From a virus, in the IMG/VR virus record IMGVR_UViG_3300017960_000001, positions 30,120-94,119 of that record: DNA of 64,000 nucleotides; one strand, 5' to 3'. A model generated the notes under the pieces. The model was not told the origin of the DNA. It did no database searches and saw nothing but the letters and a program-made list of their open reading frames with translations. Each line of letters opens with the position of its first letter. The stretch's first letter is position 1. The position numbers and the translations under genes were made by a program. Shown piece after piece: positions 1 to 64,000 of the stretch.

Positions 1-2
1 CG

Positions 3-92
3 TCGGAGGAATTGCGGTTACGGGTCGCCGATGATCTGGGCAGCGGGATCGACTATCTTAAGTGCAGGATCAAGGCAGTGAAGCGAGGATAA
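3..92 (+). CDS. 3' end of an upstream gene (partial)
   Basis: Open frame SEELRLRVADDLGSGIDYLKCRIKAVKRG* ending at TAA 90-92, directly before ATG 94. Confidence 0.55.
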   Translation, partial: SEELRLRVADDLGSGIDYLKCRIKAVKRG

Positions 93-93
93 A

Positions 94-1194
94 ATGCCAA
101 CACGTGTAGAGGGGAACATCGATCTTGCCGTTGCGATTTCCACCGGTCGCGTCACAATGGCGGGGTTGCTAACGGTCGACGTCGGCGGGTTCGGCTACAA
201 CCTCGGCGGTGTCTATAAGGAATTCGTTGGCGCCGCCGGTCAGGCCGTGACGCCGTCCGAGGTCAACTACGTTTACGTCGACGACGCTAACGAGCTGCAA
301 GCCAATACGACCGGCTACCCTGCGGGAGAGCACATCCGGCTCGCTCGAGTGGTGGCTGACGCGAGCGTCATCACCGCGATCGTCGACGACCGCGCGTTCT
401 TGAGTTGCACCGCCGAGGACGGTTCGGCCGACATCTACAAGCTCGACCCGTACCAAGTGACCGACGACTACGCGCCGACCTACGCTCAGCTGATGTCGAA
501 CGGCCCGGTGATCATCGTCGACTCGACGGCGGGCGACGTGACCGTGACGCTCCCCGCGGCGGACACGGCGCCGGCCGATAGCAAGATTCACCGAGCCTGG
601 GTCCACCACCTCGGGGGTGGGAACTTGTGTCAGGTCGAGGTCGCCGGTTCAGAAAACTTCTTCGACGGGCTGGTGGAGCTTCATCTGCCGGTCGGCAAAA
701 CGGCGCAGCTTGGCGTGATGAACATGGGGGACGACGCGCCGGGGTGGCTGAGAATCAGCGACATCGATACGGTGTGCGCGGCGCGCCGTCAGGCGACGTG
801 GGCCGCGGCTAACTTTTCGTCGTGGACCTCGATCCCGTTCGACCAACAGACGGCTGAGGACAACCCGCACGTAATCGAGTGGGCGCCGGGACAACCGACC
901 CGGATCACGGCGAAGCTCACCGCACGATACTGGGTTCAATACGTGTGTTCACTGGACAGCACCGGAGGCGGCGGGGCGTGGTCGATTCTATCCCGAATCC
1001 TGCTCAACGGATCCGACATCCCGCAACCCGGCAAGCTGAGGAGCGGAAACTACTCGAACGAGGACGCTAGCATCTCGCACCCCGGGTTCCCGTTGGACCT
1101 CAACGCCGGCGATTACATCGAGCTTCAGCTAAACCACAACGGGCTCGTCGGCAACATGAACAGCGCGCTTTTGTCGGTGCGGATCGAGGTGTAG
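94..1194 (+). CDS. Virion accessory protein with C-terminal C1q/TNF-like jelly-roll domain
   Basis: C-terminal pattern IPFD...RITAKLTARYWVQY...LDLNAGDYIELQL typical of C1q/BclA-like domains. Confidence 0.6.
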   Translation: MPTRVEGNIDLAVAISTGRVTMAGLLTVDVGGFGYNLGGVYKEFVGAAGQAVTPSEVNYVYVDDANELQANTTGYPAGEHIRLARVVADASVITAIVDDRAFLSCTAEDGSADIYKLDPYQVTDDYAPTYAQLMSNGPVIIVDSTAGDVTVTLPAADTAPADSKIHRAWVHHLGGGNLCQVEVAGSENFFDGLVELHLPVGKTAQLGVMNMGDDAPGWLRISDIDTVCAARRQATWAAANFSSWTSIPFDQQTAEDNPHVIEWAPGQPTRITAKLTARYWVQYVCSLDSTGGGGAWSILSRILLNGSDIPQPGKLRSGNYSNEDASISHPGFPLDLNAGDYIELQLNHNGLVGNMNSALLSVRIEV

Positions 1195-1195
1195 C

Positions 1196-1675
1196 ATGGC
1201 GGAATATCTGAAGGAAAACCTGAGCGGCGAACTGGACCTCGCCAAGTTCGAGCACGACATCGCCGCGGCAGGGTTCGGCGCGACCATGACCGACCATAGC
1301 TACGACCCCGTCGAGCACTGGATCAGGACGTCGTGGTCAGGCGACCTCACCGCCGGAGAGCAGACGCAGCTTGACGGGTTGATCGACGGGGCGATCGACC
1401 TGCCGGTCAAGTTCGAGCGGGACGCCGGTTCGGAATACTTCGAGCTAACGATCCGGCAGGGGCGGCGATGGCATCGGCATCGCCAGCGGGTCCGGTTTCA
1501 CTCGCCGTTCAGCGGTGTGCCGACGGTAGCAATCGGCGCGCATTCCTTCGACGGCGCCGCCGACCTCTCGATCCGGGCAATTACGCCGACGTCGTTCGAT
1601 TTCGTAATCCAAGCCCGCGGCCGCAACGGCGGTTTGTCCGTGGTATCCTTCGATTGGGAGGCAACATATGTCTAA
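1196..1675 (+). CDS. Virion protein with H-type-lectin-like C-terminal domain
   Basis: VRFHSPFSGVPTV...IRAITPTSFDF...FDWEA pattern. Confidence 0.55.
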   Translation: MAEYLKENLSGELDLAKFEHDIAAAGFGATMTDHSYDPVEHWIRTSWSGDLTAGEQTQLDGLIDGAIDLPVKFERDAGSEYFELTIRQGRRWHRHRQRVRFHSPFSGVPTVAIGAHSFDGAADLSIRAITPTSFDFVIQARGRNGGLSVVSFDWEATYV

Positions 1676-2213
1676 GCAACTCAGCGATCTGCCGGCCGAG
1701 GCCGACAGCTGGGAATCGATCCCGACGCACGAATTCACCGACCCGGACACGTGGCAACGCAAGCCGGAGGGGGGCTGGGTCGATCCGCCGAACGACTACG
1801 ATAGCACGTTCGAGCTTGAGCCTCCCGAGGGGAAAGCCTACGCGATCCATTCGGTGCGGATCAGGTACAGCGCGCACGCAAAACTCCACGCCGCGTTGAT
1901 CGTGGAGTATTGGGCCGGCGAGTTGAAGGTGGGCGAGACGGTCTACGCAAGCAAGGCTGACTTCATCGACCGGTGTCCCGATTTCGAGGTGCTCGACGTC
2001 ACCGGCAACGGCGACTACACCTCGCCGATCTGGGCGCACTCCTACGAGTTCCAAGAGCCCCTCGTCCTGTGGTCGACGCCGGGCCCCGGCCGGCTCACCA
2101 AGATGGTGCTTAAGATCGAGGACCACCAACCCTTCAAGCAGGAAGGCGGGGCCGACGCCGAGGCGGTCAAGGTCCGCTACCCGGACATCGCGGTTTATAC
2201 GGAGCCGAGCTAG
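1668..2213 (+). CDS. Hypothetical protein
   Basis: Overlaps both neighbours; GGGAGG SD. Confidence 0.7.
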   Translation: MSKQLSDLPAEADSWESIPTHEFTDPDTWQRKPEGGWVDPPNDYDSTFELEPPEGKAYAIHSVRIRYSAHAKLHAALIVEYWAGELKVGETVYASKADFIDRCPDFEVLDVTGNGDYTSPIWAHSYEFQEPLVLWSTPGPGRLTKMVLKIEDHQPFKQEGGADAEAVKVRYPDIAVYTEPS

Positions 2214-2746
2214 TGATCGACGATCCGAAAGTCCTGATCTGCCTGTCCGCCTCCGATGCGTGGTACGGGCGGATCATCCGGTGGGCCTCGCGGTCGAGGG
2301 TCAATCACACCTTCTTGCTCTACCGGTCCGACGTGTGGGGTTGGTTCGCTGTCGAGATCAACGAGAACGGCGTGCAATTGATCCCGCCCTCCCGGCTGAC
2401 CCGGGTCGATTACCTCGAGTGTTGGAGGTGCGACGAGGACCTCCTCCACGGGCTCGCTGGCATGCGCCGATGGATTGGGGCGGGCTACGATTGGCGGGGA
2501 CTCTTGAGCGGTCTGGTGCGTCTGGTGGTGCGTCGACTGTTCGGCATGTCGATCGACGGCGCGTCACACTCTGCCAAGCGGCTGTTCTGCTCTGAGGCAG
2601 CTGCGGTGGTCCTCCGTAACGCCGCGGCGCCGGGGTCCGATAGCATCGACCCGCCGAACACTTCACCCGGCGACCTACGCCGGCTGTTCCGGGCGCACCC
2701 GGCCTACCACAAGGTCAGCTGCCCGGTCACCCGATACGGGGGCTGA
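2213..2746 (+). CDS. Permuted papain-like (YiiX/YaeF, NlpC/P60) enzyme
   Basis: N-terminal His (SRVNHTFL), YD motif (GAGYDW), C-terminal Cys (LFCSEAAA). Confidence 0.75.
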   Translation: MIDDPKVLICLSASDAWYGRIIRWASRSRVNHTFLLYRSDVWGWFAVEINENGVQLIPPSRLTRVDYLECWRCDEDLLHGLAGMRRWIGAGYDWRGLLSGLVRLVVRRLFGMSIDGASHSAKRLFCSEAAAVVLRNAAAPGSDSIDPPNTSPGDLRRLFRAHPAYHKVSCPVTRYGG

Positions 2747-2749
2747 GTC

Positions 2750-3352
2750 GTGAGCCTGAGCGTCGCATACGGGGCCGGGGTCGTCGACCAATTCCCGGCC
2801 TACGAAACCGACGGATACACCAAGCGGTCGGGGCTGACAGTCGGTGGCGGCGACCTCTCCGTGACGGTGTGGCACGACGGCGTCGAGCAATCCGGGTACC
2901 CGGTGACGATCACCGAGGACGGGACGTCAGGCGAGTACGCGGTGACCTACACCCCGAGCGACGTGGGGCTTTGGTTGGTCGAGGTTCTGATCGATTTCAG
3001 CAAGGACGTGTGGGCCGGTGAGCACGTCGTCCGCCGGACCTTCACCAAGGTCGACGCCTCGCTCTCTGACAACGCCACGAACTGTCGGTTCGCGGTCTGG
3101 TTCGAGGACGAGGGCCAACCGCGGACCGACCTCGATCAGGTGGCGGCGAAAGTCTACGAACCGGACGGCACCGAGAAGAAGGACCTCGGGATCAAGCTCG
3201 CCGCGGCGATGTCGCCGCAGGGTGTGTTCGAGTTCGTCGAGCCTAGCGGGGACTTCGATCCACACGTGCCCTATATGCTCGAGGTGGTGGCGACCAAGGG
3301 ATCTTTCACGTGGACCTCGCAAACCGGATTCGTGAAGGTGCCCGATGCTTAA
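2750..3352 (+). CDS. Hypothetical beta-rich virion protein
   Basis: Structural context; Ig-like pattern GEYAVTYTPSDVGLW. Confidence 0.65.
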   Translation: MSLSVAYGAGVVDQFPAYETDGYTKRSGLTVGGGDLSVTVWHDGVEQSGYPVTITEDGTSGEYAVTYTPSDVGLWLVEVLIDFSKDVWAGEHVVRRTFTKVDASLSDNATNCRFAVWFEDEGQPRTDLDQVAAKVYEPDGTEKKDLGIKLAAAMSPQGVFEFVEPSGDFDPHVPYMLEVVATKGSFTWTSQTGFVKVPDA

Positions 3353-3827
3353 CGCCCGCCGGCTCAGAGTGATCGGTGGCGGGCTGGCGAACCGGGTCCG
3401 GGCGGTCACGTTCTGGCGTGTGCCGCTCGGCTTCGGCGCGCAACTGGAAGGACTGCCCCCGGTGATGACCCGGGTCCGCGACTTGATCCCGGCGGTACGG
3501 CATGCAATCGAGCCGAGGCCGCGGGTTCAGAGGTTGCGGGCGGACCTCGCGGCGGCGATGAGAGCTGCGTCCTGTCCTGCGCCGCAGCTGGCCTCTGCTT
3601 CTGCCCGGCTACGCCCGGCGGTGGTGTCGGTCGGATCGGCGGTGGTCCGTATGCAGTCCGCGTCGGCGCCCGCTGAACCCGAGCCCACGTCCGCGAAGCA
3701 GCTGCGCCCCAAAGCTTCGAGCGCAGCTGTGGTAGGATCGGTCGAGATGCAGAGCGGCAAGGCGCCGCGACCGAAGGCGCCGCGGCGGCCGGTGCCCCTG
3801 CGGCCCCGCATGACAAAGGTGAGGTGA
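3345..3827 (+). CDS. Basic low-complexity hypothetical protein
   Basis: Fills the gap between coupled genes; Arg/Pro/Ala rich. Confidence 0.5.
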   Translation: MLNARRLRVIGGGLANRVRAVTFWRVPLGFGAQLEGLPPVMTRVRDLIPAVRHAIEPRPRVQRLRADLAAAMRAASCPAPQLASASARLRPAVVSVGSAVVRMQSASAPAEPEPTSAKQLRPKASSAAVVGSVEMQSGKAPRPKAPRRPVPLRPRMTKVR

Positions 3828-3831
3828 CCCG

Positions 3832-5127
3832 ATGGCGACCGTAATCAAGCTCCGGTGGGAAGTCCCAGAGCTAGAAAACATGCTGACTCTCTACAACACG
3901 CAGAAGGTGTACCGGTCCACCACCGGGCCCGGCGGGGCGTGGACGGAGATCACGACGCCGGCGACGCGGATCCCTCTCGTCGAGGGGCAGGAGAGCTACC
4001 TATACGACGACACCGCGGGCGACCTGACCTATTGGTACTGCGTTGCGTTGTTCAACACCGACACCCTCGCCGAAGGGGAGAAGGCAGAGCCGATCCAAGG
4101 CGAGGCGGTGGTGACCCCGCTCAGGCTGGCGTGGGAGGTCGAGAACCTCACCACGATCTACGACGCCGGGTACACCGAACAACGCATCGAGCGCAGCACC
4201 GACAACGGCACAAGCTGGACGGAGATCAGCCGGTCGACCACGCGGATCCCGTTGGTGACCGAGGTCGAGCGGTACGTGTACGCTGACCCCCGCGGACATC
4301 GCTCGTACCTGTACCGGGTCCAGTTCTACGACGCCGACGGGAACGACAACGGCTCGCCGCAGACCATCGCAGAGATCGACCTCGACGGCTACTGCTCTCT
4401 CGGTGAGATCCGGGCCGAGGGGTTGACGCCGGACGACGCGGACAGCGACGCAGTCGAGCGCGCGATCACCGCGGCGAACGCCTATATCGATCGGTACACT
4501 CGCAGGTACTTCACGCCGCGGTTCGCTCGGAAACGGTTCGACGGTGTCGGCCGGGGCGACATGCTGCTCCTCGGCGACGTGCCCCTCATCGCTCTGATCG
4601 GAGTGTACGTCGACGGAACCGAGGTCCCGCGGACTTCGCTGGTGGTCTACAACCGCCACCTTCGCGCCGAGCAGATCGACGACCGGGCGTCACCGAAGAT
4701 CATGATTTCGGACGACATCCTCTATGACGACGAAGGAGAGCGGCGGGTCACGTGGAGCTACTTCGAAAAGGGGACACAGAATATCGAGGTGGTGGGGATC
4801 TGGGGCTACACCGAGCTACCGCCGGGCGCCGTCGCCGGCGACACCGACACCGACTCGCAGACCCCGATCGAGTACGGTGAGACGCCGGACCTGATCCGGT
4901 GGGCCGCTCGCAAGTTGGTGGTCGACCGTGCGGCCGGCATGGCGTCCGCCGAGGCAGAGGAGGCGGTGGCGTCGTCCCGGTTGAAACGGCTCAAGACCAG
5001 GGACCAAGAGGTCGAGTATTTCGAGTCGGGATCGGCCACCGCGGCGGGCGGGTCGTTCGCTATCGATCCCGCTGTCCATGAGGTACTCGAAGGGTTCCGG
5101 CTGACGTTCGGAGTGGAGGCGATCTAA
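3832..5127 (+). CDS. Head-tail adaptor with two N-terminal FN3-like repeats
   Basis: YCSLGEIR...AITAANAYIDRYTRRYF and IEVVGIWGY motifs of gp6/gp15-like adaptors; duplicated N-terminal domain. Confidence 0.7.
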   Translation: MATVIKLRWEVPELENMLTLYNTQKVYRSTTGPGGAWTEITTPATRIPLVEGQESYLYDDTAGDLTYWYCVALFNTDTLAEGEKAEPIQGEAVVTPLRLAWEVENLTTIYDAGYTEQRIERSTDNGTSWTEISRSTTRIPLVTEVERYVYADPRGHRSYLYRVQFYDADGNDNGSPQTIAEIDLDGYCSLGEIRAEGLTPDDADSDAVERAITAANAYIDRYTRRYFTPRFARKRFDGVGRGDMLLLGDVPLIALIGVYVDGTEVPRTSLVVYNRHLRAEQIDDRASPKIMISDDILYDDEGERRVTWSYFEKGTQNIEVVGIWGYTELPPGAVAGDTDTDSQTPIEYGETPDLIRWAARKLVVDRAAGMASAEAEEAVASSRLKRLKTRDQEVEYFESGSATAAGGSFAIDPAVHEVLEGFRLTFGVEAI

Positions 5128-5927
5128 TGGTGGCATCCTGGCTGATCGAGCGGTTCACGGTCGAGATCCGGCGCCTCGCGTCGTCCCTCTCCGCGGCGGC
5201 GTCGGTCGCGTCGGACGCCACCGCACCCTTCGACTTCTCCGGGGGCGACGTCGACCTCGAGCTTGAGGTGGACGGCGGGGCTCAGACTGTCACGATCGCG
5301 GTCGCCGGCATGGCCGCCCCGTCGAACGCCACCGCCGACGAGGTTGCAGCTGCGATCATCGCCGGGGGGCTGACCGGGGGCACCGCCTACGTCACCGAGT
5401 CCGGGGCGGTGATCGTTAGCACCAACACGGTGGAGGGGGGCAGCATAGAGATCACCGGCGGGGCGGCGAACGCGATCCTAGACTTCCCTGAGACGCTCGC
5501 AGAGGACCCCTACGACGACGTTTTCGGAGGGTTGCGGCGGGTACCCGGCAACACGCAGGAAGGGCAAAGCGCGAGGCGTGAGCACCCGCTGGTGACCCTC
5601 CCCTGCCAGGTTGACCGGGGGAACTGGGGCCAGATCAGTTTGAACGCCGCCGGCGGGCAGACTGTCGTCGAGCTTGTGCTGACGTTGGACCGGCGCAACG
5701 TGGTCGCCGCGGGGCTGGTCAGGGGGGACGGAACGCCGATGCTGAAACGCGGCGATCGGATCGTTCGGATCCGCAACCGCGAGGGCGAAATCGAGGAGGA
5801 GTTCTCGGTCGACGATCCGGTGTTCGTCGAACGGGTCGAGCGGTCGGGCCACGGGCTCAGCCTCCGGCGGCCGAGGTTCAACCTGTTCTACCTGCACTGC
5901 GCCCGACCGGACAAGGGGCCGGCGTGA
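5127..5927 (+). CDS. Head-closure/head-tail joining protein with inserted domain
   Basis: Position after the adaptor; LPCQV...KRGDRI pattern. Confidence 0.55.
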   Translation: MVASWLIERFTVEIRRLASSLSAAASVASDATAPFDFSGGDVDLELEVDGGAQTVTIAVAGMAAPSNATADEVAAAIIAGGLTGGTAYVTESGAVIVSTNTVEGGSIEITGGAANAILDFPETLAEDPYDDVFGGLRRVPGNTQEGQSARREHPLVTLPCQVDRGNWGQISLNAAGGQTVVELVLTLDRRNVVAAGLVRGDGTPMLKRGDRIVRIRNREGEIEEEFSVDDPVFVERVERSGHGLSLRRPRFNLFYLHCARPDKGPA

Positions 5928-6568
5928 CGCAGATCATGATCAGGCCGCGCGGTCTACTGGCCGGCGCGATGGCTCTCCAACGATGGAAGCTGAAGGTAAA
6001 GAACGGCGTCCGGCGGGCGGTCGAACGTGAAGCCAATTTGTGCAGACGAACCATGGTTGAGGGGTTGAAGATGCAAGCCCCGGGCGGGAACCAGATCCGC
6101 CCGTTGTCCGCTATGACGATGCAGCTGCGCCGGCTCGGCAAGGGGGGCGACTCCGGCAAGCGGCGCGGGCGGTTGGGGACCGGATCCTCCAAGGCCCTGA
6201 TCGATTCCGGGGACCTGCTCGCTTCGATCAACGTACAGGACGCAGGTCAGGACGGCATGGCGTACACCGTCGGAGTCCACCGCGGCACGCGGGGCAACCG
6301 CGGCGGAAAGGACATGGTCGACCTCGCTCGGGTCCATGAGTACGGGACCGGAAAGTACACCGTCCGCGTCACTCGAAAAATGCACAAGTTCTCGAAATTC
6401 TTGGTGCACATGGGGATCCTCAGAGTGCCGTGGCGCGAGGGGCAGATCCTGCGCCGCGAGGTCCCGGCGCGTCCGTTCCTGCGACCGGGCTATGAGTTGT
6501 GGCGCGAGGAGGCGGACGAACGCTTCGACCGAGAGATCCAGCGGGTGCTATCGACGGGAGGCTTCTAG
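5924..6568 (+). CDS. Neck/tail-completion protein (HK97 gp10/Mu gpG-like)
   Basis: LIDSGDLLASI, ARVHEYGT and VPARPFLRP motifs. Confidence 0.8.
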   Translation: MTQIMIRPRGLLAGAMALQRWKLKVKNGVRRAVEREANLCRRTMVEGLKMQAPGGNQIRPLSAMTMQLRRLGKGGDSGKRRGRLGTGSSKALIDSGDLLASINVQDAGQDGMAYTVGVHRGTRGNRGGKDMVDLARVHEYGTGKYTVRVTRKMHKFSKFLVHMGILRVPWREGQILRREVPARPFLRPGYELWREEADERFDREIQRVLSTGGF

Positions 6569-6569
6569 C

Positions 6570-7568
6570 ATGGCGACACCGACAGTGAGCAGCGCCACGC
6601 CGGACGGCGGGCTGACCCGCGGCGGCGAAGTGATTGAGATCGCGGGCACGAACTTCCGCACGGTGCCGACCCCGCCGGACGGATACCTCGGCGGCGAGGA
6701 GCAGCAAACGGTGGCGGTCTACTTCGGGGACGACCGGGCGCCGTTCGCCGCCACCGTCACCGACTCTCTGATCCACGCGAAAGCTCCGACCTACACCGGC
6801 GACTACCAGACTAAGCAGACGGTGGACGGCGAGCAGAAAGTGGTCGACGCGCTCCCGGCCGCGGTCGATCTGCGGGTGGTGAACCTCGACGACAACGGCG
6901 ATCCGATCGTGGGCGAGGAGGCGACGCTCGCCGGCGGGTACGAGTTCCGCCGGGTGGATCTCCAACAGACGGGCCAAGCCGAGCAGGTAATCCGCGAGTT
7001 TATCGAGATGCTCCGGCGCCATATCCACCGAAATACTTGGTGGACCATGCACCGGGATTATGACTCGACCCCGGAGGACTTGCTCGAATACCTGCAAGCG
7101 AAGGGGCTGCCGTTGGTGCGGTTGCAGGGGCCGACGTGGGAGGAGGACCGCGACCGGTGGATCCAAGAGGCCACCCCGGAGGACCACCCCACCGAGGCTG
7201 ACCAGTACATCCGAAACCAGCGCGAGCGGTGCGTGATTTTCGAGTTCGTGCTGGACGTGTGGTCGAACGCCGAACACCCGGCCGAGCTACTGAACCTCTC
7301 GACGGCGGTTGTGCAGATGTTCCACGATCTGCCGTGGGTCACGCTCGAGGTGAACGGAGAGCCCTGGCAATGGGAGCTTGATATGCCCCCCGACGGACAC
7401 CCCGTTTTCGACATCGGGCCGAACCTCGACGGGCTCACGAACTTCAGGTGCACGGCGATGATCAAGGGGATCGACATCTCCGGCGCGGAGCTTGCTATCA
7501 TCGAGCGCGGGTGGACGGTGTCCGATCCTGATTCACCAAAGGTCGAGGACGAGGGGCTATCGCTATAG
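6570..7568 (+). CDS. Putative tail terminator with N-terminal IPT/TIG domain
   Basis: Start reassigned to ATG 6570 (GGGAGG SD); PTVSSATPDGGLTRGGEVIEIAGTNF is a TIG signature; lies just before the sheath. Confidence 0.65.
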   Translation: MATPTVSSATPDGGLTRGGEVIEIAGTNFRTVPTPPDGYLGGEEQQTVAVYFGDDRAPFAATVTDSLIHAKAPTYTGDYQTKQTVDGEQKVVDALPAAVDLRVVNLDDNGDPIVGEEATLAGGYEFRRVDLQQTGQAEQVIREFIEMLRRHIHRNTWWTMHRDYDSTPEDLLEYLQAKGLPLVRLQGPTWEEDRDRWIQEATPEDHPTEADQYIRNQRERCVIFEFVLDVWSNAEHPAELLNLSTAVVQMFHDLPWVTLEVNGEPWQWELDMPPDGHPVFDIGPNLDGLTNFRCTAMIKGIDISGAELAIIERGWTVSDPDSPKVEDEGLSL

Positions 7569-7579
7569 AGATCAAAGAC

Positions 7580-7609
7580 TAGACGCGGGGGCTTGGTTCC
7601 TGCTAGGGT
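7580..7609 (+). promoter_or_regulatory. Possible sigma70-like promoter for the tail operon
   Basis: TAGACG-18 bp-(TGc)TAGGGT in the intergenic gap before the sheath gene. Confidence 0.35.
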
Positions 7610-7647
7610 CGAAGAAAGCGGCCCCCTGACGGGCAACGGAGGAGAGC

Positions 7648-9927
7648 ATGGCAACCGGACGATCAAGAGTCACTTCGAAATTCCGGCAGGGTACGCGCAA
7701 CGTTACCGGCCTGCCGACGAGTCAAGGCGGGGTGGTGGCGATTACCGAGCGGGGCCCGGTCGGGCAGCGGACCGCGGTCACCTCGGCGGAATCTTTCAAA
7801 CGGACATTCGGCGGCATCACCGAGGAGGGCACGCTGGCCCACCTCATGGAGGCGTTCTACGCCCTCGCACCCGGCGCCGAGCTTTACGTGACGCGGACCT
7901 GTCACTACACCGACATCACCGACCCGAACAGCTTCACCGCGGTCGCGGCGACGCTCATGCTCGACACCGCAGGGGCGTTCGCGTCTGCCGCGTCGGTCGA
8001 CGGTACGATCGCCGGGCCATGGAACCTGCTTCCCGCGGCGCCGGACATGGACATCACGACCAACCTCGGCGGTCCGAACAGCGCGCAGATTACCTACGCC
8101 CCGGCCGCGTTCTCGAGCTTCGTCGTGTTCCCGATCGCCCCACTAGCCGGTGGCGAGAACATGACGATCGACACCGGCGACGGCAACGGGCCGCAGACGA
8201 TCACCGCGGCCGGCGGCGAGGTGTCGTTGCTGGACATGATAAACCTGATCAACGGACAGCTGCTCGGCGGTGCCGCGAAGGACGTTGGCGGGCAGCTGAC
8301 CGTCGAAACCGATCAGCACGGTTCCGGCGCCACGCTGACCTTCGCCGCGGGGGCCCCCGACCTCGCCGTGCTGCTGGGGTTGGCACCGGCGGTGCACAGC
8401 GGAACGGGCAACGTCGTCGACGCATCGGCCGCCACCCCGGCCGAGTTGGAGACGATCATCGAGGCCGCTGACGGCAACGTCGCTGTGACCGTGAACGGGG
8501 ACGACACGATCACGATCGCCACCGTGGCAACCGGCGCCACCGCGACCTTGCAGATCGGCGCCGGGTCGCCGGATCTGTCAACCATCCTCGGGATCGACAA
8601 CGTGCTGCACTCCGGCTCGGACGCCGCGGCGCAGAACACCCTCAAGGTCGACGGCAAAACCCCCGGCACCTATGCGCACGATTTGGAGATCCTGATCGCC
8701 ACCGCGAGCAACGGCAACGCCGATTACTTCGACCTGTCGGTGATGAAGGACAGCGTCGCGCAGGAGGTGTTCAAGAACGTCACGATGGACACCTCGGCTT
8801 TGCGCTACGTCGAGACGGTGATCAACGCGGCCGGGATCGGGTCGGACCTGATCGCGGTCACCGATCAGGGAGTCGGTGCGCCATGGTCGGACGCCAAGCC
8901 CGCGAGCGGGACGACCGGTCCTCTCGCCGGAGGCGACGACGGCCTCACCTCGCTGGACGATAACGACTTCATCGGAAGCTCGGCCGGCGCAACGGGGCTC
9001 TACTCGTTCGACACCCTCGAAACCCTCAGGCTGTACGCGATCCCGTACCGGGCGAGCACGGCGGTCCACGCGGCGATCAACACCTACACCGAGTCGAGGG
9101 GGAATGACTGCTACGGGTTGCACCCGACGCCGGACTCTCCGAACGACTCCGTAAACACCGCCGACCTCATGGTCACGTGGGCGCAGTCGAACACGTTCGG
9201 GCTCACCGAGTTCGCGGCGCCGCCGTGCTGGCCGTGGCCGGCGATCGCCAACCCGGACGCCGCGATCTACACCCCCTCGAATCAGTACGTCGACGCCGAC
9301 GACGACAGCTTGCTGTACGTCGAGCCGAGCATGTTGAAGATGGCGAGGTTCATCGGCAACGACCGCCAACACCCCGACGGCCTATACACCTCGGCGGCGG
9401 GCCTGGACAACGACCAGGGGATCCTGCCGATGGTCGTGGGGTTGCAGTTCTTCGACGAGGTCATGGACGCCGGCAAGCGCGACCGGCTGGCAGACGTGAA
9501 CGTCGAGCCGATCGTGAAGTTCGAGGGGACCCCGTACCATTTCGACGGCGGCGACAACTGCAAGACCACCGGCGACTGGCCGCGGCAGTGGCATACCCGC
9601 GCATCGATTCACATCGTCGAATCGATCAAGGCTGCGTGGATCGTTTACAAGCACGTGAAGAACACCACGACGATGCGACGCGAGGCTGCTCGCAACGCGG
9701 AGAAGTGGGTCAACGCAGAGGTTCCCGAGGACGCCTGGGAGACGAACGACGACGGGGCGATCGCGTACCTCGAAGAGGACGCGCCGCTGTTCTACGTCGA
9801 CACGTCCGACGAGCTGAACCCGTCCGAGGTTCGGGCGCTCGGGGAGTTCCGAGCGCGGATCGGGCTCGGGTGGGCCTACGACGCGAAGTTCATCGAGATC
9901 GAAGTCTCGCGCCCGGCGCTGCCGTAG
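7648..9927 (+). CDS. Contractile tail sheath protein
   Basis: ITERGPVG N-terminal motif, GKTPGTY, LAGGDDG, C-terminal RIGLG..AKFIEIEV; followed by the tube gene. Confidence 0.9.
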   Translation: MATGRSRVTSKFRQGTRNVTGLPTSQGGVVAITERGPVGQRTAVTSAESFKRTFGGITEEGTLAHLMEAFYALAPGAELYVTRTCHYTDITDPNSFTAVAATLMLDTAGAFASAASVDGTIAGPWNLLPAAPDMDITTNLGGPNSAQITYAPAAFSSFVVFPIAPLAGGENMTIDTGDGNGPQTITAAGGEVSLLDMINLINGQLLGGAAKDVGGQLTVETDQHGSGATLTFAAGAPDLAVLLGLAPAVHSGTGNVVDASAATPAELETIIEAADGNVAVTVNGDDTITIATVATGATATLQIGAGSPDLSTILGIDNVLHSGSDAAAQNTLKVDGKTPGTYAHDLEILIATASNGNADYFDLSVMKDSVAQEVFKNVTMDTSALRYVETVINAAGIGSDLIAVTDQGVGAPWSDAKPASGTTGPLAGGDDGLTSLDDNDFIGSSAGATGLYSFDTLETLRLYAIPYRASTAVHAAINTYTESRGNDCYGLHPTPDSPNDSVNTADLMVTWAQSNTFGLTEFAAPPCWPWPAIANPDAAIYTPSNQYVDADDDSLLYVEPSMLKMARFIGNDRQHPDGLYTSAAGLDNDQGILPMVVGLQFFDEVMDAGKRDRLADVNVEPIVKFEGTPYHFDGGDNCKTTGDWPRQWHTRASIHIVESIKAAWIVYKHVKNTTTMRREAARNAEKWVNAEVPEDAWETNDDGAIAYLEEDAPLFYVDTSDELNPSEVRALGEFRARIGLGWAYDAKFIEIEVSRPALP

Positions 9928-9950
9928 CGTAAAAGAGGAGGCAACCAACC

Positions 9951-10406
9951 ATGGCGAAGCCGAGGACCTATTACGACGCATTCCGCTTCCGGGCGGAGAT
10001 CGCGGGCGTGACCGCCGGACACTTCTGGAATGTCGGCCCGTTCAAAATGACCGTGAGCGGGGTCGAGGTTCCGGTGCCGCACGGCGCCGTGCTCGAGGAC
10101 CTTCCCGGTCAGGCGAAAATGCAGCCGTTCACCATCGAGGGACCGTTGTCCGAGTTGGTGGATCTCTACAATCTCTTCAAGCAGACGGTCGACGTGGCGA
10201 CCGGCCTCGGAGAGACGGAGCCGAACCTGTATCAGGACATCGACTTCGTGCAGCTGGACCGCGACGGATCCGACCTCGAAATCGTCCGGGTTTTCAAAGC
10301 CTGGGGTATCGATTACGAGATGACGAAGTTCGACAAAAAGGAGAACGACAAGCGACGGGAACTGCTCGAAATGCGGGGGCAGTATTTCCAGCGGCTACCC
10401 GTCTAA
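9951..10406 (+). CDS. Tail tube protein (T4 gp19-like)
   Basis: FRFRAEIAG, LPGQAK and VFKAW motifs; 151 aa after the sheath. Confidence 0.85.
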   Translation: MAKPRTYYDAFRFRAEIAGVTAGHFWNVGPFKMTVSGVEVPVPHGAVLEDLPGQAKMQPFTIEGPLSELVDLYNLFKQTVDVATGLGETEPNLYQDIDFVQLDRDGSDLEIVRVFKAWGIDYEMTKFDKKENDKRRELLEMRGQYFQRLPV

Positions 10407-10457
10407 CCAACGTCCACCAACTCCCAACGAGGGGCAATCGGCAGAGGGAGGTAACCC

Positions 10458-11261
10458 ATGACCCAAGGCACACTTGCCAGCGGGCTCGTCGTCGAGTTCC
10501 GCGGCACCAAAAACCGCGAGCTTGCAGCGTTCCGCAAAACCCTGGAGGAAAAGGGGCACGCGGTCGCGCTCACCGAGATGCTGAACGCTTGCACCGAGCA
10601 GGTAGTCGACCCCGGGCCGACGAACATTCTCGACGAGGACGGCAAACCAGACTGGTCGAAGGCGTTGTCCGGCGACCGGCTACAAGCTGCGATCCTCTTG
10701 CGGATCGCGTCGTTCCCAGAGGGGCACAAGTACAAGCTGGACCTGAAGTGTCCGCGGTGTCCCGCGTCGCGTCCGTCGTTCCCGAAGGTGCTCGACCTGC
10801 GCGCGATCCCGAACGGCGATCTTCTGTGGTATCCGATGCCGGAGGAGGCGATCGAGTCGGTGCGGAAAGAGCAGCCGTTCGTGTGCACCGTCGACGGCAA
10901 GATGGTGAGCTTCCTGCTATCCGACGGGCGCATGGAGGCCCAGCTGGAAGAAGTCTCTCGGGGCGACCGGGTCGAGGACGCGGCGATCGCTCAGGCCCGG
11001 CTACGGATCACCGAGGTGGAGGACGTGCACGCGAACGACGTGCACCGGTGGCTCGGTGATCTGACCGTGGCCGAGTACGAGGTGCTCGAGGATGCAATGG
11101 ACGCGGTCGAGGGAGGCGTCGACATTGCGATCGAGGCGGTGTGTCCCGAGGGTCACGAATTCCAGGCCGCGGTCCCTTTCGACGTGTCGTTCTGGCGGCC
11201 GCAAGAGGGGATGCGGAATCGGCGGAAGGAGAGGCTGGCCGCAGCGCGATCTGGGGTGTGA
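10458..11261 (+). CDS. Tail assembly chaperone (T4 gp26-like, Cys pairs)
   Basis: GDR..ILLRIASF, CPRC, CPEGH, VPFDVSFWRP; lies between tube and TMP. Confidence 0.7.
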   Translation: MTQGTLASGLVVEFRGTKNRELAAFRKTLEEKGHAVALTEMLNACTEQVVDPGPTNILDEDGKPDWSKALSGDRLQAAILLRIASFPEGHKYKLDLKCPRCPASRPSFPKVLDLRAIPNGDLLWYPMPEEAIESVRKEQPFVCTVDGKMVSFLLSDGRMEAQLEEVSRGDRVEDAAIAQARLRITEVEDVHANDVHRWLGDLTVAEYEVLEDAMDAVEGGVDIAIEAVCPEGHEFQAAVPFDVSFWRPQEGMRNRRKERLAAARSGV

Positions 11262-11557
11262 ACGAAGCGATCCGGGTCAGCTGGACCCGGGCCCTAGCGA
11301 CCGTCGTCGGCGCCGAGCCTCTGTTCGAGTTGTTCGACGAGATGGAGGTCGCAAAGTTGCAGCTGGAACTGTCCTACACCTCGCCGCTCGGCGGTGGCGG
11401 GATCATGAGCTACGCCGAGGCGGGCGAGCTTTCAACGCGGGAGAGTTTCGTAATCCTCGACGTGCTCGCCGACCGGCGGGAGGCCGAGGCTGACCTGTCC
11501 GTGCGACCGTTCGAGTACGTGGTGAAATCGATCGCCAAGATGTTCGGAGGTCGGTAG
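11258..11557 (+). CDS. Second tail chaperone ORF (GTG start, or product of a -1 frameshift)
   Basis: GTGA overlap with the upstream stop; abuts the TMP start. Confidence 0.6.
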   Translation: MNEAIRVSWTRALATVVGAEPLFELFDEMEVAKLQLELSYTSPLGGGGIMSYAEAGELSTRESFVILDVLADRREAEADLSVRPFEYVVKSIAKMFGGR

Positions 11558-14107
11558 GTGGCTAGCTCGTTCAAGACTTTCTTCGACGTAATCGGCCGCG
11601 ACCTTGCGACTCCGGTTTTCGCCAAGGTCGGCGCCGGCCTCCGCGCTCTCCAAGGACAATCGGCCGCGGCCCAAAAGACTGCGATGGGGGCCGGGGCGGC
11701 GACGGCCAAAGCTCATAACATGATGGCAAAATCGTTCTCGACCATGGCGGTCGGGGGCGGTTTCCTCAGTGTCGGCCGCGGGCTGATCGACGCCCTAGGC
11801 AGGACCACCGAGATCGCGGGCGAGTTCGGGCTCGGACTCGCGGCCGTCGGTGCCGTCACCCGGGCCACCGCCGACGAGATGAGGCAGCTCGAGGACGCCG
11901 CGATCCAAGCCGGTATCAAAACGCAGTTCTCGCCGGTCGAGGCGATCCAAGGGTTGCAGGACTTGGCGACCGCGGGGCAGGTTTCCGCCGACGCTATCAC
12001 GTCCCTGGATCACGTCCTGAACCTCGCGGCTGGGTCGTTGGGGCAAATGACCGTGTCCGAATCGGCGCAGGCTGTGGTGGGCTCTCTGAACGCCTACGGG
12101 ATGGGGGCGGAAAAGGCCCGGGTGGTCACCGACAAGCTGCTAAGGATCACGCAGCTGACGAACTTCCAAGCGCGTGACTTTGCGGTCGGTCTGTCCAAGG
12201 CGGCGGCCGCCGGTGCGACGTTCGATCAGAAGATGGACGACGTCCTGATCACGATGGGTCTGATCAGAAACAGGAACATCGACGCCTCGGTGGCGGCGAC
12301 CGCCTACCGAGCTTCGCTACGCCGGCTCGGTGCCCACCAGGGAGCGCAACAAGCTCTCCAAAAGAAGGGCATCGAGGTGTTCGAGGGCGAGGAGCGGCAG
12401 ATGCGATCCGCGGTCGACATCATGCTCGACCTCGCCGAGAAAACAAAGACGTGGACCGACGAGGAACGAAACCGGATTGTGGTGCAGTCCTTCGGCGCTC
12501 GCGGGTTGTTCGCGTTCAACGCGATCCAGAAGGCAACCTATACCCGGATGATCCACGGGACCAAGGTCACCCTCGAAGGACGCGAGGCGATCGCCGCTCT
12601 CCGCGAGGAAATGGAGAACGCCGGGGGCACCGCGGTCGCGTTCAAGAAGAAGCTGCTCGAAACCTACGCCGGCCAGAAAACTCTCCTCCGCGGGACACTC
12701 GAAACGATTCAGGTCGTGGTCGGCAAGCCGCTCACCAAGTTGCTCGGACCTGTCGTCGGGTTCGTCACCGAGATGCTGAACAAGTTCATCAAAGCTTGGC
12801 AGGGTCTACCCGAGCCTGTGCAGAAAGCGGTGATCGGTTTCGTGGGGATCGTCGGTGTCGTGTCCGCGATCGCCGGCGGGTTCCTCATCCTCCACGGCAT
12901 CATGAACCTGCTCGGGATTTCGTTCACCGGGTTGGCGATCACGATCGGCAAGGTGCTGCTACTCGCGGGCCCGTTGGTGCTGGCGATCTCGGCCCTCGGC
13001 CTCGGCGCCGGCGGCATCATTCGAACGCTACAAAAGAACCTCGGCGGGTTGGGGGAATCCTGGGATTCAATGGCGGACAAGGCGAAGCTCGGAATGCAGG
13101 GAGTGATCGAGCTATTGCGGACCGGCGCGCTCGCAGAGGACACCTTGAAGAAGCTCGGCGAGGACCGCAACAAGGGGGTGGCGAAGTTCCTCGAAATGAT
13201 GACCGGTGTAATAGGGAAAGCGAAGGCGTTTTTCAAAGGAGTTAAGGAGGGTTACGACTCCGCTCTCGCCGGACTACAGGAACCGTGGAACCGACTGAAA
13301 CAGGCGATCGAAAGTGTGTTCGGCCGGTGGTTCGACCTCACCGGTCAAGGCACCAAGTCGGTGGACGGCTGGGCGGCGAAGGGGCGCAAATTCGGAGGGG
13401 TGATCGCCGGTGCAACCGAGGGCGTGCTCGAACTGGCTACGCACATGATCGAGCTTGGCGGGCAGATTCAGGAGGCAATGGCCGACGTCACGATGGAGGA
13501 CATCATAGCCGGCGCGCAGGAGTTGTTCGAACTACTGAAGCAGATCGCGTCCGCGTTGGGGACGATCGCCTCTGGTGTGAACAAAACCGCCTCGGTGCTC
13601 GGCGGCGGCGGTGGCGAACTACGATCCGCGTTGCTCGGCGACGCCTCGGAGATGTCGCTTCAGCAGATGCACCAAGCGATCGATTTCGCGGCGACGCAGG
13701 GCGACGCGCCGCAGGTCCGCGAGGCGTGGCGGACGCAGGTCAAGGCCCTCGAATTGATGAAGCAAACCCGGGGGTTCGGCGCCGGCGAAGCTGGCGAACA
13801 GCGATACCGCAAGGCCCTCGAATCTGTGTTCCGACGTCAGGCCGCGGCGGGCTACATGATCGCCACCGGCGACGTGGAGAAAGGCACCCGGGCGCAGGAC
13901 ACGGTGACGCAGCTTGTCGACATGATGCTCGCCCGCCAGGCTCAGTTCTACGCGCAGCAATTGAAACGCCCTCTGAAAATCGATTTGAAGGTGGGCACCC
14001 GCGAGCTTGGAAACATCGTCACCGACCTGCAAGAGGAGGTGATCGAGGAAGGGCTCGCCGGCGGTGCGGCCGGGACGCCAGCACCGGCGCCGGCGGGAGG
14101 TCAGTAG
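11558..14107 (+). CDS. Tape measure protein (TP901-family core)
   Basis: [19 protein letters not shown], central hydrophobic helices, 849 aa Ala/Gly-rich helical protein. Confidence 0.92.
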
Positions 14108-14110
14108 GCT

Positions 14111-14668
14111 ATGCCGGACCCCAAATTTTATAAGCGATACAAGACCGGCGACGAGGCTTGGCTGGTCGATACCGAGGGGCTGTCCGGGGTGCGGTTCCCG
14201 TGGCCGCCGAAGGTGTCAGGGCAGACGGGAGCGAACTACGAAGAGGCGGCGCCGATCGGGGGGGCCTCGGCGCACCTCGACTTCGGCCACACCGGCAATC
14301 GGGTGGTGAACCTCGAGGCGACCTACAACCGGATCCACCTCGCACACGCTCGGCCGAACGGCAAACCCCTGACCCCGACCGAGGCGACGCAGGTTATCCT
14401 CGACCATTGGTCATATTTCGAGGCGGTGATGGTGCCCTACGAGTTGCCCGACGGATTCACCGGGGGCGAGGCGCCGTTGCTGGTGTTGACCGTTCCCGGT
14501 GTCGTCGAGATGTACTGCCGGCTCGTTTCTCTCAGCTGGGACGTGATTCGAAAAGATCCGCGGGGGCGGATCGTGCACATGGTTTTTCGGCTGCAATTCA
14601 AGGAGGATCCGCAGGTGAGGTTCACCACGCAGAGCATCCTCGAACGCGGCATCGTGAGCAGGGCGTAG
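14111..14668 (+). CDS. Tube initiator/baseplate-tube junction protein
   Basis: Position after the TMP; FPWPP...NYEE...DFGHTG pattern of CIS tube-initiator proteins. Confidence 0.6.
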   Translation: MPDPKFYKRYKTGDEAWLVDTEGLSGVRFPWPPKVSGQTGANYEEAAPIGGASAHLDFGHTGNRVVNLEATYNRIHLAHARPNGKPLTPTEATQVILDHWSYFEAVMVPYELPDGFTGGEAPLLVLTVPGVVEMYCRLVSLSWDVIRKDPRGRIVHMVFRLQFKEDPQVRFTTQSILERGIVSRA

Positions 14669-14671
14669 GCG

Positions 14672-15046
14672 ATGGCATTCCGAACGGACAGCAGGTTTCG
14701 CAATAGCTACGAGACGATCGACGACGACGGGCTCACGTTCGTCGCGGAGGCGGACCCGTTCGAGTACGAGGACCTCCCCGACAACGCGGTGCACCAAGTC
14801 GCAGAGGGCGAGACGTGGCACTCGATCGCGGGCGACCGGTTCGCGGCGTTGCTGCGTCAGCCGGAGGCGGCCCGGTTCAGCCAGCGGTTGAAACCCTCCG
14901 GGTTGTTCTGGATCATCATGGACTTCCAACCGGTGCCCTACCTCGACCCGTACACCCCGCCGGCACCCGGCACCGAGCTTTTCGTGCCGTCGGTCCGCAC
15001 GGTGATCGAGCGCATCTTTGATTCCGACCGACAAAGGCTGGCGTAA
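14672..15046 (+). CDS. LysM/tail X-like baseplate protein
   Basis: HQVAEGETWHSIA...LFWII.DF..P...PGTELFVP. Confidence 0.75.
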   Translation: MAFRTDSRFRNSYETIDDDGLTFVAEADPFEYEDLPDNAVHQVAEGETWHSIAGDRFAALLRQPEAARFSQRLKPSGLFWIIMDFQPVPYLDPYTPPAPGTELFVPSVRTVIERIFDSDRQRLA

Positions 15047-16425
15047 TGGGTAGCGGCCCCGTCATCTGGCTGTCGTTGATCCAATCCGACGAGGGCGGGG
15101 ACGAAACGCTCGAGCTGGTACAGGACCGGCTCGAATCCTTCACCTTCATCGACCGCGACCGGGGCAAGGATGTGTGCGAGCTTCGGTTCCGCGATCGGGA
15201 CATGGCGCTGCTCGACAACCCCGCTTTCCGCAAGGGACAGAAGCTCGCGGTGACGTGGGGTTGGCCGGACAACATCGCCACCCCGCGACGGATGATCGTG
15301 AAGCGCACAAAGGAAGTGAACCTCGTCAAGCTGCTCGACGAGTCCGTGCTGCTCGACCGCTCTCGGAAGTCCCGGGTGTGGCACGATGTCTACGACTCTG
15401 ATGTGGTCTACCAGATTGCCGAGGAGAACGGCTACGAGGGGATTCTGGCGGACGTACTCCAAACGTTTGTCATCCGTCACGCGATCACGCAGGAGGGCAC
15501 AGACGCCGCCCTGCTCAACCAGCTGGCGCGTCGCAACGGGTTCGTCTGGTACATCGACGCAGCCGGGCTCCATTTCCACCCTCGGCGGTGGGGCGTCGAA
15601 CCGACTCACTTCTTCACCTACGTGAACGCGCCCGGGCTCGGCGACGTGCTCTCGCCGCCGGTGATTCAGGGGAATGTGCAGGACGTCTCGAAGATCCGGG
15701 TGGTCGCGCGGGACCCGATCACCAAGGAAACCGTCGAGGCCGAGGTCGGCGCCACCACCGACGACGAAACCCTCGGCGACTACCTCGAACACTACTACTC
15801 GCTCGGCGACGACGAGGAGATCGGCGACCCCGACAACCCGGACGGGCGACGGCAAGCGAGGGCGTCGTCGAAGGAAACGATCAACATCGGCCTCGCCACG
15901 CAGGAGGAGGTGTCGAACGAGGCCGCGGCCCGGTATTTCGAGACGGCTCAGGGACGGTACAAAATGGAGGTGACGCTGCGCGGTAACCCGCAGGTCGGGG
16001 CGAAGCAGCTGCACTATTTCAAGCTTCCGTCCGAGGCTTTCACCGGGCTATACTACTGCACCGAGGCGCGCACCGAAATCACTCCCGGTAGCTACAAAAT
16101 CATGGGGAAATACAGGAAGGACGCGCTCGGAAAGTTGGCGGCGAAGAAGGTCCTCTCGGTCGGCCGGAAGAAGAACAAGAAACCGGCCGACGTTCCGCTC
16201 GACGAGAACGGTCAACCGGCGGACACGTCGTCCCTCGAAAAGATGCTGACGTGGGGAGAGGAGAACGGGCAACCTGTGCCGAAGTGGCAATACAAAGACA
16301 AGTCGGGGACGTCGGTCGGTAGCAGTACAGCGGTCACCGCGGCCGAATGGTCGGCGCTACCGGCGAACCAACGCGACGACCTGATCAGCAAGTCCGCGGG
16401 CGGGCTCGTCCTGCCGGGAGAATAG
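15046..16425 (+). CDS. Baseplate hub (late control D-like)
   Basis: D.CELRF, TDAALLNQLARRNGF, GNPQV..., FTGLYY motifs. Confidence 0.8.
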   Translation: MGSGPVIWLSLIQSDEGGDETLELVQDRLESFTFIDRDRGKDVCELRFRDRDMALLDNPAFRKGQKLAVTWGWPDNIATPRRMIVKRTKEVNLVKLLDESVLLDRSRKSRVWHDVYDSDVVYQIAEENGYEGILADVLQTFVIRHAITQEGTDAALLNQLARRNGFVWYIDAAGLHFHPRRWGVEPTHFFTYVNAPGLGDVLSPPVIQGNVQDVSKIRVVARDPITKETVEAEVGATTDDETLGDYLEHYYSLGDDEEIGDPDNPDGRRQARASSKETINIGLATQEEVSNEAAARYFETAQGRYKMEVTLRGNPQVGAKQLHYFKLPSEAFTGLYYCTEARTEITPGSYKIMGKYRKDALGKLAAKKVLSVGRKKNKKPADVPLDENGQPADTSSLEKMLTWGEENGQPVPKWQYKDKSGTSVGSSTAVTAAEWSALPANQRDDLISKSAGGLVLPGE

Positions 16426-16428
16426 GCG

Positions 16429-17016
16429 ATGGAGCTTCCTCACTGGGGCCCCTACATGGGGACGATCCTGAAGCGGGAGAATGACCCGGACGACGACCCG
16501 GCGACCACCTTCGCCGAGGACGATTTGATCGGCCGGATCAAGGTCAGCATCCCGGGGTGGATCGAGGAGACAGCCTGGGCCCAGCCGCTCGGATGGGGCG
16601 GGTCTGCACAATTCGGGATCAACGCGGTTCCGCCGATCGGTGCAGACGTGGCGGTGTTCTTCCCGAACGGCAAGATCGACCGGCCGCTTTGGATCGCCGG
16701 GCCGCCCGGACGGGGCGAGGTGTTTCCTGAGTTCGTCCACCCGGACGTGATGGTGATGGGGACCGAGAGCTTCCGGTTCGTGCACGACCAACGCGAGGGC
16801 CAGCGGTTCGCCGCGTTGCGGGTAATCAAAACGATCGGCGACGCCGAGGAGGCCGTCGTCGAGGTGCTGTTCAATATTGAGGAAAACGGTCTACGGGTGT
16901 TCTGCGAGTCGGCGCTCGGGCTCGAAAGTGGGAGCCTGATCAACGCCGACGCCAACGGCGGGGACATCCAGATTCGAGGTCGGAAAGTGCTGCCGAGCAG
17001 CAAGCCGATCCAATGA
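16429..17016 (+). CDS. Baseplate spike (gpV-like OB fold)
   Basis: GRIKVSIPG..ETAWAQP, VPPIGADVAVFFPNGKIDRPLW. Confidence 0.85.
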   Translation: MELPHWGPYMGTILKRENDPDDDPATTFAEDDLIGRIKVSIPGWIEETAWAQPLGWGGSAQFGINAVPPIGADVAVFFPNGKIDRPLWIAGPPGRGEVFPEFVHPDVMVMGTESFRFVHDQREGQRFAALRVIKTIGDAEEAVVEVLFNIEENGLRVFCESALGLESGSLINADANGGDIQIRGRKVLPSSKPIQ

Positions 17017-17025
17017 GGTAGCGAC

Positions 17026-17805
17026 GTGCCAGTGTGGGCCCCCAGCGGTGACGTGATCTGCTTCCCGGTGCCGGACATCCCGAGCACCGACGACCTCTGC
17101 TTCCCGGGCGGGTTCTGCCTGTCCCACGTGTGGAACGGGATCAATCAGATTCCGAGCGCGGCCGACGTGTGGCTGCAATTCTACTCGCAGATCGGGCCGG
17201 CGATGTCATTCCTGGCTCCGTTCTTCAACGTGCTCGACACGTGCCTCGCAATCTTCCGCTGCGTGCAGGCGGTGCCCGACGCGATCACGAATCTCGACCC
17301 CACCGAGTTGTTCCAGTGTGTCCCCGAGCTTGTCGAAAAAATCAACGATCTGCTCGGGTTGATTCCCCAACTCTCGATCCCGCGAATGGTGAAACGGATC
17401 CTCGAAGGGTTGGCGACTCTGCTCCGGGCGGTCGCGTCGGACCTGCAATACATCCAACAGCAACTAGCCAGAATCGCAGACCAAATCGATCGGGCCGCGG
17501 ACCTCAACGACGTGACTATGTCGGGGTTCCTCAGCTGCGCCGAGTCGACGGTGAACGACACCACGTTGAGCACCGCCGAGGCGTTGAAGGGGATCGGCCG
17601 GATCATCCTCCTCTGCAACCTGCTAATTTCTCTGTTCGGCGGCCCAGAGATCCCGTGCTTCTCGTCGTTGTTGGAGGACCTCGACGTGCTCGACACGGTG
17701 ATCGATGCGTTGCTATTGCTGGCGAATTTGATCGACGAGATCGCCGACATGATACCGGACCCGCAGCTGGCGATCACGTTGCTGCTCGAAAGTCAGGAGT
17801 GCTAG
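17026..17805 (+). CDS. Hydrophobic helical, Cys-containing baseplate-associated protein
   Basis: Between spike and gp25-like gene; GAGG SD. Confidence 0.7.
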   Translation: MPVWAPSGDVICFPVPDIPSTDDLCFPGGFCLSHVWNGINQIPSAADVWLQFYSQIGPAMSFLAPFFNVLDTCLAIFRCVQAVPDAITNLDPTELFQCVPELVEKINDLLGLIPQLSIPRMVKRILEGLATLLRAVASDLQYIQQQLARIADQIDRAADLNDVTMSGFLSCAESTVNDTTLSTAEALKGIGRIILLCNLLISLFGGPEIPCFSSLLEDLDVLDTVIDALLLLANLIDEIADMIPDPQLAITLLLESQEC

Positions 17806-18183
17806 ATGTCAAGTGACCGACACGGATTCGGGATCGCGGTTCCGCTGACCGTCGGGTCGACCGACCTGATCCTCGTCCGCGGCAACGACCTGCTCGCGTC
17901 GGCGGTGCTCATGTCGCTGTCGATCCACCGGGGCGAGCTACGCTACGACACCACAAAGGGATCGCGGCTCCGCGAGTTGAAGCACAGGCACTTCCCGGGG
18001 ACCACCGGCGACGCCGTGGCGACCTCGCTTGTGTCCGAGGTGCTGACCCGCGAGGAACCGGCGATCCAAGTGTCGCCGGCCGAGGTCGACCGGGACAAGG
18101 ACGAGTTCAAGGTCTTGGTGTCCTACACCGAAAAAAGCTATGATGGGGCAGACTCGCGTCGCACCGTAACCTTGGAGGTTTAG
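17806..18183 (+). CDS. gpW/gp25-like baseplate wedge protein
   Basis: GELRYDTTKGSRL...VLTREEPAI. Confidence 0.8.
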   Translation: MSSDRHGFGIAVPLTVGSTDLILVRGNDLLASAVLMSLSIHRGELRYDTTKGSRLRELKHRHFPGTTGDAVATSLVSEVLTREEPAIQVSPAEVDRDKDEFKVLVSYTEKSYDGADSRRTVTLEV

Positions 18184-18184
18184 C

Positions 18185-19696
18185 ATGGCCGCACCCGCGA
18201 TCGACTACGACCGCACCGCCCGGGACTTCGACAGTCTCGACGATCGGCTGTGGGATCTCATGTTGTCGGTGTTTCCCAACCTGACCGACCGCGACCGCAA
18301 CAACACTCTCAACCTGCTACGGTGGGCCTTCTCGGACGCCGGCAACAACAACGACTATTACATGAGCAGGTTGTTCCGTCAGGCATTCGTGCCGACCTGC
18401 ACCGAGCGAAAATGGATGCAGATCCTGGGTCGCCGGACCGGGTACGAGTTGGGCGGCGTCGGGGCGGCGTCGGTGGACCTCACCATAACGCTTCAGAATG
18501 GCCCCCTCGCCGGCGATGTGACGATCCCGGCCGGTACATTGATCCGAACGAAGGACGCGACTGCGCCGGTGATAGGAGAGCTTCAGGCGGACGTGGTGAT
18601 CACCGCGGGCTCGACCTCGGCGACCGGCAGCTGGCGCCACGCGCAGAGCCGAACGTACACCGCGACGTCGAACGGGCTCGCCGATCAGGAGTTCTACCTG
18701 CCGGAGGGATCCTACATCGACGGGTCGGCCGCTTTCTCGACGGTGCTCGGCGCATGGGAGGAGCAGGACACGCTGGCCTTCTCGTCCGGCATCGATCGGG
18801 ACTTCACGATCCGGGTCGACCAGAACGATCGCGCCACCGTCCGCACCGGCGACGGGGTTAACGGGGCGATCCCTCAGGCTGGCAGCTTCACCATCTCCTA
18901 CGAGATTGGAGGGGGCGAGGCCGGCAACGTCGACCCGGGCTCGCTCGAGCGCATGCCGTCCGGGTTCACCGATTCCTTCGGGACGACCGCGGTGCTGACC
19001 GTCACCAACGCCGAGGCGGCCGACGGCGGGACGGCGCGCGAGACTGTGAACGCGGCGCGGATCCAGATTCCGCTGACCAACACGGCGGCGAGAACGTCGA
19101 CCACCCGCGAGGACTTCGAGGTTCACGCGCTGGAAATCGTCGGGGTCGCCCGGGCGCTCATGTTGACCGCCGACGAGGCGAGCTTCGTCCCCGAAAACGA
19201 GGGCCGGCTGTACGTCGTCCCGACCGGCGGCGGCACCCCGTCCTCTGACCTACTCGCTCTGGTCGAAACGGCGGTGACGGAAACCTACCCACCGCCCCCG
19301 ACGTTCGAGACTCTCGTCGTCGCTCCGACCTACCTCGACATCGACGTGGTCGCGTGGATCTGGCTGGCCGAGGGCTACTCCGCGGCGGCGGTCAAGGCAT
19401 CGATCGAGGCGAACCTCGAGGCGTGGTTCTCTCCGCTCGACACCGACGGATCGCCAAACGCCAACGTCGACTTCGGCTACAACTTCAAGGACGCCGACGG
19501 GGCGCCCTCCGGCGAGGTTCCGTGGTCGGACATCTTCAACGAGGTGCGCGATACGACCGGGGTGAGGAAGGTGGGCGCCGGCGCCGACGACTTCACCCTC
19601 AACGGCGCGCGAGCGGACGTGTCGATCGCAAACCATGAGTTCCCGCGGCTCGGCACGGTGACGATCTACAACGGGGAAACCGGGACGGTGATCTAA
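18185..19696 (+). CDS. Baseplate J-like protein
   Basis: RDFDSL, GDGVNGAIP, GGGEAGNV, TTREDFE motifs. Confidence 0.88.
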   Translation: MAAPAIDYDRTARDFDSLDDRLWDLMLSVFPNLTDRDRNNTLNLLRWAFSDAGNNNDYYMSRLFRQAFVPTCTERKWMQILGRRTGYELGGVGAASVDLTITLQNGPLAGDVTIPAGTLIRTKDATAPVIGELQADVVITAGSTSATGSWRHAQSRTYTATSNGLADQEFYLPEGSYIDGSAAFSTVLGAWEEQDTLAFSSGIDRDFTIRVDQNDRATVRTGDGVNGAIPQAGSFTISYEIGGGEAGNVDPGSLERMPSGFTDSFGTTAVLTVTNAEAADGGTARETVNAARIQIPLTNTAARTSTTREDFEVHALEIVGVARALMLTADEASFVPENEGRLYVVPTGGGTPSSDLLALVETAVTETYPPPPTFETLVVAPTYLDIDVVAWIWLAEGYSAAAVKASIEANLEAWFSPLDTDGSPNANVDFGYNFKDADGAPSGEVPWSDIFNEVRDTTGVRKVGAGADDFTLNGARADVSIANHEFPRLGTVTIYNGETGTVI

Positions 19697-22600
19697 TGAG
19701 GCGACCGTATATCGACTGGGACCCCGCCGAGAACCGCGAGCTTGTGCTGGCGCGGGACGGCGGGCCCTACGTGTTCACGGCCGACGACCACCAAACTCTG
19801 AGGAAGCTCGTCACGTTCAACGGCGGGCCCCGATCGATCAACTACGACTCGCCTGTCCACGCGATCCAGAGGTTGCGGTTCGCCGCCGGTTCGCCCGGCG
19901 GGGTGATCGTTGATCAGTGGCCGGTGATGCCGAACAAGTGGGGCTACGCCGGGCACCCGTCCGGCGAGCCTGAGCCTCAGTTCCTCTGCAACAACTACGG
20001 CTCTCCCTACACCCGATCTGGGGCGCGACTTCCCCTGCGTGGCTACCTCGCCACGGGGCTCGGCGGGATCGAAACATCGATCGCGGCGAAGTGGACCGAC
20101 GCGCTCCTGCGCGACGCACCCGAGACTCCGGTCCGCGGGGCGTGGACCGGGGTGGTGCTGTCCGCGCTGAACCTGACCTCGATTTTCCCGGGGTCGCACG
20201 TCGACTTCTATTCGGTCCACGGCAAGCGCGCCGGCGACACCGGATGGAAGCACAGGGGCGGCGACACGTTCACCACCGCGGAGTCGATCGCGGTGGCGAA
20301 CGACATCTTTTCGAGCGGCAACAAGGTGGTGGTCGACCCCGGTCCTCTGGACGACATCACAGTCCGCGCCCTGTACGAGTCCGGGGGATGGCAACCCCTC
20401 CACACCACCGCCAACGGGGACGCGACTCAGGGGGGCGCTCACGCGGCCGAGGACATCGCCGCGGTGGCGGCGTTGGTGCAAGGTGGAGCGGCGGTTTACG
20501 GGGGCTATCCTCCCGCGGATCCGCAGACCCGCTATTACTTCACCGAGCTTGAGCTGGCGCAGTTCGAGCCGTTCGTGATGAACAAGGCGGTGTGGGAATA
20601 TCGAGACTTCCTCGACGCATTCAATCACCTCTACTTGTTCCCGTTTCCTCCTCCGTATGCGGCATTTGGGAGCACGGTCTACTCGTACCCGGACCTGATC
20701 CACCCGCCGCTCGGATCGACGCACGCCCCGCTGAACCTGCGGGTCAACGACCCCGACCTCGGGTGGTGCGTCGAGATGGGGCAGGACTCCTACTTGTTGG
20801 GCTACGGTGCCGACGAATTCTGGCCGGTGGACACGCAGTCTCCGACCGAGCTTTGCACGTCTGACCCGTGGACGTTTACCGACGATGCACCGTTCGCTTT
20901 CGCTATCAGGCTGAAGCTCGAAGGGGCGTCGTTCGAGTACCCGGAAAAGAACATCTTCAGCTTCGGCGACGTGTACCAACGGGGCAGCAATTTCAGCAAC
21001 GGGATCGGCATTGCGATCCAAGTCGGTTTTATCAACGTCCGCTATTGGGACAACGGTTTCTGGAATCTGCTACAGGCGCAGGTCTCTCCCGAGGTGCTCT
21101 CGTCGGCGCCGCTCGACCTCGCGGTGGCGTGGACCGGGGCCGATGGTGATCGGTCCGGCTACGGTCCGAGGATCCTGCGGTTGCTGGTGAACGGGCGCAC
21201 GGTCGCCGCCGTCGAGACGTCCGGTGTAAATCAATACTTCGCCGGGACGGCTCGCGCCTTCATCGGGCACTCGCCTGAGTCTGGACCGTACCCGGGTTTC
21301 GAGGGCAAGTTCCGCCGGGCCCGGGTGTGGTGCTACGACCTGTCCGACGACGAGCTTCGCCGGGCGTTCGACGACGCTGAGTCTCCGGTGGTGACGTCGG
21401 GGAACTTCGACGAGCCGGCGGCCGACGGCGCACCGGGAGAGGCCGAGGGGTGGACGTGGTCCGAGCACGGATCGGAGAACCCGCTCGCCGCGTTCCGTAG
21501 CAGCCCGTGGGCGACGCCGGAGGAGGAGTTCGGGTGGGGAGACGAGGCTCCGTCGGTCACGTTCGAGGGGCCGACATGGGATCTGAGGATCGCGGTTCAG
21601 CATTCGGTGGGGGCGGTGACCCCGGCGCCCTCGAATCGGATCATCCTCTACAACAACGACTATCGACAATACCTCAGGACCGGGTGCGGGATCAGGATCC
21701 AAGGGTCGACCGGGCTCGACGGATACTGGACCGTTTCGTCTTTCTGGTATGCCGGTTCGCACACCTACATCGAGACGGTCGAGGACATCCTGACCACGAC
21801 GGCCGACGGGCTCTGTGAGATCCCGCGGGTGGCCGATTTCTCGTCGCACGTGTTCACCGGGCAGTGGGCTCAGTTCTGGGATATTTGGTTCGACGACCCG
21901 GCCGCGGTCACCGCCGACGAGCTTGCCCTCGTCCTGAACTCCTACTTGCAGCACACCACCGCCCGGGCGCGTGGCGACAACGTGACCCTGCGATCGAACT
22001 ACGCCGGGTCGACGGTCCTACTGCAATGGGATTTCGAGGGGAACACTGGCTCGGATTGGGGGGTGGACGACGTCGGGATCGCCGACACCTGGGACGACGT
22101 GTCCGCGATCGCAGCTGTGTTCGCCGAGGGGTCGGACATCGCCGGCACCGCCGAGACGTTTTTCTGGTTCGAGCAATACGACGATTTCGAGAGCGCGGGC
22201 CCCGTCGAGGCCGAGTTCCTCTCCTACTACGAGGTGCTCAACGGTGTCGGTGTGCCGCGGGTCCTGCCCCGCGACGCGGACACGTTCGGCGAGGGGTGGA
22301 ACGACGACCCGCTCTCGCTACCGGTGGGGGACTGGTACTCGCCGCAGCAACGCAACGGCAGGATCTACGGGGACCCGGTCAGCTTCCCGTTGCAGATCAA
22401 GGCGAACCGCGATCAACTCTGGGCCTGGGACTACTCCGATCCGACCAACCTGTACGAGGTGGCGGTGACGTCGGGGATCTACGACACACCGGCCGCGCTG
22501 CTCACCGACCTGCAAACTCTGTGGGCGGCGCAATTCCCTCTGTCGCCGAACACCTTCGGCGCCGAGGAGCAGCCCGACGGGACCTACCGGATCTGGCTCG

Positions 22601-23058
22601 GGTGGGACGGGGTGACCGCGGTTCCGACGGTCGCCGCGGCGCAGCTTTACGCGGGGCCGAATCTGTCCTACGAGGAGGGAGCCCGCGAAGCTCTCGGGTT
22701 CAACGGCACCGGACCGAACGACACCACCGGAGAGATCCGGGCACCAGAGGAGGCGATCGAGGGGACGTCGCCGCCGTGGGACGAGAGCGAGCTATACGGA
22801 TCGGACAAGTGGACCCTCGCCTCGTACTCGCTATATGCGATCGGAGGCGGACATCAGGACGACCCGATCTGGCCGGGGCTACAACCGGCGATCTTCGACG
22901 TGTCGATCGGTTCACCTCAGGGCGTCGAGCTGATCGACCCGGCGGGGTGGGGCGGCGCGTTGATCGATCCGCTGACCTACGTGTGGACAGATGACTGCTT
23001 GTTCGATACCGACGTCGGGCCGGGCGAGTTGTTCGAGGACTTCGAGGAAGGATGGTAA
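19696..23058 (+). CDS. Large baseplate/receptor-binding protein with LamG-like domain
   Basis: LAVAWTG...LRLLVNG...FIG...FEGKFRRARVW..DLSDDEL; 1120 aa, acidic and aromatic. Confidence 0.65.
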   Translation: MRRPYIDWDPAENRELVLARDGGPYVFTADDHQTLRKLVTFNGGPRSINYDSPVHAIQRLRFAAGSPGGVIVDQWPVMPNKWGYAGHPSGEPEPQFLCNNYGSPYTRSGARLPLRGYLATGLGGIETSIAAKWTDALLRDAPETPVRGAWTGVVLSALNLTSIFPGSHVDFYSVHGKRAGDTGWKHRGGDTFTTAESIAVANDIFSSGNKVVVDPGPLDDITVRALYESGGWQPLHTTANGDATQGGAHAAEDIAAVAALVQGGAAVYGGYPPADPQTRYYFTELELAQFEPFVMNKAVWEYRDFLDAFNHLYLFPFPPPYAAFGSTVYSYPDLIHPPLGSTHAPLNLRVNDPDLGWCVEMGQDSYLLGYGADEFWPVDTQSPTELCTSDPWTFTDDAPFAFAIRLKLEGASFEYPEKNIFSFGDVYQRGSNFSNGIGIAIQVGFINVRYWDNGFWNLLQAQVSPEVLSSAPLDLAVAWTGADGDRSGYGPRILRLLVNGRTVAAVETSGVNQYFAGTARAFIGHSPESGPYPGFEGKFRRARVWCYDLSDDELRRAFDDAESPVVTSGNFDEPAADGAPGEAEGWTWSEHGSENPLAAFRSSPWATPEEEFGWGDEAPSVTFEGPTWDLRIAVQHSVGAVTPAPSNRIILYNNDYRQYLRTGCGIRIQGSTGLDGYWTVSSFWYAGSHTYIETVEDILTTTADGLCEIPRVADFSSHVFTGQWAQFWDIWFDDPAAVTADELALVLNSYLQHTTARARGDNVTLRSNYAGSTVLLQWDFEGNTGSDWGVDDVGIADTWDDVSAIAAVFAEGSDIAGTAETFFWFEQYDDFESAGPVEAEFLSYYEVLNGVGVPRVLPRDADTFGEGWNDDPLSLPVGDWYSPQQRNGRIYGDPVSFPLQIKANRDQLWAWDYSDPTNLYEVAVTSGIYDTPAALLTDLQTLWAAQFPLSPNTFGAEEQPDGTYRIWLGWDGVTAVPTVAAAQLYAGPNLSYEEGAREALGFNGTGPNDTTGEIRAPEEAIEGTSPPWDESELYGSDKWTLASYSLYAIGGGHQDDPIWPGLQPAIFDVSIGSPQGVELIDPAGWGGALIDPLTYVWTDDCLFDTDVGPGELFEDFEEGW

Positions 23059-23061
23059 CTC

Positions 23062-23766
23062 ATGAGCAGTGTTGATTGGACGGAGCAAGGAAACTCACTC
23101 TCGGCCGGCATCGTGGCCCGCGGGGCGACCGGCGGGATCACGCCGCCGAACGGTGGAGGCTCCGCGGTGTACGCGATGAACTGTCTGGACGGGACGGTGA
23201 TCGGCGGCGTCGCTCTCCGCGTCGCGCTGTCGGACTACAACCCGACCGCGAAAGGTGCGTCGGTCCGGGGCACGGTGAAGAAGCTTTCGAGCGCGTCCAA
23301 CACAGGCTTCACCCCGTTCCTATTCTGCATGTGCGGGGGCACGGACATCGACGACAACGCCTATATTCTCGGCCTCGAAAACCGGCACCCGTACCGGATC
23401 GTTTTGGTGAAGGGATCGCTGCTCGCCGGTGTTCCCGAGGCGGTCGACGGTGCCTACCTGCGACGGTCCTCCGACGAGTACCAGATCACCGAGGACAAGC
23501 ACCACCACCTCAGGCTCGACGCGATCGCACAACCCTCCGGGGACGTGTACTTGCAGGTCTACGAAAACGACCTCGACGTCAACCCTGTCACCGCCCCGGT
23601 GTGGACGGCGATCCCGGGAATGGCTCAGTTCGTGGACGACGTCGCGGGGATCAACTCTGGCTCGGTACCGTACACCGCCGGTTACCTGGGGTTCGGGTCG
23701 ATCTTCCAAGAGGCGGTGTCAACCCGTGTAGCGTTCGACCACTTCCAAGCTCTGAGGCAGACCTAG
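23062..23766 (+). CDS. Beta-sandwich virion protein
   Basis: Structural context; HHLRLD...GYLGFG...VAFDHF lectin-like pattern. Confidence 0.65.
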   Translation: MSSVDWTEQGNSLSAGIVARGATGGITPPNGGGSAVYAMNCLDGTVIGGVALRVALSDYNPTAKGASVRGTVKKLSSASNTGFTPFLFCMCGGTDIDDNAYILGLENRHPYRIVLVKGSLLAGVPEAVDGAYLRRSSDEYQITEDKHHHLRLDAIAQPSGDVYLQVYENDLDVNPVTAPVWTAIPGMAQFVDDVAGINSGSVPYTAGYLGFGSIFQEAVSTRVAFDHFQALRQT

Positions 23767-23768
23767 CG

Positions 23769-24239
23769 ATGGGGATCACTCCACCACTCCCGGGGACGCC
23801 GTCCGACGGGCAGCTGCCCCCGATGCCGGACCCGCCGAAGGGTGACCCGACGGTGTACCGCGGAGACGGTACCTTCTTCAAAGCGAGCCGGGCAATTCTG
23901 ACCGGTCGCCGCGAGGACGCGGATGGGGTTTATCGGTTCATCCTCGGCGCCGACGATCCGAACGAGGTTGTCGAGCTTTCCGAGGGCGGATCGGAGGTGT
24001 CGGCGGTGATCGACTTGACCGACGCCGACCTGATCAGCTTCAACGCCGAGGCGGTGGTGCCTGCGGTGCCGGCCGGGGCGAGTGAGGCGTGGGTTGTCAG
24101 CATCCTGATCGACGGGGTTCTGCTCGCCCGGCACGACCTCGCCGCCGAGCAAACCACCGATCTCTCTGACCTCGGCGCGCCGGTTCGTCGGTACACCGGC
24201 GAGCACGAAGTAACGCTCCGCTTTTGGTGGCAGGTGTAG
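23769..24239 (+). CDS. Hypothetical virion protein
   Basis: ATG 23769 directly after the previous stop; in frame with the listed ORF. Confidence 0.65.
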   Translation: MGITPPLPGTPSDGQLPPMPDPPKGDPTVYRGDGTFFKASRAILTGRREDADGVYRFILGADDPNEVVELSEGGSEVSAVIDLTDADLISFNAEAVVPAVPAGASEAWVVSILIDGVLLARHDLAAEQTTDLSDLGAPVRRYTGEHEVTLRFWWQV

Positions 24240-24242
24240 ACC

Positions 24243-26531
24243 ATGGGAATCACGACCGGACAGCTGCTCGCAATGCTCTCCTCGGAGGAGGCGAGCGTCG
24301 CAACGATCGTCGGGGACTTCGCGCTCGTCATGCGGGCCCCGTTGCCCGACGAAGTGCAGGTCCCGCTCGGGTCGACGGTGGCGCTCAGGGTGGTCGCGCT
24401 CGAGGGGGATCCGGTCGTCGCCGGCGAGGGGGTTTCCGAACTGGAAATCCGGGTCGACGGGACTCTCGTTTTCGACCTCACCGGAGGGTTGTTCGTCGAC
24501 GTGGATTGGCAGGGGGCCGGGAACGCTCAGGCTCCGCACACCGCAACCGATCCGTACACCTTTCATGAGGTGACGCTGGACCCGACGTCGCCGCCTCAAT
24601 GGACCACCGAGCAGGTCGTGACCGTCGAGGTGTCCGGCGAGGATCACCTGTCGAACACGTTCTCGGAGAGCTACAGTTTCACCGCGCTGGACGTCACACC
24701 GCCGCAGGTTGTGTCGGCCGAGGCGATCGATCGACAGCAGGTCCGGGTCACGTTCTCGGAAGCAATGGCGACGACCCCGCAGAACGGCGCCGCGGAGGTG
24801 ACGTCGACGAACGCCGGCCCGTTCAACCTCTCTGGCGGTGAGACTCTCATCGTGGCGATCGGGGGCGAGCAGCAAACGCTAACCTTCGATGCGCCGATGT
24901 TCCTCGCTCCGGGGGCGGCGACCGACGCCGAGGTCGCGTTCGCTATCTCAGCCTTGCTGGACGGCGCCGCTGGCTCAGAGGCCGCGGGCGGGGGTGTCAC
25001 CATCGCCACCGACGACCGCGGCGACTCAGTCTCGCTTCAGGTCCTCGGAGGGACGGCGAATGCAGTGCTCGGGTTTCCGGTCGCGGCGGCCTACGGATCC
25101 TCGGCCTACGTGCTCGCGGCCGAGAACTTCACGTTCACCCGGCACAACGTCTTTCCAGAGGTGGCGGTCAGCCTGACGGCCGAATCGGTGCAGCTGGTCG
25201 ACGGGTCCGGCGATACTCAGGTGGACGTCTCGACGCAGTGGGCCATGACCCCGGGCGCACCCTACCGCGTGACGGTCGACGACGACGTCGAGGACGCGCA
25301 TTCTGTGCCGATCGACCCCGACTACCTATCGGCCGAGTTCGACGGTTGGAGCCCGCCGTGGCCGGCGAGGCGGGACGCGAGCCTCGAGGTCCCGGCTGAC
25401 CTGTACGAAAAGGACGCCACCGGGCACGCGACCGCGATCATCAATTGCTTCCAAGAGGTCGAGGACCTGATCCTCTACGACATCGACACGCTGATCGATC
25501 CGATCGACCCGGACCTTGCGTCGGACGCGGAGATCGACCTGCACCTGACCGAGTTGGGGAACCCGTTCGATTGGGCCGACCTCGACCTGACCGCGGCGCA
25601 ACGACGCAAGCTCGCCGAGTTGTTGCCGACCCTGTACCAGTACCGCGGGACGGCGCAGGGGATAGAGGCTGCGATCCGGTTGCTACTGGAAATCGAGGTC
25701 GAGGTGGTGCCGCATTGGGCCGAGGTCTGGGTGCTCGGCGAGGACCTCCTCGGAGATTACTACCCGGCGCAAGTATTGTCGGCCAACCCGCAGACCTACA
25801 ATCTTTCGGCGGCGTCGCTCGACCTTTGGATTGCGGTGGACGGGGGGCACACGATCCAGGGAGTCGACACCGGCGCGCCGAGCTTCACGGTCCCGGGGCC
25901 GGTGGCCTCCCTGTTCACCGCCGGCACGATCTTCCGGGTGGTCGACTCTACTGGCAACGACGCGACCTATGAGGTCGACGCGGCCGGCTCGACCGACACC
26001 GGCGACGAGACGATCATCCCGCTGACCACCACCCCGCCGAGCGCGCTGGCGGACGGGCGCATCGTCGACCGGATCGAGTTCTCGAACGTGGCGGGGATCG
26101 ACTTCGCCACCCCGACCGCGGCGACGGCCGACGAGGTCGCCACGGCGATCGCGGCCCGCACGGAAGCAGGCGCAGCTGCGCTCGATCCCGGGGGCGGTAC
26201 GGTGGTCGCTGTGATCTCGACCAACCCGACGGGAACGATCCAAGTAGTAGGGGGCACCGCCAACGCGGTGCTCGGTTTCGATACGAGTCTGCACAGTTCG
26301 ACGGGCGGTTGTGTCCTCGGTCCGACAGACTCTCGCGGGATTCGAACCTTTGACATCGTGACGAACGAAACGCTATCGTCTTTGGAGGAGTCGTTGATCG
26401 AACGGATCGCGGTTCGCTTCAAGATGGTCAACGAACACTTCGGCAGGATCCGCACCGGCTACGTGGTTTCCGACGACGGAATCTGGCGGCTCGGATCAAG
26501 CCGGCTAGGGGACGACACGGTCCTCGGCTGA
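24243..26531 (+). CDS. Phage tail protein I-like baseplate/fibre-attachment protein with Ig-like and inserted domains
   Basis: IDPDLA...LGNPF...RRKLA..LYQYRGTAQGIEAAIRLLL; WVLG..LLG and WRLGSSRLG motifs. Confidence 0.78.
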   Translation: MGITTGQLLAMLSSEEASVATIVGDFALVMRAPLPDEVQVPLGSTVALRVVALEGDPVVAGEGVSELEIRVDGTLVFDLTGGLFVDVDWQGAGNAQAPHTATDPYTFHEVTLDPTSPPQWTTEQVVTVEVSGEDHLSNTFSESYSFTALDVTPPQVVSAEAIDRQQVRVTFSEAMATTPQNGAAEVTSTNAGPFNLSGGETLIVAIGGEQQTLTFDAPMFLAPGAATDAEVAFAISALLDGAAGSEAAGGGVTIATDDRGDSVSLQVLGGTANAVLGFPVAAAYGSSAYVLAAENFTFTRHNVFPEVAVSLTAESVQLVDGSGDTQVDVSTQWAMTPGAPYRVTVDDDVEDAHSVPIDPDYLSAEFDGWSPPWPARRDASLEVPADLYEKDATGHATAIINCFQEVEDLILYDIDTLIDPIDPDLASDAEIDLHLTELGNPFDWADLDLTAAQRRKLAELLPTLYQYRGTAQGIEAAIRLLLEIEVEVVPHWAEVWVLGEDLLGDYYPAQVLSANPQTYNLSAASLDLWIAVDGGHTIQGVDTGAPSFTVPGPVASLFTAGTIFRVVDSTGNDATYEVDAAGSTDTGDETIIPLTTTPPSALADGRIVDRIEFSNVAGIDFATPTAATADEVATAIAARTEAGAAALDPGGGTVVAVISTNPTGTIQVVGGTANAVLGFDTSLHSSTGGCVLGPTDSRGIRTFDIVTNETLSSLEESLIERIAVRFKMVNEHFGRIRTGYVVSDDGIWRLGSSRLGDDTVLG

Positions 26532-26544
26532 GGGAGAGCACGGC

Positions 26545-28980
26545 ATGGACAAACGAGATTTCTATTACCTCGAGCGGGTTTTGGAGAGCGACTTGGATCA
26601 GGTCCAAGCGTTCGTCGAGACTGCGATCAAGGCGTCGCGCTCGGACCTCGGCGAGTTCGGGATCCACGACGGCGGCGACGTGGTGCAGAACGCCCCGCCG
26701 GATCTCAATGTGTTGGTCGGCGGACCGGCGCAGCTGTCCGACGCCGAGGGCAACCGGATCGCGTGGTCGACTCAGCAAACCGTCGACTGCTCGCAGGACT
26801 ACCTCGGGTCGCCGACGACGGTCACCAACCCCGCCAACGAGAGATGGATCGCGGTGGTCGCCGAGTACGATCAGACGTTGTCCGATCCCGAGACGGACGG
26901 CAACGGAGTGATCGTCTATACGAGGGTTTACGATAGCTTCAATATCTACGTGGTGATGGCAACCGAGCAAGCTCTGGGCACGGGGCTGAAGGCGTCGGTC
27001 CCGTCCGACGCGGTGCTGCTCGCCGACATCCTTTTGGTGAATGCCCAGACTCAGATCCTCAACGCCGACATCGACGAGGACCGCCGCGAGGACTACACCC
27101 GGGAGACGGGCACCACGATCGCGGACCTCGTCGCCGGCACCCCGGCGGCCGCTATCACATGGCTCTACGGAGTGCTCGACGGCGTCGCGTCCGCGTCGGG
27201 GATCGTGTTCACCCCATCCGGCACCTGGCACGACGGCTCCGCTCTGGTGGCGACCAACGTCGAGGACGCGATCAACGAGGTGGTGGCCGACCTCGCCAGC
27301 GACACCGCGGCCGACGCCGGCGCTGACCGCGTCGGCGCCGAGGCACACACCACCGCCGGGGGCTACGCCGACCTCGCGCAGGGATCGGTCGAGGACCAGC
27401 TGCAATCGGTGGCCGACGACGTCGACGGACACATCGGAGGCGGGGCACCCCAGCACGCCGCGTCGGTGATCACGTTCTCGCCGGTGGGGATCATCGCGGC
27501 GACCGACGTTCAGGCTGCGATCGCCGAGTTGCTGACCGACCTCGCGGCGCAATCGGCGCCGACCGGAGCAGCTCAGGTCGGGTACCTCTCGCCGTGGGCC
27601 GTCGGGATGACGGTCAACTCCGCGCTGAACCTCAGGCCGGAACGTGACAAGCGCGAAGCACTGACCGGCGATTGGATCTCACACGCCGACCACCCGCTCG
27701 ACAAGACCCGCCTCGGCGGTACCGTCCCGCCGGGGCTCGGACTCTCCGAGGAGCTACCGCGTCAAGGGTTCTGGAATGAGAACTGGTCCAATCCTTTCTC
27801 GGGTCGGAACAGCTACCAGCTGACCGCCTTCAATCACCCGGACGTGTGCATGCTCTGGCACTCGGAGGAAGGGCTGACCGGTTCCGGCTCGACGGTGCTC
27901 CGGCCGTTCATCGCTGTACTACAGCAGATCGACGGCGGCGGCGCCGGCAACTATCCGCACATCCTGATCTTCGATCCCGAGGACATCGCCGGCGGAACGA
28001 TCGCCGACTTCACTCTGTCCGGTTTCACCGGGCACACCACCGGCCCGCTCTACGGTGAGGCGATGTGCTCGAACGGCGGCGAGCTTCTCGTCTGCATCAA
28101 CGACGGCGCGGCGGACTTCGTCGGCAAGTTCACGATCGCCTCCGGCGTGGGCACACACGGCTGGGTGTTCAACTTCGGAGCGAACGTGTACGGGGCCTAT
28201 CCGTCCAACCGGATCAGGATCGTGAACGACAACGGCGACATGGTGATCGCGCTCGGAGGAGTCGCCACCGGTGGCGCGGGCGTGCTCCAATGCCTCGACA
28301 AAAACGGGGCGTCGAACTGGCGAGCGGACGGTGACGCCGGCGCGGCGCAGGGCAACCCGTCCGGCGGGCTCTGTTCCGACGGGACGAACGTCTATTTCAC
28401 CACCGACGCCACCGGCACCGCGACGCAATACTCGCTCTGCTCGGCGACCATCGCCGCGGGTGCCGACCCGGGGATCGTCCTGCCGCAGAACATGGCGAAC
28501 AGTCGAACCCTCCTCGATTGCTGTTTTGATGGTCGGTTCGTGTGGTTCGTCACCGGCGCCGACACGATTGGACCGGGGGCGGCCTACATCGGCTGGTATG
28601 ACCCGACCACCGACGCGGTGCAGCTGCCGGCGCACACGATCGGAGCGGCCGGCGCCGCGGCGATCGATCAACGTCATTCGGGGATGTGCTGCACCGACGG
28701 GCTGAACCTTTGGTTCCACGACTTCAACGAGCTTGCCGCAGTGGCGAACGCGATCTCGCGGTTGTCGGCGGTGCCGCTCGGCAATATCTACGACCGGCTG
28801 CAACCGGGCGACGACCCCGGCGGTTCGTGCCAGTACCTGAAGCTCCCGGGCAACGGGATCGGAGCGAAGGCGAGGCTCGGCCGGTTGGCCTTCGACGGCG
28901 ACGCGATGTATGCGATCGTCGACAACGGAACGAACACGAACATCTTGCAGAGAGTACCGCGGGCCGGCTCGCGGAATTAG
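26545..28980 (+). CDS. Tail fibre / receptor-binding protein
   Basis: DFYYLERV N-terminus, ATNV/ATDV-Q-AI-E repeats, C-terminal propeller-like (C.DG..VW/YF) repeats. Confidence 0.78.
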   Translation: MDKRDFYYLERVLESDLDQVQAFVETAIKASRSDLGEFGIHDGGDVVQNAPPDLNVLVGGPAQLSDAEGNRIAWSTQQTVDCSQDYLGSPTTVTNPANERWIAVVAEYDQTLSDPETDGNGVIVYTRVYDSFNIYVVMATEQALGTGLKASVPSDAVLLADILLVNAQTQILNADIDEDRREDYTRETGTTIADLVAGTPAAAITWLYGVLDGVASASGIVFTPSGTWHDGSALVATNVEDAINEVVADLASDTAADAGADRVGAEAHTTAGGYADLAQGSVEDQLQSVADDVDGHIGGGAPQHAASVITFSPVGIIAATDVQAAIAELLTDLAAQSAPTGAAQVGYLSPWAVGMTVNSALNLRPERDKREALTGDWISHADHPLDKTRLGGTVPPGLGLSEELPRQGFWNENWSNPFSGRNSYQLTAFNHPDVCMLWHSEEGLTGSGSTVLRPFIAVLQQIDGGGAGNYPHILIFDPEDIAGGTIADFTLSGFTGHTTGPLYGEAMCSNGGELLVCINDGAADFVGKFTIASGVGTHGWVFNFGANVYGAYPSNRIRIVNDNGDMVIALGGVATGGAGVLQCLDKNGASNWRADGDAGAAQGNPSGGLCSDGTNVYFTTDATGTATQYSLCSATIAAGADPGIVLPQNMANSRTLLDCCFDGRFVWFVTGADTIGPGAAYIGWYDPTTDAVQLPAHTIGAAGAAAIDQRHSGMCCTDGLNLWFHDFNELAAVANAISRLSAVPLGNIYDRLQPGDDPGGSCQYLKLPGNGIGAKARLGRLAFDGDAMYAIVDNGTNTNILQRVPRAGSRN

Positions 28981-28995
28981 CGGAGGAACGGCGAC

Positions 28996-29541
28996 GTGAC
29001 AGGGGGAGCGGAGGACGGATTGAACGGTGACGCCAAAGCTGTAATTGACCACGTCGACACCTTGTTCGAGGGGTTCGACAAGCGCATGCTCGAACTGCAA
29101 AAGCTCACCGGCGAGGGGGCCACGGCGATCGCAGGGATCTCAAGGGATGTCAAGAACCAAGGACGAGAGATCGGCGAATTGAAAACGGCGACGAACGACC
29201 TCCGGCGCAAGACCGAGGCGTTCCCGGGGATGATCGCTCAGGCGATCCGCGAGCACAAGCACGATTGCCCGGTGGTGGTCGCGCCGACGGTGGCGCCTCG
29301 CGGCGACGAACCGAGCCAGGTTGTCCCGGTTCCAGTTGGACCGGTCCGGCCGGACGTGGTGCCGACGGCAAGCTCGTCGTTCTTGCCATCGTCGACCGCG
29401 GTGAGGTATGTGATCCTCGTCGGGCTGTTCGTCGGGACCATGATCGCCGGCATCGTGATCGGCTCGGTAGTAAAAGCGAACGCCCCTGAGTTGGGGCCAA
29501 CACCGCCGGCCGCAGGAACGGCCGCGCGAGCAGAGGAGTAA
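28996..29541 (+). CDS. Coiled-coil membrane protein
   Basis: N-terminal coiled coil; C-terminal TM segment YVILVGLFVGTMIAGIVIG. Confidence 0.65.
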   Translation: MTGGAEDGLNGDAKAVIDHVDTLFEGFDKRMLELQKLTGEGATAIAGISRDVKNQGREIGELKTATNDLRRKTEAFPGMIAQAIREHKHDCPVVVAPTVAPRGDEPSQVVPVPVGPVRPDVVPTASSSFLPSSTAVRYVILVGLFVGTMIAGIVIGSVVKANAPELGPTPPAAGTAARAEE

Positions 29542-29546
29542 GGGAT

Positions 29547-29936
29547 ATGACGATCGAGAATTTGACCAACGAGCAGGCCGCCGGCACTGGCTTCTCGGAA
29601 GCACACGGCGCGATCGAGGGCGGGCACCTCGCCAAAATCAACGAGATCATCGACACGATCAACGGGTTGGACACCCCGAGCGAGTTCCCGTACACCCCGA
29701 CCACCGAGGCCGATTGGCCCGACCCCGACCCGACCACGTTGCAGGAGGGGCTCGACCAGCTGGCCGCTCGCCTCGAGACGACCACGACCGCGCTCGAAGC
29801 GATCGACACCGCGGCCGAGTATCCGTTCGTCGAGGGGACCCCGGGAGATTGGGCGGTGCCGAACACCAACTTGCAGCAAGCGATCGACCGGATCGCGGCG
29901 CAAGTGGCGATCCTGCTCGGCGTTCCGATTCCGTAG
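29547..29936 (+). CDS. Small fibre-like protein with two internal repeats
   Basis: FPYTP..DW..PTTLQEGLDQLA / YPFVE..DW..NTNLQQAIDRIA. Confidence 0.7.
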   Translation: MTIENLTNEQAAGTGFSEAHGAIEGGHLAKINEIIDTINGLDTPSEFPYTPTTEADWPDPDPTTLQEGLDQLAARLETTTTALEAIDTAAEYPFVEGTPGDWAVPNTNLQQAIDRIAAQVAILLGVPIP

Positions 29937-30117
29937 GACTCTCCGCGGGCCCGGCGACCGGGTCCACTTCTCCACCCCCGCACGGCAACGCCACGGGGAC
30001 GCACACCGGCTCGGTAGGGTCGACCCGCGTCCTTGCCCCCGTCACAGAGAACGGCCCTCAGATTGGCGTACAGGCTGCCTCAGAGCGAGGTGGCCGGCAC
30101 CCCGCCACACGCCCAGG

Positions 30118-30190
30118 AAAAACGACAGGCACCTGCTTATTTTTGTTGACACGGCCGGCGGACCGCGTTACATTCCTACACATGATGACG
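30118..30190 (+). promoter_or_regulatory. Early promoter P1 (family member)
   Basis: TTGACA 30146-51, 17 bp, TACATT 30169-74, ATGATGACG at 30182. Confidence 0.85.
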
Positions 30191-30415
30191 CACACACAAA
30201 CCCCGGAGGATGCCATGGCCGACGACATCAATCACGTTGAGCTGGAAATGAAAGCCCGCAACTGCACCGACGCCGAACTGATATTCATGCGGGACGACGC
30301 CGGCGCCGCGTGGCGCGCGATGCCGGACAATCCCAAGGCCAAATTCTACCGGTGGGAAATGTGCTACGCCTGCAACGAAATCGCCCGCCGCGGGTTGTCC
30401 GCGGACGGTTGCTAG
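30182..30415 (+). CDS. Small hypothetical protein (starts at 30182 and/or 30215)
   Basis: Leaderless ATG 30182 in frame with GGAGG-led ATG 30215. Confidence 0.7.
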   Translation: MMTHTQTPEDAMADDINHVELEMKARNCTDAELIFMRDDAGAAWRAMPDNPKAKFYRWEMCYACNEIARRGLSADGC

Positions 30416-30427
30416 AAAGGGGGCGCC

Positions 30428-30733
30428 ATGCGCGCACCGATCGATTCCGTCGCCCGTTTCTGTAACGCCCTGCTGGACCGCGTCGTTTCCGCGGTCCTAA
30501 TCGCCGGGCCCGACACCCGGATCGGCCGGGCGCGCGTCGCGCTCGGCAACGACCAGCTGGCAGCGATCACGTCGGACGTGATGCGCCCGCTGCTCAAGGA
30601 CGCGCTCCACGGCGACCGCTACGCCGAGGACCGGGCCGCCGTGGTCGACGGGATCTACGGGGCCGAGGCTGCGTTCGCCGCGGCGATCATCGCCGACGCG
30701 GTCAAGGGGATCGGCGACCGCTGCCCCGCGTAG
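30428..30733 (+). CDS. Hypothetical protein
   Basis: AAGGGGG SD. Confidence 0.65.
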   Translation: MRAPIDSVARFCNALLDRVVSAVLIAGPDTRIGRARVALGNDQLAAITSDVMRPLLKDALHGDRYAEDRAAVVDGIYGAEAAFAAAIIADAVKGIGDRCPA

Positions 30734-30747
30734 AGCCTACCCTTCAG

Positions 30748-30820
30748 AAAAAACGACAGGCACCGTATTCTTTTTGTTGACACGGCGGGCGGGGCGTGCA
30801 ATGATGTTCTCATGATGACG
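30748..30820 (+). promoter_or_regulatory. Early promoter P2
   Basis: TTGACA 30777-82, 17 bp, TGc-AATGAT 30800-05, ATGATGACG at 30812. Confidence 0.85.
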
Positions 30821-31369
30821 GACACACAAACCAACGCAACGGAGGAAAAAATGCCGACCCTGACCAACGACGAAGCCGCCCTGGCAATCACCGCGATCGA
30901 GCACTACATCAACACGCTTCACCACATGGCGGGGGACACCAACCCCGACCACGCCAAGGCGTTGCACGCCCGCGCCGACGAGTTGCGGGGGGTCCACCGC
31001 TCGCTGCTGAAGTCCGACGAGCCGGGGACCGACGCGGACACCGACGCCGACACGAACACCGCCCCCGACGAGGACGCGATGAAGGACGCCGCCGCGGCCG
31101 AGTTCGGGATCACCCGGACCAGCCTCGATGTGCTGCTCGACTACGCCGGCGACGCCGGAAATTGGAGCGGGTCGCCGTTGGTCGGTGGCAACGTCGGCGG
31201 GACGAAAGAAGAACGGGGCAACCTGACCCAACTGAAAAAGGCCGGGCTGATTTCGACGTGGGTGGAGGAGGGGAATTCGTGGGTGGACTTCACCCCGAAG
31301 GCCGCCGACGCGATCCGCGCCGCCGGCGACACCAAGCTGGCCGACTACATCGCCACCGTTGCCCGCTAG
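30812..31369 (+). CDS. Hypothetical protein with C-terminal winged-helix-like region (starts 30812/30851)
   Basis: RGNLTQLKKAGLI...WVDFTPKA; dual in-frame starts. Confidence 0.7.
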   Translation: MMTDTQTNATEEKMPTLTNDEAALAITAIEHYINTLHHMAGDTNPDHAKALHARADELRGVHRSLLKSDEPGTDADTDADTNTAPDEDAMKDAAAAEFGITRTSLDVLLDYAGDAGNWSGSPLVGGNVGGTKEERGNLTQLKKAGLISTWVEEGNSWVDFTPKAADAIRAAGDTKLADYIATVAR

Positions 31370-31378
31370 GAGGACACG

Positions 31379-32032
31379 ATGCGAAACGCAATAGGGAACA
31401 AGTACGAAGCGACCAAGGACGAACCCGCCACGGCGATCGCCAAGCGGATCCGCACGGACATCCGAGCCGCGGTCCGCGCCGGCGATCTCCCGGCCGAGCT
31501 TCGCGTGTCGGTCCGCACCGACCGGAGCACCTACCACGAATCGATCAGGATGGAGGTCACCGCCTACGACGGGCCGATCTGCAACCGGGTGTGGTTCGCC
31601 CGCAAGATGACCGGCGAGCACTTGCTGCTCAACGATTGCAACCGGCACGGGGTCGAGGCCGACGCGCTCCTCGCCAAGCTCACCGCGATCGGCGACGCCT
31701 ACAACTACGACAAGTCCGAGCCGGAAACGGACTACTGGAACACGCGCTTTTTCCAGACGGTGGATTACGCCCTCGCGCTCACCGAGGACGACTACATCGC
31801 CGCCGCTCACGACGTCGCCGGGTGGACGTTGGGGGTGGAGAAAACGGCGCCCCGTTACGACGACGACGACCTGCTCTGGACGGTGTTCGCCGAGCTACCC
31901 GGGGAGGTGATCCCGGGCAAGCCGGCGCCGGTCAAGCTGGCACTGGCGACGACCCCCGAGGCGGCCGACGAAACCGCCGACTCGCTGGCCCGTCTGCCCC
32001 AGCTTGCGCTCGAGGGGGACCTGCCATGGTAA
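31379..32032 (+). CDS. LPD29-like (polyvalent-protein-associated) domain protein
   Basis: IAKRIR..I...VSVRT...AYNYDKSEPETDYW.TRF. Confidence 0.6.
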   Translation: MRNAIGNKYEATKDEPATAIAKRIRTDIRAAVRAGDLPAELRVSVRTDRSTYHESIRMEVTAYDGPICNRVWFARKMTGEHLLLNDCNRHGVEADALLAKLTAIGDAYNYDKSEPETDYWNTRFFQTVDYALALTEDDYIAAAHDVAGWTLGVEKTAPRYDDDDLLWTVFAELPGEVIPGKPAPVKLALATTPEAADETADSLARLPQLALEGDLPW

Positions 32033-32244
32033 CCGGTGATTGGATCGTCGAACGGGTCGATCGGACGGACGACATTCGCTACCCGTTCAGGGTGATCGGC
32101 AGGTTGCGCGAAACCGGCGAGCTGTTCCGGTGGTGCGTCCCGTCGGTCGCCTCGAAACGCTACGACCTAAGGCTCGCTGAGATGGACCAGAAAACGAGGG
32201 CGGCGGTGGACGTCGCCCGCTATCAACCGGAGGCTCAACAATGA
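32026..32244 (+). CDS. Hypothetical protein
   Basis: GAGGGGG SD; overlaps both neighbours. Confidence 0.6.
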   Translation: MVTGDWIVERVDRTDDIRYPFRVIGRLRETGELFRWCVPSVASKRYDLRLAEMDQKTRAAVDVARYQPEAQQ

Positions 32245-32612
32245 AGCGGATTCTCTTGGTGGACGACAACGACCTCGTCCGGCGGTCCCTAGCCCGGGTG
32301 CTGTCCAGCACCGGCGTCGAGGTCGACACGGCGGACGACCTCACGAAAGCGGTGCTGCTCATGTGCGTCGCCGCCGACCTCTCTCCCTACGACGCAGTGA
32401 TCTCCGACATGGACCTCGGCAACGGCCACGACGCCGGCGGGCTCGCCGTGCTCGAGGTGGCGCGTCGGATCCTGCCCGGCGCCCGCCGGGTGCTGGTTTC
32501 CGGGTCGACCTTCGAGGAGGGGCCGGTGCGGGAGGCGATCGACACCGGCGCCTGTGATCGGTTCCTCCCCAAACCATGCCGGGCGGACGACTTGCTGAAG
32601 GCCCTACTCTAA
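32241..32612 (+). CDS. Single-domain response regulator receiver (CheY-like)
   Basis: ILLVDD, VISDMDL (phospho-Asp), LVSG and FLPKP all intact. Confidence 0.9.
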   Translation: MKRILLVDDNDLVRRSLARVLSSTGVEVDTADDLTKAVLLMCVAADLSPYDAVISDMDLGNGHDAGGLAVLEVARRILPGARRVLVSGSTFEEGPVREAIDTGACDRFLPKPCRADDLLKALL

Positions 32613-32630
32613 GCGGCCCACCGACCTCGC

Positions 32631-32695
32631 AAAATTTATTGCTTATTTTTGTTGACACGGCCGGTGCTGCGTGCCAAGATTTACTCATGATGACG
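32631..32695 (+). promoter_or_regulatory. Early promoter P3
   Basis: TTGACA 32652-57, 17 bp, TGc-CAAGAT 32675-80, ATGATGACG at 32687. Confidence 0.85.
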
Positions 32696-32724
32696 GACAC
32701 ACACACAACGGAGGGCAACTAACC

Positions 32725-32823
32725 ATGGCGCTGAAAAAGAACGACCGCTCCCGCAAGACCCGCAAGTCTCACCACAAGAAGCTGCGCCGCCGCGCCGACC
32801 GCGCCGCGTGCGCCGGCCGCTAG
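32725..32823 (+). CDS. 32-aa highly basic peptide
   Basis: GGAGGG SD; MALKKNDRSRKTRKSHHKKLRRRADRAACAGR*; too short for the ORF track. Confidence 0.55.
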   Translation: MALKKNDRSRKTRKSHHKKLRRRADRAACAGR

Positions 32824-32833
32824 GGAGGGCACC

Positions 32834-34144
32834 ATGTACGCCGACACCAACGACACCAACACCGACCCCGCCGCCGACGCCGCGGCGGTGGTCGCCACCC
32901 CGGAAGCTCCCCCGACGTTTTGGTTCACCGCGGGCGAGCTAGATCACATCGACGACCTGCTGAAGCTGACCACGACGGGCACCCCGTTCGCCGGGGCCAG
33001 CTGGCGCCGCACCGGGGAAAAGACCCACGTCGACCGGTACGGATACGAGGTCACGGTGTACGCGGTCGAGCTAATCGCCGACGTGACCAGCTACCTTGAG
33101 ATTCCAGACCACACGTTGATCGCCACCGCCAAGGCCGCGGCCGAGGGGGAATGGTTTGTGAACCTGCTCGGCGAGACGACCTACGCCGACATCGCCGAGG
33201 ATTTGGACCCGCGGCGGTGCGATGTGTGCGGCATCCGGCACAACCGGACCAAGCTCTACATCATGGTCGAGGACGCCACCGGGGATCACGTTGTCACCGG
33301 CGGAACGTGCGCGCGGAAGTTCCGCAACGTCGACCTGCTCTCCGCGGTCGATGCGTGGTTCCGGCTCCGGTCCGAGGTCGCCGGCGACATCGACGAGAAA
33401 ATGGACAAGCTCCGCGGGGCCCGCGACTTCTGGATCGAGCTTGCTGCGGCGGAACACATCGTCACCGAGCGCGGCTACGTTTCGGCCGCCGACGCCGAGG
33501 AAAAACGGACCACGTCGACCACCTCTGAATTGGTCTACTGGTGTGACCGCGGGTGGAAAGAAATGGACGCGAAAACCGCCCGCGGGATCTACACCCGGGC
33601 GACCGAGCTTATGGACGGCGGCGCCGCTGAACTGCTCGCTTGGATCGACGCCCGGAACGCCGATCGCCCGTCGTCGTTCTGGCACAATTGCGGGGTGGCA
33701 CTCCGCACCGGCGACCCCGGCCGCGGCCGCGGGTTGGTAGCGTTCCTCGGTAGCGTCAAAATGAGGATCGCCGAGGACGCGATCCGGGCCGCCCGCCCGC
33801 CGGCGAAAAACTACGCCGACGCCCCGCTCAAAAAGATGATCGACCTCGACGGGTGGTGGACGGTGCTCCGCTCCAAATGGTTCGACGGCTACGGGTACAC
33901 CGATTCGATCGGGTACACCATGACGAACGAGGACGGGGTCAAAATCTGGTGGAAAAGCTCGGTCGAGGGGAACGCCGCCAACGCGATCTTCTCTGCCGAA
34001 AACGACGCGAACCTCAACGGCGTCGACCACGACCGGATCCAATACCGGCTCCGGGGGAAGGCCAAAGAACACAAGGACGGGATTTCGTTTTTCACTCACA
34101 TCAAGGTACTGGACACTCGCGTCGTCGACGGCGCGGACAACTAG
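32834..34144 (+). CDS. Phage protein with Zn-binding motif and possible C-terminal OB fold
   Basis: CDVCGIRHNR...GGTCARKF; GGGAGG SD. Confidence 0.7.
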   Translation: MYADTNDTNTDPAADAAAVVATPEAPPTFWFTAGELDHIDDLLKLTTTGTPFAGASWRRTGEKTHVDRYGYEVTVYAVELIADVTSYLEIPDHTLIATAKAAAEGEWFVNLLGETTYADIAEDLDPRRCDVCGIRHNRTKLYIMVEDATGDHVVTGGTCARKFRNVDLLSAVDAWFRLRSEVAGDIDEKMDKLRGARDFWIELAAAEHIVTERGYVSAADAEEKRTTSTTSELVYWCDRGWKEMDAKTARGIYTRATELMDGGAAELLAWIDARNADRPSSFWHNCGVALRTGDPGRGRGLVAFLGSVKMRIAEDAIRAARPPAKNYADAPLKKMIDLDGWWTVLRSKWFDGYGYTDSIGYTMTNEDGVKIWWKSSVEGNAANAIFSAENDANLNGVDHDRIQYRLRGKAKEHKDGISFFTHIKVLDTRVVDGADN

Positions 34145-34195
34145 ACGAACCGGACGGGGTCCTCTGGCTCCGTCCACTAACCGAAGGGGGTTAGG

Positions 34196-34423
34196 ATGCC
34201 GATAACCTGCGACGACGGAAGGACGACCCTCCACGCGCCCGACAAGCTGGCTGCGAGGACGGCCGCGATCCCGGGGTGGGTCTACGACTACGAGGACCAG
34301 CTGGCCGCCGAGGTCGGCGACGTGACCTGCCCGGAGTGCGGCGAGCTTGTCCCCGAGGAGGACGCCGGCGAGCGGTGCCCCGGCTGCGGCTGCGATGTCG
34401 ACGCGGCGGGGGGGGGGGCGTAG
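34196..34423 (+). CDS. Small Zn-ribbon protein
   Basis: CPECG...CPGCG. Confidence 0.6.
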   Translation: MPITCDDGRTTLHAPDKLAARTAAIPGWVYDYEDQLAAEVGDVTCPECGELVPEEDAGERCPGCGCDVDAAGGGA

Positions 34424-34425
34424 AC

Positions 34426-35175
34426 ATGGCAACGATCAGAACAAGCTACGAGGCGGCCCGCGGCTGCGGCTTTCGGAAGGCCGGCGGGCTCTACTTGGTC
34501 GCCGGTTCGGAGGGCGAGCCGTGCGGCCGATTGCCGATCGACCTGCGGGTGTGCCCGTGCTGCGGCCAGGGGATCAAGCCCGCCCGATCGTGGACGTGGA
34601 TCGAACCCCGGCAGCTGATCACCGGGACCCTGTGCCGGACGATGCAAGCCGACCCGCAGTCCTGCGCCGGGCGGTGCATCCTCTCTGATCTGAGGTGCCC
34701 GGAACGCGCCGGGCTCTTGTGGATCGGCGGCAAGTTCTACCCGACCCCGGCGGCCTTCTCTGGCGAGGCGGCGAGGATGGGAGTGTCCCGCCGGATCACC
34801 GCGGTTCCGCGAGGGTTCGTCGTCGGCGAGACGTGGGTTCTGCTCGCTCACCGCGAGGTGCTGAACCGGAACGGCGACCGCGTCCCGGCGATCTTCTCCG
34901 CGTTCCTACCGACGGCGATCGAGTACATCGTCAAAGGCACTGAGACGGACGAGGAACTCGACAAGCTCGAAGCGCGGGGGCTGACATTGGTCGACGTCAA
35001 ACCGTTGCAGGCTCCCCTCGAGGCGGTCCCTGACGAACCCGACGACGGCGACCCGTGGACGTGTCCGCGGTGCGGCGCCGAGGTCGAGCCCGGCGCGCCC
35101 CGGTGCGGCGACTGCGGATCCGATCCCGACGGCGCGCCGCCGGACCAGCTGGACCGGGATCCGCTGCCCAACTAG
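34426..35175 (+). CDS. Cys-rich phage protein with C-terminal Zn ribbon
   Basis: RGCGFRKAGGLYLV, CPCC, CPRCG..CGDCG; start reassigned to ATG 34426. Confidence 0.7.
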   Translation: MATIRTSYEAARGCGFRKAGGLYLVAGSEGEPCGRLPIDLRVCPCCGQGIKPARSWTWIEPRQLITGTLCRTMQADPQSCAGRCILSDLRCPERAGLLWIGGKFYPTPAAFSGEAARMGVSRRITAVPRGFVVGETWVLLAHREVLNRNGDRVPAIFSAFLPTAIEYIVKGTETDEELDKLEARGLTLVDVKPLQAPLEAVPDEPDDGDPWTCPRCGAEVEPGAPRCGDCGSDPDGAPPDQLDRDPLPN

Positions 35176-35207
35176 CCGGCCGCCCGCCCGCTCTCCAAGC
35201 GGCCCCC

Positions 35208-35282
35208 AGAAAAATCAGCACCGCCATGCTTATTTTTGTTGACACGGCCGAGCCTGCGTGTAACGATAGCTTCATGATGACG
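35208..35282 (+). promoter_or_regulatory. Early promoter P4
   Basis: TTGACA 35239-44, 17 bp, TGt-AACGAT 35262-67, ATGATGACG at 35274. Confidence 0.85.
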
Positions 35283-35498
35283 GGGCAACACAACGGACCG
35301 GAGGGCAAAATGAATAGGCTCGGAATCGTAGAATATACCCATTACCACCACGCGATCTACGTCGACGGCTACCGCCTCGGCGACCTCCACAAAGACCACG
35401 ACGGAACGTGGTCGGTCCACCACCGCGAGGCTGTCGTTGGCTCCTCGCTCGGCTACGTCCGGGCGATCGCCGCACTGCGCCGCGCGGCGGGGATCTAG
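35274..35498 (+). CDS. Small hypothetical protein (starts 35274/35310)
   Basis: Dual in-frame starts; GGAGGG before ATG 35310. Confidence 0.65.
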   Translation: MMTGQHNGPEGKMNRLGIVEYTHYHHAIYVDGYRLGDLHKDHDGTWSVHHREAVVGSSLGYVRAIAALRRAAGI

Positions 35499-35511
35499 GG
35501 GGGGGGGCGGC

Positions 35512-35697
35512 ATGGGACGCCGGATCAAACCGAAACCGACCTGCGCCGGCTGCGGCAAGCCGCTGGTGAAGTTCCACGACTACCCGGTCGAGGGTATCAA
35601 GTACAAACGCCGCCGCAAGGGCAAGGACGTGTGGGTCACGCCCCGGGTGTGCGAAACCTGCAACGAGATGGACAACAGAATGGAGGGCACCGAATGA
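35512..35697 (+). CDS. Small basic Zn-finger protein
   Basis: CAGC...CETC. Confidence 0.6.
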   Translation: MGRRIKPKPTCAGCGKPLVKFHDYPVEGIKYKRRRKGKDVWVTPRVCETCNEMDNRMEGTE

Positions 35698-37118
35698 AAA
35701 AACAAGGATGGTTCGACGTGGATCGCGGTGGTCTACGTCAGCTGGTCGCCGACCGCAACCCCGGCTTCATCCTCGCCGAGCTGATTCAGAATGCGTGGGA
35801 TGAGCCGGGGGTGACCCGGGTCGACGTCAAGCTTGAGCCGGTGGCCGGAGCCCGGTCCGCGCTGCTCGTCGTGAAGGACGACGCGCCGGAGGGGTTCTAC
35901 GAACTGGCCCACGCTTGGACGTTGTTCTCGGACACGCGGAAGCGAACCGACCCCTACGCCCGGGGCCGGTTCTGCCTCGGTGACAAGCTGGTCCTCGCGC
36001 TCTGTCGCTGGGCTGAGATCACCACCACCACCGGGGCGGTCCGGTTCGAGTCCGACGGCACCCGCAAGCGGCGCCGGCGCAAGACCGAATCCGGCTCCGT
36101 GTTCGAGGCCGAGGTCCCGATCACCCGCCAGCAAATCGACGACGCTCTGAGCCTGGCTCGGACGTTCATTCCGCCGGACCTGATCGACACCACGATCAAC
36201 GGCGACAAGCTCCCGAGCCGGGAACCGCGGGCGAGCTTCACGTGCACGCTCCCGGTGCCGCTCGCCGACGCCGACGGGGTGATGAGGGAATCCCGGCGCA
36301 AGGTTGCGGTGCGGGTGTTCGACACGCTCCGCGGCGAGTCCCCGACGCTCTACGAGATGGGGCTGCCGGTTGTCGAAACCGGCGACCGCTGGCACGTGGA
36401 CATCGGCCAGAAAGTCCCGCTCAACGCCGACCGCGACAACGTCCGGCCGAGCTACTTGCGCCGGGTGCGTGCGTTCGTGGCTAACGAGTTGGTCGACGAC
36501 CTGAGCCCGGACGATGTGTCGGAGGCTTGGGTCCGCGACGCGACGACCTCTCCCGACATCGACGGCGACACCGTGCGCCGGGTCGCCGACCTGCGATGGG
36601 GCGAGAATCGGGTGGTGGTTTCGCCCGGTGATCGATGGGGCAAGGAACGGGCGATCGCCAACGGCTTCACGATCGTCGGATCGCGGGAGCTTTCCGCGGC
36701 CGAATGGGAGCAATTCCGATCGGCCGACGCGGTCCCGGCGACCACCGACAAATTCAAGCGGGGCACCGCCAACGCGAAGATCCTGAACCGCAACCAGCTG
36801 ACCCCGGGAATGCTCCGGGTCGAGCGCATGACCAAGGCCGTGGCCCGGATCGGGCTGAACATGGACGTCCGGGTCACGTTCCTGCACTCGCCGGAGGCCA
36901 CGGTGTCCGCCGACTACACACCCGGTCACGTCCGGTTCAACGTCGCGCTCCTCGGCAAGTCGTGGTTCGCCGGACCGGCCGTCCCGATCCTGCGATTGGT
37001 GATCCATGAGTTGGGACACGAAGGCGGGGGCCACCTCGAGGCTGGCTACTACGACACCCTGGCCCGGATCGGTGCACGGTTGGCCGTCGCATCCGACCGG
37101 CTGAACACGGAGGTCTGA
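35694..37118 (+). CDS. GHKL ATPase fused to a C-terminal HEXXH zincin-like domain
   Basis: ELIQNAWD (N box), KDDAPEGF (G1), GRFCLGDK (G2), IHELGHEGGGH. Confidence 0.8.
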   Translation: MKKQGWFDVDRGGLRQLVADRNPGFILAELIQNAWDEPGVTRVDVKLEPVAGARSALLVVKDDAPEGFYELAHAWTLFSDTRKRTDPYARGRFCLGDKLVLALCRWAEITTTTGAVRFESDGTRKRRRRKTESGSVFEAEVPITRQQIDDALSLARTFIPPDLIDTTINGDKLPSREPRASFTCTLPVPLADADGVMRESRRKVAVRVFDTLRGESPTLYEMGLPVVETGDRWHVDIGQKVPLNADRDNVRPSYLRRVRAFVANELVDDLSPDDVSEAWVRDATTSPDIDGDTVRRVADLRWGENRVVVSPGDRWGKERAIANGFTIVGSRELSAAEWEQFRSADAVPATTDKFKRGTANAKILNRNQLTPGMLRVERMTKAVARIGLNMDVRVTFLHSPEATVSADYTPGHVRFNVALLGKSWFAGPAVPILRLVIHELGHEGGGHLEAGYYDTLARIGARLAVASDRLNTEV

Positions 37119-37120
37119 AC

Positions 37121-37492
37121 ATGGGTCACGACAACGACAACGACATCACCGCGCGGATCGCCAAGCTCCCGCGGTGGGCCCGGCAACACATCGACAAGCT
37201 CACCGCCGATCTCGAATCCGCCAACCGCAAGCTGCGCGCCTCCACCGACCCGGGGTCCCGGGTCCGGTGGGGGCACCTCGGCATCGACAACGACCGCGGG
37301 ACCCCGATTCCCGAGGGCGAGCCGATCATCTTTTCCATGGTGCCGTTCTCCGAATGCAAGCACCGCGTTCGGATCAAGGCCGCCTACGACCCGGACACCG
37401 GGACGCTCGAAATCAGCGGTGGCGATGCGGTCGACGTGGAGCCGGTGGCGCGCAACGTGATCCGCGTCCGGTGCGGCAAGCTTTTCGACTAG
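37121..37492 (+). CDS. Hypothetical protein
   Basis: GGAGG SD; KLPRWARQHI N-terminus. Confidence 0.7.
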   Translation: MGHDNDNDITARIAKLPRWARQHIDKLTADLESANRKLRASTDPGSRVRWGHLGIDNDRGTPIPEGEPIIFSMVPFSECKHRVRIKAAYDPDTGTLEISGGDAVDVEPVARNVIRVRCGKLFD

Positions 37493-37498
37493 CAACGC

Positions 37499-37528
37499 TT
37501 GACGCGAACGGGCCCGCGGTGTATGCCT
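37499..37528 (+). promoter_or_regulatory. Possible promoter of the repressor gene
   Basis: TTGACG-17 bp-TATGCC. Confidence 0.35.
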
Positions 37529-37549
37529 ATCGGCGGGGAGGTTCATAGC

Positions 37550-38053
37550 ATGGACACTGACATCAGAATGCAAGTCAAAATCGCGGCGGCCGCGGCGGGG
37601 CTGAAGCTCGCCGACGTGGCGCGCTCTCTGAGCACCACGCCGCAACACCTCAACACGCTGCTCAGCCGGGAGAATCTGAGGCTACGGTGGGTCGAGCGGA
37701 TCGCCGGTGTGATCGGGGTCCGCCCGTCGTGGCTCTTGGTTCCGCCGGGCACGTCAATCGAACCGGCACCACCCCGGGCGAAACCCCCGACCGAAACGGT
37801 ACACGACAAGGTGCGAGTGCTATCGGCGCGGAGGGATCTCTCGGTGGCCGAGTTGGCGCGCCGGATCGGGATGTCGCGGCAAGCTCTCAACGAACTGCTC
37901 CGCACCGGCAACCCGAGCCTCGGACACGTCCGCCGGATCGCCGATGCGCTGGACGTCCCGCCGGCCGATCTGCTCCGCCCGGTTACCGAGGACGAGTGGG
38001 CGGACTTCGGGAGGTTCACCGCCGGGGCACCGTTGGCCCGGGCCGCGAGCTAG
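37550..38053 (+). CDS. Tandem XRE/Cro-CI helix-turn-helix regulator
   Basis: Two HTH units: LKLADVARSLSTTPQHLNTLL and LSVAELARRIGMSRQALNELL. Confidence 0.85.
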   Translation: MDTDIRMQVKIAAAAAGLKLADVARSLSTTPQHLNTLLSRENLRLRWVERIAGVIGVRPSWLLVPPGTSIEPAPPRAKPPTETVHDKVRVLSARRDLSVAELARRIGMSRQALNELLRTGNPSLGHVRRIADALDVPPADLLRPVTEDEWADFGRFTAGAPLARAAS

Positions 38054-38082
38054 CTAGACCGACTCGAACGGAAGGGGGTTCG

Positions 38083-38901
38083 ATGGTCGACCATCATTCA
38101 AGCTCACAGATCGATATGTTCTGGCGGTGTCCTCGGCAGTGGTGCTACCGGTACGAGCAAGGGTTGAAGCTCCCGCCGGGGATCGCGTTGATCCTCGGTG
38201 GTAGCGTGCACGGCGCCGCCGAACTGAACTTCAGGGCCAAGCTGATCTCGCGGGTCGACGAGCCGGTGGACGTGCTGGTCGACGCCGCGGTCACCCGCTA
38301 CAACGAACGGCTCCGCGAGGACGGGATCCTTCTCTCCCGGGACGACCTCCCGGCCAAGGACAGGATCCTCTCTGAGCACAAGGACAAGGCCGTCCAGCTG
38401 ACCAAAGTGTTCGCGGCCGATGTCGCACCCGGGACCCAACCCGCCCTCGTTGAAGAGCGGCTGGAAATGTCTCTGCCCGGCGTCGACAAAACGGTGATCG
38501 GGTACGTCGACGTTTACACCGAGGACCGCCGGCTGACCGACCTGAAAACCTCCAAACGGAAGTGGCCGAAGCTACGACCGCACACCGAGACTCAGCCGAC
38601 GGTCTACGCCGAAATGATCCGCCAGCTTGAAGGATCCTACCCGGACCGGGTGACGTTCGACGTGCTGGTCCACACGAAAACGAAGGGGTGCTACCACCAA
38701 CCCCTCGACACAACCCGAGGGCCGGACGACATCGCCGCTCTCGCCCGCCGGGTGCAGATAATGGAAGCGATGCAGAAGGCGGGCAACTACCCGGGCGCGA
38801 AGCCTGAGCGGGATTGGTGGTGCTCGCATACGTGGTGCGGATATTGGGGCATCTGCGATCTGATACCGGATCGATTGCGACGCCTCCCCAACGTGGCATA
38901 G
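38083..38901 (+). CDS. PD-(D/E)XK Cas4/RecB-like exonuclease
   Basis: CPRQW, GYVD...TDLKT, QPTVY, C-terminal CSHTWCGYWGIC (Fe-S Cys pattern). Confidence 0.85.
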   Translation: MVDHHSSSQIDMFWRCPRQWCYRYEQGLKLPPGIALILGGSVHGAAELNFRAKLISRVDEPVDVLVDAAVTRYNERLREDGILLSRDDLPAKDRILSEHKDKAVQLTKVFAADVAPGTQPALVEERLEMSLPGVDKTVIGYVDVYTEDRRLTDLKTSKRKWPKLRPHTETQPTVYAEMIRQLEGSYPDRVTFDVLVHTKTKGCYHQPLDTTRGPDDIAALARRVQIMEAMQKAGNYPGAKPERDWWCSHTWCGYWGICDLIPDRLRRLPNVA

Positions 38902-38910
38902 GAGGGGACG

Positions 38911-40038
38911 ATGAACGAGCAGAAATCTGAGACTTTCGACGACGTGCCGGCGACGACACACGACGAACTGCCGGCGCAGCTGGCGCGCACCGACGACCCG
39001 GCCTCGCCCGGGGTGGCGATGGCATCGATCGCCGCCACCGGAGAACAGGCTCGCGCGGTGGCCGAGGTGCAGGTCATGATGATCGCCGCGCTCGGAAACC
39101 CGCGCGACGAGAAGGACGTGTGGACCCGGATGCGCCGCACGTGCAAGCGGGCGACCTTCGCCGACCGGGCGGTGTACGCTTTCAGCCGGGGCGGCCAGTC
39201 CATCACCGGCCTCGGGATCAAGGCGATCCGCGAGTTGACCGCGTGCTATCGCAACGTCGATTACGGCTACCGCGAGTTGGAGCGCGAGGGCGACGTGTCC
39301 AGGGTCGAAGCCTACGCCTGGGACATGGAGGCCAACGTCCGCGTCAAGCGCGAGTTCTGGGTGCGGCACGCCCGGGACAAGTCCGGCGGGGTGGAGTTGG
39401 TCACCGCCGAGCGCGACCGCTACGAGGTGATCGCCTCGATGGCTCAGCGTCGCGTCCGGTCCTGCTTGGAGCAGGTCCTACCGGCCGACTACCTCGACGA
39501 AGCGATGCGCCTCGTCCACAACACCCTGCGCGCCGGCGACGGCCGCCCGATGGAGGACCGGGTCCGCGATATGGTGATCCGGTTCGGCGAGCTTGGCGTC
39601 ACCGAGGCCCAGCTCGAGGGGTTCCTGCTCCACCCGTTGCGGTCCACCCGCCCGGAGGAGATGCCGCGCCTCCAACAGATCCACAACTCGATCCGCGACG
39701 GCATGGCCCGGATCACCGACTTTTTCAAGGCGGGGGCCGCGCCACCGGACTCTGATCCGCCGGCCGACCCCGGCCCCCCCGGCGACACCCCGCCCGACGA
39801 CGAGCCGGAGGTCGACCCCGAAACCGGCGAGGTGGTCCCGCCACCGGAGCCGCCCGCCGAGCCCGAGCCCGAGCCCGAGCCGGCCGCGGACCCGGCGCCC
39901 GATCCCGGGGCTGAGGCGAGCGACACGCCCCCCCCTGCCCCGCCGGACGACGAGCCCGACCCGTTCGCCGCGGGAGAAGGAGGGGCGCAGGGAACGCTGC
40001 TGGACCCCGGTGAGGAGGATCCGTTCGCACGCAAGTAG
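38911..40038 (+). CDS. Putative single-strand annealing/recombination protein with acidic Pro-rich tail
   Basis: Adjacent to the exonuclease; DPETGEV and EEDPF acidic tail. Confidence 0.55.
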   Translation: MNEQKSETFDDVPATTHDELPAQLARTDDPASPGVAMASIAATGEQARAVAEVQVMMIAALGNPRDEKDVWTRMRRTCKRATFADRAVYAFSRGGQSITGLGIKAIRELTACYRNVDYGYRELEREGDVSRVEAYAWDMEANVRVKREFWVRHARDKSGGVELVTAERDRYEVIASMAQRRVRSCLEQVLPADYLDEAMRLVHNTLRAGDGRPMEDRVRDMVIRFGELGVTEAQLEGFLLHPLRSTRPEEMPRLQQIHNSIRDGMARITDFFKAGAAPPDSDPPADPGPPGDTPPDDEPEVDPETGEVVPPPEPPAEPEPEPEPAADPAPDPGAEASDTPPPAPPDDEPDPFAAGEGGAQGTLLDPGEEDPFARK

Positions 40039-40061
40039 GCACATAACCGAAGGGGGTTACA

Positions 40062-40931
40062 ATGCCACGGAAAAAGAAACCGAAAACGAAGCCTGACCAC
40101 TACGTCCGATCGCAGCACGGCGCGCAACTCTGCAAGCTCGTCCGAGAGATCGACGGGACCGACGCCGGCCGGTGGCCGATCGACGTCGCCGAGAAGGTGG
40201 CCGCCACCGCCAACCGAGCCTTCAACGAGAAGGCGTCGCCGAAGTGCTGGCGCCAGCGGTACACCGCCGCGACCCGCACGCTCGACGCGAAGGGCCAGCA
40301 ATTGCGGGCCCGGATCCGGGCGGCGATGAAGGCGAAGGGGGTGTCGACGATCACCGACCTCGCCGAGCGGTGCCCGAACCTGAGCCGTCCGCAGCTGGAC
40401 TACCGCGTCCGGGGCCAGATCCCGTGGACCGACGACCAGCTGGCCGAGGTCGGCAAGGCTCTCGGGATCGACCTTGCCGGGCACATGGACGGGGACAAGC
40501 AGTCCGAACTGCCCCTCGCCGAGAACGGCGACGGCGACCCGTCCCTGGCTCAGCCGAAGGGGTTGGTCTACGACGGCCCGGGGTCCGGTATCGTCCCGCC
40601 GTTCAACGAACCGTGTCAGCTGGCACCGTCGGGGACCGTCGCCGCGGCGCGCGACTCTCTCGCCGCGTGGGCGAGGATGCACCTGCCCGCCGGGGTCAGC
40701 ATCTTCACCGCGCTCAAAGAGATGGGGATCCTCCCCGACGGCAAGGACGACGACGCCAACGCCCGGATCGAGTGCGCGAAGGAAATCCTGCGCGACCAGT
40801 GGAAGCGGTTCGTTCGGTCGGGCAAATGGTCCGACCCGCACCGGATCCACACGGCCCTGAGCGTGCTCGAGGGGGCCACGCCGCCGTGGCCGATCAAGGC
40901 TGAGAAGAACGGGGCCGAGGGGAACGGTTGA
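40062..40931 (+). CDS. HTH-containing DNA-binding protein
   Basis: TITDLAERCPNLSRPQLDYRVRG...LAEVGKALGI. Confidence 0.6.
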   Translation: MPRKKKPKTKPDHYVRSQHGAQLCKLVREIDGTDAGRWPIDVAEKVAATANRAFNEKASPKCWRQRYTAATRTLDAKGQQLRARIRAAMKAKGVSTITDLAERCPNLSRPQLDYRVRGQIPWTDDQLAEVGKALGIDLAGHMDGDKQSELPLAENGDGDPSLAQPKGLVYDGPGSGIVPPFNEPCQLAPSGTVAAARDSLAAWARMHLPAGVSIFTALKEMGILPDGKDDDANARIECAKEILRDQWKRFVRSGKWSDPHRIHTALSVLEGATPPWPIKAEKNGAEGNG

Positions 40932-41014
40932 CCGAGGGGGCTTGCCTCGTAAGATCGGGGCCGGCAACCTGTCGTGACGTCACGGCTGATAACGCTTGTC
41001 ACGGTGACGTCACG
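40928..41014 (+). promoter_or_regulatory. Promoter plus GTGACGTCAC palindromic operator upstream of the initiator
   Basis: TTGACC-16 bp-TAAGAT; CGTGACGTCACG 40973-84 and GTGACGTCAC 41004-13. Confidence 0.6.
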
Positions 41015-41034
41015 CTAGCACATGAGGCGAACCA

Positions 41035-41925
41035 ATGGCGCAAGCTGTCCTGATTAGCACGGGGTTCGACACGGATCCCGACGTGGTCCCGTTGGATGTG
41101 TTCGGCCGGGCGTTGGTGCTGTTCCTCGTCCGGCAGATCAAGCTCCGCAACGGGCGCGGCAAGCTGCCGCGAAAATACTGGAACGTCGAGTATTTAGCAC
41201 CGATGCTCGGCGCCGTCGGGTTCGAGAAAAAGGTCCTCGCGCAGATGCGTTTCCTGGCGTCCGAGCATAGCGCGATCCTGACCGTCGAGGCCGATCACGT
41301 GGTCGTCCACAATTACGGCAAGTTCAACGTCGACCCGACCGCAGCTGCACGGCAACAACGACACCGCCAGCGCAAGCGCGAGGCGTCCGTGACGTCACAC
41401 CCTGTCACGCCGGATAACGGTGGTCACAGTGACAGCCCGCTGTCACGCCGATCGGATCGGAAAGGATCGGAACCTCCCAAGGGAGGAGCGCGCCCGCCCG
41501 CGTTGGATGACTATACCGATTTCAAAGACGGACACCACCGGGCCGCGTTCGAGGCGATCCTGCTCGAACGGCCGAACGCCAACCCGCAGATCACGTGGGA
41601 AACCACCGCGATCCTCGCCGGGCGGTACGGTGCCGCTGCGCTCGAGCAAATCAAGCTCGCGTTCGAGTGGGACCGGACCCGGGCGCCCGGCTATCGGTGG
41701 CAGGATCACGCGGTCTGCTCGCACATCAAAAGCTGGGTAGAAAAGGAATGTAGCAAGGCCCCGCCCTCTGGCTCTGATCCGCCCGCCGACGAGTGGATCC
41801 CGTTCGGGTTGTTCGTGCCGAAGGGGATGACGGTCGAGGACGCGATCGCCAAGGCCGAGGCGGACGGGGAAGAACCCGAGAAGATCGCCCGGTGGCGGGG
41901 GGAAGTCGAGCGGCGCAATGGATGA
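41035..41925 (+). CDS. Replication initiator / replisome organiser
   Basis: VHNYGKFN...ARQQRHRQRK linker with internal DNA repeats; directly upstream of DnaB. Confidence 0.7.
   Translation: MAQAVLISTGFDTDPDVVPLDVFGRALVLFLVRQIKLRNGRGKLPRKYWNVEYLAPMLGAVGFEKKVLAQMRFLASEHSAILTVEADHVVVHNYGKFNVDPTAAARQQRHRQRKREASVTSHPVTPDNGGHSDSPLSRRSDRKGSEPPKGGARPPALDDYTDFKDGHHRAAFEAILLERPNANPQITWETTAILAGRYGAAALEQIKLAFEWDRTRAPGYRWQDHAVCSHIKSWVEKECSKAPPSGSDPPADEWIPFGLFVPKGMTVEDAIAKAEADGEEPEKIARWRGEVERRNG
41389..41470. repeat. Putative origin iterons (GTCAC/GTGAC array)
   Basis: GTGACGTCAC, two TGTCACG, GTCACAGTGAC, then GATCGG repeats inside the initiator gene. Confidence 0.6.
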
Positions 41926-43309
41926 TATGGAACGCCGCGAGGGACAACGCCGGACACGGCGCCAGCCAGCGATGACGAGTCCCGAGGGGCGGGTCCCGCC
42001 TTACGATCGGGTGGCCGAGGAGGCGGTGCTCGGGTGCTGCCTCCTCGACGACCGGACGATCGCCCGGGCCCGAACGATCATTCCAGATCCGAGGATGTTC
42101 TACGTCCAGACCAACGGGATGATTTTCTACTGCGCCTGCAAGTTGAAGGACCGGGGCGAGCCGGTGGACGTGGTGACGATCGCCGCCGAGATGAAGCGTC
42201 GGGACTACTTCGAGCGCGCCGGCGGCGCAGCTGCTCTCTCCAACCTGACCGACGACGTGCCGTTGGTGAGTCGGATCGACAACTACGCTCAGGCGGTGCG
42301 GGATTCCTACGCCGTCCGGCAGATGATCTACACCGCTCAGCAAATCGTCGCCGACGGGTTCTCGAATCACGACCGAGCCGAGGACTTCCTGACCCGGGCG
42401 CGCTCGTCGGTGGTGACGGCCGCCGCCGAGAACCAAGTTGTCGAGGGGGTGCAGTTCGCCGACGACGGGATCCGCGATGCCTACGACGCGGCGACGTCGA
42501 CCGAGGAACCCCGCGACATGATCCCGGCAGGGCTCGGTGGAATCCGACTCCCGCGGGGGATCGTGTCGGTGCTCGGCGCCCGACCGTCGAACGGGAAATC
42601 TGTCACCGCGCTGAACATCGCCAGCAACGCAGCGTCGCTCGGCTATCGCCCGTTGATCATGGGATTGGAGGACACCAAGCAGCGCACGTGGACGCGGCTG
42701 CTCGCCCGTCACGCGAACATCGATGCCAATCTATTGCAGGATCGCAAGGTGCCGGACGACGCACACCCTCGGCTCATCGAGGCGGGCAACGTCGCCGGGT
42801 CCCTGCCGATCGCAATCTGCGATCGCAAAGGGGTGTCGGCGAATTGGATCCGGCAGTTCGCCGCGGGGCACAAGGAACAGCACGGGCTCGACCTCTTGAT
42901 CGTGGACTACTTGCAGCTGCTATCCGGCAAGGGTCGGGACCTCTACGAGATCGCCACGCTCGAAATGCGCGAGCTTGTCGCCGCGGCCGACGAACTGGGG
43001 TGCGCGTTGCTCGCGGTGTCGCAACTCAAACGGCCGGGCGAACAACGCGAGGGGAAACCGCCGCGACTCTCTGATCTGCGGCAGACCGGCGAAATCGAGC
43101 AGGTTGCGAAGCTCGTAATCCTGCTCCATTGGTGGTCGTTCTACGACGAACAACGCGACCCGCACGAACTACGGTGCGAGGTCGCCAAGAATTCCGAGGG
43201 GCCCACGGGGGTCAAGACGCTTTACGCGGACATGCCGACGATGTACGTTGGAGACGGTGACCGACACGGGGCACCGCCCGACAGCGAAAGGGGAACCGAT
43301 GAATACTAA
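41918..43309 (+). CDS. dnaB: Replicative DNA helicase
   Basis: AEEAVLG, GARPSNGKS, IVDYLQL, VSQLKR, LSDLRQTGEIEQ. Confidence 0.95.
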   Translation: MDDMERREGQRRTRRQPAMTSPEGRVPPYDRVAEEAVLGCCLLDDRTIARARTIIPDPRMFYVQTNGMIFYCACKLKDRGEPVDVVTIAAEMKRRDYFERAGGAAALSNLTDDVPLVSRIDNYAQAVRDSYAVRQMIYTAQQIVADGFSNHDRAEDFLTRARSSVVTAAAENQVVEGVQFADDGIRDAYDAATSTEEPRDMIPAGLGGIRLPRGIVSVLGARPSNGKSVTALNIASNAASLGYRPLIMGLEDTKQRTWTRLLARHANIDANLLQDRKVPDDAHPRLIEAGNVAGSLPIAICDRKGVSANWIRQFAAGHKEQHGLDLLIVDYLQLLSGKGRDLYEIATLEMRELVAAADELGCALLAVSQLKRPGEQREGKPPRLSDLRQTGEIEQVAKLVILLHWWSFYDEQRDPHELRCEVAKNSEGPTGVKTLYADMPTMYVGDGDRHGAPPDSERGTDEY

Positions 43310-44177
43310 GCAAATCGACCTGACCGGGGCCGGATACAAGGACACCGAGGCGATCGCCGTCGGCGGGGTCTGTTACTCGATCGGCGTCGGGGTCCGGCGG
43401 TGGGATCACCCGCGCGGGCTCAACGCCTACCTCACCAACACGGCCCGCGTCGAGAAGGTCGACCGGCACACCGGCAAGGTGAAGGTGCGGATCATCAAAG
43501 GCCGGCGGTACGCAAAGCGGCAAGCCGGGCTCGCCGGGATCCGCCAGCTGGTGATCCACCATTCCGGCGGCGACCGCGAGGATCCGTCCATCATGTATCA
43601 GGTGCTCCACAACCAGCGGAAGCTCTCGGTGCAGTTCGCGCTCGAGGACGGCGGCGGGTTGGCCCACGGGGCGCCGATGCTCTGGCAATTCCTCGACGCG
43701 ATCGAGTGTGCGTGGCACGCGGGGGGCGCCTTCAATCAGGCGTCGGTCGGAGTCGAGTGCGCGCTATACCCGGAGTTCGAGCGGTGCCCGGACTACTACT
43801 CGCCGCGCGGCTGCCTCAAACGCAAGAACCTGCCCCACCCCGTCGTGGAGGAGGTGGTGCACGGTGTCCGGCGCGAGGTGTTCGGCATGCCGGACCCGCA
43901 GCTCATGGCCCTCGCCAAGTTGTGGGCCGGGGTGTGGACCGCGCTCCGCTTGCGCCAGCCGGACACGGACCTCCCGCCGCTCCCGAAGTTCCCGCGGGTG
44001 GACGGTGCGATCCCGAGGACGAAGGTCGAGGACGCGATCCAGCACACCGGGATGATCGGCCACTTGCAGATCACCCGGAGGAAGGTGGACCCGGCCGGGT
44101 TCCCGTGGGAAACGTTCGAGGATCAGGTCGAGCAGGAATGTCGGCAGATGGCGGCCGTCGCCGGGCTCGACATCTAG
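43299..44177 (+). CDS. N-acetylmuramoyl-L-alanine amidase (Amidase_2-like endolysin)
   Basis: LVIHHSG, SVQF, AWHAG..N..SVGVE, IGH..I...KVDPAG. Confidence 0.85.
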   Translation: MNTKQIDLTGAGYKDTEAIAVGGVCYSIGVGVRRWDHPRGLNAYLTNTARVEKVDRHTGKVKVRIIKGRRYAKRQAGLAGIRQLVIHHSGGDREDPSIMYQVLHNQRKLSVQFALEDGGGLAHGAPMLWQFLDAIECAWHAGGAFNQASVGVECALYPEFERCPDYYSPRGCLKRKNLPHPVVEEVVHGVRREVFGMPDPQLMALAKLWAGVWTALRLRQPDTDLPPLPKFPRVDGAIPRTKVEDAIQHTGMIGHLQITRRKVDPAGFPWETFEDQVEQECRQMAAVAGLDI

Positions 44178-44225
44178 CACAGGACGACCTACGAGACGAC
44201 CTCAGGCTCCGCGGCGAGGGGGGCG

Positions 44226-44237
44226 GTGTGGTATAGT
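44226..44237 (+). promoter_or_regulatory. Extended -10 promoter
   Basis: TGTGGTATAGT in an intergenic gap, preceded by two GACGACCT direct repeats. Confidence 0.45.
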
Positions 44238-44286
44238 GGGCGCGGTTGCTCGCCCGGCTGAGAGTCTGAGGGGCAACGGAGATTGA

Positions 44287-45126
44287 ATGCGACACAGGAC
44301 GAAAAGAATCATTCGAGTGCTGGCGGTGATCGCCGCAACGCTACTCGCCCTCGTCTGCTACTTGCTGCTGTCCGCAGCTGTCAACCCGACCGAAGGATCC
44401 GCCGCGCCGATTGTACCGACCCCGACCGCCACCGCGACACCCTGGCTTAAGGCCCAGCCCGAGCCGGAGTGTTCGTGCATCCTCTGCCCGGAGGAACCTT
44501 GCCACCCGCCGGCGCCGGAGGACATACCCGAGTCGGAGGTTCCACGTGAAACCATGGTCGAGGAGTTGGTGATCCTCTGGAATCTGATGTTCGACGACGA
44601 CGACGCCAGCCCGGACGACTACCGGAGGCTCCGGTTCGAAGAGTATGCAGAGATGGTCGCCGACGCAGTGCTCATCTATCAAAACGAAGAGGCCGACAAC
44701 GGCGGCCGCCTCCCGCGGCACCCGAACACGCACATCCTGATCGGGGTGATGATCAAGCTCGAATCCTCGGTGCGGCCGGAGGTGGTCGGTCGTTCACACG
44801 GGGAGGTCGGGTTGATGCAGGTCCACGGCAAGGCCCTCGCCGGGTACGCTCCCGAGTACGTCCAGAAACGCCCGAACCTCGGCGTGCTGCTCGGGGTGCG
44901 GTGGTTCGCCTCGCGGATCCCGATCTGCTACCCGGACGGGTTCGACGATCACGAATGGACCAACGCCGATTGGATGGGGCCGCTATCGGTCTACGCCGCG
45001 GGCGAGCGAGGGATGAAGGAAATCGGCCACTGTTGGAAGATCAAGGTCGCCCGGGCTCGGCACGACATGATGCTGATGTTCCGCAACCGGATCGATCACG
45101 AAATGCGAATGATGAGAGAAGATTGA
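44287..45126 (+). CDS. Membrane-anchored SLT-family lytic transglycosylase
   Basis: N-terminal TM; LESS (catalytic Glu) and GEVGLMQV. Confidence 0.75.
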   Translation: MRHRTKRIIRVLAVIAATLLALVCYLLLSAAVNPTEGSAAPIVPTPTATATPWLKAQPEPECSCILCPEEPCHPPAPEDIPESEVPRETMVEELVILWNLMFDDDDASPDDYRRLRFEEYAEMVADAVLIYQNEEADNGGRLPRHPNTHILIGVMIKLESSVRPEVVGRSHGEVGLMQVHGKALAGYAPEYVQKRPNLGVLLGVRWFASRIPICYPDGFDDHEWTNADWMGPLSVYAAGERGMKEIGHCWKIKVARARHDMMLMFRNRIDHEMRMMRED

Positions 45127-45473
45127 TGCCAGCTGCGAAGGGGGTCGTGGTCCCGATCGCGGTGACCCGGTGTTGGTACGAGGGCAAGCGGTCCGGCGCG
45201 CCGGAGTACACGGTGACGATCGTCCTGCAACGGGACGGCGATCACCGCGTCCGGCTCGACCACGGCGAGGCCGTCGGGATCTGGCGCACCGGGTTGGTCG
45301 CCGGGGACATCCCGAGGGCCGACGAGCTTCGCTACCTTGAGAAGCGTTTCTTCAACGGCGCCGCCGTGGTAAATACGAGGTCGGCACGCATCTATAACAG
45401 CCTCTACCTCGACGCCCTCCGGGCGCTCGAAACCGAGGCCGCCCGGGCCCGCCGGGCAGGAGGATCGACGTGA
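45126..45473 (+). CDS. Hypothetical protein
   Basis: TGATG coupling with the upstream gene. Confidence 0.6.
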   Translation: MPAAKGVVVPIAVTRCWYEGKRSGAPEYTVTIVLQRDGDHRVRLDHGEAVGIWRTGLVAGDIPRADELRYLEKRFFNGAAVVNTRSARIYNSLYLDALRALETEAARARRAGGST

Positions 45474-45820
45474 AGAAGAACACCGTAACTGTGCAGGTCA
45501 TGGAAACCCGGCCGTGGATCGACCGGTCGCAACCGGCACCGGCCGCCGTGCCCGTCGAGAAGCTCACGCTCGATGTGCCGAAGAACCAGCGCATGACGCA
45601 ACGGCTACCGGAGATCGAGGTCGAGATCCGCCGGCGCCTCGGGACGCGGTGCCGCAAGGTGTCGTTCGCCGCACCCGAGCAGGGGTTCGACGTGGTCGCC
45701 TACATCGACCCGGACAAGTCCGGCAAGCCTCTCAAGAAGGCGGGTCGCCCGGTCACGCGCGCCGGTGTCCACGGTGGGCCGATCGGCCGCGACGTCCAGC
45801 CCCGTCGGCGCAAGCGGTGA
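45470..45820 (+). CDS. Basic hypothetical protein
   Basis: AGGAGG SD; GTGA overlap. Confidence 0.6.
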   Translation: MKKNTVTVQVMETRPWIDRSQPAPAAVPVEKLTLDVPKNQRMTQRLPEIEVEIRRRLGTRCRKVSFAAPEQGFDVVAYIDPDKSGKPLKKAGRPVTRAGVHGGPIGRDVQPRRRKR

Positions 45821-46272
45821 CGGACATCCAAGATCGGATCGCCTCGCTCGACGCACCGCACGACTACAGCCTCGAGCTGAAACCCGGCGACGTGATGCGC
45901 GCCGACGCGCCCGACCCAGAGATCGAGGTGGTCGACGCGAACGTGATGCACCCGAAGGCGATCGCGTGGCAGCAACTGACCGTGCGCGCCACCGACCAGC
46001 TGTCCGGCCGGGTCGAGCGGTTCGTCGTGGGGCGGGTGGTCGCGGTGTTCGACGGCGACGACGGCGAGACGGAGATCGAGATCGGCGAGCGGACGGTGAT
46101 CCCGGCCGCGCTGCTCGATCACCCGACCGCGGACCTGACCACGTGCGCCGCGTGCGGTGCTCCGATCATCGACCAACGCGAGGCGGTGGTCTACCGTGAC
46201 GCCGCGTACCACGCCGGCTGCTTCGAGGTGGACGAACCGAAACCGCCCGACGACGACACCGACGAGGAGTAG
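45817..46272 (+). CDS. Hypothetical protein with Zn-finger tail
   Basis: CAACG...YHAGC. Confidence 0.6.
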   Translation: MTDIQDRIASLDAPHDYSLELKPGDVMRADAPDPEIEVVDANVMHPKAIAWQQLTVRATDQLSGRVERFVVGRVVAVFDGDDGETEIEIGERTVIPAALLDHPTADLTTCAACGAPIIDQREAVVYRDAAYHAGCFEVDEPKPPDDDTDEE

Positions 46273-46275
46273 ACC

Positions 46276-46611
46276 ATGGCAGCTGCCGACGACATCAAAA
46301 CCAAGGTGCGCGCCGAGGCCGACGGGCTGACCCCGTCCGAGGGCAAGTTCCCGGGGGCCCGCGCGGCTCTCGGAACACCGGACACAACGGTCGAGTGGGA
46401 GGGCGACGAGTACCCATGCGGGACCGCGTGGGGAGAGTCTCCGTTCGAGGCTCTCGTCCGCGGGATCGGGGCGTGGTCCGACGACGCCGGAGACGTATCT
46501 GCGATCAAGGCGAAGCTCAACGAGTTGATCGGCGAATTCAATCAGCTGCTCGACGACCACAACAACGGCGTGATTCCCTCGACCGCGTCGTCCGTCACGC
46601 CGCTGACATAG
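46276..46611 (+). CDS. Hypothetical (possibly virion) protein
   Basis: GAGGAG SD; AIKAKLNELIGEFNQLL coiled coil. Confidence 0.65.
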   Translation: MAAADDIKTKVRAEADGLTPSEGKFPGARAALGTPDTTVEWEGDEYPCGTAWGESPFEALVRGIGAWSDDAGDVSAIKAKLNELIGEFNQLLDDHNNGVIPSTASSVTPLT

Positions 46612-46662
46612 AAACAGCTTGACACGCTCGCGGGGCGGTGTTACGATTCCCCCATGATGACG
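46612..46662 (+). promoter_or_regulatory. Promoter P7 (family member lacking the T tract)
   Basis: TTGACA 46619-24, 17 bp, TGt-TACGAT 46642-47, ATGATGACG at 46654. Confidence 0.8.
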
Positions 46663-46741
46663 GGAACAACCCAACCCACGAACGCAACGCCGCGCCTTCG
46701 CGGGATCGTCTGAGCAACCCTACCCGGTGCCCTCCGTGTAG

Positions 46742-47422
46742 GTGTCCGTCATCATACCCGCTCGGACGATCCCTCGAGGGCACGGCCCCCGGGGCACGAT
46801 GAACCAACGCCGACCGACACCCCGCGACAAAGCCTTTCTGAAATTCGTACACAGGTTCACGGCGGTCTGTTGTCAGTGCCGGGTGTCGCCGTTCGAGGAG
46901 GCTCACCATTTCGGCACCGGCGGGATCGGGTTGAAGGGGTCCGACTACCTGCAAGCTCGGTTGTGCCGGCGGTGCCACCGGATAGCGTTCAAACAGCACG
47001 CGCTCCAACGCAACGGCGATTACGAGACTCTCGTTATGTACTACGCCGACGCGGTCGACCTCATGGAGCGATACATCATTGAGCTACTCGAAACCCGACG
47101 CGGCCGGATGAAGATCCCGCGGTGCGTCGGGTGCGAGTTCTGCGACGGCGACGGGTGCCGGGCGCAGCTGCCGCACATCGAACCGCCGACCGAATGCGCC
47201 ACCGACGAGCTAGTCAACTGGCTCGCGGAGTCTTTCGAGGGGGACGACCCCGGCACCGCGGCCGCGTGGCTTTTGGATTGGGCGAACCGGCGCGCATCCG
47301 AGCAGAACGAGGTCCTCGTTGAGGCTCTCGAAACGATCGCCGACAACCCCGACGACGCGAACGGGGACAACGGACGGACAGCGATCGGCGCCCTGCGCCG
47401 GATCGGGAAGGTAGGTGATTGA
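46742..47422 (+). CDS. DUF968/Ref-like HNH-type Zn protein (alternative start 46799)
   Basis: FLKFV...CCQC...EAHH...GLKGSD...LCRRCH. Confidence 0.7.
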   Translation: MSVIIPARTIPRGHGPRGTMNQRRPTPRDKAFLKFVHRFTAVCCQCRVSPFEEAHHFGTGGIGLKGSDYLQARLCRRCHRIAFKQHALQRNGDYETLVMYYADAVDLMERYIIELLETRRGRMKIPRCVGCEFCDGDGCRAQLPHIEPPTECATDELVNWLAESFEGDDPGTAAAWLLDWANRRASEQNEVLVEALETIADNPDDANGDNGRTAIGALRRIGKVGD

Positions 47423-47634
47423 TGCCGAGGTTTGATCTGTCACATATCGACGTCGACGAGGTCGCCGACCTCGCCGAGGGCGTGCTGACCGAAACGCTAC
47501 ACGGTTCGGTGCCGATGGAGACCGTCGCCAAGCTGGCCGAGGGCGTGCTGGCGCTGAAGGAGGAGATCGACGATCTGCGCCTTCAGATGTTGGCCGACGG
47601 TGAGCGGGACGACATGGAGGCAGGGCGTGGCTAG
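47419..47634 (+). CDS. Hypothetical protein
   Basis: Overlaps both neighbours. Confidence 0.6.
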   Translation: MMPRFDLSHIDVDEVADLAEGVLTETLHGSVPMETVAKLAEGVLALKEEIDDLRLQMLADGERDDMEAGRG

Positions 47635-47857
47635 ACGCGGACACCGACGCCGACGCGATCGTCCACGCGGCCGCGGCCGTCGTGGTCCGCGGCGGGTGGT
47701 CGTCGGCCAGCGCAGATCGGGGGGCACCGTCTACAACATACTCGAGTGTGGTCACGAGATGCCGGCGGCCTCGCACCACATCGGGATCCCGCTCGAGTCG
47801 ATCAAGCCGCGGCAGTGCAGCCAGTGCCGCAAGGAGGCCAACGATGCCGACGTGTAA
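47627..47857 (+). CDS. Small Zn-finger protein
   Basis: LECGH...CSQC. Confidence 0.55.
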   Translation: MARRGHRRRRDRPRGRGRRGPRRVVVGQRRSGGTVYNILECGHEMPAASHHIGIPLESIKPRQCSQCRKEANDADV

Positions 47858-48050
47858 GAGCTGCGGCGCCGAGATCATTTGGGCAAAGACGCAGAAGGGG
47901 AAGGCGATCCCGCTCGACCCCAAGCCGGAGAAACGGGTCGTGCTCGAGCATCCCGACGGTCCGATGTTCGACGCGGTGGCGACGGTGGTCGACACCTACG
48001 TCAGCCACTTCGCCACGTGCCCGGACGCGGACAAACACCGCCGACGCTGA
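47844..48050 (+). CDS. Small Zn-finger protein
   Basis: CKSCGAEIIW..T..GK.IPLD...SHFATC; AAGGAGG SD. Confidence 0.7.
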   Translation: MPTCKSCGAEIIWAKTQKGKAIPLDPKPEKRVVLEHPDGPMFDAVATVVDTYVSHFATCPDADKHRRR

Positions 48051-48081
48051 CGCGGTCGGCGACAACTACGAAGGGGACACC

Positions 48082-49320
48082 ATGACCAGCAAACTGATCC
48101 GATTGGAGGCGACCAACTTCAAACGCCTCAGGGCGGTCGAGATTCGGCCGTCCGAGTCCGGGGTGACCGTGGTCGCGGGGAACAACGCGCAGGGCAAGTC
48201 GTCCGTGCTGGACGCGATCCAAGCTGCGCTCGGTGGCGGACACGCGGCGCCGACCAAGCCGGTGCGCGACGGCGAGAAAAAAGCTCTCGTCGTGTGCGAG
48301 CTGGACGACCTCACGATCCGCCGGTCGTTCACCACCAACAAGGGGGGCGGGACTCTCACAGTGACGGCCACCGACGGGGCGAAACTCCGCACGCCGCAGA
48401 AGGTGCTGGACCGGCTGTATTCGAGCCTGTCCTTCGACCCGTTGGCGTTCACCCGGATGGGGCCCACCGACCAAGCGAACGAGGTGCAGCGCATCGCCGG
48501 GATCGATGTCGACGACCTCCGCAAGTTGCACGCCGAGCAGTACGCCGCCCGGCGGGCCGAGCGGCAGGACGTGAAACGCCTCGAGGCGAAGCTCGCCGAG
48601 ATGCCGCACCACGACGACGCCCCCGACGAGGAGGTGTCGTTGGAGGATCTCGAACTGGAACAGGCCGCCGCGGTCAAGGCGCACGGTGAGAGAATCGTGG
48701 CGCAGGGCGAGGTCGACCGGTTGCGGAAGGACTACGACGAAATCTGCGAACGGATCGCAGGGTTGGTCGACGAACGCGAGCGGATCCGCGACGCCGGACG
48801 CGAGGCCAAGGAACGGCTCGACGCGATGCCGGATGTCGACCGCGACGCGATCGCCGAGCGCATCGCCGACGCGGCATCGATCAACCAGAAGGTGCGGGAC
48901 AACCTCGCCCGGGCCGGCGCCCTCGGCGAGTTGGACGGGCACCGCGCGAACGCGGCGACGCACGACGACCAGCTGAAACAACTGAAACAGCAGATCGACG
49001 ACGCGATCGCCGCGGCCGATCTACCGGTGGACGGGCTGGCCTTCACCGAGGACGGCGTGACGTTGGACGGTGTGCCGTTCGCGCAAGCGTCCCAGGCTGA
49101 GCAGTTGCGGGCGTCGGTTGCGATGGGGATCGCCGCCAACCCGGAGTTGAAGCTCCTCTTGATCCGCGACGGCTCGCTCCTCGACGACGCGCACCTGAAA
49201 CTCGTCGCCGAACTCGCCGAGGCCCACGGGATGCAGATCCTGATCGAGCGGGTCGGCACCGACGACCCGGCCGCGGTGATCATCGAGGACGGATCGATCG
49301 TGGACGGGGGGGCGGAATGA
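48082..49320 (+). CDS. SMC/Rad50-like ABC-type ATPase
   Basis: NFK, GNNAQGKS Walker A, coiled coil, ASQAEQ signature, LLIRDGSLLD. Confidence 0.85.
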   Translation: MTSKLIRLEATNFKRLRAVEIRPSESGVTVVAGNNAQGKSSVLDAIQAALGGGHAAPTKPVRDGEKKALVVCELDDLTIRRSFTTNKGGGTLTVTATDGAKLRTPQKVLDRLYSSLSFDPLAFTRMGPTDQANEVQRIAGIDVDDLRKLHAEQYAARRAERQDVKRLEAKLAEMPHHDDAPDEEVSLEDLELEQAAAVKAHGERIVAQGEVDRLRKDYDEICERIAGLVDERERIRDAGREAKERLDAMPDVDRDAIAERIADAASINQKVRDNLARAGALGELDGHRANAATHDDQLKQLKQQIDDAIAAADLPVDGLAFTEDGVTLDGVPFAQASQAEQLRASVAMGIAANPELKLLLIRDGSLLDDAHLKLVAELAEAHGMQILIERVGTDDPAAVIIEDGSIVDGGAE

Positions 49321-49538
49321 ACCCCCGGAACTACTGCCCGCGGTGCCGCTCTTGGTACCTCGCCGAGGACGGGTATTGCGAGTGCGAGGACTACACCGAC
49401 GAACAGCTGGCCGCCGGCGAGGCCGCCGCGGAGGAGGCCGCGATCGCCCGGTACGAGGACAGCCTCGAACCCGACGACCACGCCGCCGACCTCGCGGCCG
49501 ACGCCTACGAGCGGGACATCGAGCGGGGGTGGCCGTGA
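49317..49538 (+). CDS. Small acidic Cys protein
   Basis: CPRC..CEC; ATGA overlap. Confidence 0.55.
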   Translation: MNPRNYCPRCRSWYLAEDGYCECEDYTDEQLAAGEAAAEEAAIARYEDSLEPDDHAADLAADAYERDIERGWP

Positions 49539-50035
49539 CCGTCCGCGCTCTGAACTACGACAAGGGACCCTGGCCCTTCTGCGAAGTGTGCCGCACCGCA
49601 CGGGCCGCACGTCGACCGGTGGCCCGAGGAGGTGACGAGAATCAGCCTGAGGTGGTATGGTTGGAACTGCCCGACGGCGATCGCATGGTGCGTCGCCGTG
49701 TGATCGTGTGCGAAGAGTGCTTGCGGGCGGGGCGCTTCGAGGAAACCCGGGAGGAAACGCTGCACCGGTTGTCGACTCCGGCTAGTCACGCGGGGTCGTT
49801 CGTCGGTGATGAGCACGGGCTCGAAGGGTGGACCGAGTTGAAGGGTCGGTTGGCCGACCTGACCCGGGGCACCCGCGAGGGCTTGTTTTTCCGGCGTCAC
49901 CCGGAGGGGAGAACCGACCATGGACCTAGTCAATCAGCTACTCACACCTCAGGTGCTCGCAATCTCCGCGGCGATCGTCGCATTGCTCTGGGGGGTCGGG
50001 CAGGTCAAGCTCGGCAAGGGCAAGCTCGCGGATAA
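49535..50035 (+). CDS. Hypothetical Zn-finger protein
   Basis: CEVC...CEEC; tail overlaps the holin gene. Confidence 0.4.
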   Translation: MTVRALNYDKGPWPFCEVCRTARAARRPVARGGDENQPEVVWLELPDGDRMVRRRVIVCEECLRAGRFEETREETLHRLSTPASHAGSFVGDEHGLEGWTELKGRLADLTRGTREGLFFRRHPEGRTDHGPSQSATHTSGARNLRGDRRIALGGRAGQARQGQARG

Positions 50036-50237
50036 CAAGTGGTGGCGCAAGTTCCTGCCGATCATCCCGCTTGCGCTCGGTGTCGCGGGCGCGTTCGCGG
50101 TGGGCCAGTTTGGCGACGGCGCCGAGAAGGTACAGGAACCGATCCTCACTGGATTGTGGGCCGGGTTCGTCGCGGCGCACGGCCGCAAGATTATCAAGCG
50201 GCTGGTGAAGGACAAGCTGGGAGGCGATGAAAAATGA
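49920..50237 (+). CDS. Putative holin
   Basis: 105 aa, three hydrophobic segments, basic C-terminus. Confidence 0.7.
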   Translation: MDLVNQLLTPQVLAISAAIVALLWGVGQVKLGKGKLADNKWWRKFLPIIPLALGVAGAFAVGQFGDGAEKVQEPILTGLWAGFVAAHGRKIIKRLVKDKLGGDEK

Positions 50238-50629
50238 AGTGCCAGGGATTCCGACCGGCCGAGGTGATCCGTTGGTTTGGTGCGCGGCCGACGTGGCAGA
50301 AAGTCCTGCTCGCGGTGCCGTTGGTTTTGGCGTTGGTCGCCGCCGTGCTGTGGTTCGTGATGCGGGGCCGACCGTCGGCACCGGGGACGGTGATCACCGC
50401 GGCCGGTGACGCGCACGATCGGGGCGTGGCCGACGCGCTCGAACGGATCGACGCTCGGGACAGGGAGGCCGCCGCCGTGTCCGAACGTGAACGGGCCGAG
50501 CGCGACGCGCGCAAGGCCGAGGGCGCCGCGGCTGCGGCGCGACGGGAGGAGGATCATGCTGCGATTGATGACGCTAGCTCTATTGGTGACGTCGACGCTG
50601 TGGTGTACGGTCGCCGGCGCCGACGATGA
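50234..50629 (+). CDS. Inner-membrane spanin-like protein
   Basis: N-terminal TM followed by coiled coil; follows the holin. Confidence 0.5.
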   Translation: MKCQGFRPAEVIRWFGARPTWQKVLLAVPLVLALVAAVLWFVMRGRPSAPGTVITAAGDAHDRGVADALERIDARDREAAAVSERERAERDARKAEGAAAAARREEDHAAIDDASSIGDVDAVVYGRRRRR

Positions 50630-51035
50630 GCTTTTATTGGCCCCGCCTGAGTGGAGTCGGCCGGACCTGATCACACCACCGCTCGGCAAGGTAGTCGAGA
50701 TCGACGGGCTCGAACACAAGTGTTTCTCGCCGCCGGAGTGGAAGGTGCTCGGCCACCTGATCGTAGACTACCGCGACCTCTGGCTCGCGTCGGTCCGGTG
50801 GGAAGCAGACCGGGCGAGCTTCGCCCGGGACCTCGCGGCGAAGGACGTCCGAATCCAGGCCGGGCTCGATCGGGCCGCCGTGCTCGCCGGCGATCGAGAT
50901 TTCTGGCGCGACACCGCGAAGGCTCTGGACAAGCACCGGCTCGAACTGGACCGGCGGCACCGGTCGACTGGTTGGATCCCGTGGGCGATCGTCGTCCTCG
51001 AAGCAGGGTTCATCGTGGTGCAGGGGTTCCAATGA
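50556..51035 (+). CDS. Secreted/membrane spanin-like partner
   Basis: GGAGGA SD inside the upstream gene; signal peptide, coiled coil, C-terminal hydrophobic segment. Confidence 0.5.
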   Translation: MLRLMTLALLVTSTLWCTVAGADDELLLAPPEWSRPDLITPPLGKVVEIDGLEHKCFSPPEWKVLGHLIVDYRDLWLASVRWEADRASFARDLAAKDVRIQAGLDRAAVLAGDRDFWRDTAKALDKHRLELDRRHRSTGWIPWAIVVLEAGFIVVQGFQ

Positions 51036-51502
51036 GCTACCCGATCGACGCCGACGGAACCGAGGCGATCCTGCTCGCGGTGGTCACCAAGGATCCGGTC
51101 GTCCTCCCGGGCGTGCCGGATGAACACCTCGAGGTGGCCGTCGAGGGGCGCACAGTCGCCCGCCTCGCCTGGGAGGGCACCGCACACCGGGTCGTAGCTC
51201 TCCGCTGTCACAGGGCGGCTCACGGCGTCCTGCCCGCATTCAAACGGCTAGCCGACAAGCTCGAAGAACTGTCCGGGCAGCGCATCGATCCCGAGGACTG
51301 TGAAACGTGCGGCGGTACCGGGTGGGTCCCGGTCGACAAGCCGGAGGCTCGGACGGTCGCCACCGCGGCTCTGTTCTTGCGAATGTTCCGGGGGATCGTT
51401 CTCTCGAAGGACACCGACGCCCTCGAAAAGTTGAAGGACCACGTCGACGCGGGGACCATGTTCGGCAGCCTCCTCGGCGGATTCAACAACGACGCCCGAT
51501 AG
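51032..51502 (+). CDS. Hypothetical protein with CxxCxGxG motif
   Basis: CETCGGTG; ATGA overlap. Confidence 0.6.
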   Translation: MSYPIDADGTEAILLAVVTKDPVVLPGVPDEHLEVAVEGRTVARLAWEGTAHRVVALRCHRAAHGVLPAFKRLADKLEELSGQRIDPEDCETCGGTGWVPVDKPEARTVATAALFLRMFRGIVLSKDTDALEKLKDHVDAGTMFGSLLGGFNNDAR

Positions 51503-51554
51503 GACTCTCACTCACAACCTTTGACACGGATCGCCGCGGGTATTACAAAGGGGA

Positions 51555-52046
51555 ATGGCGAACCGTCGCCGGGGCTGCACTGAGCGGATTTTTCGAGCGG
51601 TAATTGAAACCGTGAAGGGGAACCGTCGCCCGGCGACCCGCCGCGAGGTTCAGGAGTTCTGCGCGGTGTCGTCCGCCACCGCCCGCCGCGAGCTTGAGAG
51701 GTTGAGGGGCGCCGGCCGATTGTGGCGGGTGCCGATCATCGACCCCGATCAGGAGGGGGGCAAGTCCCGCCGCGGATACCTGCCCACCGACGACCGGCTC
51801 GTCGGCAACATTGCGATCGGCGAGTGCGACGTCGACGGGTGCATCGCGGTACCGGTGATCATGCTGACCCGGGGCGGCCGGAGGTGGAAACTTTGCCGGC
51901 GGTGCATGCGGGGATTCGACGAGGCCACCGGGCGCGGGTTCGGCGGGCCCACCGACGAACGAGCTTACAGCCTGTCGTTGTCCGCGGGACGCACGTCCTC
52001 GGCGTTGTTTTGCGGGGGGTGGGAACCGCCGACCGGGGACGACTAG
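51555..52046 (+). CDS. Winged-HTH (LexA-N-like) plus Zn-finger protein
   Basis: PATRREVQEFCAVSSATARRELERL; CDVDGC..CRRC; TTGACA at 51521. Confidence 0.6.
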   Translation: MANRRRGCTERIFRAVIETVKGNRRPATRREVQEFCAVSSATARRELERLRGAGRLWRVPIIDPDQEGGKSRRGYLPTDDRLVGNIAIGECDVDGCIAVPVIMLTRGGRRWKLCRRCMRGFDEATGRGFGGPTDERAYSLSLSAGRTSSALFCGGWEPPTGDD

Positions 52047-52235
52047 CTCAGACATGCCAGCCAGGGGCCAGTGAGTCTCGCAGCAAGCCCGACCAGGGAA
52101 GGAATTTAGAGGGCCAATGATTACGGGGGTTTGCGCCGAAGCCAAAGGGACTGGTCAGCCAGTCGCAGCCAGGTAAGGGGCAGCGAAGGGGCAGGGAAGG
52201 TCGCAGCTGGACCAGTGGCAAGCCGGGCGCAAGGG

Positions 52236-52265
52236 TTGACAACGGGACACAAACGGACATAGAAT
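52236..52265 (+). promoter_or_regulatory. Sigma70 promoter with AACGG(G)ACA direct repeats in the spacer
   Basis: TTGACA-18 bp-TAGAAT. Confidence 0.7.
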
Positions 52266-52275
52266 GCTAATCAGG

Positions 52276-52692
52276 ATGGCAATGGACCACGACAGGGCGC
52301 TGAAGGTCGCCGCGGTTGCGAAACGACTCAGCGTCACAGAGAAGATGGTCCGCGAGCTATTGAGGCGCGGCACGTTGCCCGGGTTCAAGATTGGTCGGGC
52401 GTGGCGTGTCGCAGAGTCAACCGTCGACGACGTGATCGCAGGTCGGTTGTCGTTGGAGGTTGGAGGGCAAGATGCGACCCCAGGATCTTTACATCGAGGC
52501 GACGCACACCCGGACGGAAACGGAGGAGGAAAAGTTGCAGCGCCAGCTGGAACTGCTCACCACCGAACGGCAACGGGACAAGCGGACGATTCGCCGGTTG
52601 GAGGATCTCGCCGACCGCCAAGCGCAGGAGTTGCTGCGATTGCGGCGTCGGCCGATCCCTGCCGCGGAGGTGCCGGCGCCCTGAAGGTGTGA
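52276..52692 (+). CDS. Excisionase-like HTH_17 DNA-binding protein
   Basis: LKVAAVAKRLSVTEKMVRELLRRGTLPGFKIGRAWRV. Confidence 0.8.
   Translation: MAMDHDRALKVAAVAKRLSVTEKMVRELLRRGTLPGFKIGRAWRVAESTVDDVIAGRLSLEVGGQDATPGSLHRGDAHPDGNGGGKVAAPAGTAHHRTATGQADDSPVGGSRRPPSAGVAAIAASADPCRGGAGALKV
52472..52684 (+). CDS. Small coiled-coil protein nested in the HTH ORF tail
   Basis: GGAGGG SD; heptad pattern. Confidence 0.55.
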   Translation: MRPQDLYIEATHTRTETEEEKLQRQLELLTTERQRDKRTIRRLEDLADRQAQELLRLRRRPIPAAEVPAP

Positions 52693-52767
52693 CGCGACCT
52701 CACGGAAGGGGGTTCGACCGCGCGACGGACACCGCGCGACTAGATAGCTTTTCCGGTTCGGGGAACG

Positions 52768-52992
52768 GTGCCGCGGGTGGCGGCCGGCAAAGGGGCGCCG
52801 CCGTGGCCCGCGGGACCTGACCCCGTCCGACACAGGAGGGCACCGTTGGATCCGTTCGAGTTGTTCTGGGCGATCGTGTGTTGGATCGTGATCGTGTTCG
52901 CGGTGGTGCTCATCATTGTGTCGTTGGTCGACATCTGGCTCCGATCGTATCGTGGCCGAGGAATGGACCTGCCCCGCCGCAAGGAAAAGTGA
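52768..52992 (+). CDS. Small membrane protein (start uncertain)
   Basis: One strong TM segment; AGGAGG upstream of TTG ~52846. Confidence 0.5.
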   Translation: MPRVAAGKGAPPWPAGPDPVRHRRAPLDPFELFWAIVCWIVIVFAVVLIIVSLVDIWLRSYRGRGMDLPRRKEK

Positions 52993-53663
52993 TGTTCGAG
53001 CTAACGCACCCCGGATCAGAGGCCGGGGGCCGGGCCGAATCGGATCACTATCCCACCCCGCCGCTACTGGCGAAGCGAGGCGTTCAGCTGGCGCTCGAGC
53101 TACACGGTCTGCGGGCGATCCCTCTGTTCCTCGTCGAGCCCGGTTGTGGTGACCGGGCACCGTTCTGCCGGTGGGCCCTCGACGCGGGGATGGTAGCCCG
53201 CGGGATCGAGGCCCGCGACATCGACCCGCCGACGTTCCCTGACATCGCCGAGGAGCAGGTCTGGGAAGGGTTCCGGTTCAGCGGTGGGGCGGACTACCTG
53301 ACCATGGAGAAACCCGACGAGCGCGCCGACCTAATCGTCACCAACCCCCCCTTCTCTCTCGCCGAGGAGTTCGTGCGGCGCGCGATCGAGAAGTGGGTCA
53401 CGCCGACCGGGCTTGTGGTGATGCTACTCAAAACCAGTTTCGAGGCGTCGAACGACCGGCGGGAGTTCTGGCGCAAGCACCCGGCGATCTTCCGGTACGT
53501 GATCCGACCGCGTCCGGGGTTCACCGGTTCCGGCAACGACTCCGGCGAGTATGCTTTCTTCGTTTGGCCGGGGCCCGCCCTCGGCCGCAAGCTGAGCCGG
53601 ATCGGCAGGGCGTGGTGCGAGACTCGCTACATCGACAACGACGGACCTTGGAGGAAGGCATGA
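52992..53663 (+). CDS. DNA amino-methyltransferase (N6-A/N4-C)
   Basis: DHYPTPP, VEPGCG (motif I), IVTNPPF (motif IV), RPGF, EYAFFVW. Confidence 0.85.
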   Translation: MFELTHPGSEAGGRAESDHYPTPPLLAKRGVQLALELHGLRAIPLFLVEPGCGDRAPFCRWALDAGMVARGIEARDIDPPTFPDIAEEQVWEGFRFSGGADYLTMEKPDERADLIVTNPPFSLAEEFVRRAIEKWVTPTGLVVMLLKTSFEASNDRREFWRKHPAIFRYVIRPRPGFTGSGNDSGEYAFFVWPGPALGRKLSRIGRAWCETRYIDNDGPWRKA

Positions 53664-54220
53664 CCTCAGACCAGCTGCCGGCCGCCGTGCTGGCGATCGA
53701 CCCGGGGACGGAACGTAGCGCGGTGGTGATGTACCGCCCTGCCGAGCAACGCTTCCAGTGGGCTGAGTGGATGCTGAACCCCGACGTCCTAACCATGATG
53801 CGAAGGTACGGGCGGGAGGCCGGCGGGCTACACGTGGCGATCGAGGACATCCAGAGCTTCGGGCTCGAGGTGGGCCGGTCGACGTTCGAAACCTGCGTCT
53901 GGATCGGACGGTTCGCCGAGGCGTTCGAGGGCGCCGCGCCGGGTCGGAACCAACCCGCGACGATGGTGAGCCGGCGGGACGTGAAGATCGTCCTGTGTGG
54001 GCGCATGACCTACAAGGATCCGCGGACCGGCAACCAGAAAAAGGTCGGCGATTCAGAGGTGCGGCGGGCGGTGCTCGGGAGGTTCCCGGCGACGGGGGGC
54101 GGGTCGACACCGCAGGTCGGCACCAAGAAGCAGCCCGGTCCGTGCTACTGTCTACGTGGAGATCAGGGGCACAAGTATCAGGCCGCGGCGATCGCGGTGA
54201 CCTACATCGAGACGAGGTGA
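53660..54220 (+). CDS. RuvC-like Holliday junction resolvase
   Basis: LAIDPG, VAIED, WIGRF.E. Confidence 0.8.
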   Translation: MTSDQLPAAVLAIDPGTERSAVVMYRPAEQRFQWAEWMLNPDVLTMMRRYGREAGGLHVAIEDIQSFGLEVGRSTFETCVWIGRFAEAFEGAAPGRNQPATMVSRRDVKIVLCGRMTYKDPRTGNQKKVGDSEVRRAVLGRFPATGGGSTPQVGTKKQPGPCYCLRGDQGHKYQAAAIAVTYIETR

Positions 54221-54224
54221 GCAG

Positions 54225-54572
54225 ATGGCAGACGAGCGGGCGGTGATGTTCGGGCCGGTGTGCCCGGTGATCGAGCAAGGCGACGAGCTTTGGAACGTGG
54301 AGATCGGTGACGTCGCCGGCGAGCCTGCAATGGCCGGGATGTCAGCGGTCCGGGTGCAGCTGGTCGGCAAGCATGCTGAGTTCGTGATGGGGGTTCTGCC
54401 GTTGGCGGTGGTGATGGCACCGACACAGGACGACGCGATCAAGGCGTCGGTCGGCAGGTTGCACGCATACGCCCGGTACCTCGACAAGCTCGCCGGCGGT
54501 GCACGCGAGTTCGCCGGCGCGATCGAGAAGCTCGCCGAGGAGGGGGGCGTGGACAAGTGCATCGTGCAATAA
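54225..54572 (+). CDS. Hypothetical protein
   Basis: GAGGTG SD. Confidence 0.6.
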   Translation: MADERAVMFGPVCPVIEQGDELWNVEIGDVAGEPAMAGMSAVRVQLVGKHAEFVMGVLPLAVVMAPTQDDAIKASVGRLHAYARYLDKLAGGAREFAGAIEKLAEEGGVDKCIVQ

Positions 54573-55120
54573 CACTCTGGCCTGAGTGGGCGTGGGCCGT
54601 TTGCTACCTCGGCAAGAACGTCGAGAACCGACCATGGAAACCTCCGATCCCGGCGGGCTCTCACCTCGCAATCCACGCGGGCAAGAACCCCGGCGGGACC
54701 GGCCGGCTCGGCGAGGCGATGGGGTCGATCAAGCTGCTCGTCGAGGCGGCGATGCGAGCGGGGTGGACCGGCACCGCGAAGATGATCGCCGACAAGCCAG
54801 GGCACGCCGACATCGAGATCGATTTCCGGCGGTACGAGCCCGGCTCGCTGATCGAAACCGAGGCCACGTTGAAGCTCAGCGAGATCACCCGCGGGGCGGT
54901 GGTCGCCATGGCCGAGCTTGGACACTTCACCTCGCCGGCGGCGCTCAATTCACCATGGGCCGCGGGCGGTCCGATGTGGGCGTGGCCGTTGCAGGACGTG
55001 CTCGTTCTGAAGCAGCCGATCCCGTGTCGGGGTGCTCAACGGTTGTGGTTCCTGCCGCCGGCGGTAGAATCAGAGTTGCGAGTGCAGCTCGCAGACGACG
55101 AAGGAGGGATCGATGCCTGA
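54557..55120 (+). CDS. ASCH domain protein
   Basis: AITLWPEWAW....GKNVENRPW...LAIHAG...PIPCRGAQRLW. Confidence 0.85.
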   Translation: MHRAITLWPEWAWAVCYLGKNVENRPWKPPIPAGSHLAIHAGKNPGGTGRLGEAMGSIKLLVEAAMRAGWTGTAKMIADKPGHADIEIDFRRYEPGSLIETEATLKLSEITRGAVVAMAELGHFTSPAALNSPWAAGGPMWAWPLQDVLVLKQPIPCRGAQRLWFLPPAVESELRVQLADDEGGIDA

Positions 55121-55787
55121 CAGCGGCAAAGAGGGGCCGAGCAGGGGGCAGCTCTACAAGTGGGCGCGCGAGGCTGGCGCGGCGTTCGTCGCGGCGGTGA
55201 TCTATTGGTGGAAGCGGGCGCTGGTCGCCGAGCGCGATCGGGACGAGGCGATCGCCGAGCGGACAGAATGGTTCACTCGCGCAGGCGTCGCACGGACCCA
55301 GGTCCACCAGCTCGAGCGGGACGGCGTCGAGGTGCGCGGGAATCTCGCCGCAGCCCAAAGGAAGATCGCCGAGTTGGGGGCAGAGCTGGCCGACAAGACC
55401 GCCTACCTCGAGGGCCAGCTGGAACGCGAGTGCGAGCAACGTCGGCGGGCGGTCGAACGTGCGAAGGAGTACGAGGCGGCAGCGAAACGCACGATCAAAG
55501 CCGAACGGAAAAAGGCCAAGGACGACAGCCTTCGCCGGCAGTTGGAGGACGCACACGCGGACATCCGACGGCTGCGACGCGAGGCTGAGGGACACGTGCG
55601 GAGGTTCGACGTCGCCAAACGCGAGAACGACGAACGGGCCGACGGTCTGCGCGAGAGGATCAAGCGGCTCGAATCCGAGTTGAAACCGCACCGCATACGC
55701 GAGGCTGCTCAACGGGCGGCGGCGGCGAAACGTGCGGCCGCGGAGAAGTCAGCGGCGTCCGGTCCACCGACCGCCCGGGACCTGTGA
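55113..55787 (+). CDS. Coiled-coil protein with N-terminal hydrophobic patch
   Basis: Long heptad repeats. Confidence 0.65.
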   Translation: MPDSGKEGPSRGQLYKWAREAGAAFVAAVIYWWKRALVAERDRDEAIAERTEWFTRAGVARTQVHQLERDGVEVRGNLAAAQRKIAELGAELADKTAYLEGQLERECEQRRRAVERAKEYEAAAKRTIKAERKKAKDDSLRRQLEDAHADIRRLRREAEGHVRRFDVAKRENDERADGLRERIKRLESELKPHRIREAAQRAAAAKRAAAEKSAASGPPTARDL

Positions 55788-56077
55788 AAATGGACCAACG
55801 CCAACCCCGAAACAAACGCCTCATGATCCGGCTCACGCAGGACGAGAAAGTCCAGCTGGCCTCGATGGCGAAGGCCGCCGGCGCTCGCAACGTGTCCGAC
55901 TTCGTCCGCGGTCGGATGCTCGAACCCGAGGCGGCGGCCGACGAGCTTGCCCGATTGCGCGCCGACCTCGCGGTAGAGCGCGAGGCCCGGGCCGCGGCGG
56001 ACCGACGCGCAATGAAGGTCCTGACCCTAGAGAGAGAGGTTGAGCGGCTACGGAAGAAGCTCGCCGCCGATCGCTGA
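55784..56077 (+). CDS. Ribbon-helix-helix (MobC-like) DNA-binding protein
   Basis: RNKRLMIRLTQDEK...A..AG..NVSDFVR. Confidence 0.75.
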   Translation: MKMDQRQPRNKRLMIRLTQDEKVQLASMAKAAGARNVSDFVRGRMLEPEAAADELARLRADLAVEREARAAADRRAMKVLTLEREVERLRKKLAADR

Positions 56078-56100
56078 AGCCCCCGCCGAGTATAGCCAAG

Positions 56101-56175
56101 AAAAATTCAGCAGGACCCGTGTCTTTTTTTGTTGACGCGACCGGTGCAGCGTGCCATGATTTACTCATGATGACG
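56101..56175 (+). promoter_or_regulatory. Early promoter P5
   Basis: TTGACG 56132-37, 17 bp, TGc-CATGAT 56155-60, ATGATGACG at 56167. Confidence 0.85.
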
Positions 56176-56679
56176 CACACCAAACACACAAACCGCGGGG
56201 AGGCTGAAATGGCTCGCACTGTTATTTTCACGATGGGTCTGCCGGGCGCCGGCAAAAGCACCGTTGCTAACCGCATTCACCCCGACGCCGCTTGGATCGA
56301 CCCGGACGAGATTAAAAAGTCCCACCCCGATTACGACCCCAAGAACCCCGGCGCGATCCACGCCTGGTCCCAGGATGAGACCGAGCGGGTTTGGAATAAC
56401 CTCCTCGCCGGGAACACCGACGACGACGAGACTATCATGGACGGCACCGGCACCAACGCCGAGAAAATGATTCGCCGCATCCGGCAAGCACGGGCCGCCG
56501 GATTCCGCACCGCGCTGCTCTACGTGCGGGTCGGGTTGGACGTCGCAATCTACCGCAACGCCAACCGGTCGCGGGTCGTCCCCGAGCACATCATTCGCCG
56601 CAAGGCTCTGGACATCACCACCGCGTTCGACCTCTGCTCCGGCGAGGTCGACACGATTAACGTAGTCAACAACGACTAA
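56167..56679 (+). CDS. Zeta-toxin/AAA_33-like P-loop kinase (starts 56167/56209)
   Basis: GLPGAGKST, IDPDEIK, IMDGTG, R...R.R.VP lid. Confidence 0.8.
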   Translation: MMTHTKHTNRGEAEMARTVIFTMGLPGAGKSTVANRIHPDAAWIDPDEIKKSHPDYDPKNPGAIHAWSQDETERVWNNLLAGNTDDDETIMDGTGTNAEKMIRRIRQARAAGFRTALLYVRVGLDVAIYRNANRSRVVPEHIIRRKALDITTAFDLCSGEVDTINVVNND

Positions 56680-56693
56680 AAACGGAGGGCACA

Positions 56694-57206
56694 ATGACCG
56701 ACGGAACAAACACCAACAACACCCCGGGAATCGACGCCACGCTCCGCTCCGACGACTACGAGCGGGCGGTGGTCGCATTGATGACGGACCCCGCGATCCA
56801 AACCATGCTCGCCGAGGTTCCGCCCGGTGATGAGATCGACTTCGCCCGCGCCATGATGAGCACGTCAGCTGTCAAACGCTACCACGCGATCTGGGATGCG
56901 TGGGAGAAAGCCGGGCTCGCCGACACGTGGGCCGCCGCGGGCAAGGCCAGGGTGAACGGTCCGATCGGCGCACCGATCGAAGCGTTGCGCCGGCTGCTCG
57001 AAAATCGTTTGCCCGACGTCGTGGCGGTGTACCTGTACCACTGCAACGGCGAGGCGGTCTACGGATGGGGGCCGAACATCGAGACGGCAAGGGCGGCCGC
57101 CGACGCGAGCTGGCGCGCCCGATGGGGAACCGTGGTGAAGAACCCGGGCCGGGTCCAGATCACCCTGAACGGCAAGGTCGTGAGCGACACCCGCAACGAC
57201 AACTAG
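56694..57206 (+). CDS. Hypothetical protein
   Basis: GGAGGG SD. Confidence 0.7.
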   Translation: MTDGTNTNNTPGIDATLRSDDYERAVVALMTDPAIQTMLAEVPPGDEIDFARAMMSTSAVKRYHAIWDAWEKAGLADTWAAAGKARVNGPIGAPIEALRRLLENRLPDVVAVYLYHCNGEAVYGWGPNIETARAAADASWRARWGTVVKNPGRVQITLNGKVVSDTRNDN

Positions 57207-57215
57207 GAGGACACC

Positions 57216-57641
57216 GTGAAAGTCAACAACGCGATCAAGGAACTGGCGGATCGGGACGTGCTGGACATCCTCGGCGACGCTAGCGAGCTGCACCGCAAGC
57301 ACCTGCGACTCGCCCAGGAAAAGGGCAACCGGACCGTGGCCGAAATGTGGACCCGCCGGATCGAGAAAACCGATCGGCTCAAGGTGGCGGTGGTGACGCT
57401 GATGGACGCCGCCCGCGAGGTGGTCGCCGACGAGGTCCCGGCCGCCTACGTCGTGACGCTCTACGCGGAGGACGGGCTCGCGGTGGTCGGGCGTTCGAAC
57501 GAGGACGAGCACGACGCCGATTGCAGGGCCGAGCGGCTGTTCCTGTCCGCGTTCGGGATCGCGCCGGTGGTGCGACGGGTCGCCACCTACCGCGGCCGGC
57601 TGGTGTCCGACAAGAAGCTCTCAACGGGGACCGGGTCATGA
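57216..57641 (+). CDS. Hypothetical protein
   Basis: AGGAGG SD. Confidence 0.7.
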   Translation: MKVNNAIKELADRDVLDILGDASELHRKHLRLAQEKGNRTVAEMWTRRIEKTDRLKVAVVTLMDAAREVVADEVPAAYVVTLYAEDGLAVVGRSNEDEHDADCRAERLFLSAFGIAPVVRRVATYRGRLVSDKKLSTGTGS

Positions 57642-58024
57642 TGCCAACCGGCAACTGCTACGAGGCCGCGGGGAAGTTCCTGATGGACTACGACCTCGGC
57701 CGGGTGCAGCTGCCGATCCCGGCGAACGTGCGATCGCTATTCGGGGACGAGGTGCTATTGGTCCACGGTCGCCCGGTGCTCCAAGTTCCGCCGTTCATCC
57801 GGTACGGTCACGCCTGGATAGAGATCGGCGGGATGTTCTGCTACGACGCCGAGCGGCGGGAGGTTTTCCCCCGGGCGCTGTACTACGCCGCCGGCCAGAT
57901 CAAGCCCGACGTGGAGTGCTACCGGTACACGGCCGAGGACCTGCGCCGGTGGGTCACCCGCCGCGGACATTGGGGCCCGTGGGAAGGCATCGAGGCCGAG
58001 GGGCTCGACGACGATGCGAGCTGA
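57638..58024 (+). CDS. Small papain/transglutaminase-like fold protein
   Basis: GNCY...LVHG...GHAWIE...YD putative Cys-His-acid triad. Confidence 0.55.
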   Translation: MMPTGNCYEAAGKFLMDYDLGRVQLPIPANVRSLFGDEVLLVHGRPVLQVPPFIRYGHAWIEIGGMFCYDAERREVFPRALYYAAGQIKPDVECYRYTAEDLRRWVTRRGHWGPWEGIEAEGLDDDAS

Positions 58025-58046
58025 AGCCCGCGCCGAGAGCGGTCAG

Positions 58047-58121
58047 AATTTTTTTAAAAAAAAGTTGTGCGGCAGGGTTGACACGGCGGGCGAGACGTGC
58101 CAAGATTTACTCATGATGACG
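58047..58121 (+). promoter_or_regulatory. Early promoter P6
   Basis: T7A8 tract, TTGACA 58078-83, 17 bp, TGc-CAAGAT 58101-06, ATGATGACG at 58113. Confidence 0.85.
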
Positions 58122-58454
58122 GGCAACAACAACACGGGGAGCGCGACAATGACCAACGAAACCAGCACGGCGATGATCATCGCGGCACAGATGGGGGGGA
58201 TCGGGAGACTGCGGGCGATGGTGGCGGCGAGCCACATGGCCGACCACGACAACGGGTTGAGCTTCCGGTTCAAGGGTAGCCGGGCCGCCAACTACGTGAA
58301 GGTCACGCTGGACCCCGACGACACCTACACCGTGGAGTTTTGGAAAATCCGCGGCGTGTTCAGCATGGACAAGGTCGAGGAATTGGGCGGGGTCTACTGC
58401 GACCAGCTGATCCCGTTGTTCGAGTCGACCACCGGCCTTTACCTGACTCTGTAG
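58113..58454 (+). CDS. Small phage protein (starts 58113/58149)
   Basis: IAAQMGG..RLRAM...ANYVKVTLDPDDTYTVEF...FESTTGL. Confidence 0.75.
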   Translation: MMTGNNNTGSATMTNETSTAMIIAAQMGGIGRLRAMVAASHMADHDNGLSFRFKGSRAANYVKVTLDPDDTYTVEFWKIRGVFSMDKVEELGGVYCDQLIPLFESTTGLYLTL

Positions 58455-58463
58455 GAGGACACG

Positions 58464-58685
58464 ATGTCAAACCAAACCGAAGCAACGTGCCCGCATTGCG
58501 GCGGCGAGCTGACCGCGATCCGCGAACAAGAAATCGAATACCGAAAGGTAATCGTCAACACGTCAACCGGCGCCGTCGACTACCACCAGCAAAAGTCGGA
58601 GCCACCGCGGATCACCCTCCGGTGCCCGGGGTGCTGCTGGAATTGCGCGCCCGACGAATACAAGCGAATCGTGACGGGGGGATAA
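58464..58685 (+). CDS. Small Zn-ribbon protein
   Basis: CPHCG..CPGC; AGGAGG SD. Confidence 0.65.
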   Translation: MSNQTEATCPHCGGELTAIREQEIEYRKVIVNTSTGAVDYHQQKSEPPRITLRCPGCCWNCAPDEYKRIVTGG

Positions 58686-58687
58686 TC

Positions 58688-59527
58688 GTGAATCTGTCGA
58701 AGGGACAAGTGACAGTGCTCGAGGAAGCGTTCCGGTGCGAGTACATCGCGCGGCGCCGGGTGGCGCCCGGGCTGCGTGTGTTGGTCGACGCGGGCTACCT
58801 CCGGCCGACCGACAAGGGGCACGTGGGGCAACGGTTCGAGATCACCGACGCCGGCCGCGTGGCTCTCTCCACGGCGCTGAACACCGGGGACAACGTCGCA
58901 CCCGACCCGCCGGCCCCGGGGTGGCAGGACACCGACACGGACACGGACGAGGACGCGGGGCCGGATCCGACACCGGCCGCCGAGCCTCCGACCGACGACC
59001 AAAAGCTGGCGAGCTTCGCCGAGGACATGACGGCCAAGGGCTACATGGTCGAGCGGGTCGACGACCGGACGATCCGAGCATCCCTCGGTGACGGGTGGTC
59101 GGCGGTGTTCGAGTTGACCGATCGCGGTTGGATGTGCCGGGACCACACGAACCCACCGACGGACGCCGACGCGCCCGCGGCGCCGACCGTCGCCGGGGCT
59201 CTGTTCAACGGCACCACCACGGGGCCCACCGCGGCCTCTGAGCCGGCGCCGGTCGAGCCGAAACCCGGAACCCCGGCCGCGTTCTTCGCGGCGAAGGACG
59301 CCGAACGGCTGGCGCGTGTGCGGACTCTGGCCGAGTCTGCCGCCGAGGTGATAGTATGGGGGGCGAACCCGGGGCTCTGCCAAGTCGAGCACGGCGACGA
59401 AGCTTTCTGGATGAAGCGCGACCTCGCCGAGGGCGAGCTTGAGCGGGGCGGGATGGCGCATGTCGACGACACCGAACGACCTGCGAAACCGTACCCGACG
59501 AGGGGCAAGGTTTTCCGCCGGGTGTAG
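58688..59527 (+). CDS. Multi-domain hypothetical protein with N-terminal wHTH-like region
   Basis: LRVLVDAGYL...FEITDAGR. Confidence 0.6.
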   Translation: MNLSKGQVTVLEEAFRCEYIARRRVAPGLRVLVDAGYLRPTDKGHVGQRFEITDAGRVALSTALNTGDNVAPDPPAPGWQDTDTDTDEDAGPDPTPAAEPPTDDQKLASFAEDMTAKGYMVERVDDRTIRASLGDGWSAVFELTDRGWMCRDHTNPPTDADAPAAPTVAGALFNGTTTGPTAASEPAPVEPKPGTPAAFFAAKDAERLARVRTLAESAAEVIVWGANPGLCQVEHGDEAFWMKRDLAEGELERGGMAHVDDTERPAKPYPTRGKVFRRV

Positions 59528-59548
59528 CTCAACGCGGGAGGTCTGCAC

Positions 59549-60169
59549 ATGGGACGGGACACCATTCTCTCAGTAGCACCGGGCACGCCGGGCCGGGTGA
59601 TCGCTTGGATCACCGGGCTACTCGTCGCAGCCGGCACCGCGGCGACGGCGATCGCCGGGGCGGTGTCTGCCTTCGGAGCCCAGGCTGAAACCGAAGCCAG
59701 CTACGCCGTGACGCGCACGCGGATCGAGTTCCTAGCGAAGCAGCTGGAATCCACTCAGGGCGAGCTGGCCCGGCTCAGAGCGGAGAACGACAAGCTCCGC
59801 GACACTGTGAACCGGGACCGAGAGAATCGGCTCAGGGACCGCGTGGCTGACGCTCTGCGGGTGGCCGACGGGCGGGACCGGATCGCCGCCCGGGGAGGTG
59901 GTGGCGGGTCGGGGGCTGGCTACGGGCTGGGAGCCGGCGGGTTGAGCGGTGGTGGCGGGTCGGTTTCCGGGCGCCGCGGTGGCGGGGCGAAACCGGCGAG
60001 CAAACCACCGACGACGAGCGGACCGCCCGACGAGCTAGACGACCTGCTCGCCGAGGGTGCAGCTGAACCACCGCCGAAGCCTGACCCGGTCCAGAAAACG
60101 GCGCCGGCGGGGCCGGGTGCGGACCCGTTGCCGAAGTCCCTGGACGCTGCGATGGAGGCCAAGCACTAA
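59549..60169 (+). CDS. Membrane-anchored coiled-coil, Gly/Pro-rich protein
   Basis: TM segment, heptads, GGGGSGAGYGLGAGG, Pro-rich tail. Confidence 0.65.
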   Translation: MGRDTILSVAPGTPGRVIAWITGLLVAAGTAATAIAGAVSAFGAQAETEASYAVTRTRIEFLAKQLESTQGELARLRAENDKLRDTVNRDRENRLRDRVADALRVADGRDRIAARGGGGGSGAGYGLGAGGLSGGGGSVSGRRGGGAKPASKPPTTSGPPDELDDLLAEGAAEPPPKPDPVQKTAPAGPGADPLPKSLDAAMEAKH

Positions 60170-60172
60170 CGC

Positions 60173-60201
60173 TTGACGCGGGGGGCTGCCGGCAGTAGTA
60201 T
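60173..60201 (+). promoter_or_regulatory. Sigma70-like promoter
   Basis: TTGACG-17 bp-TAGTAT. Confidence 0.65.
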
Positions 60202-60224
60202 CACCACAACCGAAGGGGGCTACC

Positions 60225-60776
60225 ATGACCGACGACGCCGCCACCGGTGCGGACGCCACCGAAGAACTGACCGAGGACGCGCTGAAACGAGCGGCCGCCG
60301 AGGACCACCGGAGGATCCGGGCCCTCGAACGGGCGGTCGAGTTCGCCCGCGAGACTCTCCTCGCGTGGGACACCGACGACGCCGACGACGTGCCGACCGA
60401 CACAGTCTGCAAGGTGCTCGACAAGCTCGACGAGTTGGCCGACGGTGTCGGCGATGCTGAGACTTGGGATCGGGACGCGGCGATCGTATACGCCCGGGCG
60501 ATGGTGTGGGAGGCATACCACGAACTGCGCGCACCGGGCGCCGAGAAGATCAACGGCGCCGAGCGGTCGGAGCTTTTCCGGGCGTGCCGGGCGGTGCTCG
60601 CGTTCGACCGAGAAAAACGGTGCGCCGGGTGCGGGCTCACGAAAGGCGAGCACGTCGGGACCCGCAAGCTCTGCCCCGACGCGGCGACCAACGCGGCAAC
60701 CTGGCAGGATCCCGACGACCCTGCGCTGCTCACGAACATCCTCGCCGACGACGGCGACGACAACGGCAACCAATAG
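60225..60776 (+). CDS. Hypothetical acidic protein with Zn motif
   Basis: CAGCG...H...CP. Confidence 0.65.
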   Translation: MTDDAATGADATEELTEDALKRAAAEDHRRIRALERAVEFARETLLAWDTDDADDVPTDTVCKVLDKLDELADGVGDAETWDRDAAIVYARAMVWEAYHELRAPGAEKINGAERSELFRACRAVLAFDREKRCAGCGLTKGEHVGTRKLCPDAATNAATWQDPDDPALLTNILADDGDDNGNQ

Positions 60777-60785
60777 GAGGGGCCA

Positions 60786-61295
60786 ATGTTCAAAGAAATC
60801 TTCAACCCGACCGTAACGAACATCGATCTCAGCCGAGCGAAGGGGGACGAGGACACCGGCGTCAAGGTGGTGATGTCTCTCAAGATGCAGTTGGAGGACG
60901 ACCACGCCGACGACCTCGGCGCAACCGTCAAGGCTTTGATCGACGCGAGGCTCGCCGACGACGGGGCCCGGGTGCATCCGTTCAGTAAGGTTCAGCTGGA
61001 CGTCACCTATTCCGACCTCGCGCTCACGGTCTACGACGGCAAGGGGGTGAAGTTCGAGGCGTTGCCGTGCACCGCGTCCGGGCTCGCTCTGGTGAAGTCG
61101 AAGGACGACCCGTGCAACGCGGTGCTGACTTGGAAGGTGTCGATCCCGCCGGTCAAGTGGACCGACCTCCAATACCTGATCGCGTTCCTACAGGCGCCGG
61201 AACCGATCAAGCTCAAGCTCGCCTACCGCCAGCAAGAGATGGACGTCGACCCGCCACCGGAGACGGACGGCGACGACGCCACCGACGCGGCCTAA
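60786..61295 (+). CDS. Hypothetical protein
   Basis: AGGAGG SD. Confidence 0.7.
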   Translation: MFKEIFNPTVTNIDLSRAKGDEDTGVKVVMSLKMQLEDDHADDLGATVKALIDARLADDGARVHPFSKVQLDVTYSDLALTVYDGKGVKFEALPCTASGLALVKSKDDPCNAVLTWKVSIPPVKWTDLQYLIAFLQAPEPIKLKLAYRQQEMDVDPPPETDGDDATDAA

Positions 61296-61298
61296 CCC

Positions 61299-61721
61299 AT
61301 GCCGGGAACAGGAATACCACTCGAAGCCGAGCAGGTGCTGCCGTTCAACTGCCCTCAGTGCGAGGGCACCGGGGCGATCACCGTGTCGCCGACGTTGGGG
61401 ACGGGGGCCGAGCCTGAGTTTCAGCTACGGTGCGGGGCGTGCGGGTTCATATGGCGATGGACCGAGGCCCAGCTGGTCGAGGCTCAGCGTGCGTTCGAGC
61501 TACATTCCCGCGGGGTGCGCCGCCGGGACGGCGAGCCGCTGACCGCGGACGACGCGCGGCGCCTCACCGAGGGGTTTGCCAAGGTGGCGGTGCCGTTCAA
61601 GAAAATGAGCGAGGCGATCGCCGAGGCGGCGTCGGCGATGCTCGAGCTTGCGAAGCTCTACGACGTCCCGGGGATCACCGACGGGGCGGAAAGCGAGGAC
61701 GACGATGGACCCGAAAGTTGA
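61299..61721 (+). CDS. Zn-ribbon protein
   Basis: CPQC...CGACG. Confidence 0.6.
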   Translation: MPGTGIPLEAEQVLPFNCPQCEGTGAITVSPTLGTGAEPEFQLRCGACGFIWRWTEAQLVEAQRAFELHSRGVRRRDGEPLTADDARRLTEGFAKVAVPFKKMSEAIAEAASAMLELAKLYDVPGITDGAESEDDDGPES

Positions 61722-62349
61722 GGCTCGGCTCGGGCTGGCGATGAAGGCCAGCGTCGCACGTCCGGCCCGGTATTGGCTGACCTACGTGTGGACGTGGCCG
61801 ACCGACCTGCTCGCGTGGGTCGCGGTGTTGTTCGTCCGGGTGGCGTGGGGTGCGAAGGTGTTCTGGCTGGACGGGCTGTGGTGCGAGCTACGGGCCGACA
61901 GCTGGCCGGCGCGCACGTGGTATCGAGGCTGGCTCGGGACGACCCTCGGCCACGGTGGGCTGCTTGGCCCGGGGGTCGGGGGCGGGCCGGGGTTGGACAC
62001 CGACACGGAACGCCACGAACTGCACCACGTCGAGCAGTACGAGGCAGCCATGCTCGCGGCGTTCGTGGTCGGGGTCGCGGTGGCGGCGGTCCTTCTCTCC
62101 TTCGGTCACCCGGTCGCCGCGGCGTGGACGGGTGGTGCGGTGTGGGTCACGGGCGGGGGGCTGACCTACCTCGCAGCCTTGCTGACAGCGTGGCTACGTG
62201 GGGAATCCGCCTACACCGGATCACACTTGGAAGAGAGGGCCTACGCCGCCGACACGATCCGCGAGGTGAGGGCGTGGGCCGGGCGCCACAAGCTCCCCTA
62301 CGTCGCCGACGTGGAGCTTCGAGAGATTCTCGCCGCGGGGCCCGAATGA
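61705..62349 (+). CDS. Membrane protein with HEXXH zincin motif
   Basis: TTLGH..., RHELHHVEQY, HLEERAY; hydrophobic segments. Confidence 0.7.
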   Translation: MDPKVEARLGLAMKASVARPARYWLTYVWTWPTDLLAWVAVLFVRVAWGAKVFWLDGLWCELRADSWPARTWYRGWLGTTLGHGGLLGPGVGGGPGLDTDTERHELHHVEQYEAAMLAAFVVGVAVAAVLLSFGHPVAAAWTGGAVWVTGGGLTYLAALLTAWLRGESAYTGSHLEERAYAADTIREVRAWAGRHKLPYVADVELREILAAGPE

Positions 62350-62531
62350 ATCTCGACAACATAGAACCGCGGATCACGATCAACGACGACGGGGATCCGG
62401 TGATCGAGTGCACGCGGTCAGGCTGTCCGGCCTATGGAGATTGTCCCGAGTTCGGGGTGTTCGACGAGTCTCCCTGTATCCCGGGGTGGCGCCGGATGGT
62501 CCGCAATCTCCAATCGCACGCGGACAAATGA
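62346..62531 (+). CDS. Small Cys-rich protein
   Basis: ATGA overlap; four Cys. Confidence 0.5.
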   Translation: MNLDNIEPRITINDDGDPVIECTRSGCPAYGDCPEFGVFDESPCIPGWRRMVRNLQSHADK

Positions 62532-62553
62532 TCCACTGAGAAAGGGGGACACG

Positions 62554-64000
62554 ATGCCGATCAAGGGATCCGTGACGGTGACCGACGCCGTCGAGCTACT
62601 GAACGCCGCAGCCGAGGCTGACCCGGACGCGATCGGGCGGTTGATGAACCACCGCGAGTGGTGCACCGGTAATCTCTTGAGCGTGAGGGGGGTGCAGATT
62701 ATGGCTGATCCCGTGCCGGGCAAGCCAGGGGAGTATACCAACACCCGGATCGGGATCCTCGGATTGCTCAACGGAATCTTCGGGGAGGACCGAGACGGGT
62801 GGGGAACGATCGCGGCGGTGTTCGATGTGGTCTGCCCCGGGGCTTGCGAGGTTCCCGAGGGGGCGGTCGCCGGCGACACGTGCCGAACGTGCGAGGCTCG
62901 GCTCGAGGTGGGCCAGCTCACCGGGTTCAAGAACCTCGGCCGCGGGGACAACGGACCGCTGCCCGACGGGGCTGCCGACGTGGTCCAGCTATCGGACCAC
63001 CGGCGGGCGATCGTGGTGGACGACCTGTGCGAGGCGTGGCGGGACTTCCTGCTCAACTCGCCGGGGGGGTTGGTGGAGTTCGGGGCGTGGCGGGACCGGG
63101 TGAAGGAAGTCCTTGTCGGTCACTACCCGGACATTGCAGACCTCGACCCCGGGATCGAGCGGTGCCCGAACCCGGTCAACACGGACTGCGACAAGCTCGG
63201 ACCGCGGGTGCGGTGCCGGCAGGGGAGCAGACCGGGGACGATCACTCTCGTAATCACCGACGCCGACGGCCGGGAGGTCGAGCGACGCGAGGACCTGATC
63301 GACGACATCGGGATCACCGACGAGGCTGTGACGCGCCCGATCCTCGGCGCCGTTCCCGGCATGGACTACCACGACTCCCTGATCGAAGGCGCCGACGAGC
63401 CGACCATCGACGAGGTCGCCGCGAACCTGAGCGTGGCCCACCCCGACCACTCTTTCTACGTCGACCGAAGCGAGGAGGTGGCGGTTATCGCGTGCCACTT
63501 GGATCGGGAGGGGTCCGACGGCCCGGCGCCGATGGATTGCAGCTGCGAGTGTTGCGGGTGCGACCTCACCGAGATCAACTACCGGCGCACGGCCGACGAT
63601 GCCGAGGTCTGCGCGGATTGCCTCGCGGCATTGGCGGCGGACACCGGGGCGCCCGCACAACCGAGCAAGGCTGAACTGGACGAGCGGATCGGCGGGGCGA
63701 TCCAACGGTCGGCACAACGGGACGACGGGACCACCGCCGAGCCGGGGCACCGGATCCACTTGCTCGAGGTGCAACTCAACAAGGCCGACGCGGCGATCGC
63801 CGAATGGAAATCCGCCAACGCCGAACAGGCCGCGCGGATCGAGAGGTTGGAGCGCGAGCTTGCGAACTGGAACTGCTCCGAGTGCGGGTGGCACAGGGCG
63901 GTTGACGGGGGCGCCGATACGGAGGGGCCCGATAGCCTCGTAGTTGACGAAGGCGGGGTTGTGGCGATCTACGAGCGCAGCGCCGAGCCTACCAGCGAGG
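62554..64000 (+). CDS. Long mosaic Cys-rich hypothetical protein (runs off the window end)
   Basis: AAAGGGGG SD, ATG 62554; frame stays open to 64000 by manual translation (MPIKGSVTVTDAVELLN...IGILGLLNGIFG...). Confidence 0.7.
   Translation, partial: MPIKGSVTVTDAVELLNAAAEADPDAIGRLMNHREWCTGNLLSVRGVQIMADPVPGKPGEYTNTRIGILGLLNGIFGEDRDGWGTIAAVFDVVCPGACEVPEGAVAGDTCRTCEARLEVGQLTGFKNLGRGDNGPLPDGAADVVQLSDHRRAIVVDDLCEAWRDFLLNSPGGLVEFGAWRDRVKEVLVGHYPDIADLDPGIERCPNPVNTDCDKLGPRVRCRQGSRPGTITLVITDADGREVERREDLIDDIGITDEAVTRPILGAVPGMDYHDSLIEGADEPTIDEVAANLSVAHPDHSFYVDRSEEVAVIACHLDREGSDGPAPMDCSCECCGCDLTEINYRRTADDAEVCADCLAALAADTGAPAQPSKAELDERIGGAIQRSAQRDDGTTAEPGHRIHLLEVQLNKADAAIAEWKSANAEQAARIERLERELANWNCSECGWHRAVDGGADTEGPDSLVVDEGGVVAIYERSAEPTSE

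Follow-up and report, generated by a model that had tools for sequence, protein, structure and literature searches.

E. coli 5'-uAUG mRNAs bind 70S ribosomes and work both as leaderless and as SD-led messages (PMC4965119), and for one of them, ptrB, pre-loading of ribosomes has been suggested (Beck, Fleming and Janssen 2016, PMC4965119). In M. tuberculosis, leaderless 'isoform' ORFs have a transcript-initial AUG or GUG in frame with the annotated start and give N-terminally extended proteins, and mycobacteria reportedly translate any 5' AUG or GUG (Smith et al. 2022, PMC9094748; Shell et al. 2015, PMC4633059). The determinants of leaderless initiation are the identity of the AUG, the absence of a leader and an accessible start (PMC8459731), and CA repeats have been reported to enhance it (PMC9031893). 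The initial annotation of the DNA analysed here invoked 70S initiation at a 5' AUG and the effect of CA repeats as background, in agreement with PMC9031893.

The present cassette was found in the 94,119-bp genome of an uncultured phage (66% GC, sheathed-tail lineage). The window is a 64,000-nt stretch of this genome (positions 30,120-94,119) and was analysed alongside the whole. Each module consists of an A-run and a T-run, TTGAC(A/G)CG, a 17-bp spacer, a -10 box that is mostly TGn-extended and the box ATGATGACG, followed by a CA-rich unstructured tract, GGAG and the gene ATG. A family of seven copies had been described initially. These seven are indeed present in the window, but the family is larger: the genome holds 12 modules (10 exact copies of the box and two one-mismatch variants), all on one strand, with the remaining five outside the window. 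Exact matches to CATGATGACG in the window start at 30181, 30811, 32686, 35273, 46653, 56166 and 58112, all on the + strand, where chance predicts about 0.1 copies per 64 kb. The modules of the window, with ATG1 denoting the ATG of the box and ATG2 the downstream one, are as follows.

30118..30217, + strand: P1 module; -35 box 30146-30151, -10 box 30169-30174 without TGn; ATG1 30182 and SD-led ATG2 30215, offset 33 nt, in frame; first gene 30215-30415, 66 aa, orphan without Pfam or PHROG match
30740..30853, + strand: P2 module; -35 box 30777, TGn-extended -10 box 30800-30805; ATG1 30812 and ATG2 30851, offset 39 nt, in frame; first gene 30851-31369, 172 aa, orphan
32620..32727, + strand: P3 module; -35 box 32652, -10 box 32675-32680; ATG1 32687 and ATG2 32725, the sole out-of-frame copy; first gene 32725-32823, 32 aa, very basic
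35200..35312, + strand: P4 module; -35 box 35239, -10 box 35262-35267; ATG1 35274 and ATG2 35310, offset 36 nt, in frame; first gene 35310-35498, 62 aa, orphan
46619..46801, + strand: P5 module, atypical; -35 box 46619, -10 box 46642-46647; ATG1 46654
46725..46756, - strand: inverted, promoter-less copy of the module leader within the P5 leader; box, GACAC, then ACACGGAGGG
56095..56211, + strand: P6 module; -35 box TTGACG 56132, -10 box 56155-56160; ATG1 56167 and ATG2 56209, offset 42 nt, in frame; first gene 56209-56679, P-loop kinase-like, phrog_2071 ATPase
58040..58151, + strand: P7 module; -35 box 58078, -10 box 58101-58106; ATG1 58113 and ATG2 58149, offset 36 nt, in frame; first gene 58149-58454, phrog_9437 match

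All seven -35 positions and 17-bp spacers agree with those of the initial annotation, as does the TGn motif in 6/7 window copies, P1 being the exception. As criteria for a sigma-70-type promoter we used a -35 box near TTGACA, a spacer of 17 ± 1 bp, an A at position 2 and a T at position 6 of the -10 box, and TGn upstream of it. TTGAC(A/G) and the 17-bp spacer are found in all 12 copies, whose -10 boxes all fit xAxxxT. The gap between the -10 box and ATG1 is 5, 6 and 7 nt in 1, 10 and 1 copies, respectively (among the window copies, 6 nt in five and 7 nt in P1), and the predicted +1 of each module is the A of ATG1, with C at -1. The canonical distance from the -10 box claimed earlier was confirmed, the +1 itself being a prediction. 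GGAG or GGGG lies 5-10 nt ahead of ATG2 in 10/12 copies. The cassettes precede gene groups that flank the phage virion genes; their first genes are mostly orphans, and most of them gave no match in Pfam and PHROG.

With the E. coli 5'-uAUG mRNAs the cassette shares an AUG-first mRNA (here predicted), a conventional leader, an SD and a downstream start. However, every 5' ORF tested in E. coli is in another frame or stops upstream, whereas 9/10 copies are in frame here, and the E. coli cases are scattered single genes tested experimentally, in contrast to one repeated cassette known from sequence alone. The M. tuberculosis isoform ORFs resemble the cassette in that the first AUG or GUG of the transcript is in frame with the annotated start. 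They belong to the host, were identified by Ribo-seq and have mostly been put down to pervasive translation or misannotation, and they lack the conserved promoter-leader module, the invariant 5' box and the CA tract of the phage cassette.

In layout, the cassette is similar to the PeSL (promoter-early stem-loop) of T4-type phages (Arbiol et al. 2010, PMC2839356). Each is an intergenic block of ~100 bp that recurs in its genome and holds an AT-rich upstream part along with a strong sigma-70-like promoter, an SD and a start codon, and both stand before orphan genes in plastic regions of a large phage genome. The PeSL is defined by a stable G/C-rich stem-loop terminator, whereas inspection by eye of the interval between A-run and T-run revealed merely weak 3-4-bp stems, and a scan of the + strand from 29900 to 35600 found no terminator-like hairpin. 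Moreover, PeSLs are not described as beginning the RNA with AUG (PMC2839356), unlike the predicted cassette RNA, and they belong to T4-type phages rather than to a different sheathed-tail lineage with 66% GC. For lambda cI transcribed from PRM (reference in PMC4965119), sigma-70 transcription begins on the A of the start codon, as predicted for the cassette. Downstream CA-rich sequence is known to enhance leaderless starts of this type, and the cassette has a CA tract, but cI has a single start, and this transcript carries no in-frame SD-led start further downstream.

On balance, we favour the view that the 12-copy cassette lets the first gene start by a leaderless or an SD-led route in the same frame. 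The near-consensus sigma-70 promoter, with its A/T-rich upstream tracts, TTGACA, 17-bp spacer and extended -10 box, would by its geometry make the A of ATGATGACG the first base of the transcript, so that the mRNA would begin AUG-AUG. Ribosomes would most likely initiate at this 5' AUG without a leader (70S-type), cross the short, U-poor and unstructured CA-rich stretch and go on into the gene without a change of frame, while other ribosomes would initiate normally at GGAG and AUG 33-42 nt downstream. The first protein would then occur in two forms, a short one and a long one with 11-14 extra residues beginning Met-Met-Thr. The benefit could be a more robust or faster expression of the first gene, or the harmless absorption of unavoidable initiation at the 5' AUG. 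We infer the +1 position, the use of AUG1 by ribosomes and the benefit from the DNA sequence.

The frame relation between the two starts is the principal evidence. ATG1 is in frame with, and open to, the SD-led ATG2 in 9/10 genome copies (P = 3.6e-4), and in 10/11 (P = 1.3e-4) if a module from a metagenomic relative is added; these are binomial values which overstate independence because the copies are paralogues, and the relative contributes just one testable module. The relative has a 60-nt leader, which is likewise in frame. The leader lengths of 33, 36, 39, 42 and 60 nt are five values all divisible by 3 and imply at minimum about four separate length changes. Gaps in the alignment of the CA tracts are 3, 6 or 9 nt despite dinucleotide CA runs and non-repeat indels. 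The leader spacing appears to be under selection. For the window, the initial annotation had correctly given the offsets of 33, 39, 36, 42 and 36 nt and a chance figure of 13/729, and its count of six copies with an SD and a second ATG is consistent with P5 being the one without them nearby. It had proposed examining the spacing in the rest of the genome and in relatives, and on doing so the in-frame share went from 5/6 to 9/10 and 10/11. The lack of stops between the two starts adds little, since the CA-rich sequence is almost T-free and cannot hold stop codons.

P5 and the genome copy c4 depart from the dual-start arrangement. In P3, ATG1 opens an 11-codon ORF ending with TAA at 32720-32722, 2 nt ahead of ATG2 (TAA-CC-ATG, as noted initially), and in c4, too, exactly 2 nt separate the ATG1-frame stop from the SD-led ATG that follows. 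Copy c4 has ATG1 alone, without a second start, and its 79-codon candidate ORF has no family match. A tRNA-like RNA after c4 was considered but is not supported: the 245-nt stretch folds no better than shuffled sequences (z = +1.19) and no tRNA was called. Rfam and ARAGORN gave no match on the window and on genome bases 1-12000.

Composition and folding of the leaders also suggest translation. GC contents at their three codon positions are 0.53/0.48/0.75 (chi-square P = 1.7e-4), and the codon-phase signal persists in the CA part alone (P = 6.5e-4). Gene candidates of this genome have a GC3 of about 0.75-0.96, a range partly fixed by the GC3 filter used in choosing them. The first 45 nt of the 12 predicted transcripts fold with -1.2 to -6.5 kcal/mol, compared to a genome mean of -12.9, and 11/12 predicted 5' ends are within the least-structured 3.5% of genome windows. 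The cassettes therefore combine an accessible AUG with little 5' structure, as described for leaderless messages (PMC8459731). Rare codons (ACA, CAA, AAA) are common in the leaders, and runs of AAC triplets are present in P7 and in the genome copies c3 and c5.

Close relatives were scarce. A megablast of 6 kb against GenBank phages found no close relative, and the sheath protein retrieved only Bacillus phage BCD7 there (27% identity). In IMG/VR the same protein identified 15 relatives with 30-36% identity, and their records showed no enrichment of the box. Pattern searches of IMG/VR gave only single chance matches for a loose pattern, one match judged to be chance (L013) for a strict pattern, and for a third pattern the distant relative G001 alone. 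In G001, 4/7 of the best promoter-like sites have an ATG 5-7 nt past the -10 box. Three of these four lead into ORFs that are 77, 59 and 242 codons long (GC3 of 0.83, 0.71 and 0.72), at which no nearby SD-led second start was seen; one of the four has ATG-ACG-CAC-ACA at +1. G001 thus seems to have real leaderless genes behind the same type of promoter. The homologous module used above came from a metagenome scan, which yielded two overlapping contigs of one phage and one usable module. A genome scan for a prophage or host gave one match in a 52% GC Desulfuromonadales MAG, judged to be chance, and a protein atlas search for the host gave no signal. A search with the protein of the 436-aa gene downstream of P3 retrieved that protein alone, from 4 contigs.

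The core proposal of the initial annotation, a 5' AUG read by ribosomes in frame with an SD-led start, has consequently gained support from the 10/11 frame lock, the stop placement, the codon-phase GC, the unstructured 5' ends, the N-termini of the P6 and P7 families and G001, with P5 and c4 as misfits. The early timing of the transcripts was an assumption of that annotation, and the roles that it suggested, in dormancy, with toxin-modified ribosomes or in pre-loading, would be speculative. The 5'-terminal AUG might instead serve mainly for ribosome docking or standby, or for 5'-end protection, and so boost the SD-led start, as proposed for ptrB; the N-terminal extension would then have no role, and frame lock and stops would merely render occasional read-through harmless. 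In ptrB, whose leader is 26 nt long, both 30S binding and downstream expression depend on the 5'-uAUG in a peptide-independent manner (PMC4965119). Leaders that are never shorter than 33 nt would presumably allow ribosomes to sit side by side at AUG1 and AUG2, and the extension peptides are dictated by a CA-rich RNA with many rare codons. This explanation overlaps with dual initiation, however, since ribosomes must still initiate at AUG1. It does not predict the enrichment of GC at third positions, and in G001 a +1 ATG of the same kind opens apparently real genes. We regard it as unlikely.

All nine bases of the box are invariant, which exceeds the needs of a start codon and points to an additional role at the DNA or RNA level. 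That the box is nothing but an untranslated transcription or RNA signal (initiating region, regulator site or antisense target) is nevertheless quite improbable. The multiple-of-three spacing would then go back to a single ancestral cassette and be maintained via triplet-repeat slippage, for which the AAC runs of c3, c5 and P7 speak, and a complementary 10-mer in the P5 leader would fit an antisense target. Yet all gaps are multiples of 3 in spite of the dinucleotide CA runs and non-repeat indels, both copies that do not carry the frame into a second start have their stop 2 nt short of the next ATG, a codon-phase GC signal exists, and the relative with the 60-nt leader remains in frame. Finally, the first genes could be ordinary leaderless genes starting at ATG1, with the downstream GGAG-ATG as an unused internal feature. 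The leaderless-only genes of G001 behind the same promoter type and c4 with its 79-codon ORF from ATG1 alone are compatible with this, but GGAG precedes ATG2 by 5-8 nt in nearly all copies and the P3 gene can start at ATG2 only. The AAA_33 domain of the P6 product begins at residue 5, and residues 8-101 of the P7 product align to the 98-position profile of phrog_9437, both numbered from ATG2. For these two genes ATG2 is the N-terminus of the family, so that ATG1 would add an extension. We consider exclusive use of ATG1 scarcely credible.

If both starts are used, the cassette would be a natural, repeated and selected design for leaderless and SD-led initiation of one mRNA in the same frame, in contrast to the scattered, out-of-frame 5'-terminal AUGs known on SD-led mRNAs. 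Such frame-locked cassettes would be suited for asking what a 5' AUG contributes, be it extra yield, speed after injection, ribosome loading or resistance when host or phage alters initiation, and also how CA-rich tracts work and whether a short N-terminal tag is of any consequence. There is a bearing on annotation as well, since the long forms will escape gene callers.

In the atypical P5 module, ATG1 (46654) opens a 19-codon ORF whose stop TGA (46711-46713) sits within the 5' arm of a 14-bp stem formed by 46701-46714 and 46760-46773. With 145 nt, the leader is long and structured, no SD or ATG2 is nearby, and the gene ATG is located at 46799; the 207-aa product has weak DUF968 and phrog_1588 matches only. 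A stem closing the P5 5' to the 3' side was ruled out as main fold, since forcing it costs 11.6 kcal/mol relative to the MFE. On the P5 RNA, the inverted copy provides the genome's sole 10-nt complement to the shared cassette 5' end (duplex -17 kcal/mol), and this complement is unpaired in the MFE fold. It is conceivable, although very improbable, that the invariant 5' end (9-base box plus G) is, besides a start codon, a common address that a phage RNA recognises. The P5 complement, displayed unpaired in the internal loop of a strong hairpin, could then pair in trans with other cassette 5' ends and mask leaderless starts or change transcript stability. Such pairing would constitute a phage switch between the leaderless and the SD-led route, and in cis it would silence P5's own out-of-frame 5' ORF. 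The inverted leader remnant itself hints at recombination between copies.

An exact search of the window for the 10-mer CATGATGACG gave seven matches, on the + strand every time, and all seven coordinates reported in the initial annotation for the box, the invariant nine-base element at the 5' end of each promoter-leader module (P1-P7), proved correct. The seven-copy family described there holds for the window but not for the genome, in which twelve copies occur: ten exact boxes, none of them on the opposite strand, and two one-base variants at genome positions 7490 and 9167. The copies are placed in two small-gene regions flanking the virion genes, with P5 alone among replication genes. Ahead of each window copy stand TTGAC(A/G)CG, a 17-bp spacer and a -10 hexamer xAxxxT, with TGn upstream of the -10 box in six of seven cases. 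The distance from the -10 box to the A of ATG1, the first ATG of the box, is 6 nt in five window copies and 7 nt in P1. Judged from sequence, this A occupies the textbook +1 of the predicted start, and the base at -1 is C.

Upstream of the -35 box the same block recurs in all twelve copies, made up of an A-run, a short segment that varies and a T-run. Several copies also carry a dyad, CACG-N10-CGTG, that bridges the -35 box and the TG of the extended -10 element. Both elements were located in the window as follows.

30118-30145, A-run, segment of 13-17 nt and T-run upstream of a -35 box
30745-30776, the same block upstream of a -35 box
35205-35238, the same block upstream of a -35 box
56098-56131, the same block upstream of a -35 box
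30781-30798, CACG-N10-CGTG dyad
32656-32673, CACG-N10-CGTG dyad
35243-35260, CACG-N10-CGTG dyad
58082-58099, CACG-N10-CGTG dyad

The 13-17 nt segment often reads CGACAG or TCAGCA, and the T-run abuts the -35 box. This block could be a UP-like element or a weak bidirectional terminator; its stems are just 3-4 bp and it was not called by the terminator scan. The dyad is a possible operator, or it may merely be TTGACACG combined with cgTGc.

For the window, offsets of 33, 39, 36, 42 and 36 nt from ATG1 to ATG2, the SD-led gene start, had been reported together with TAA-CC-ATG in P3. These values were confirmed, and the associated probability of 13/729 was right on recomputation. Genome-wide, GGAG or GGGG plus a second ATG is present in ten of the twelve copies. 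ATG1 is in frame and open in nine of these ten (offsets 36, 42, 39, 36, 33, 39, 36, 42 and 36 nt), where the lack of a stop is in itself weak evidence, since the CA tract of the leader, the stretch between the two ATGs, is nearly without T and cannot hold stop codons. The binomial probability of this frame lock is P = 3.6e-4, or 1.3e-4 (10/11) when the single module of another phage with an in-frame 60-nt leader is included, both values overstating independence because the module copies are paralogues. The in-frame spacing, which was to be sought in the rest of the genome and in relatives, thus held in 9/10 genome copies and in the one relative module. Leader lengths take five different values, every one a multiple of 3, and gaps in the CA-tract alignment measure 3, 6 or 9 nt despite dinucleotide CA runs, which would slip by 2. 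Leaders of the same length are just 44-76% identical.

ATG2 is the predicted ordinary N-terminus of the first genes. The P6 product is P-loop kinase-like with an AAA_33 domain from residue 5, counting from ATG2, and in the P7 product the match to the phrog_9437 profile (98 positions) begins at residue 8. Since these domains fit ATG2, a start at ATG1 would add 11-14 residues beginning Met-Met-Thr. The remaining first genes are mostly orphans (Pfam, PHROG).

Several features point to reading of the ATG1 frame. GC by codon position in the in-frame leaders is 0.53, 0.48 and 0.75 (chi-square P = 1.7e-4; P = 6.5e-4 for the CA part alone), a pattern similar to the GC3 excess seen among gene candidates of this genome. 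The 11-codon ATG1 frame of P3 stops at TAA, 2 nt before the gene ATG. Copy c4, elsewhere in the genome, lacks a nearby second start; its ATG1 frame stays open up to a TAG that precedes the next SD-led ATG by 2 nt.

Genome 7491-7735, c4 ORF of 79 codons, with a box variant ending in A and TAG-CC-ATG at the next gene

Either arrangement of the stop would be suited to a terminate-and-restart route. In each of the twelve predicted transcripts the opening 45 nt are A/C-rich (4-9% T) and fold with -1.2 to -6.5 kcal/mol, compared with a genome mean of -12.9, and 11/12 predicted 5' ends rank in the least-structured 3.5% of genome windows. Three determinants are reported for leaderless initiation (PMC8459731): an AUG as the start codon, the absence of a leader and accessibility of the start. 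The predicted 5' ends fit these. The CA-rich tracts would likewise fit the reported enhancement of leadered and leaderless mRNAs by CA repeats downstream of the start (PMC9031893). CA-rich leaders are also found at sigma-70-like promoters without the ATG box.

Window 60173-60230, box-less promoter with CA-rich leader, then SD and ATG
Genome 9971-10040, box-less promoter with CA-rich leader, then SD and ATG

Hence, the CA leader appears general to promoter-proximal genes of this phage rather than tied to a 5' ATG.

The window covers bases 30120-94119 of the IMG/VR phage record (94,119 bp, GC about 66%), which is classed as complete with terminal repeats. A GC3-based ORF screen puts nearly all probable genes on the + strand. 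Recognised proteins include a sheath-like protein (phrog_15814), a tape measure protein and a DnaB-type helicase. No close relative was found among GenBank phages. The 436-aa protein encoded after P3 is carried as an identical copy by four contigs. Scanning JGI metagenomes with a strict pattern yielded two contigs, Ga0180433_10097091 and Ga0180434_10122326, whose 616-bp overlap is 100% identical; both belong to one other phage. It has in common with the present phage a response-regulator-type gene and one homologous small ORF, and the promoters are just 75% identical over 64 bp. Downstream of its cassette come a small gene and then a stand-alone response-regulator receiver; a similar receiver is located in the window at 32241-32612, within a cassette.

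The promoter type with A-run, T-run and TTGAC is also present in G001, a distant relative from IMG/VR (100-kb record, sheath protein 36% identical, genome GC 0.60). At four of its seven best promoter-like sites an ATG lies 5-7 nt past the -10 box, and one of the four reads ATG-ACG-CAC-ACA at +1, which is the box minus its first ATG. Three of these ATGs open ORFs of 77, 59 and 242 codons (GC3 0.83, 0.71 and 0.72), near which no SD-led second start was seen. From these leaderless-type genes it appears that ATGs at the very start of transcripts serve as genuine start codons in the lineage, and presumably in its hosts too. At G001 65086-65170 the same promoter type places an ATG at +1 of a 6-codon ORF that ends some 20 nt ahead of an SD-led ATG, resembling the 5'-uORF arrangement of the E. 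coli cases discussed below.

We lean towards a dual-start mechanism, in which host RNA polymerase would initiate on the A of the box, part of the ribosomes would start at the 5'-terminal AUG and carry on into the gene in the same frame, and others would start at the SD-led AUG. The tandem AUG-AUG, whose two codons share a frame, would accommodate a start displaced by a few bases, and leaders of at least 33 nt would leave room for one ribosome at each start simultaneously. For E. coli ptrB, a role of the 5' AUG in recruiting or parking ribosomes was proposed (PMC4965119). By analogy this might be its chief role here, with the frame lock as damage control, which we consider rather unlikely. A purely non-translational role of the box would account for its nine-base invariance but leaves the spacing, the stops and the codon phase unexplained, and we regard it as quite improbable.

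The dual-start reading has partial precedents. Beck et al. found that SD-led E. coli mRNAs with a 5'-terminal AUG also function as leaderless messages, whereas the 5' ORF of every tested case either lay in a different frame or ended upstream (PMC4965119). For M. tuberculosis, 'isoform' ORFs were defined from 338 AUG or GUG codons that begin a transcript; many of these ORFs the authors regard as pervasive translation or misannotation (PMC9094748, PMC4633059). The PeSL elements of T4-type phages (PMC2839356) likewise consist of a repeated AT-rich, promoter, SD and start block before orphan genes, but of their defining stable stem-loop terminator a scan of the + strand over 29900-35600 found no sign here. 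What is new, as far as the sequence tells, is a repeated cassette with a 5' AUG frame-locked to an SD-led start.

Some copies and promoters deviate from this scheme. P5 has a structured leader of 145 nt, and its 19-codon 5' ORF stops within the 5' arm of a 14-bp stem.

46725-46756, inverted, promoter-less module leader inside the P5 leader

Through this inverted copy, P5 RNA contains a 10-nt stretch, found nowhere else in the genome, that is complementary to the shared 5' end. The MFE fold leaves this stretch unpaired, and its duplex energy is -17 kcal/mol. The complement may mask P5's own out-of-frame 5' AUG or may act in trans on other transcripts; the inverted copy may also simply be a relic of recombination between cassettes.

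The c4 ORF could be a gene served by a leaderless start alone. GC1/2/3 of its region is about 0.55/0.58/0.78, as measured on an overlapping longer ORF from 7443. The ORF has a hydrophobic stretch and a T-arm-like GGTTCGACTCC, yet no tRNA was called. A tRNA-like RNA after c4 is not supported: neither ARAGORN nor Rfam gives a hit, and the 245-nt stretch is not more stably folded than shuffled sequence. In the window and in genome bases 1-12000, these programs found no tRNA or Rfam family at all. One further promoter lies outside the family.

52236-52282, TTGACA, 18 bp and TAGAAT, with ATG-GCA-ATG 10 nt later

It would give a leader of about 3 nt without a usable SD. The ATG-GCA-ATG opens a 138-codon ORF ending at 52692, the N-terminus of which looks by eye like a DNA-binding helix-turn-helix.
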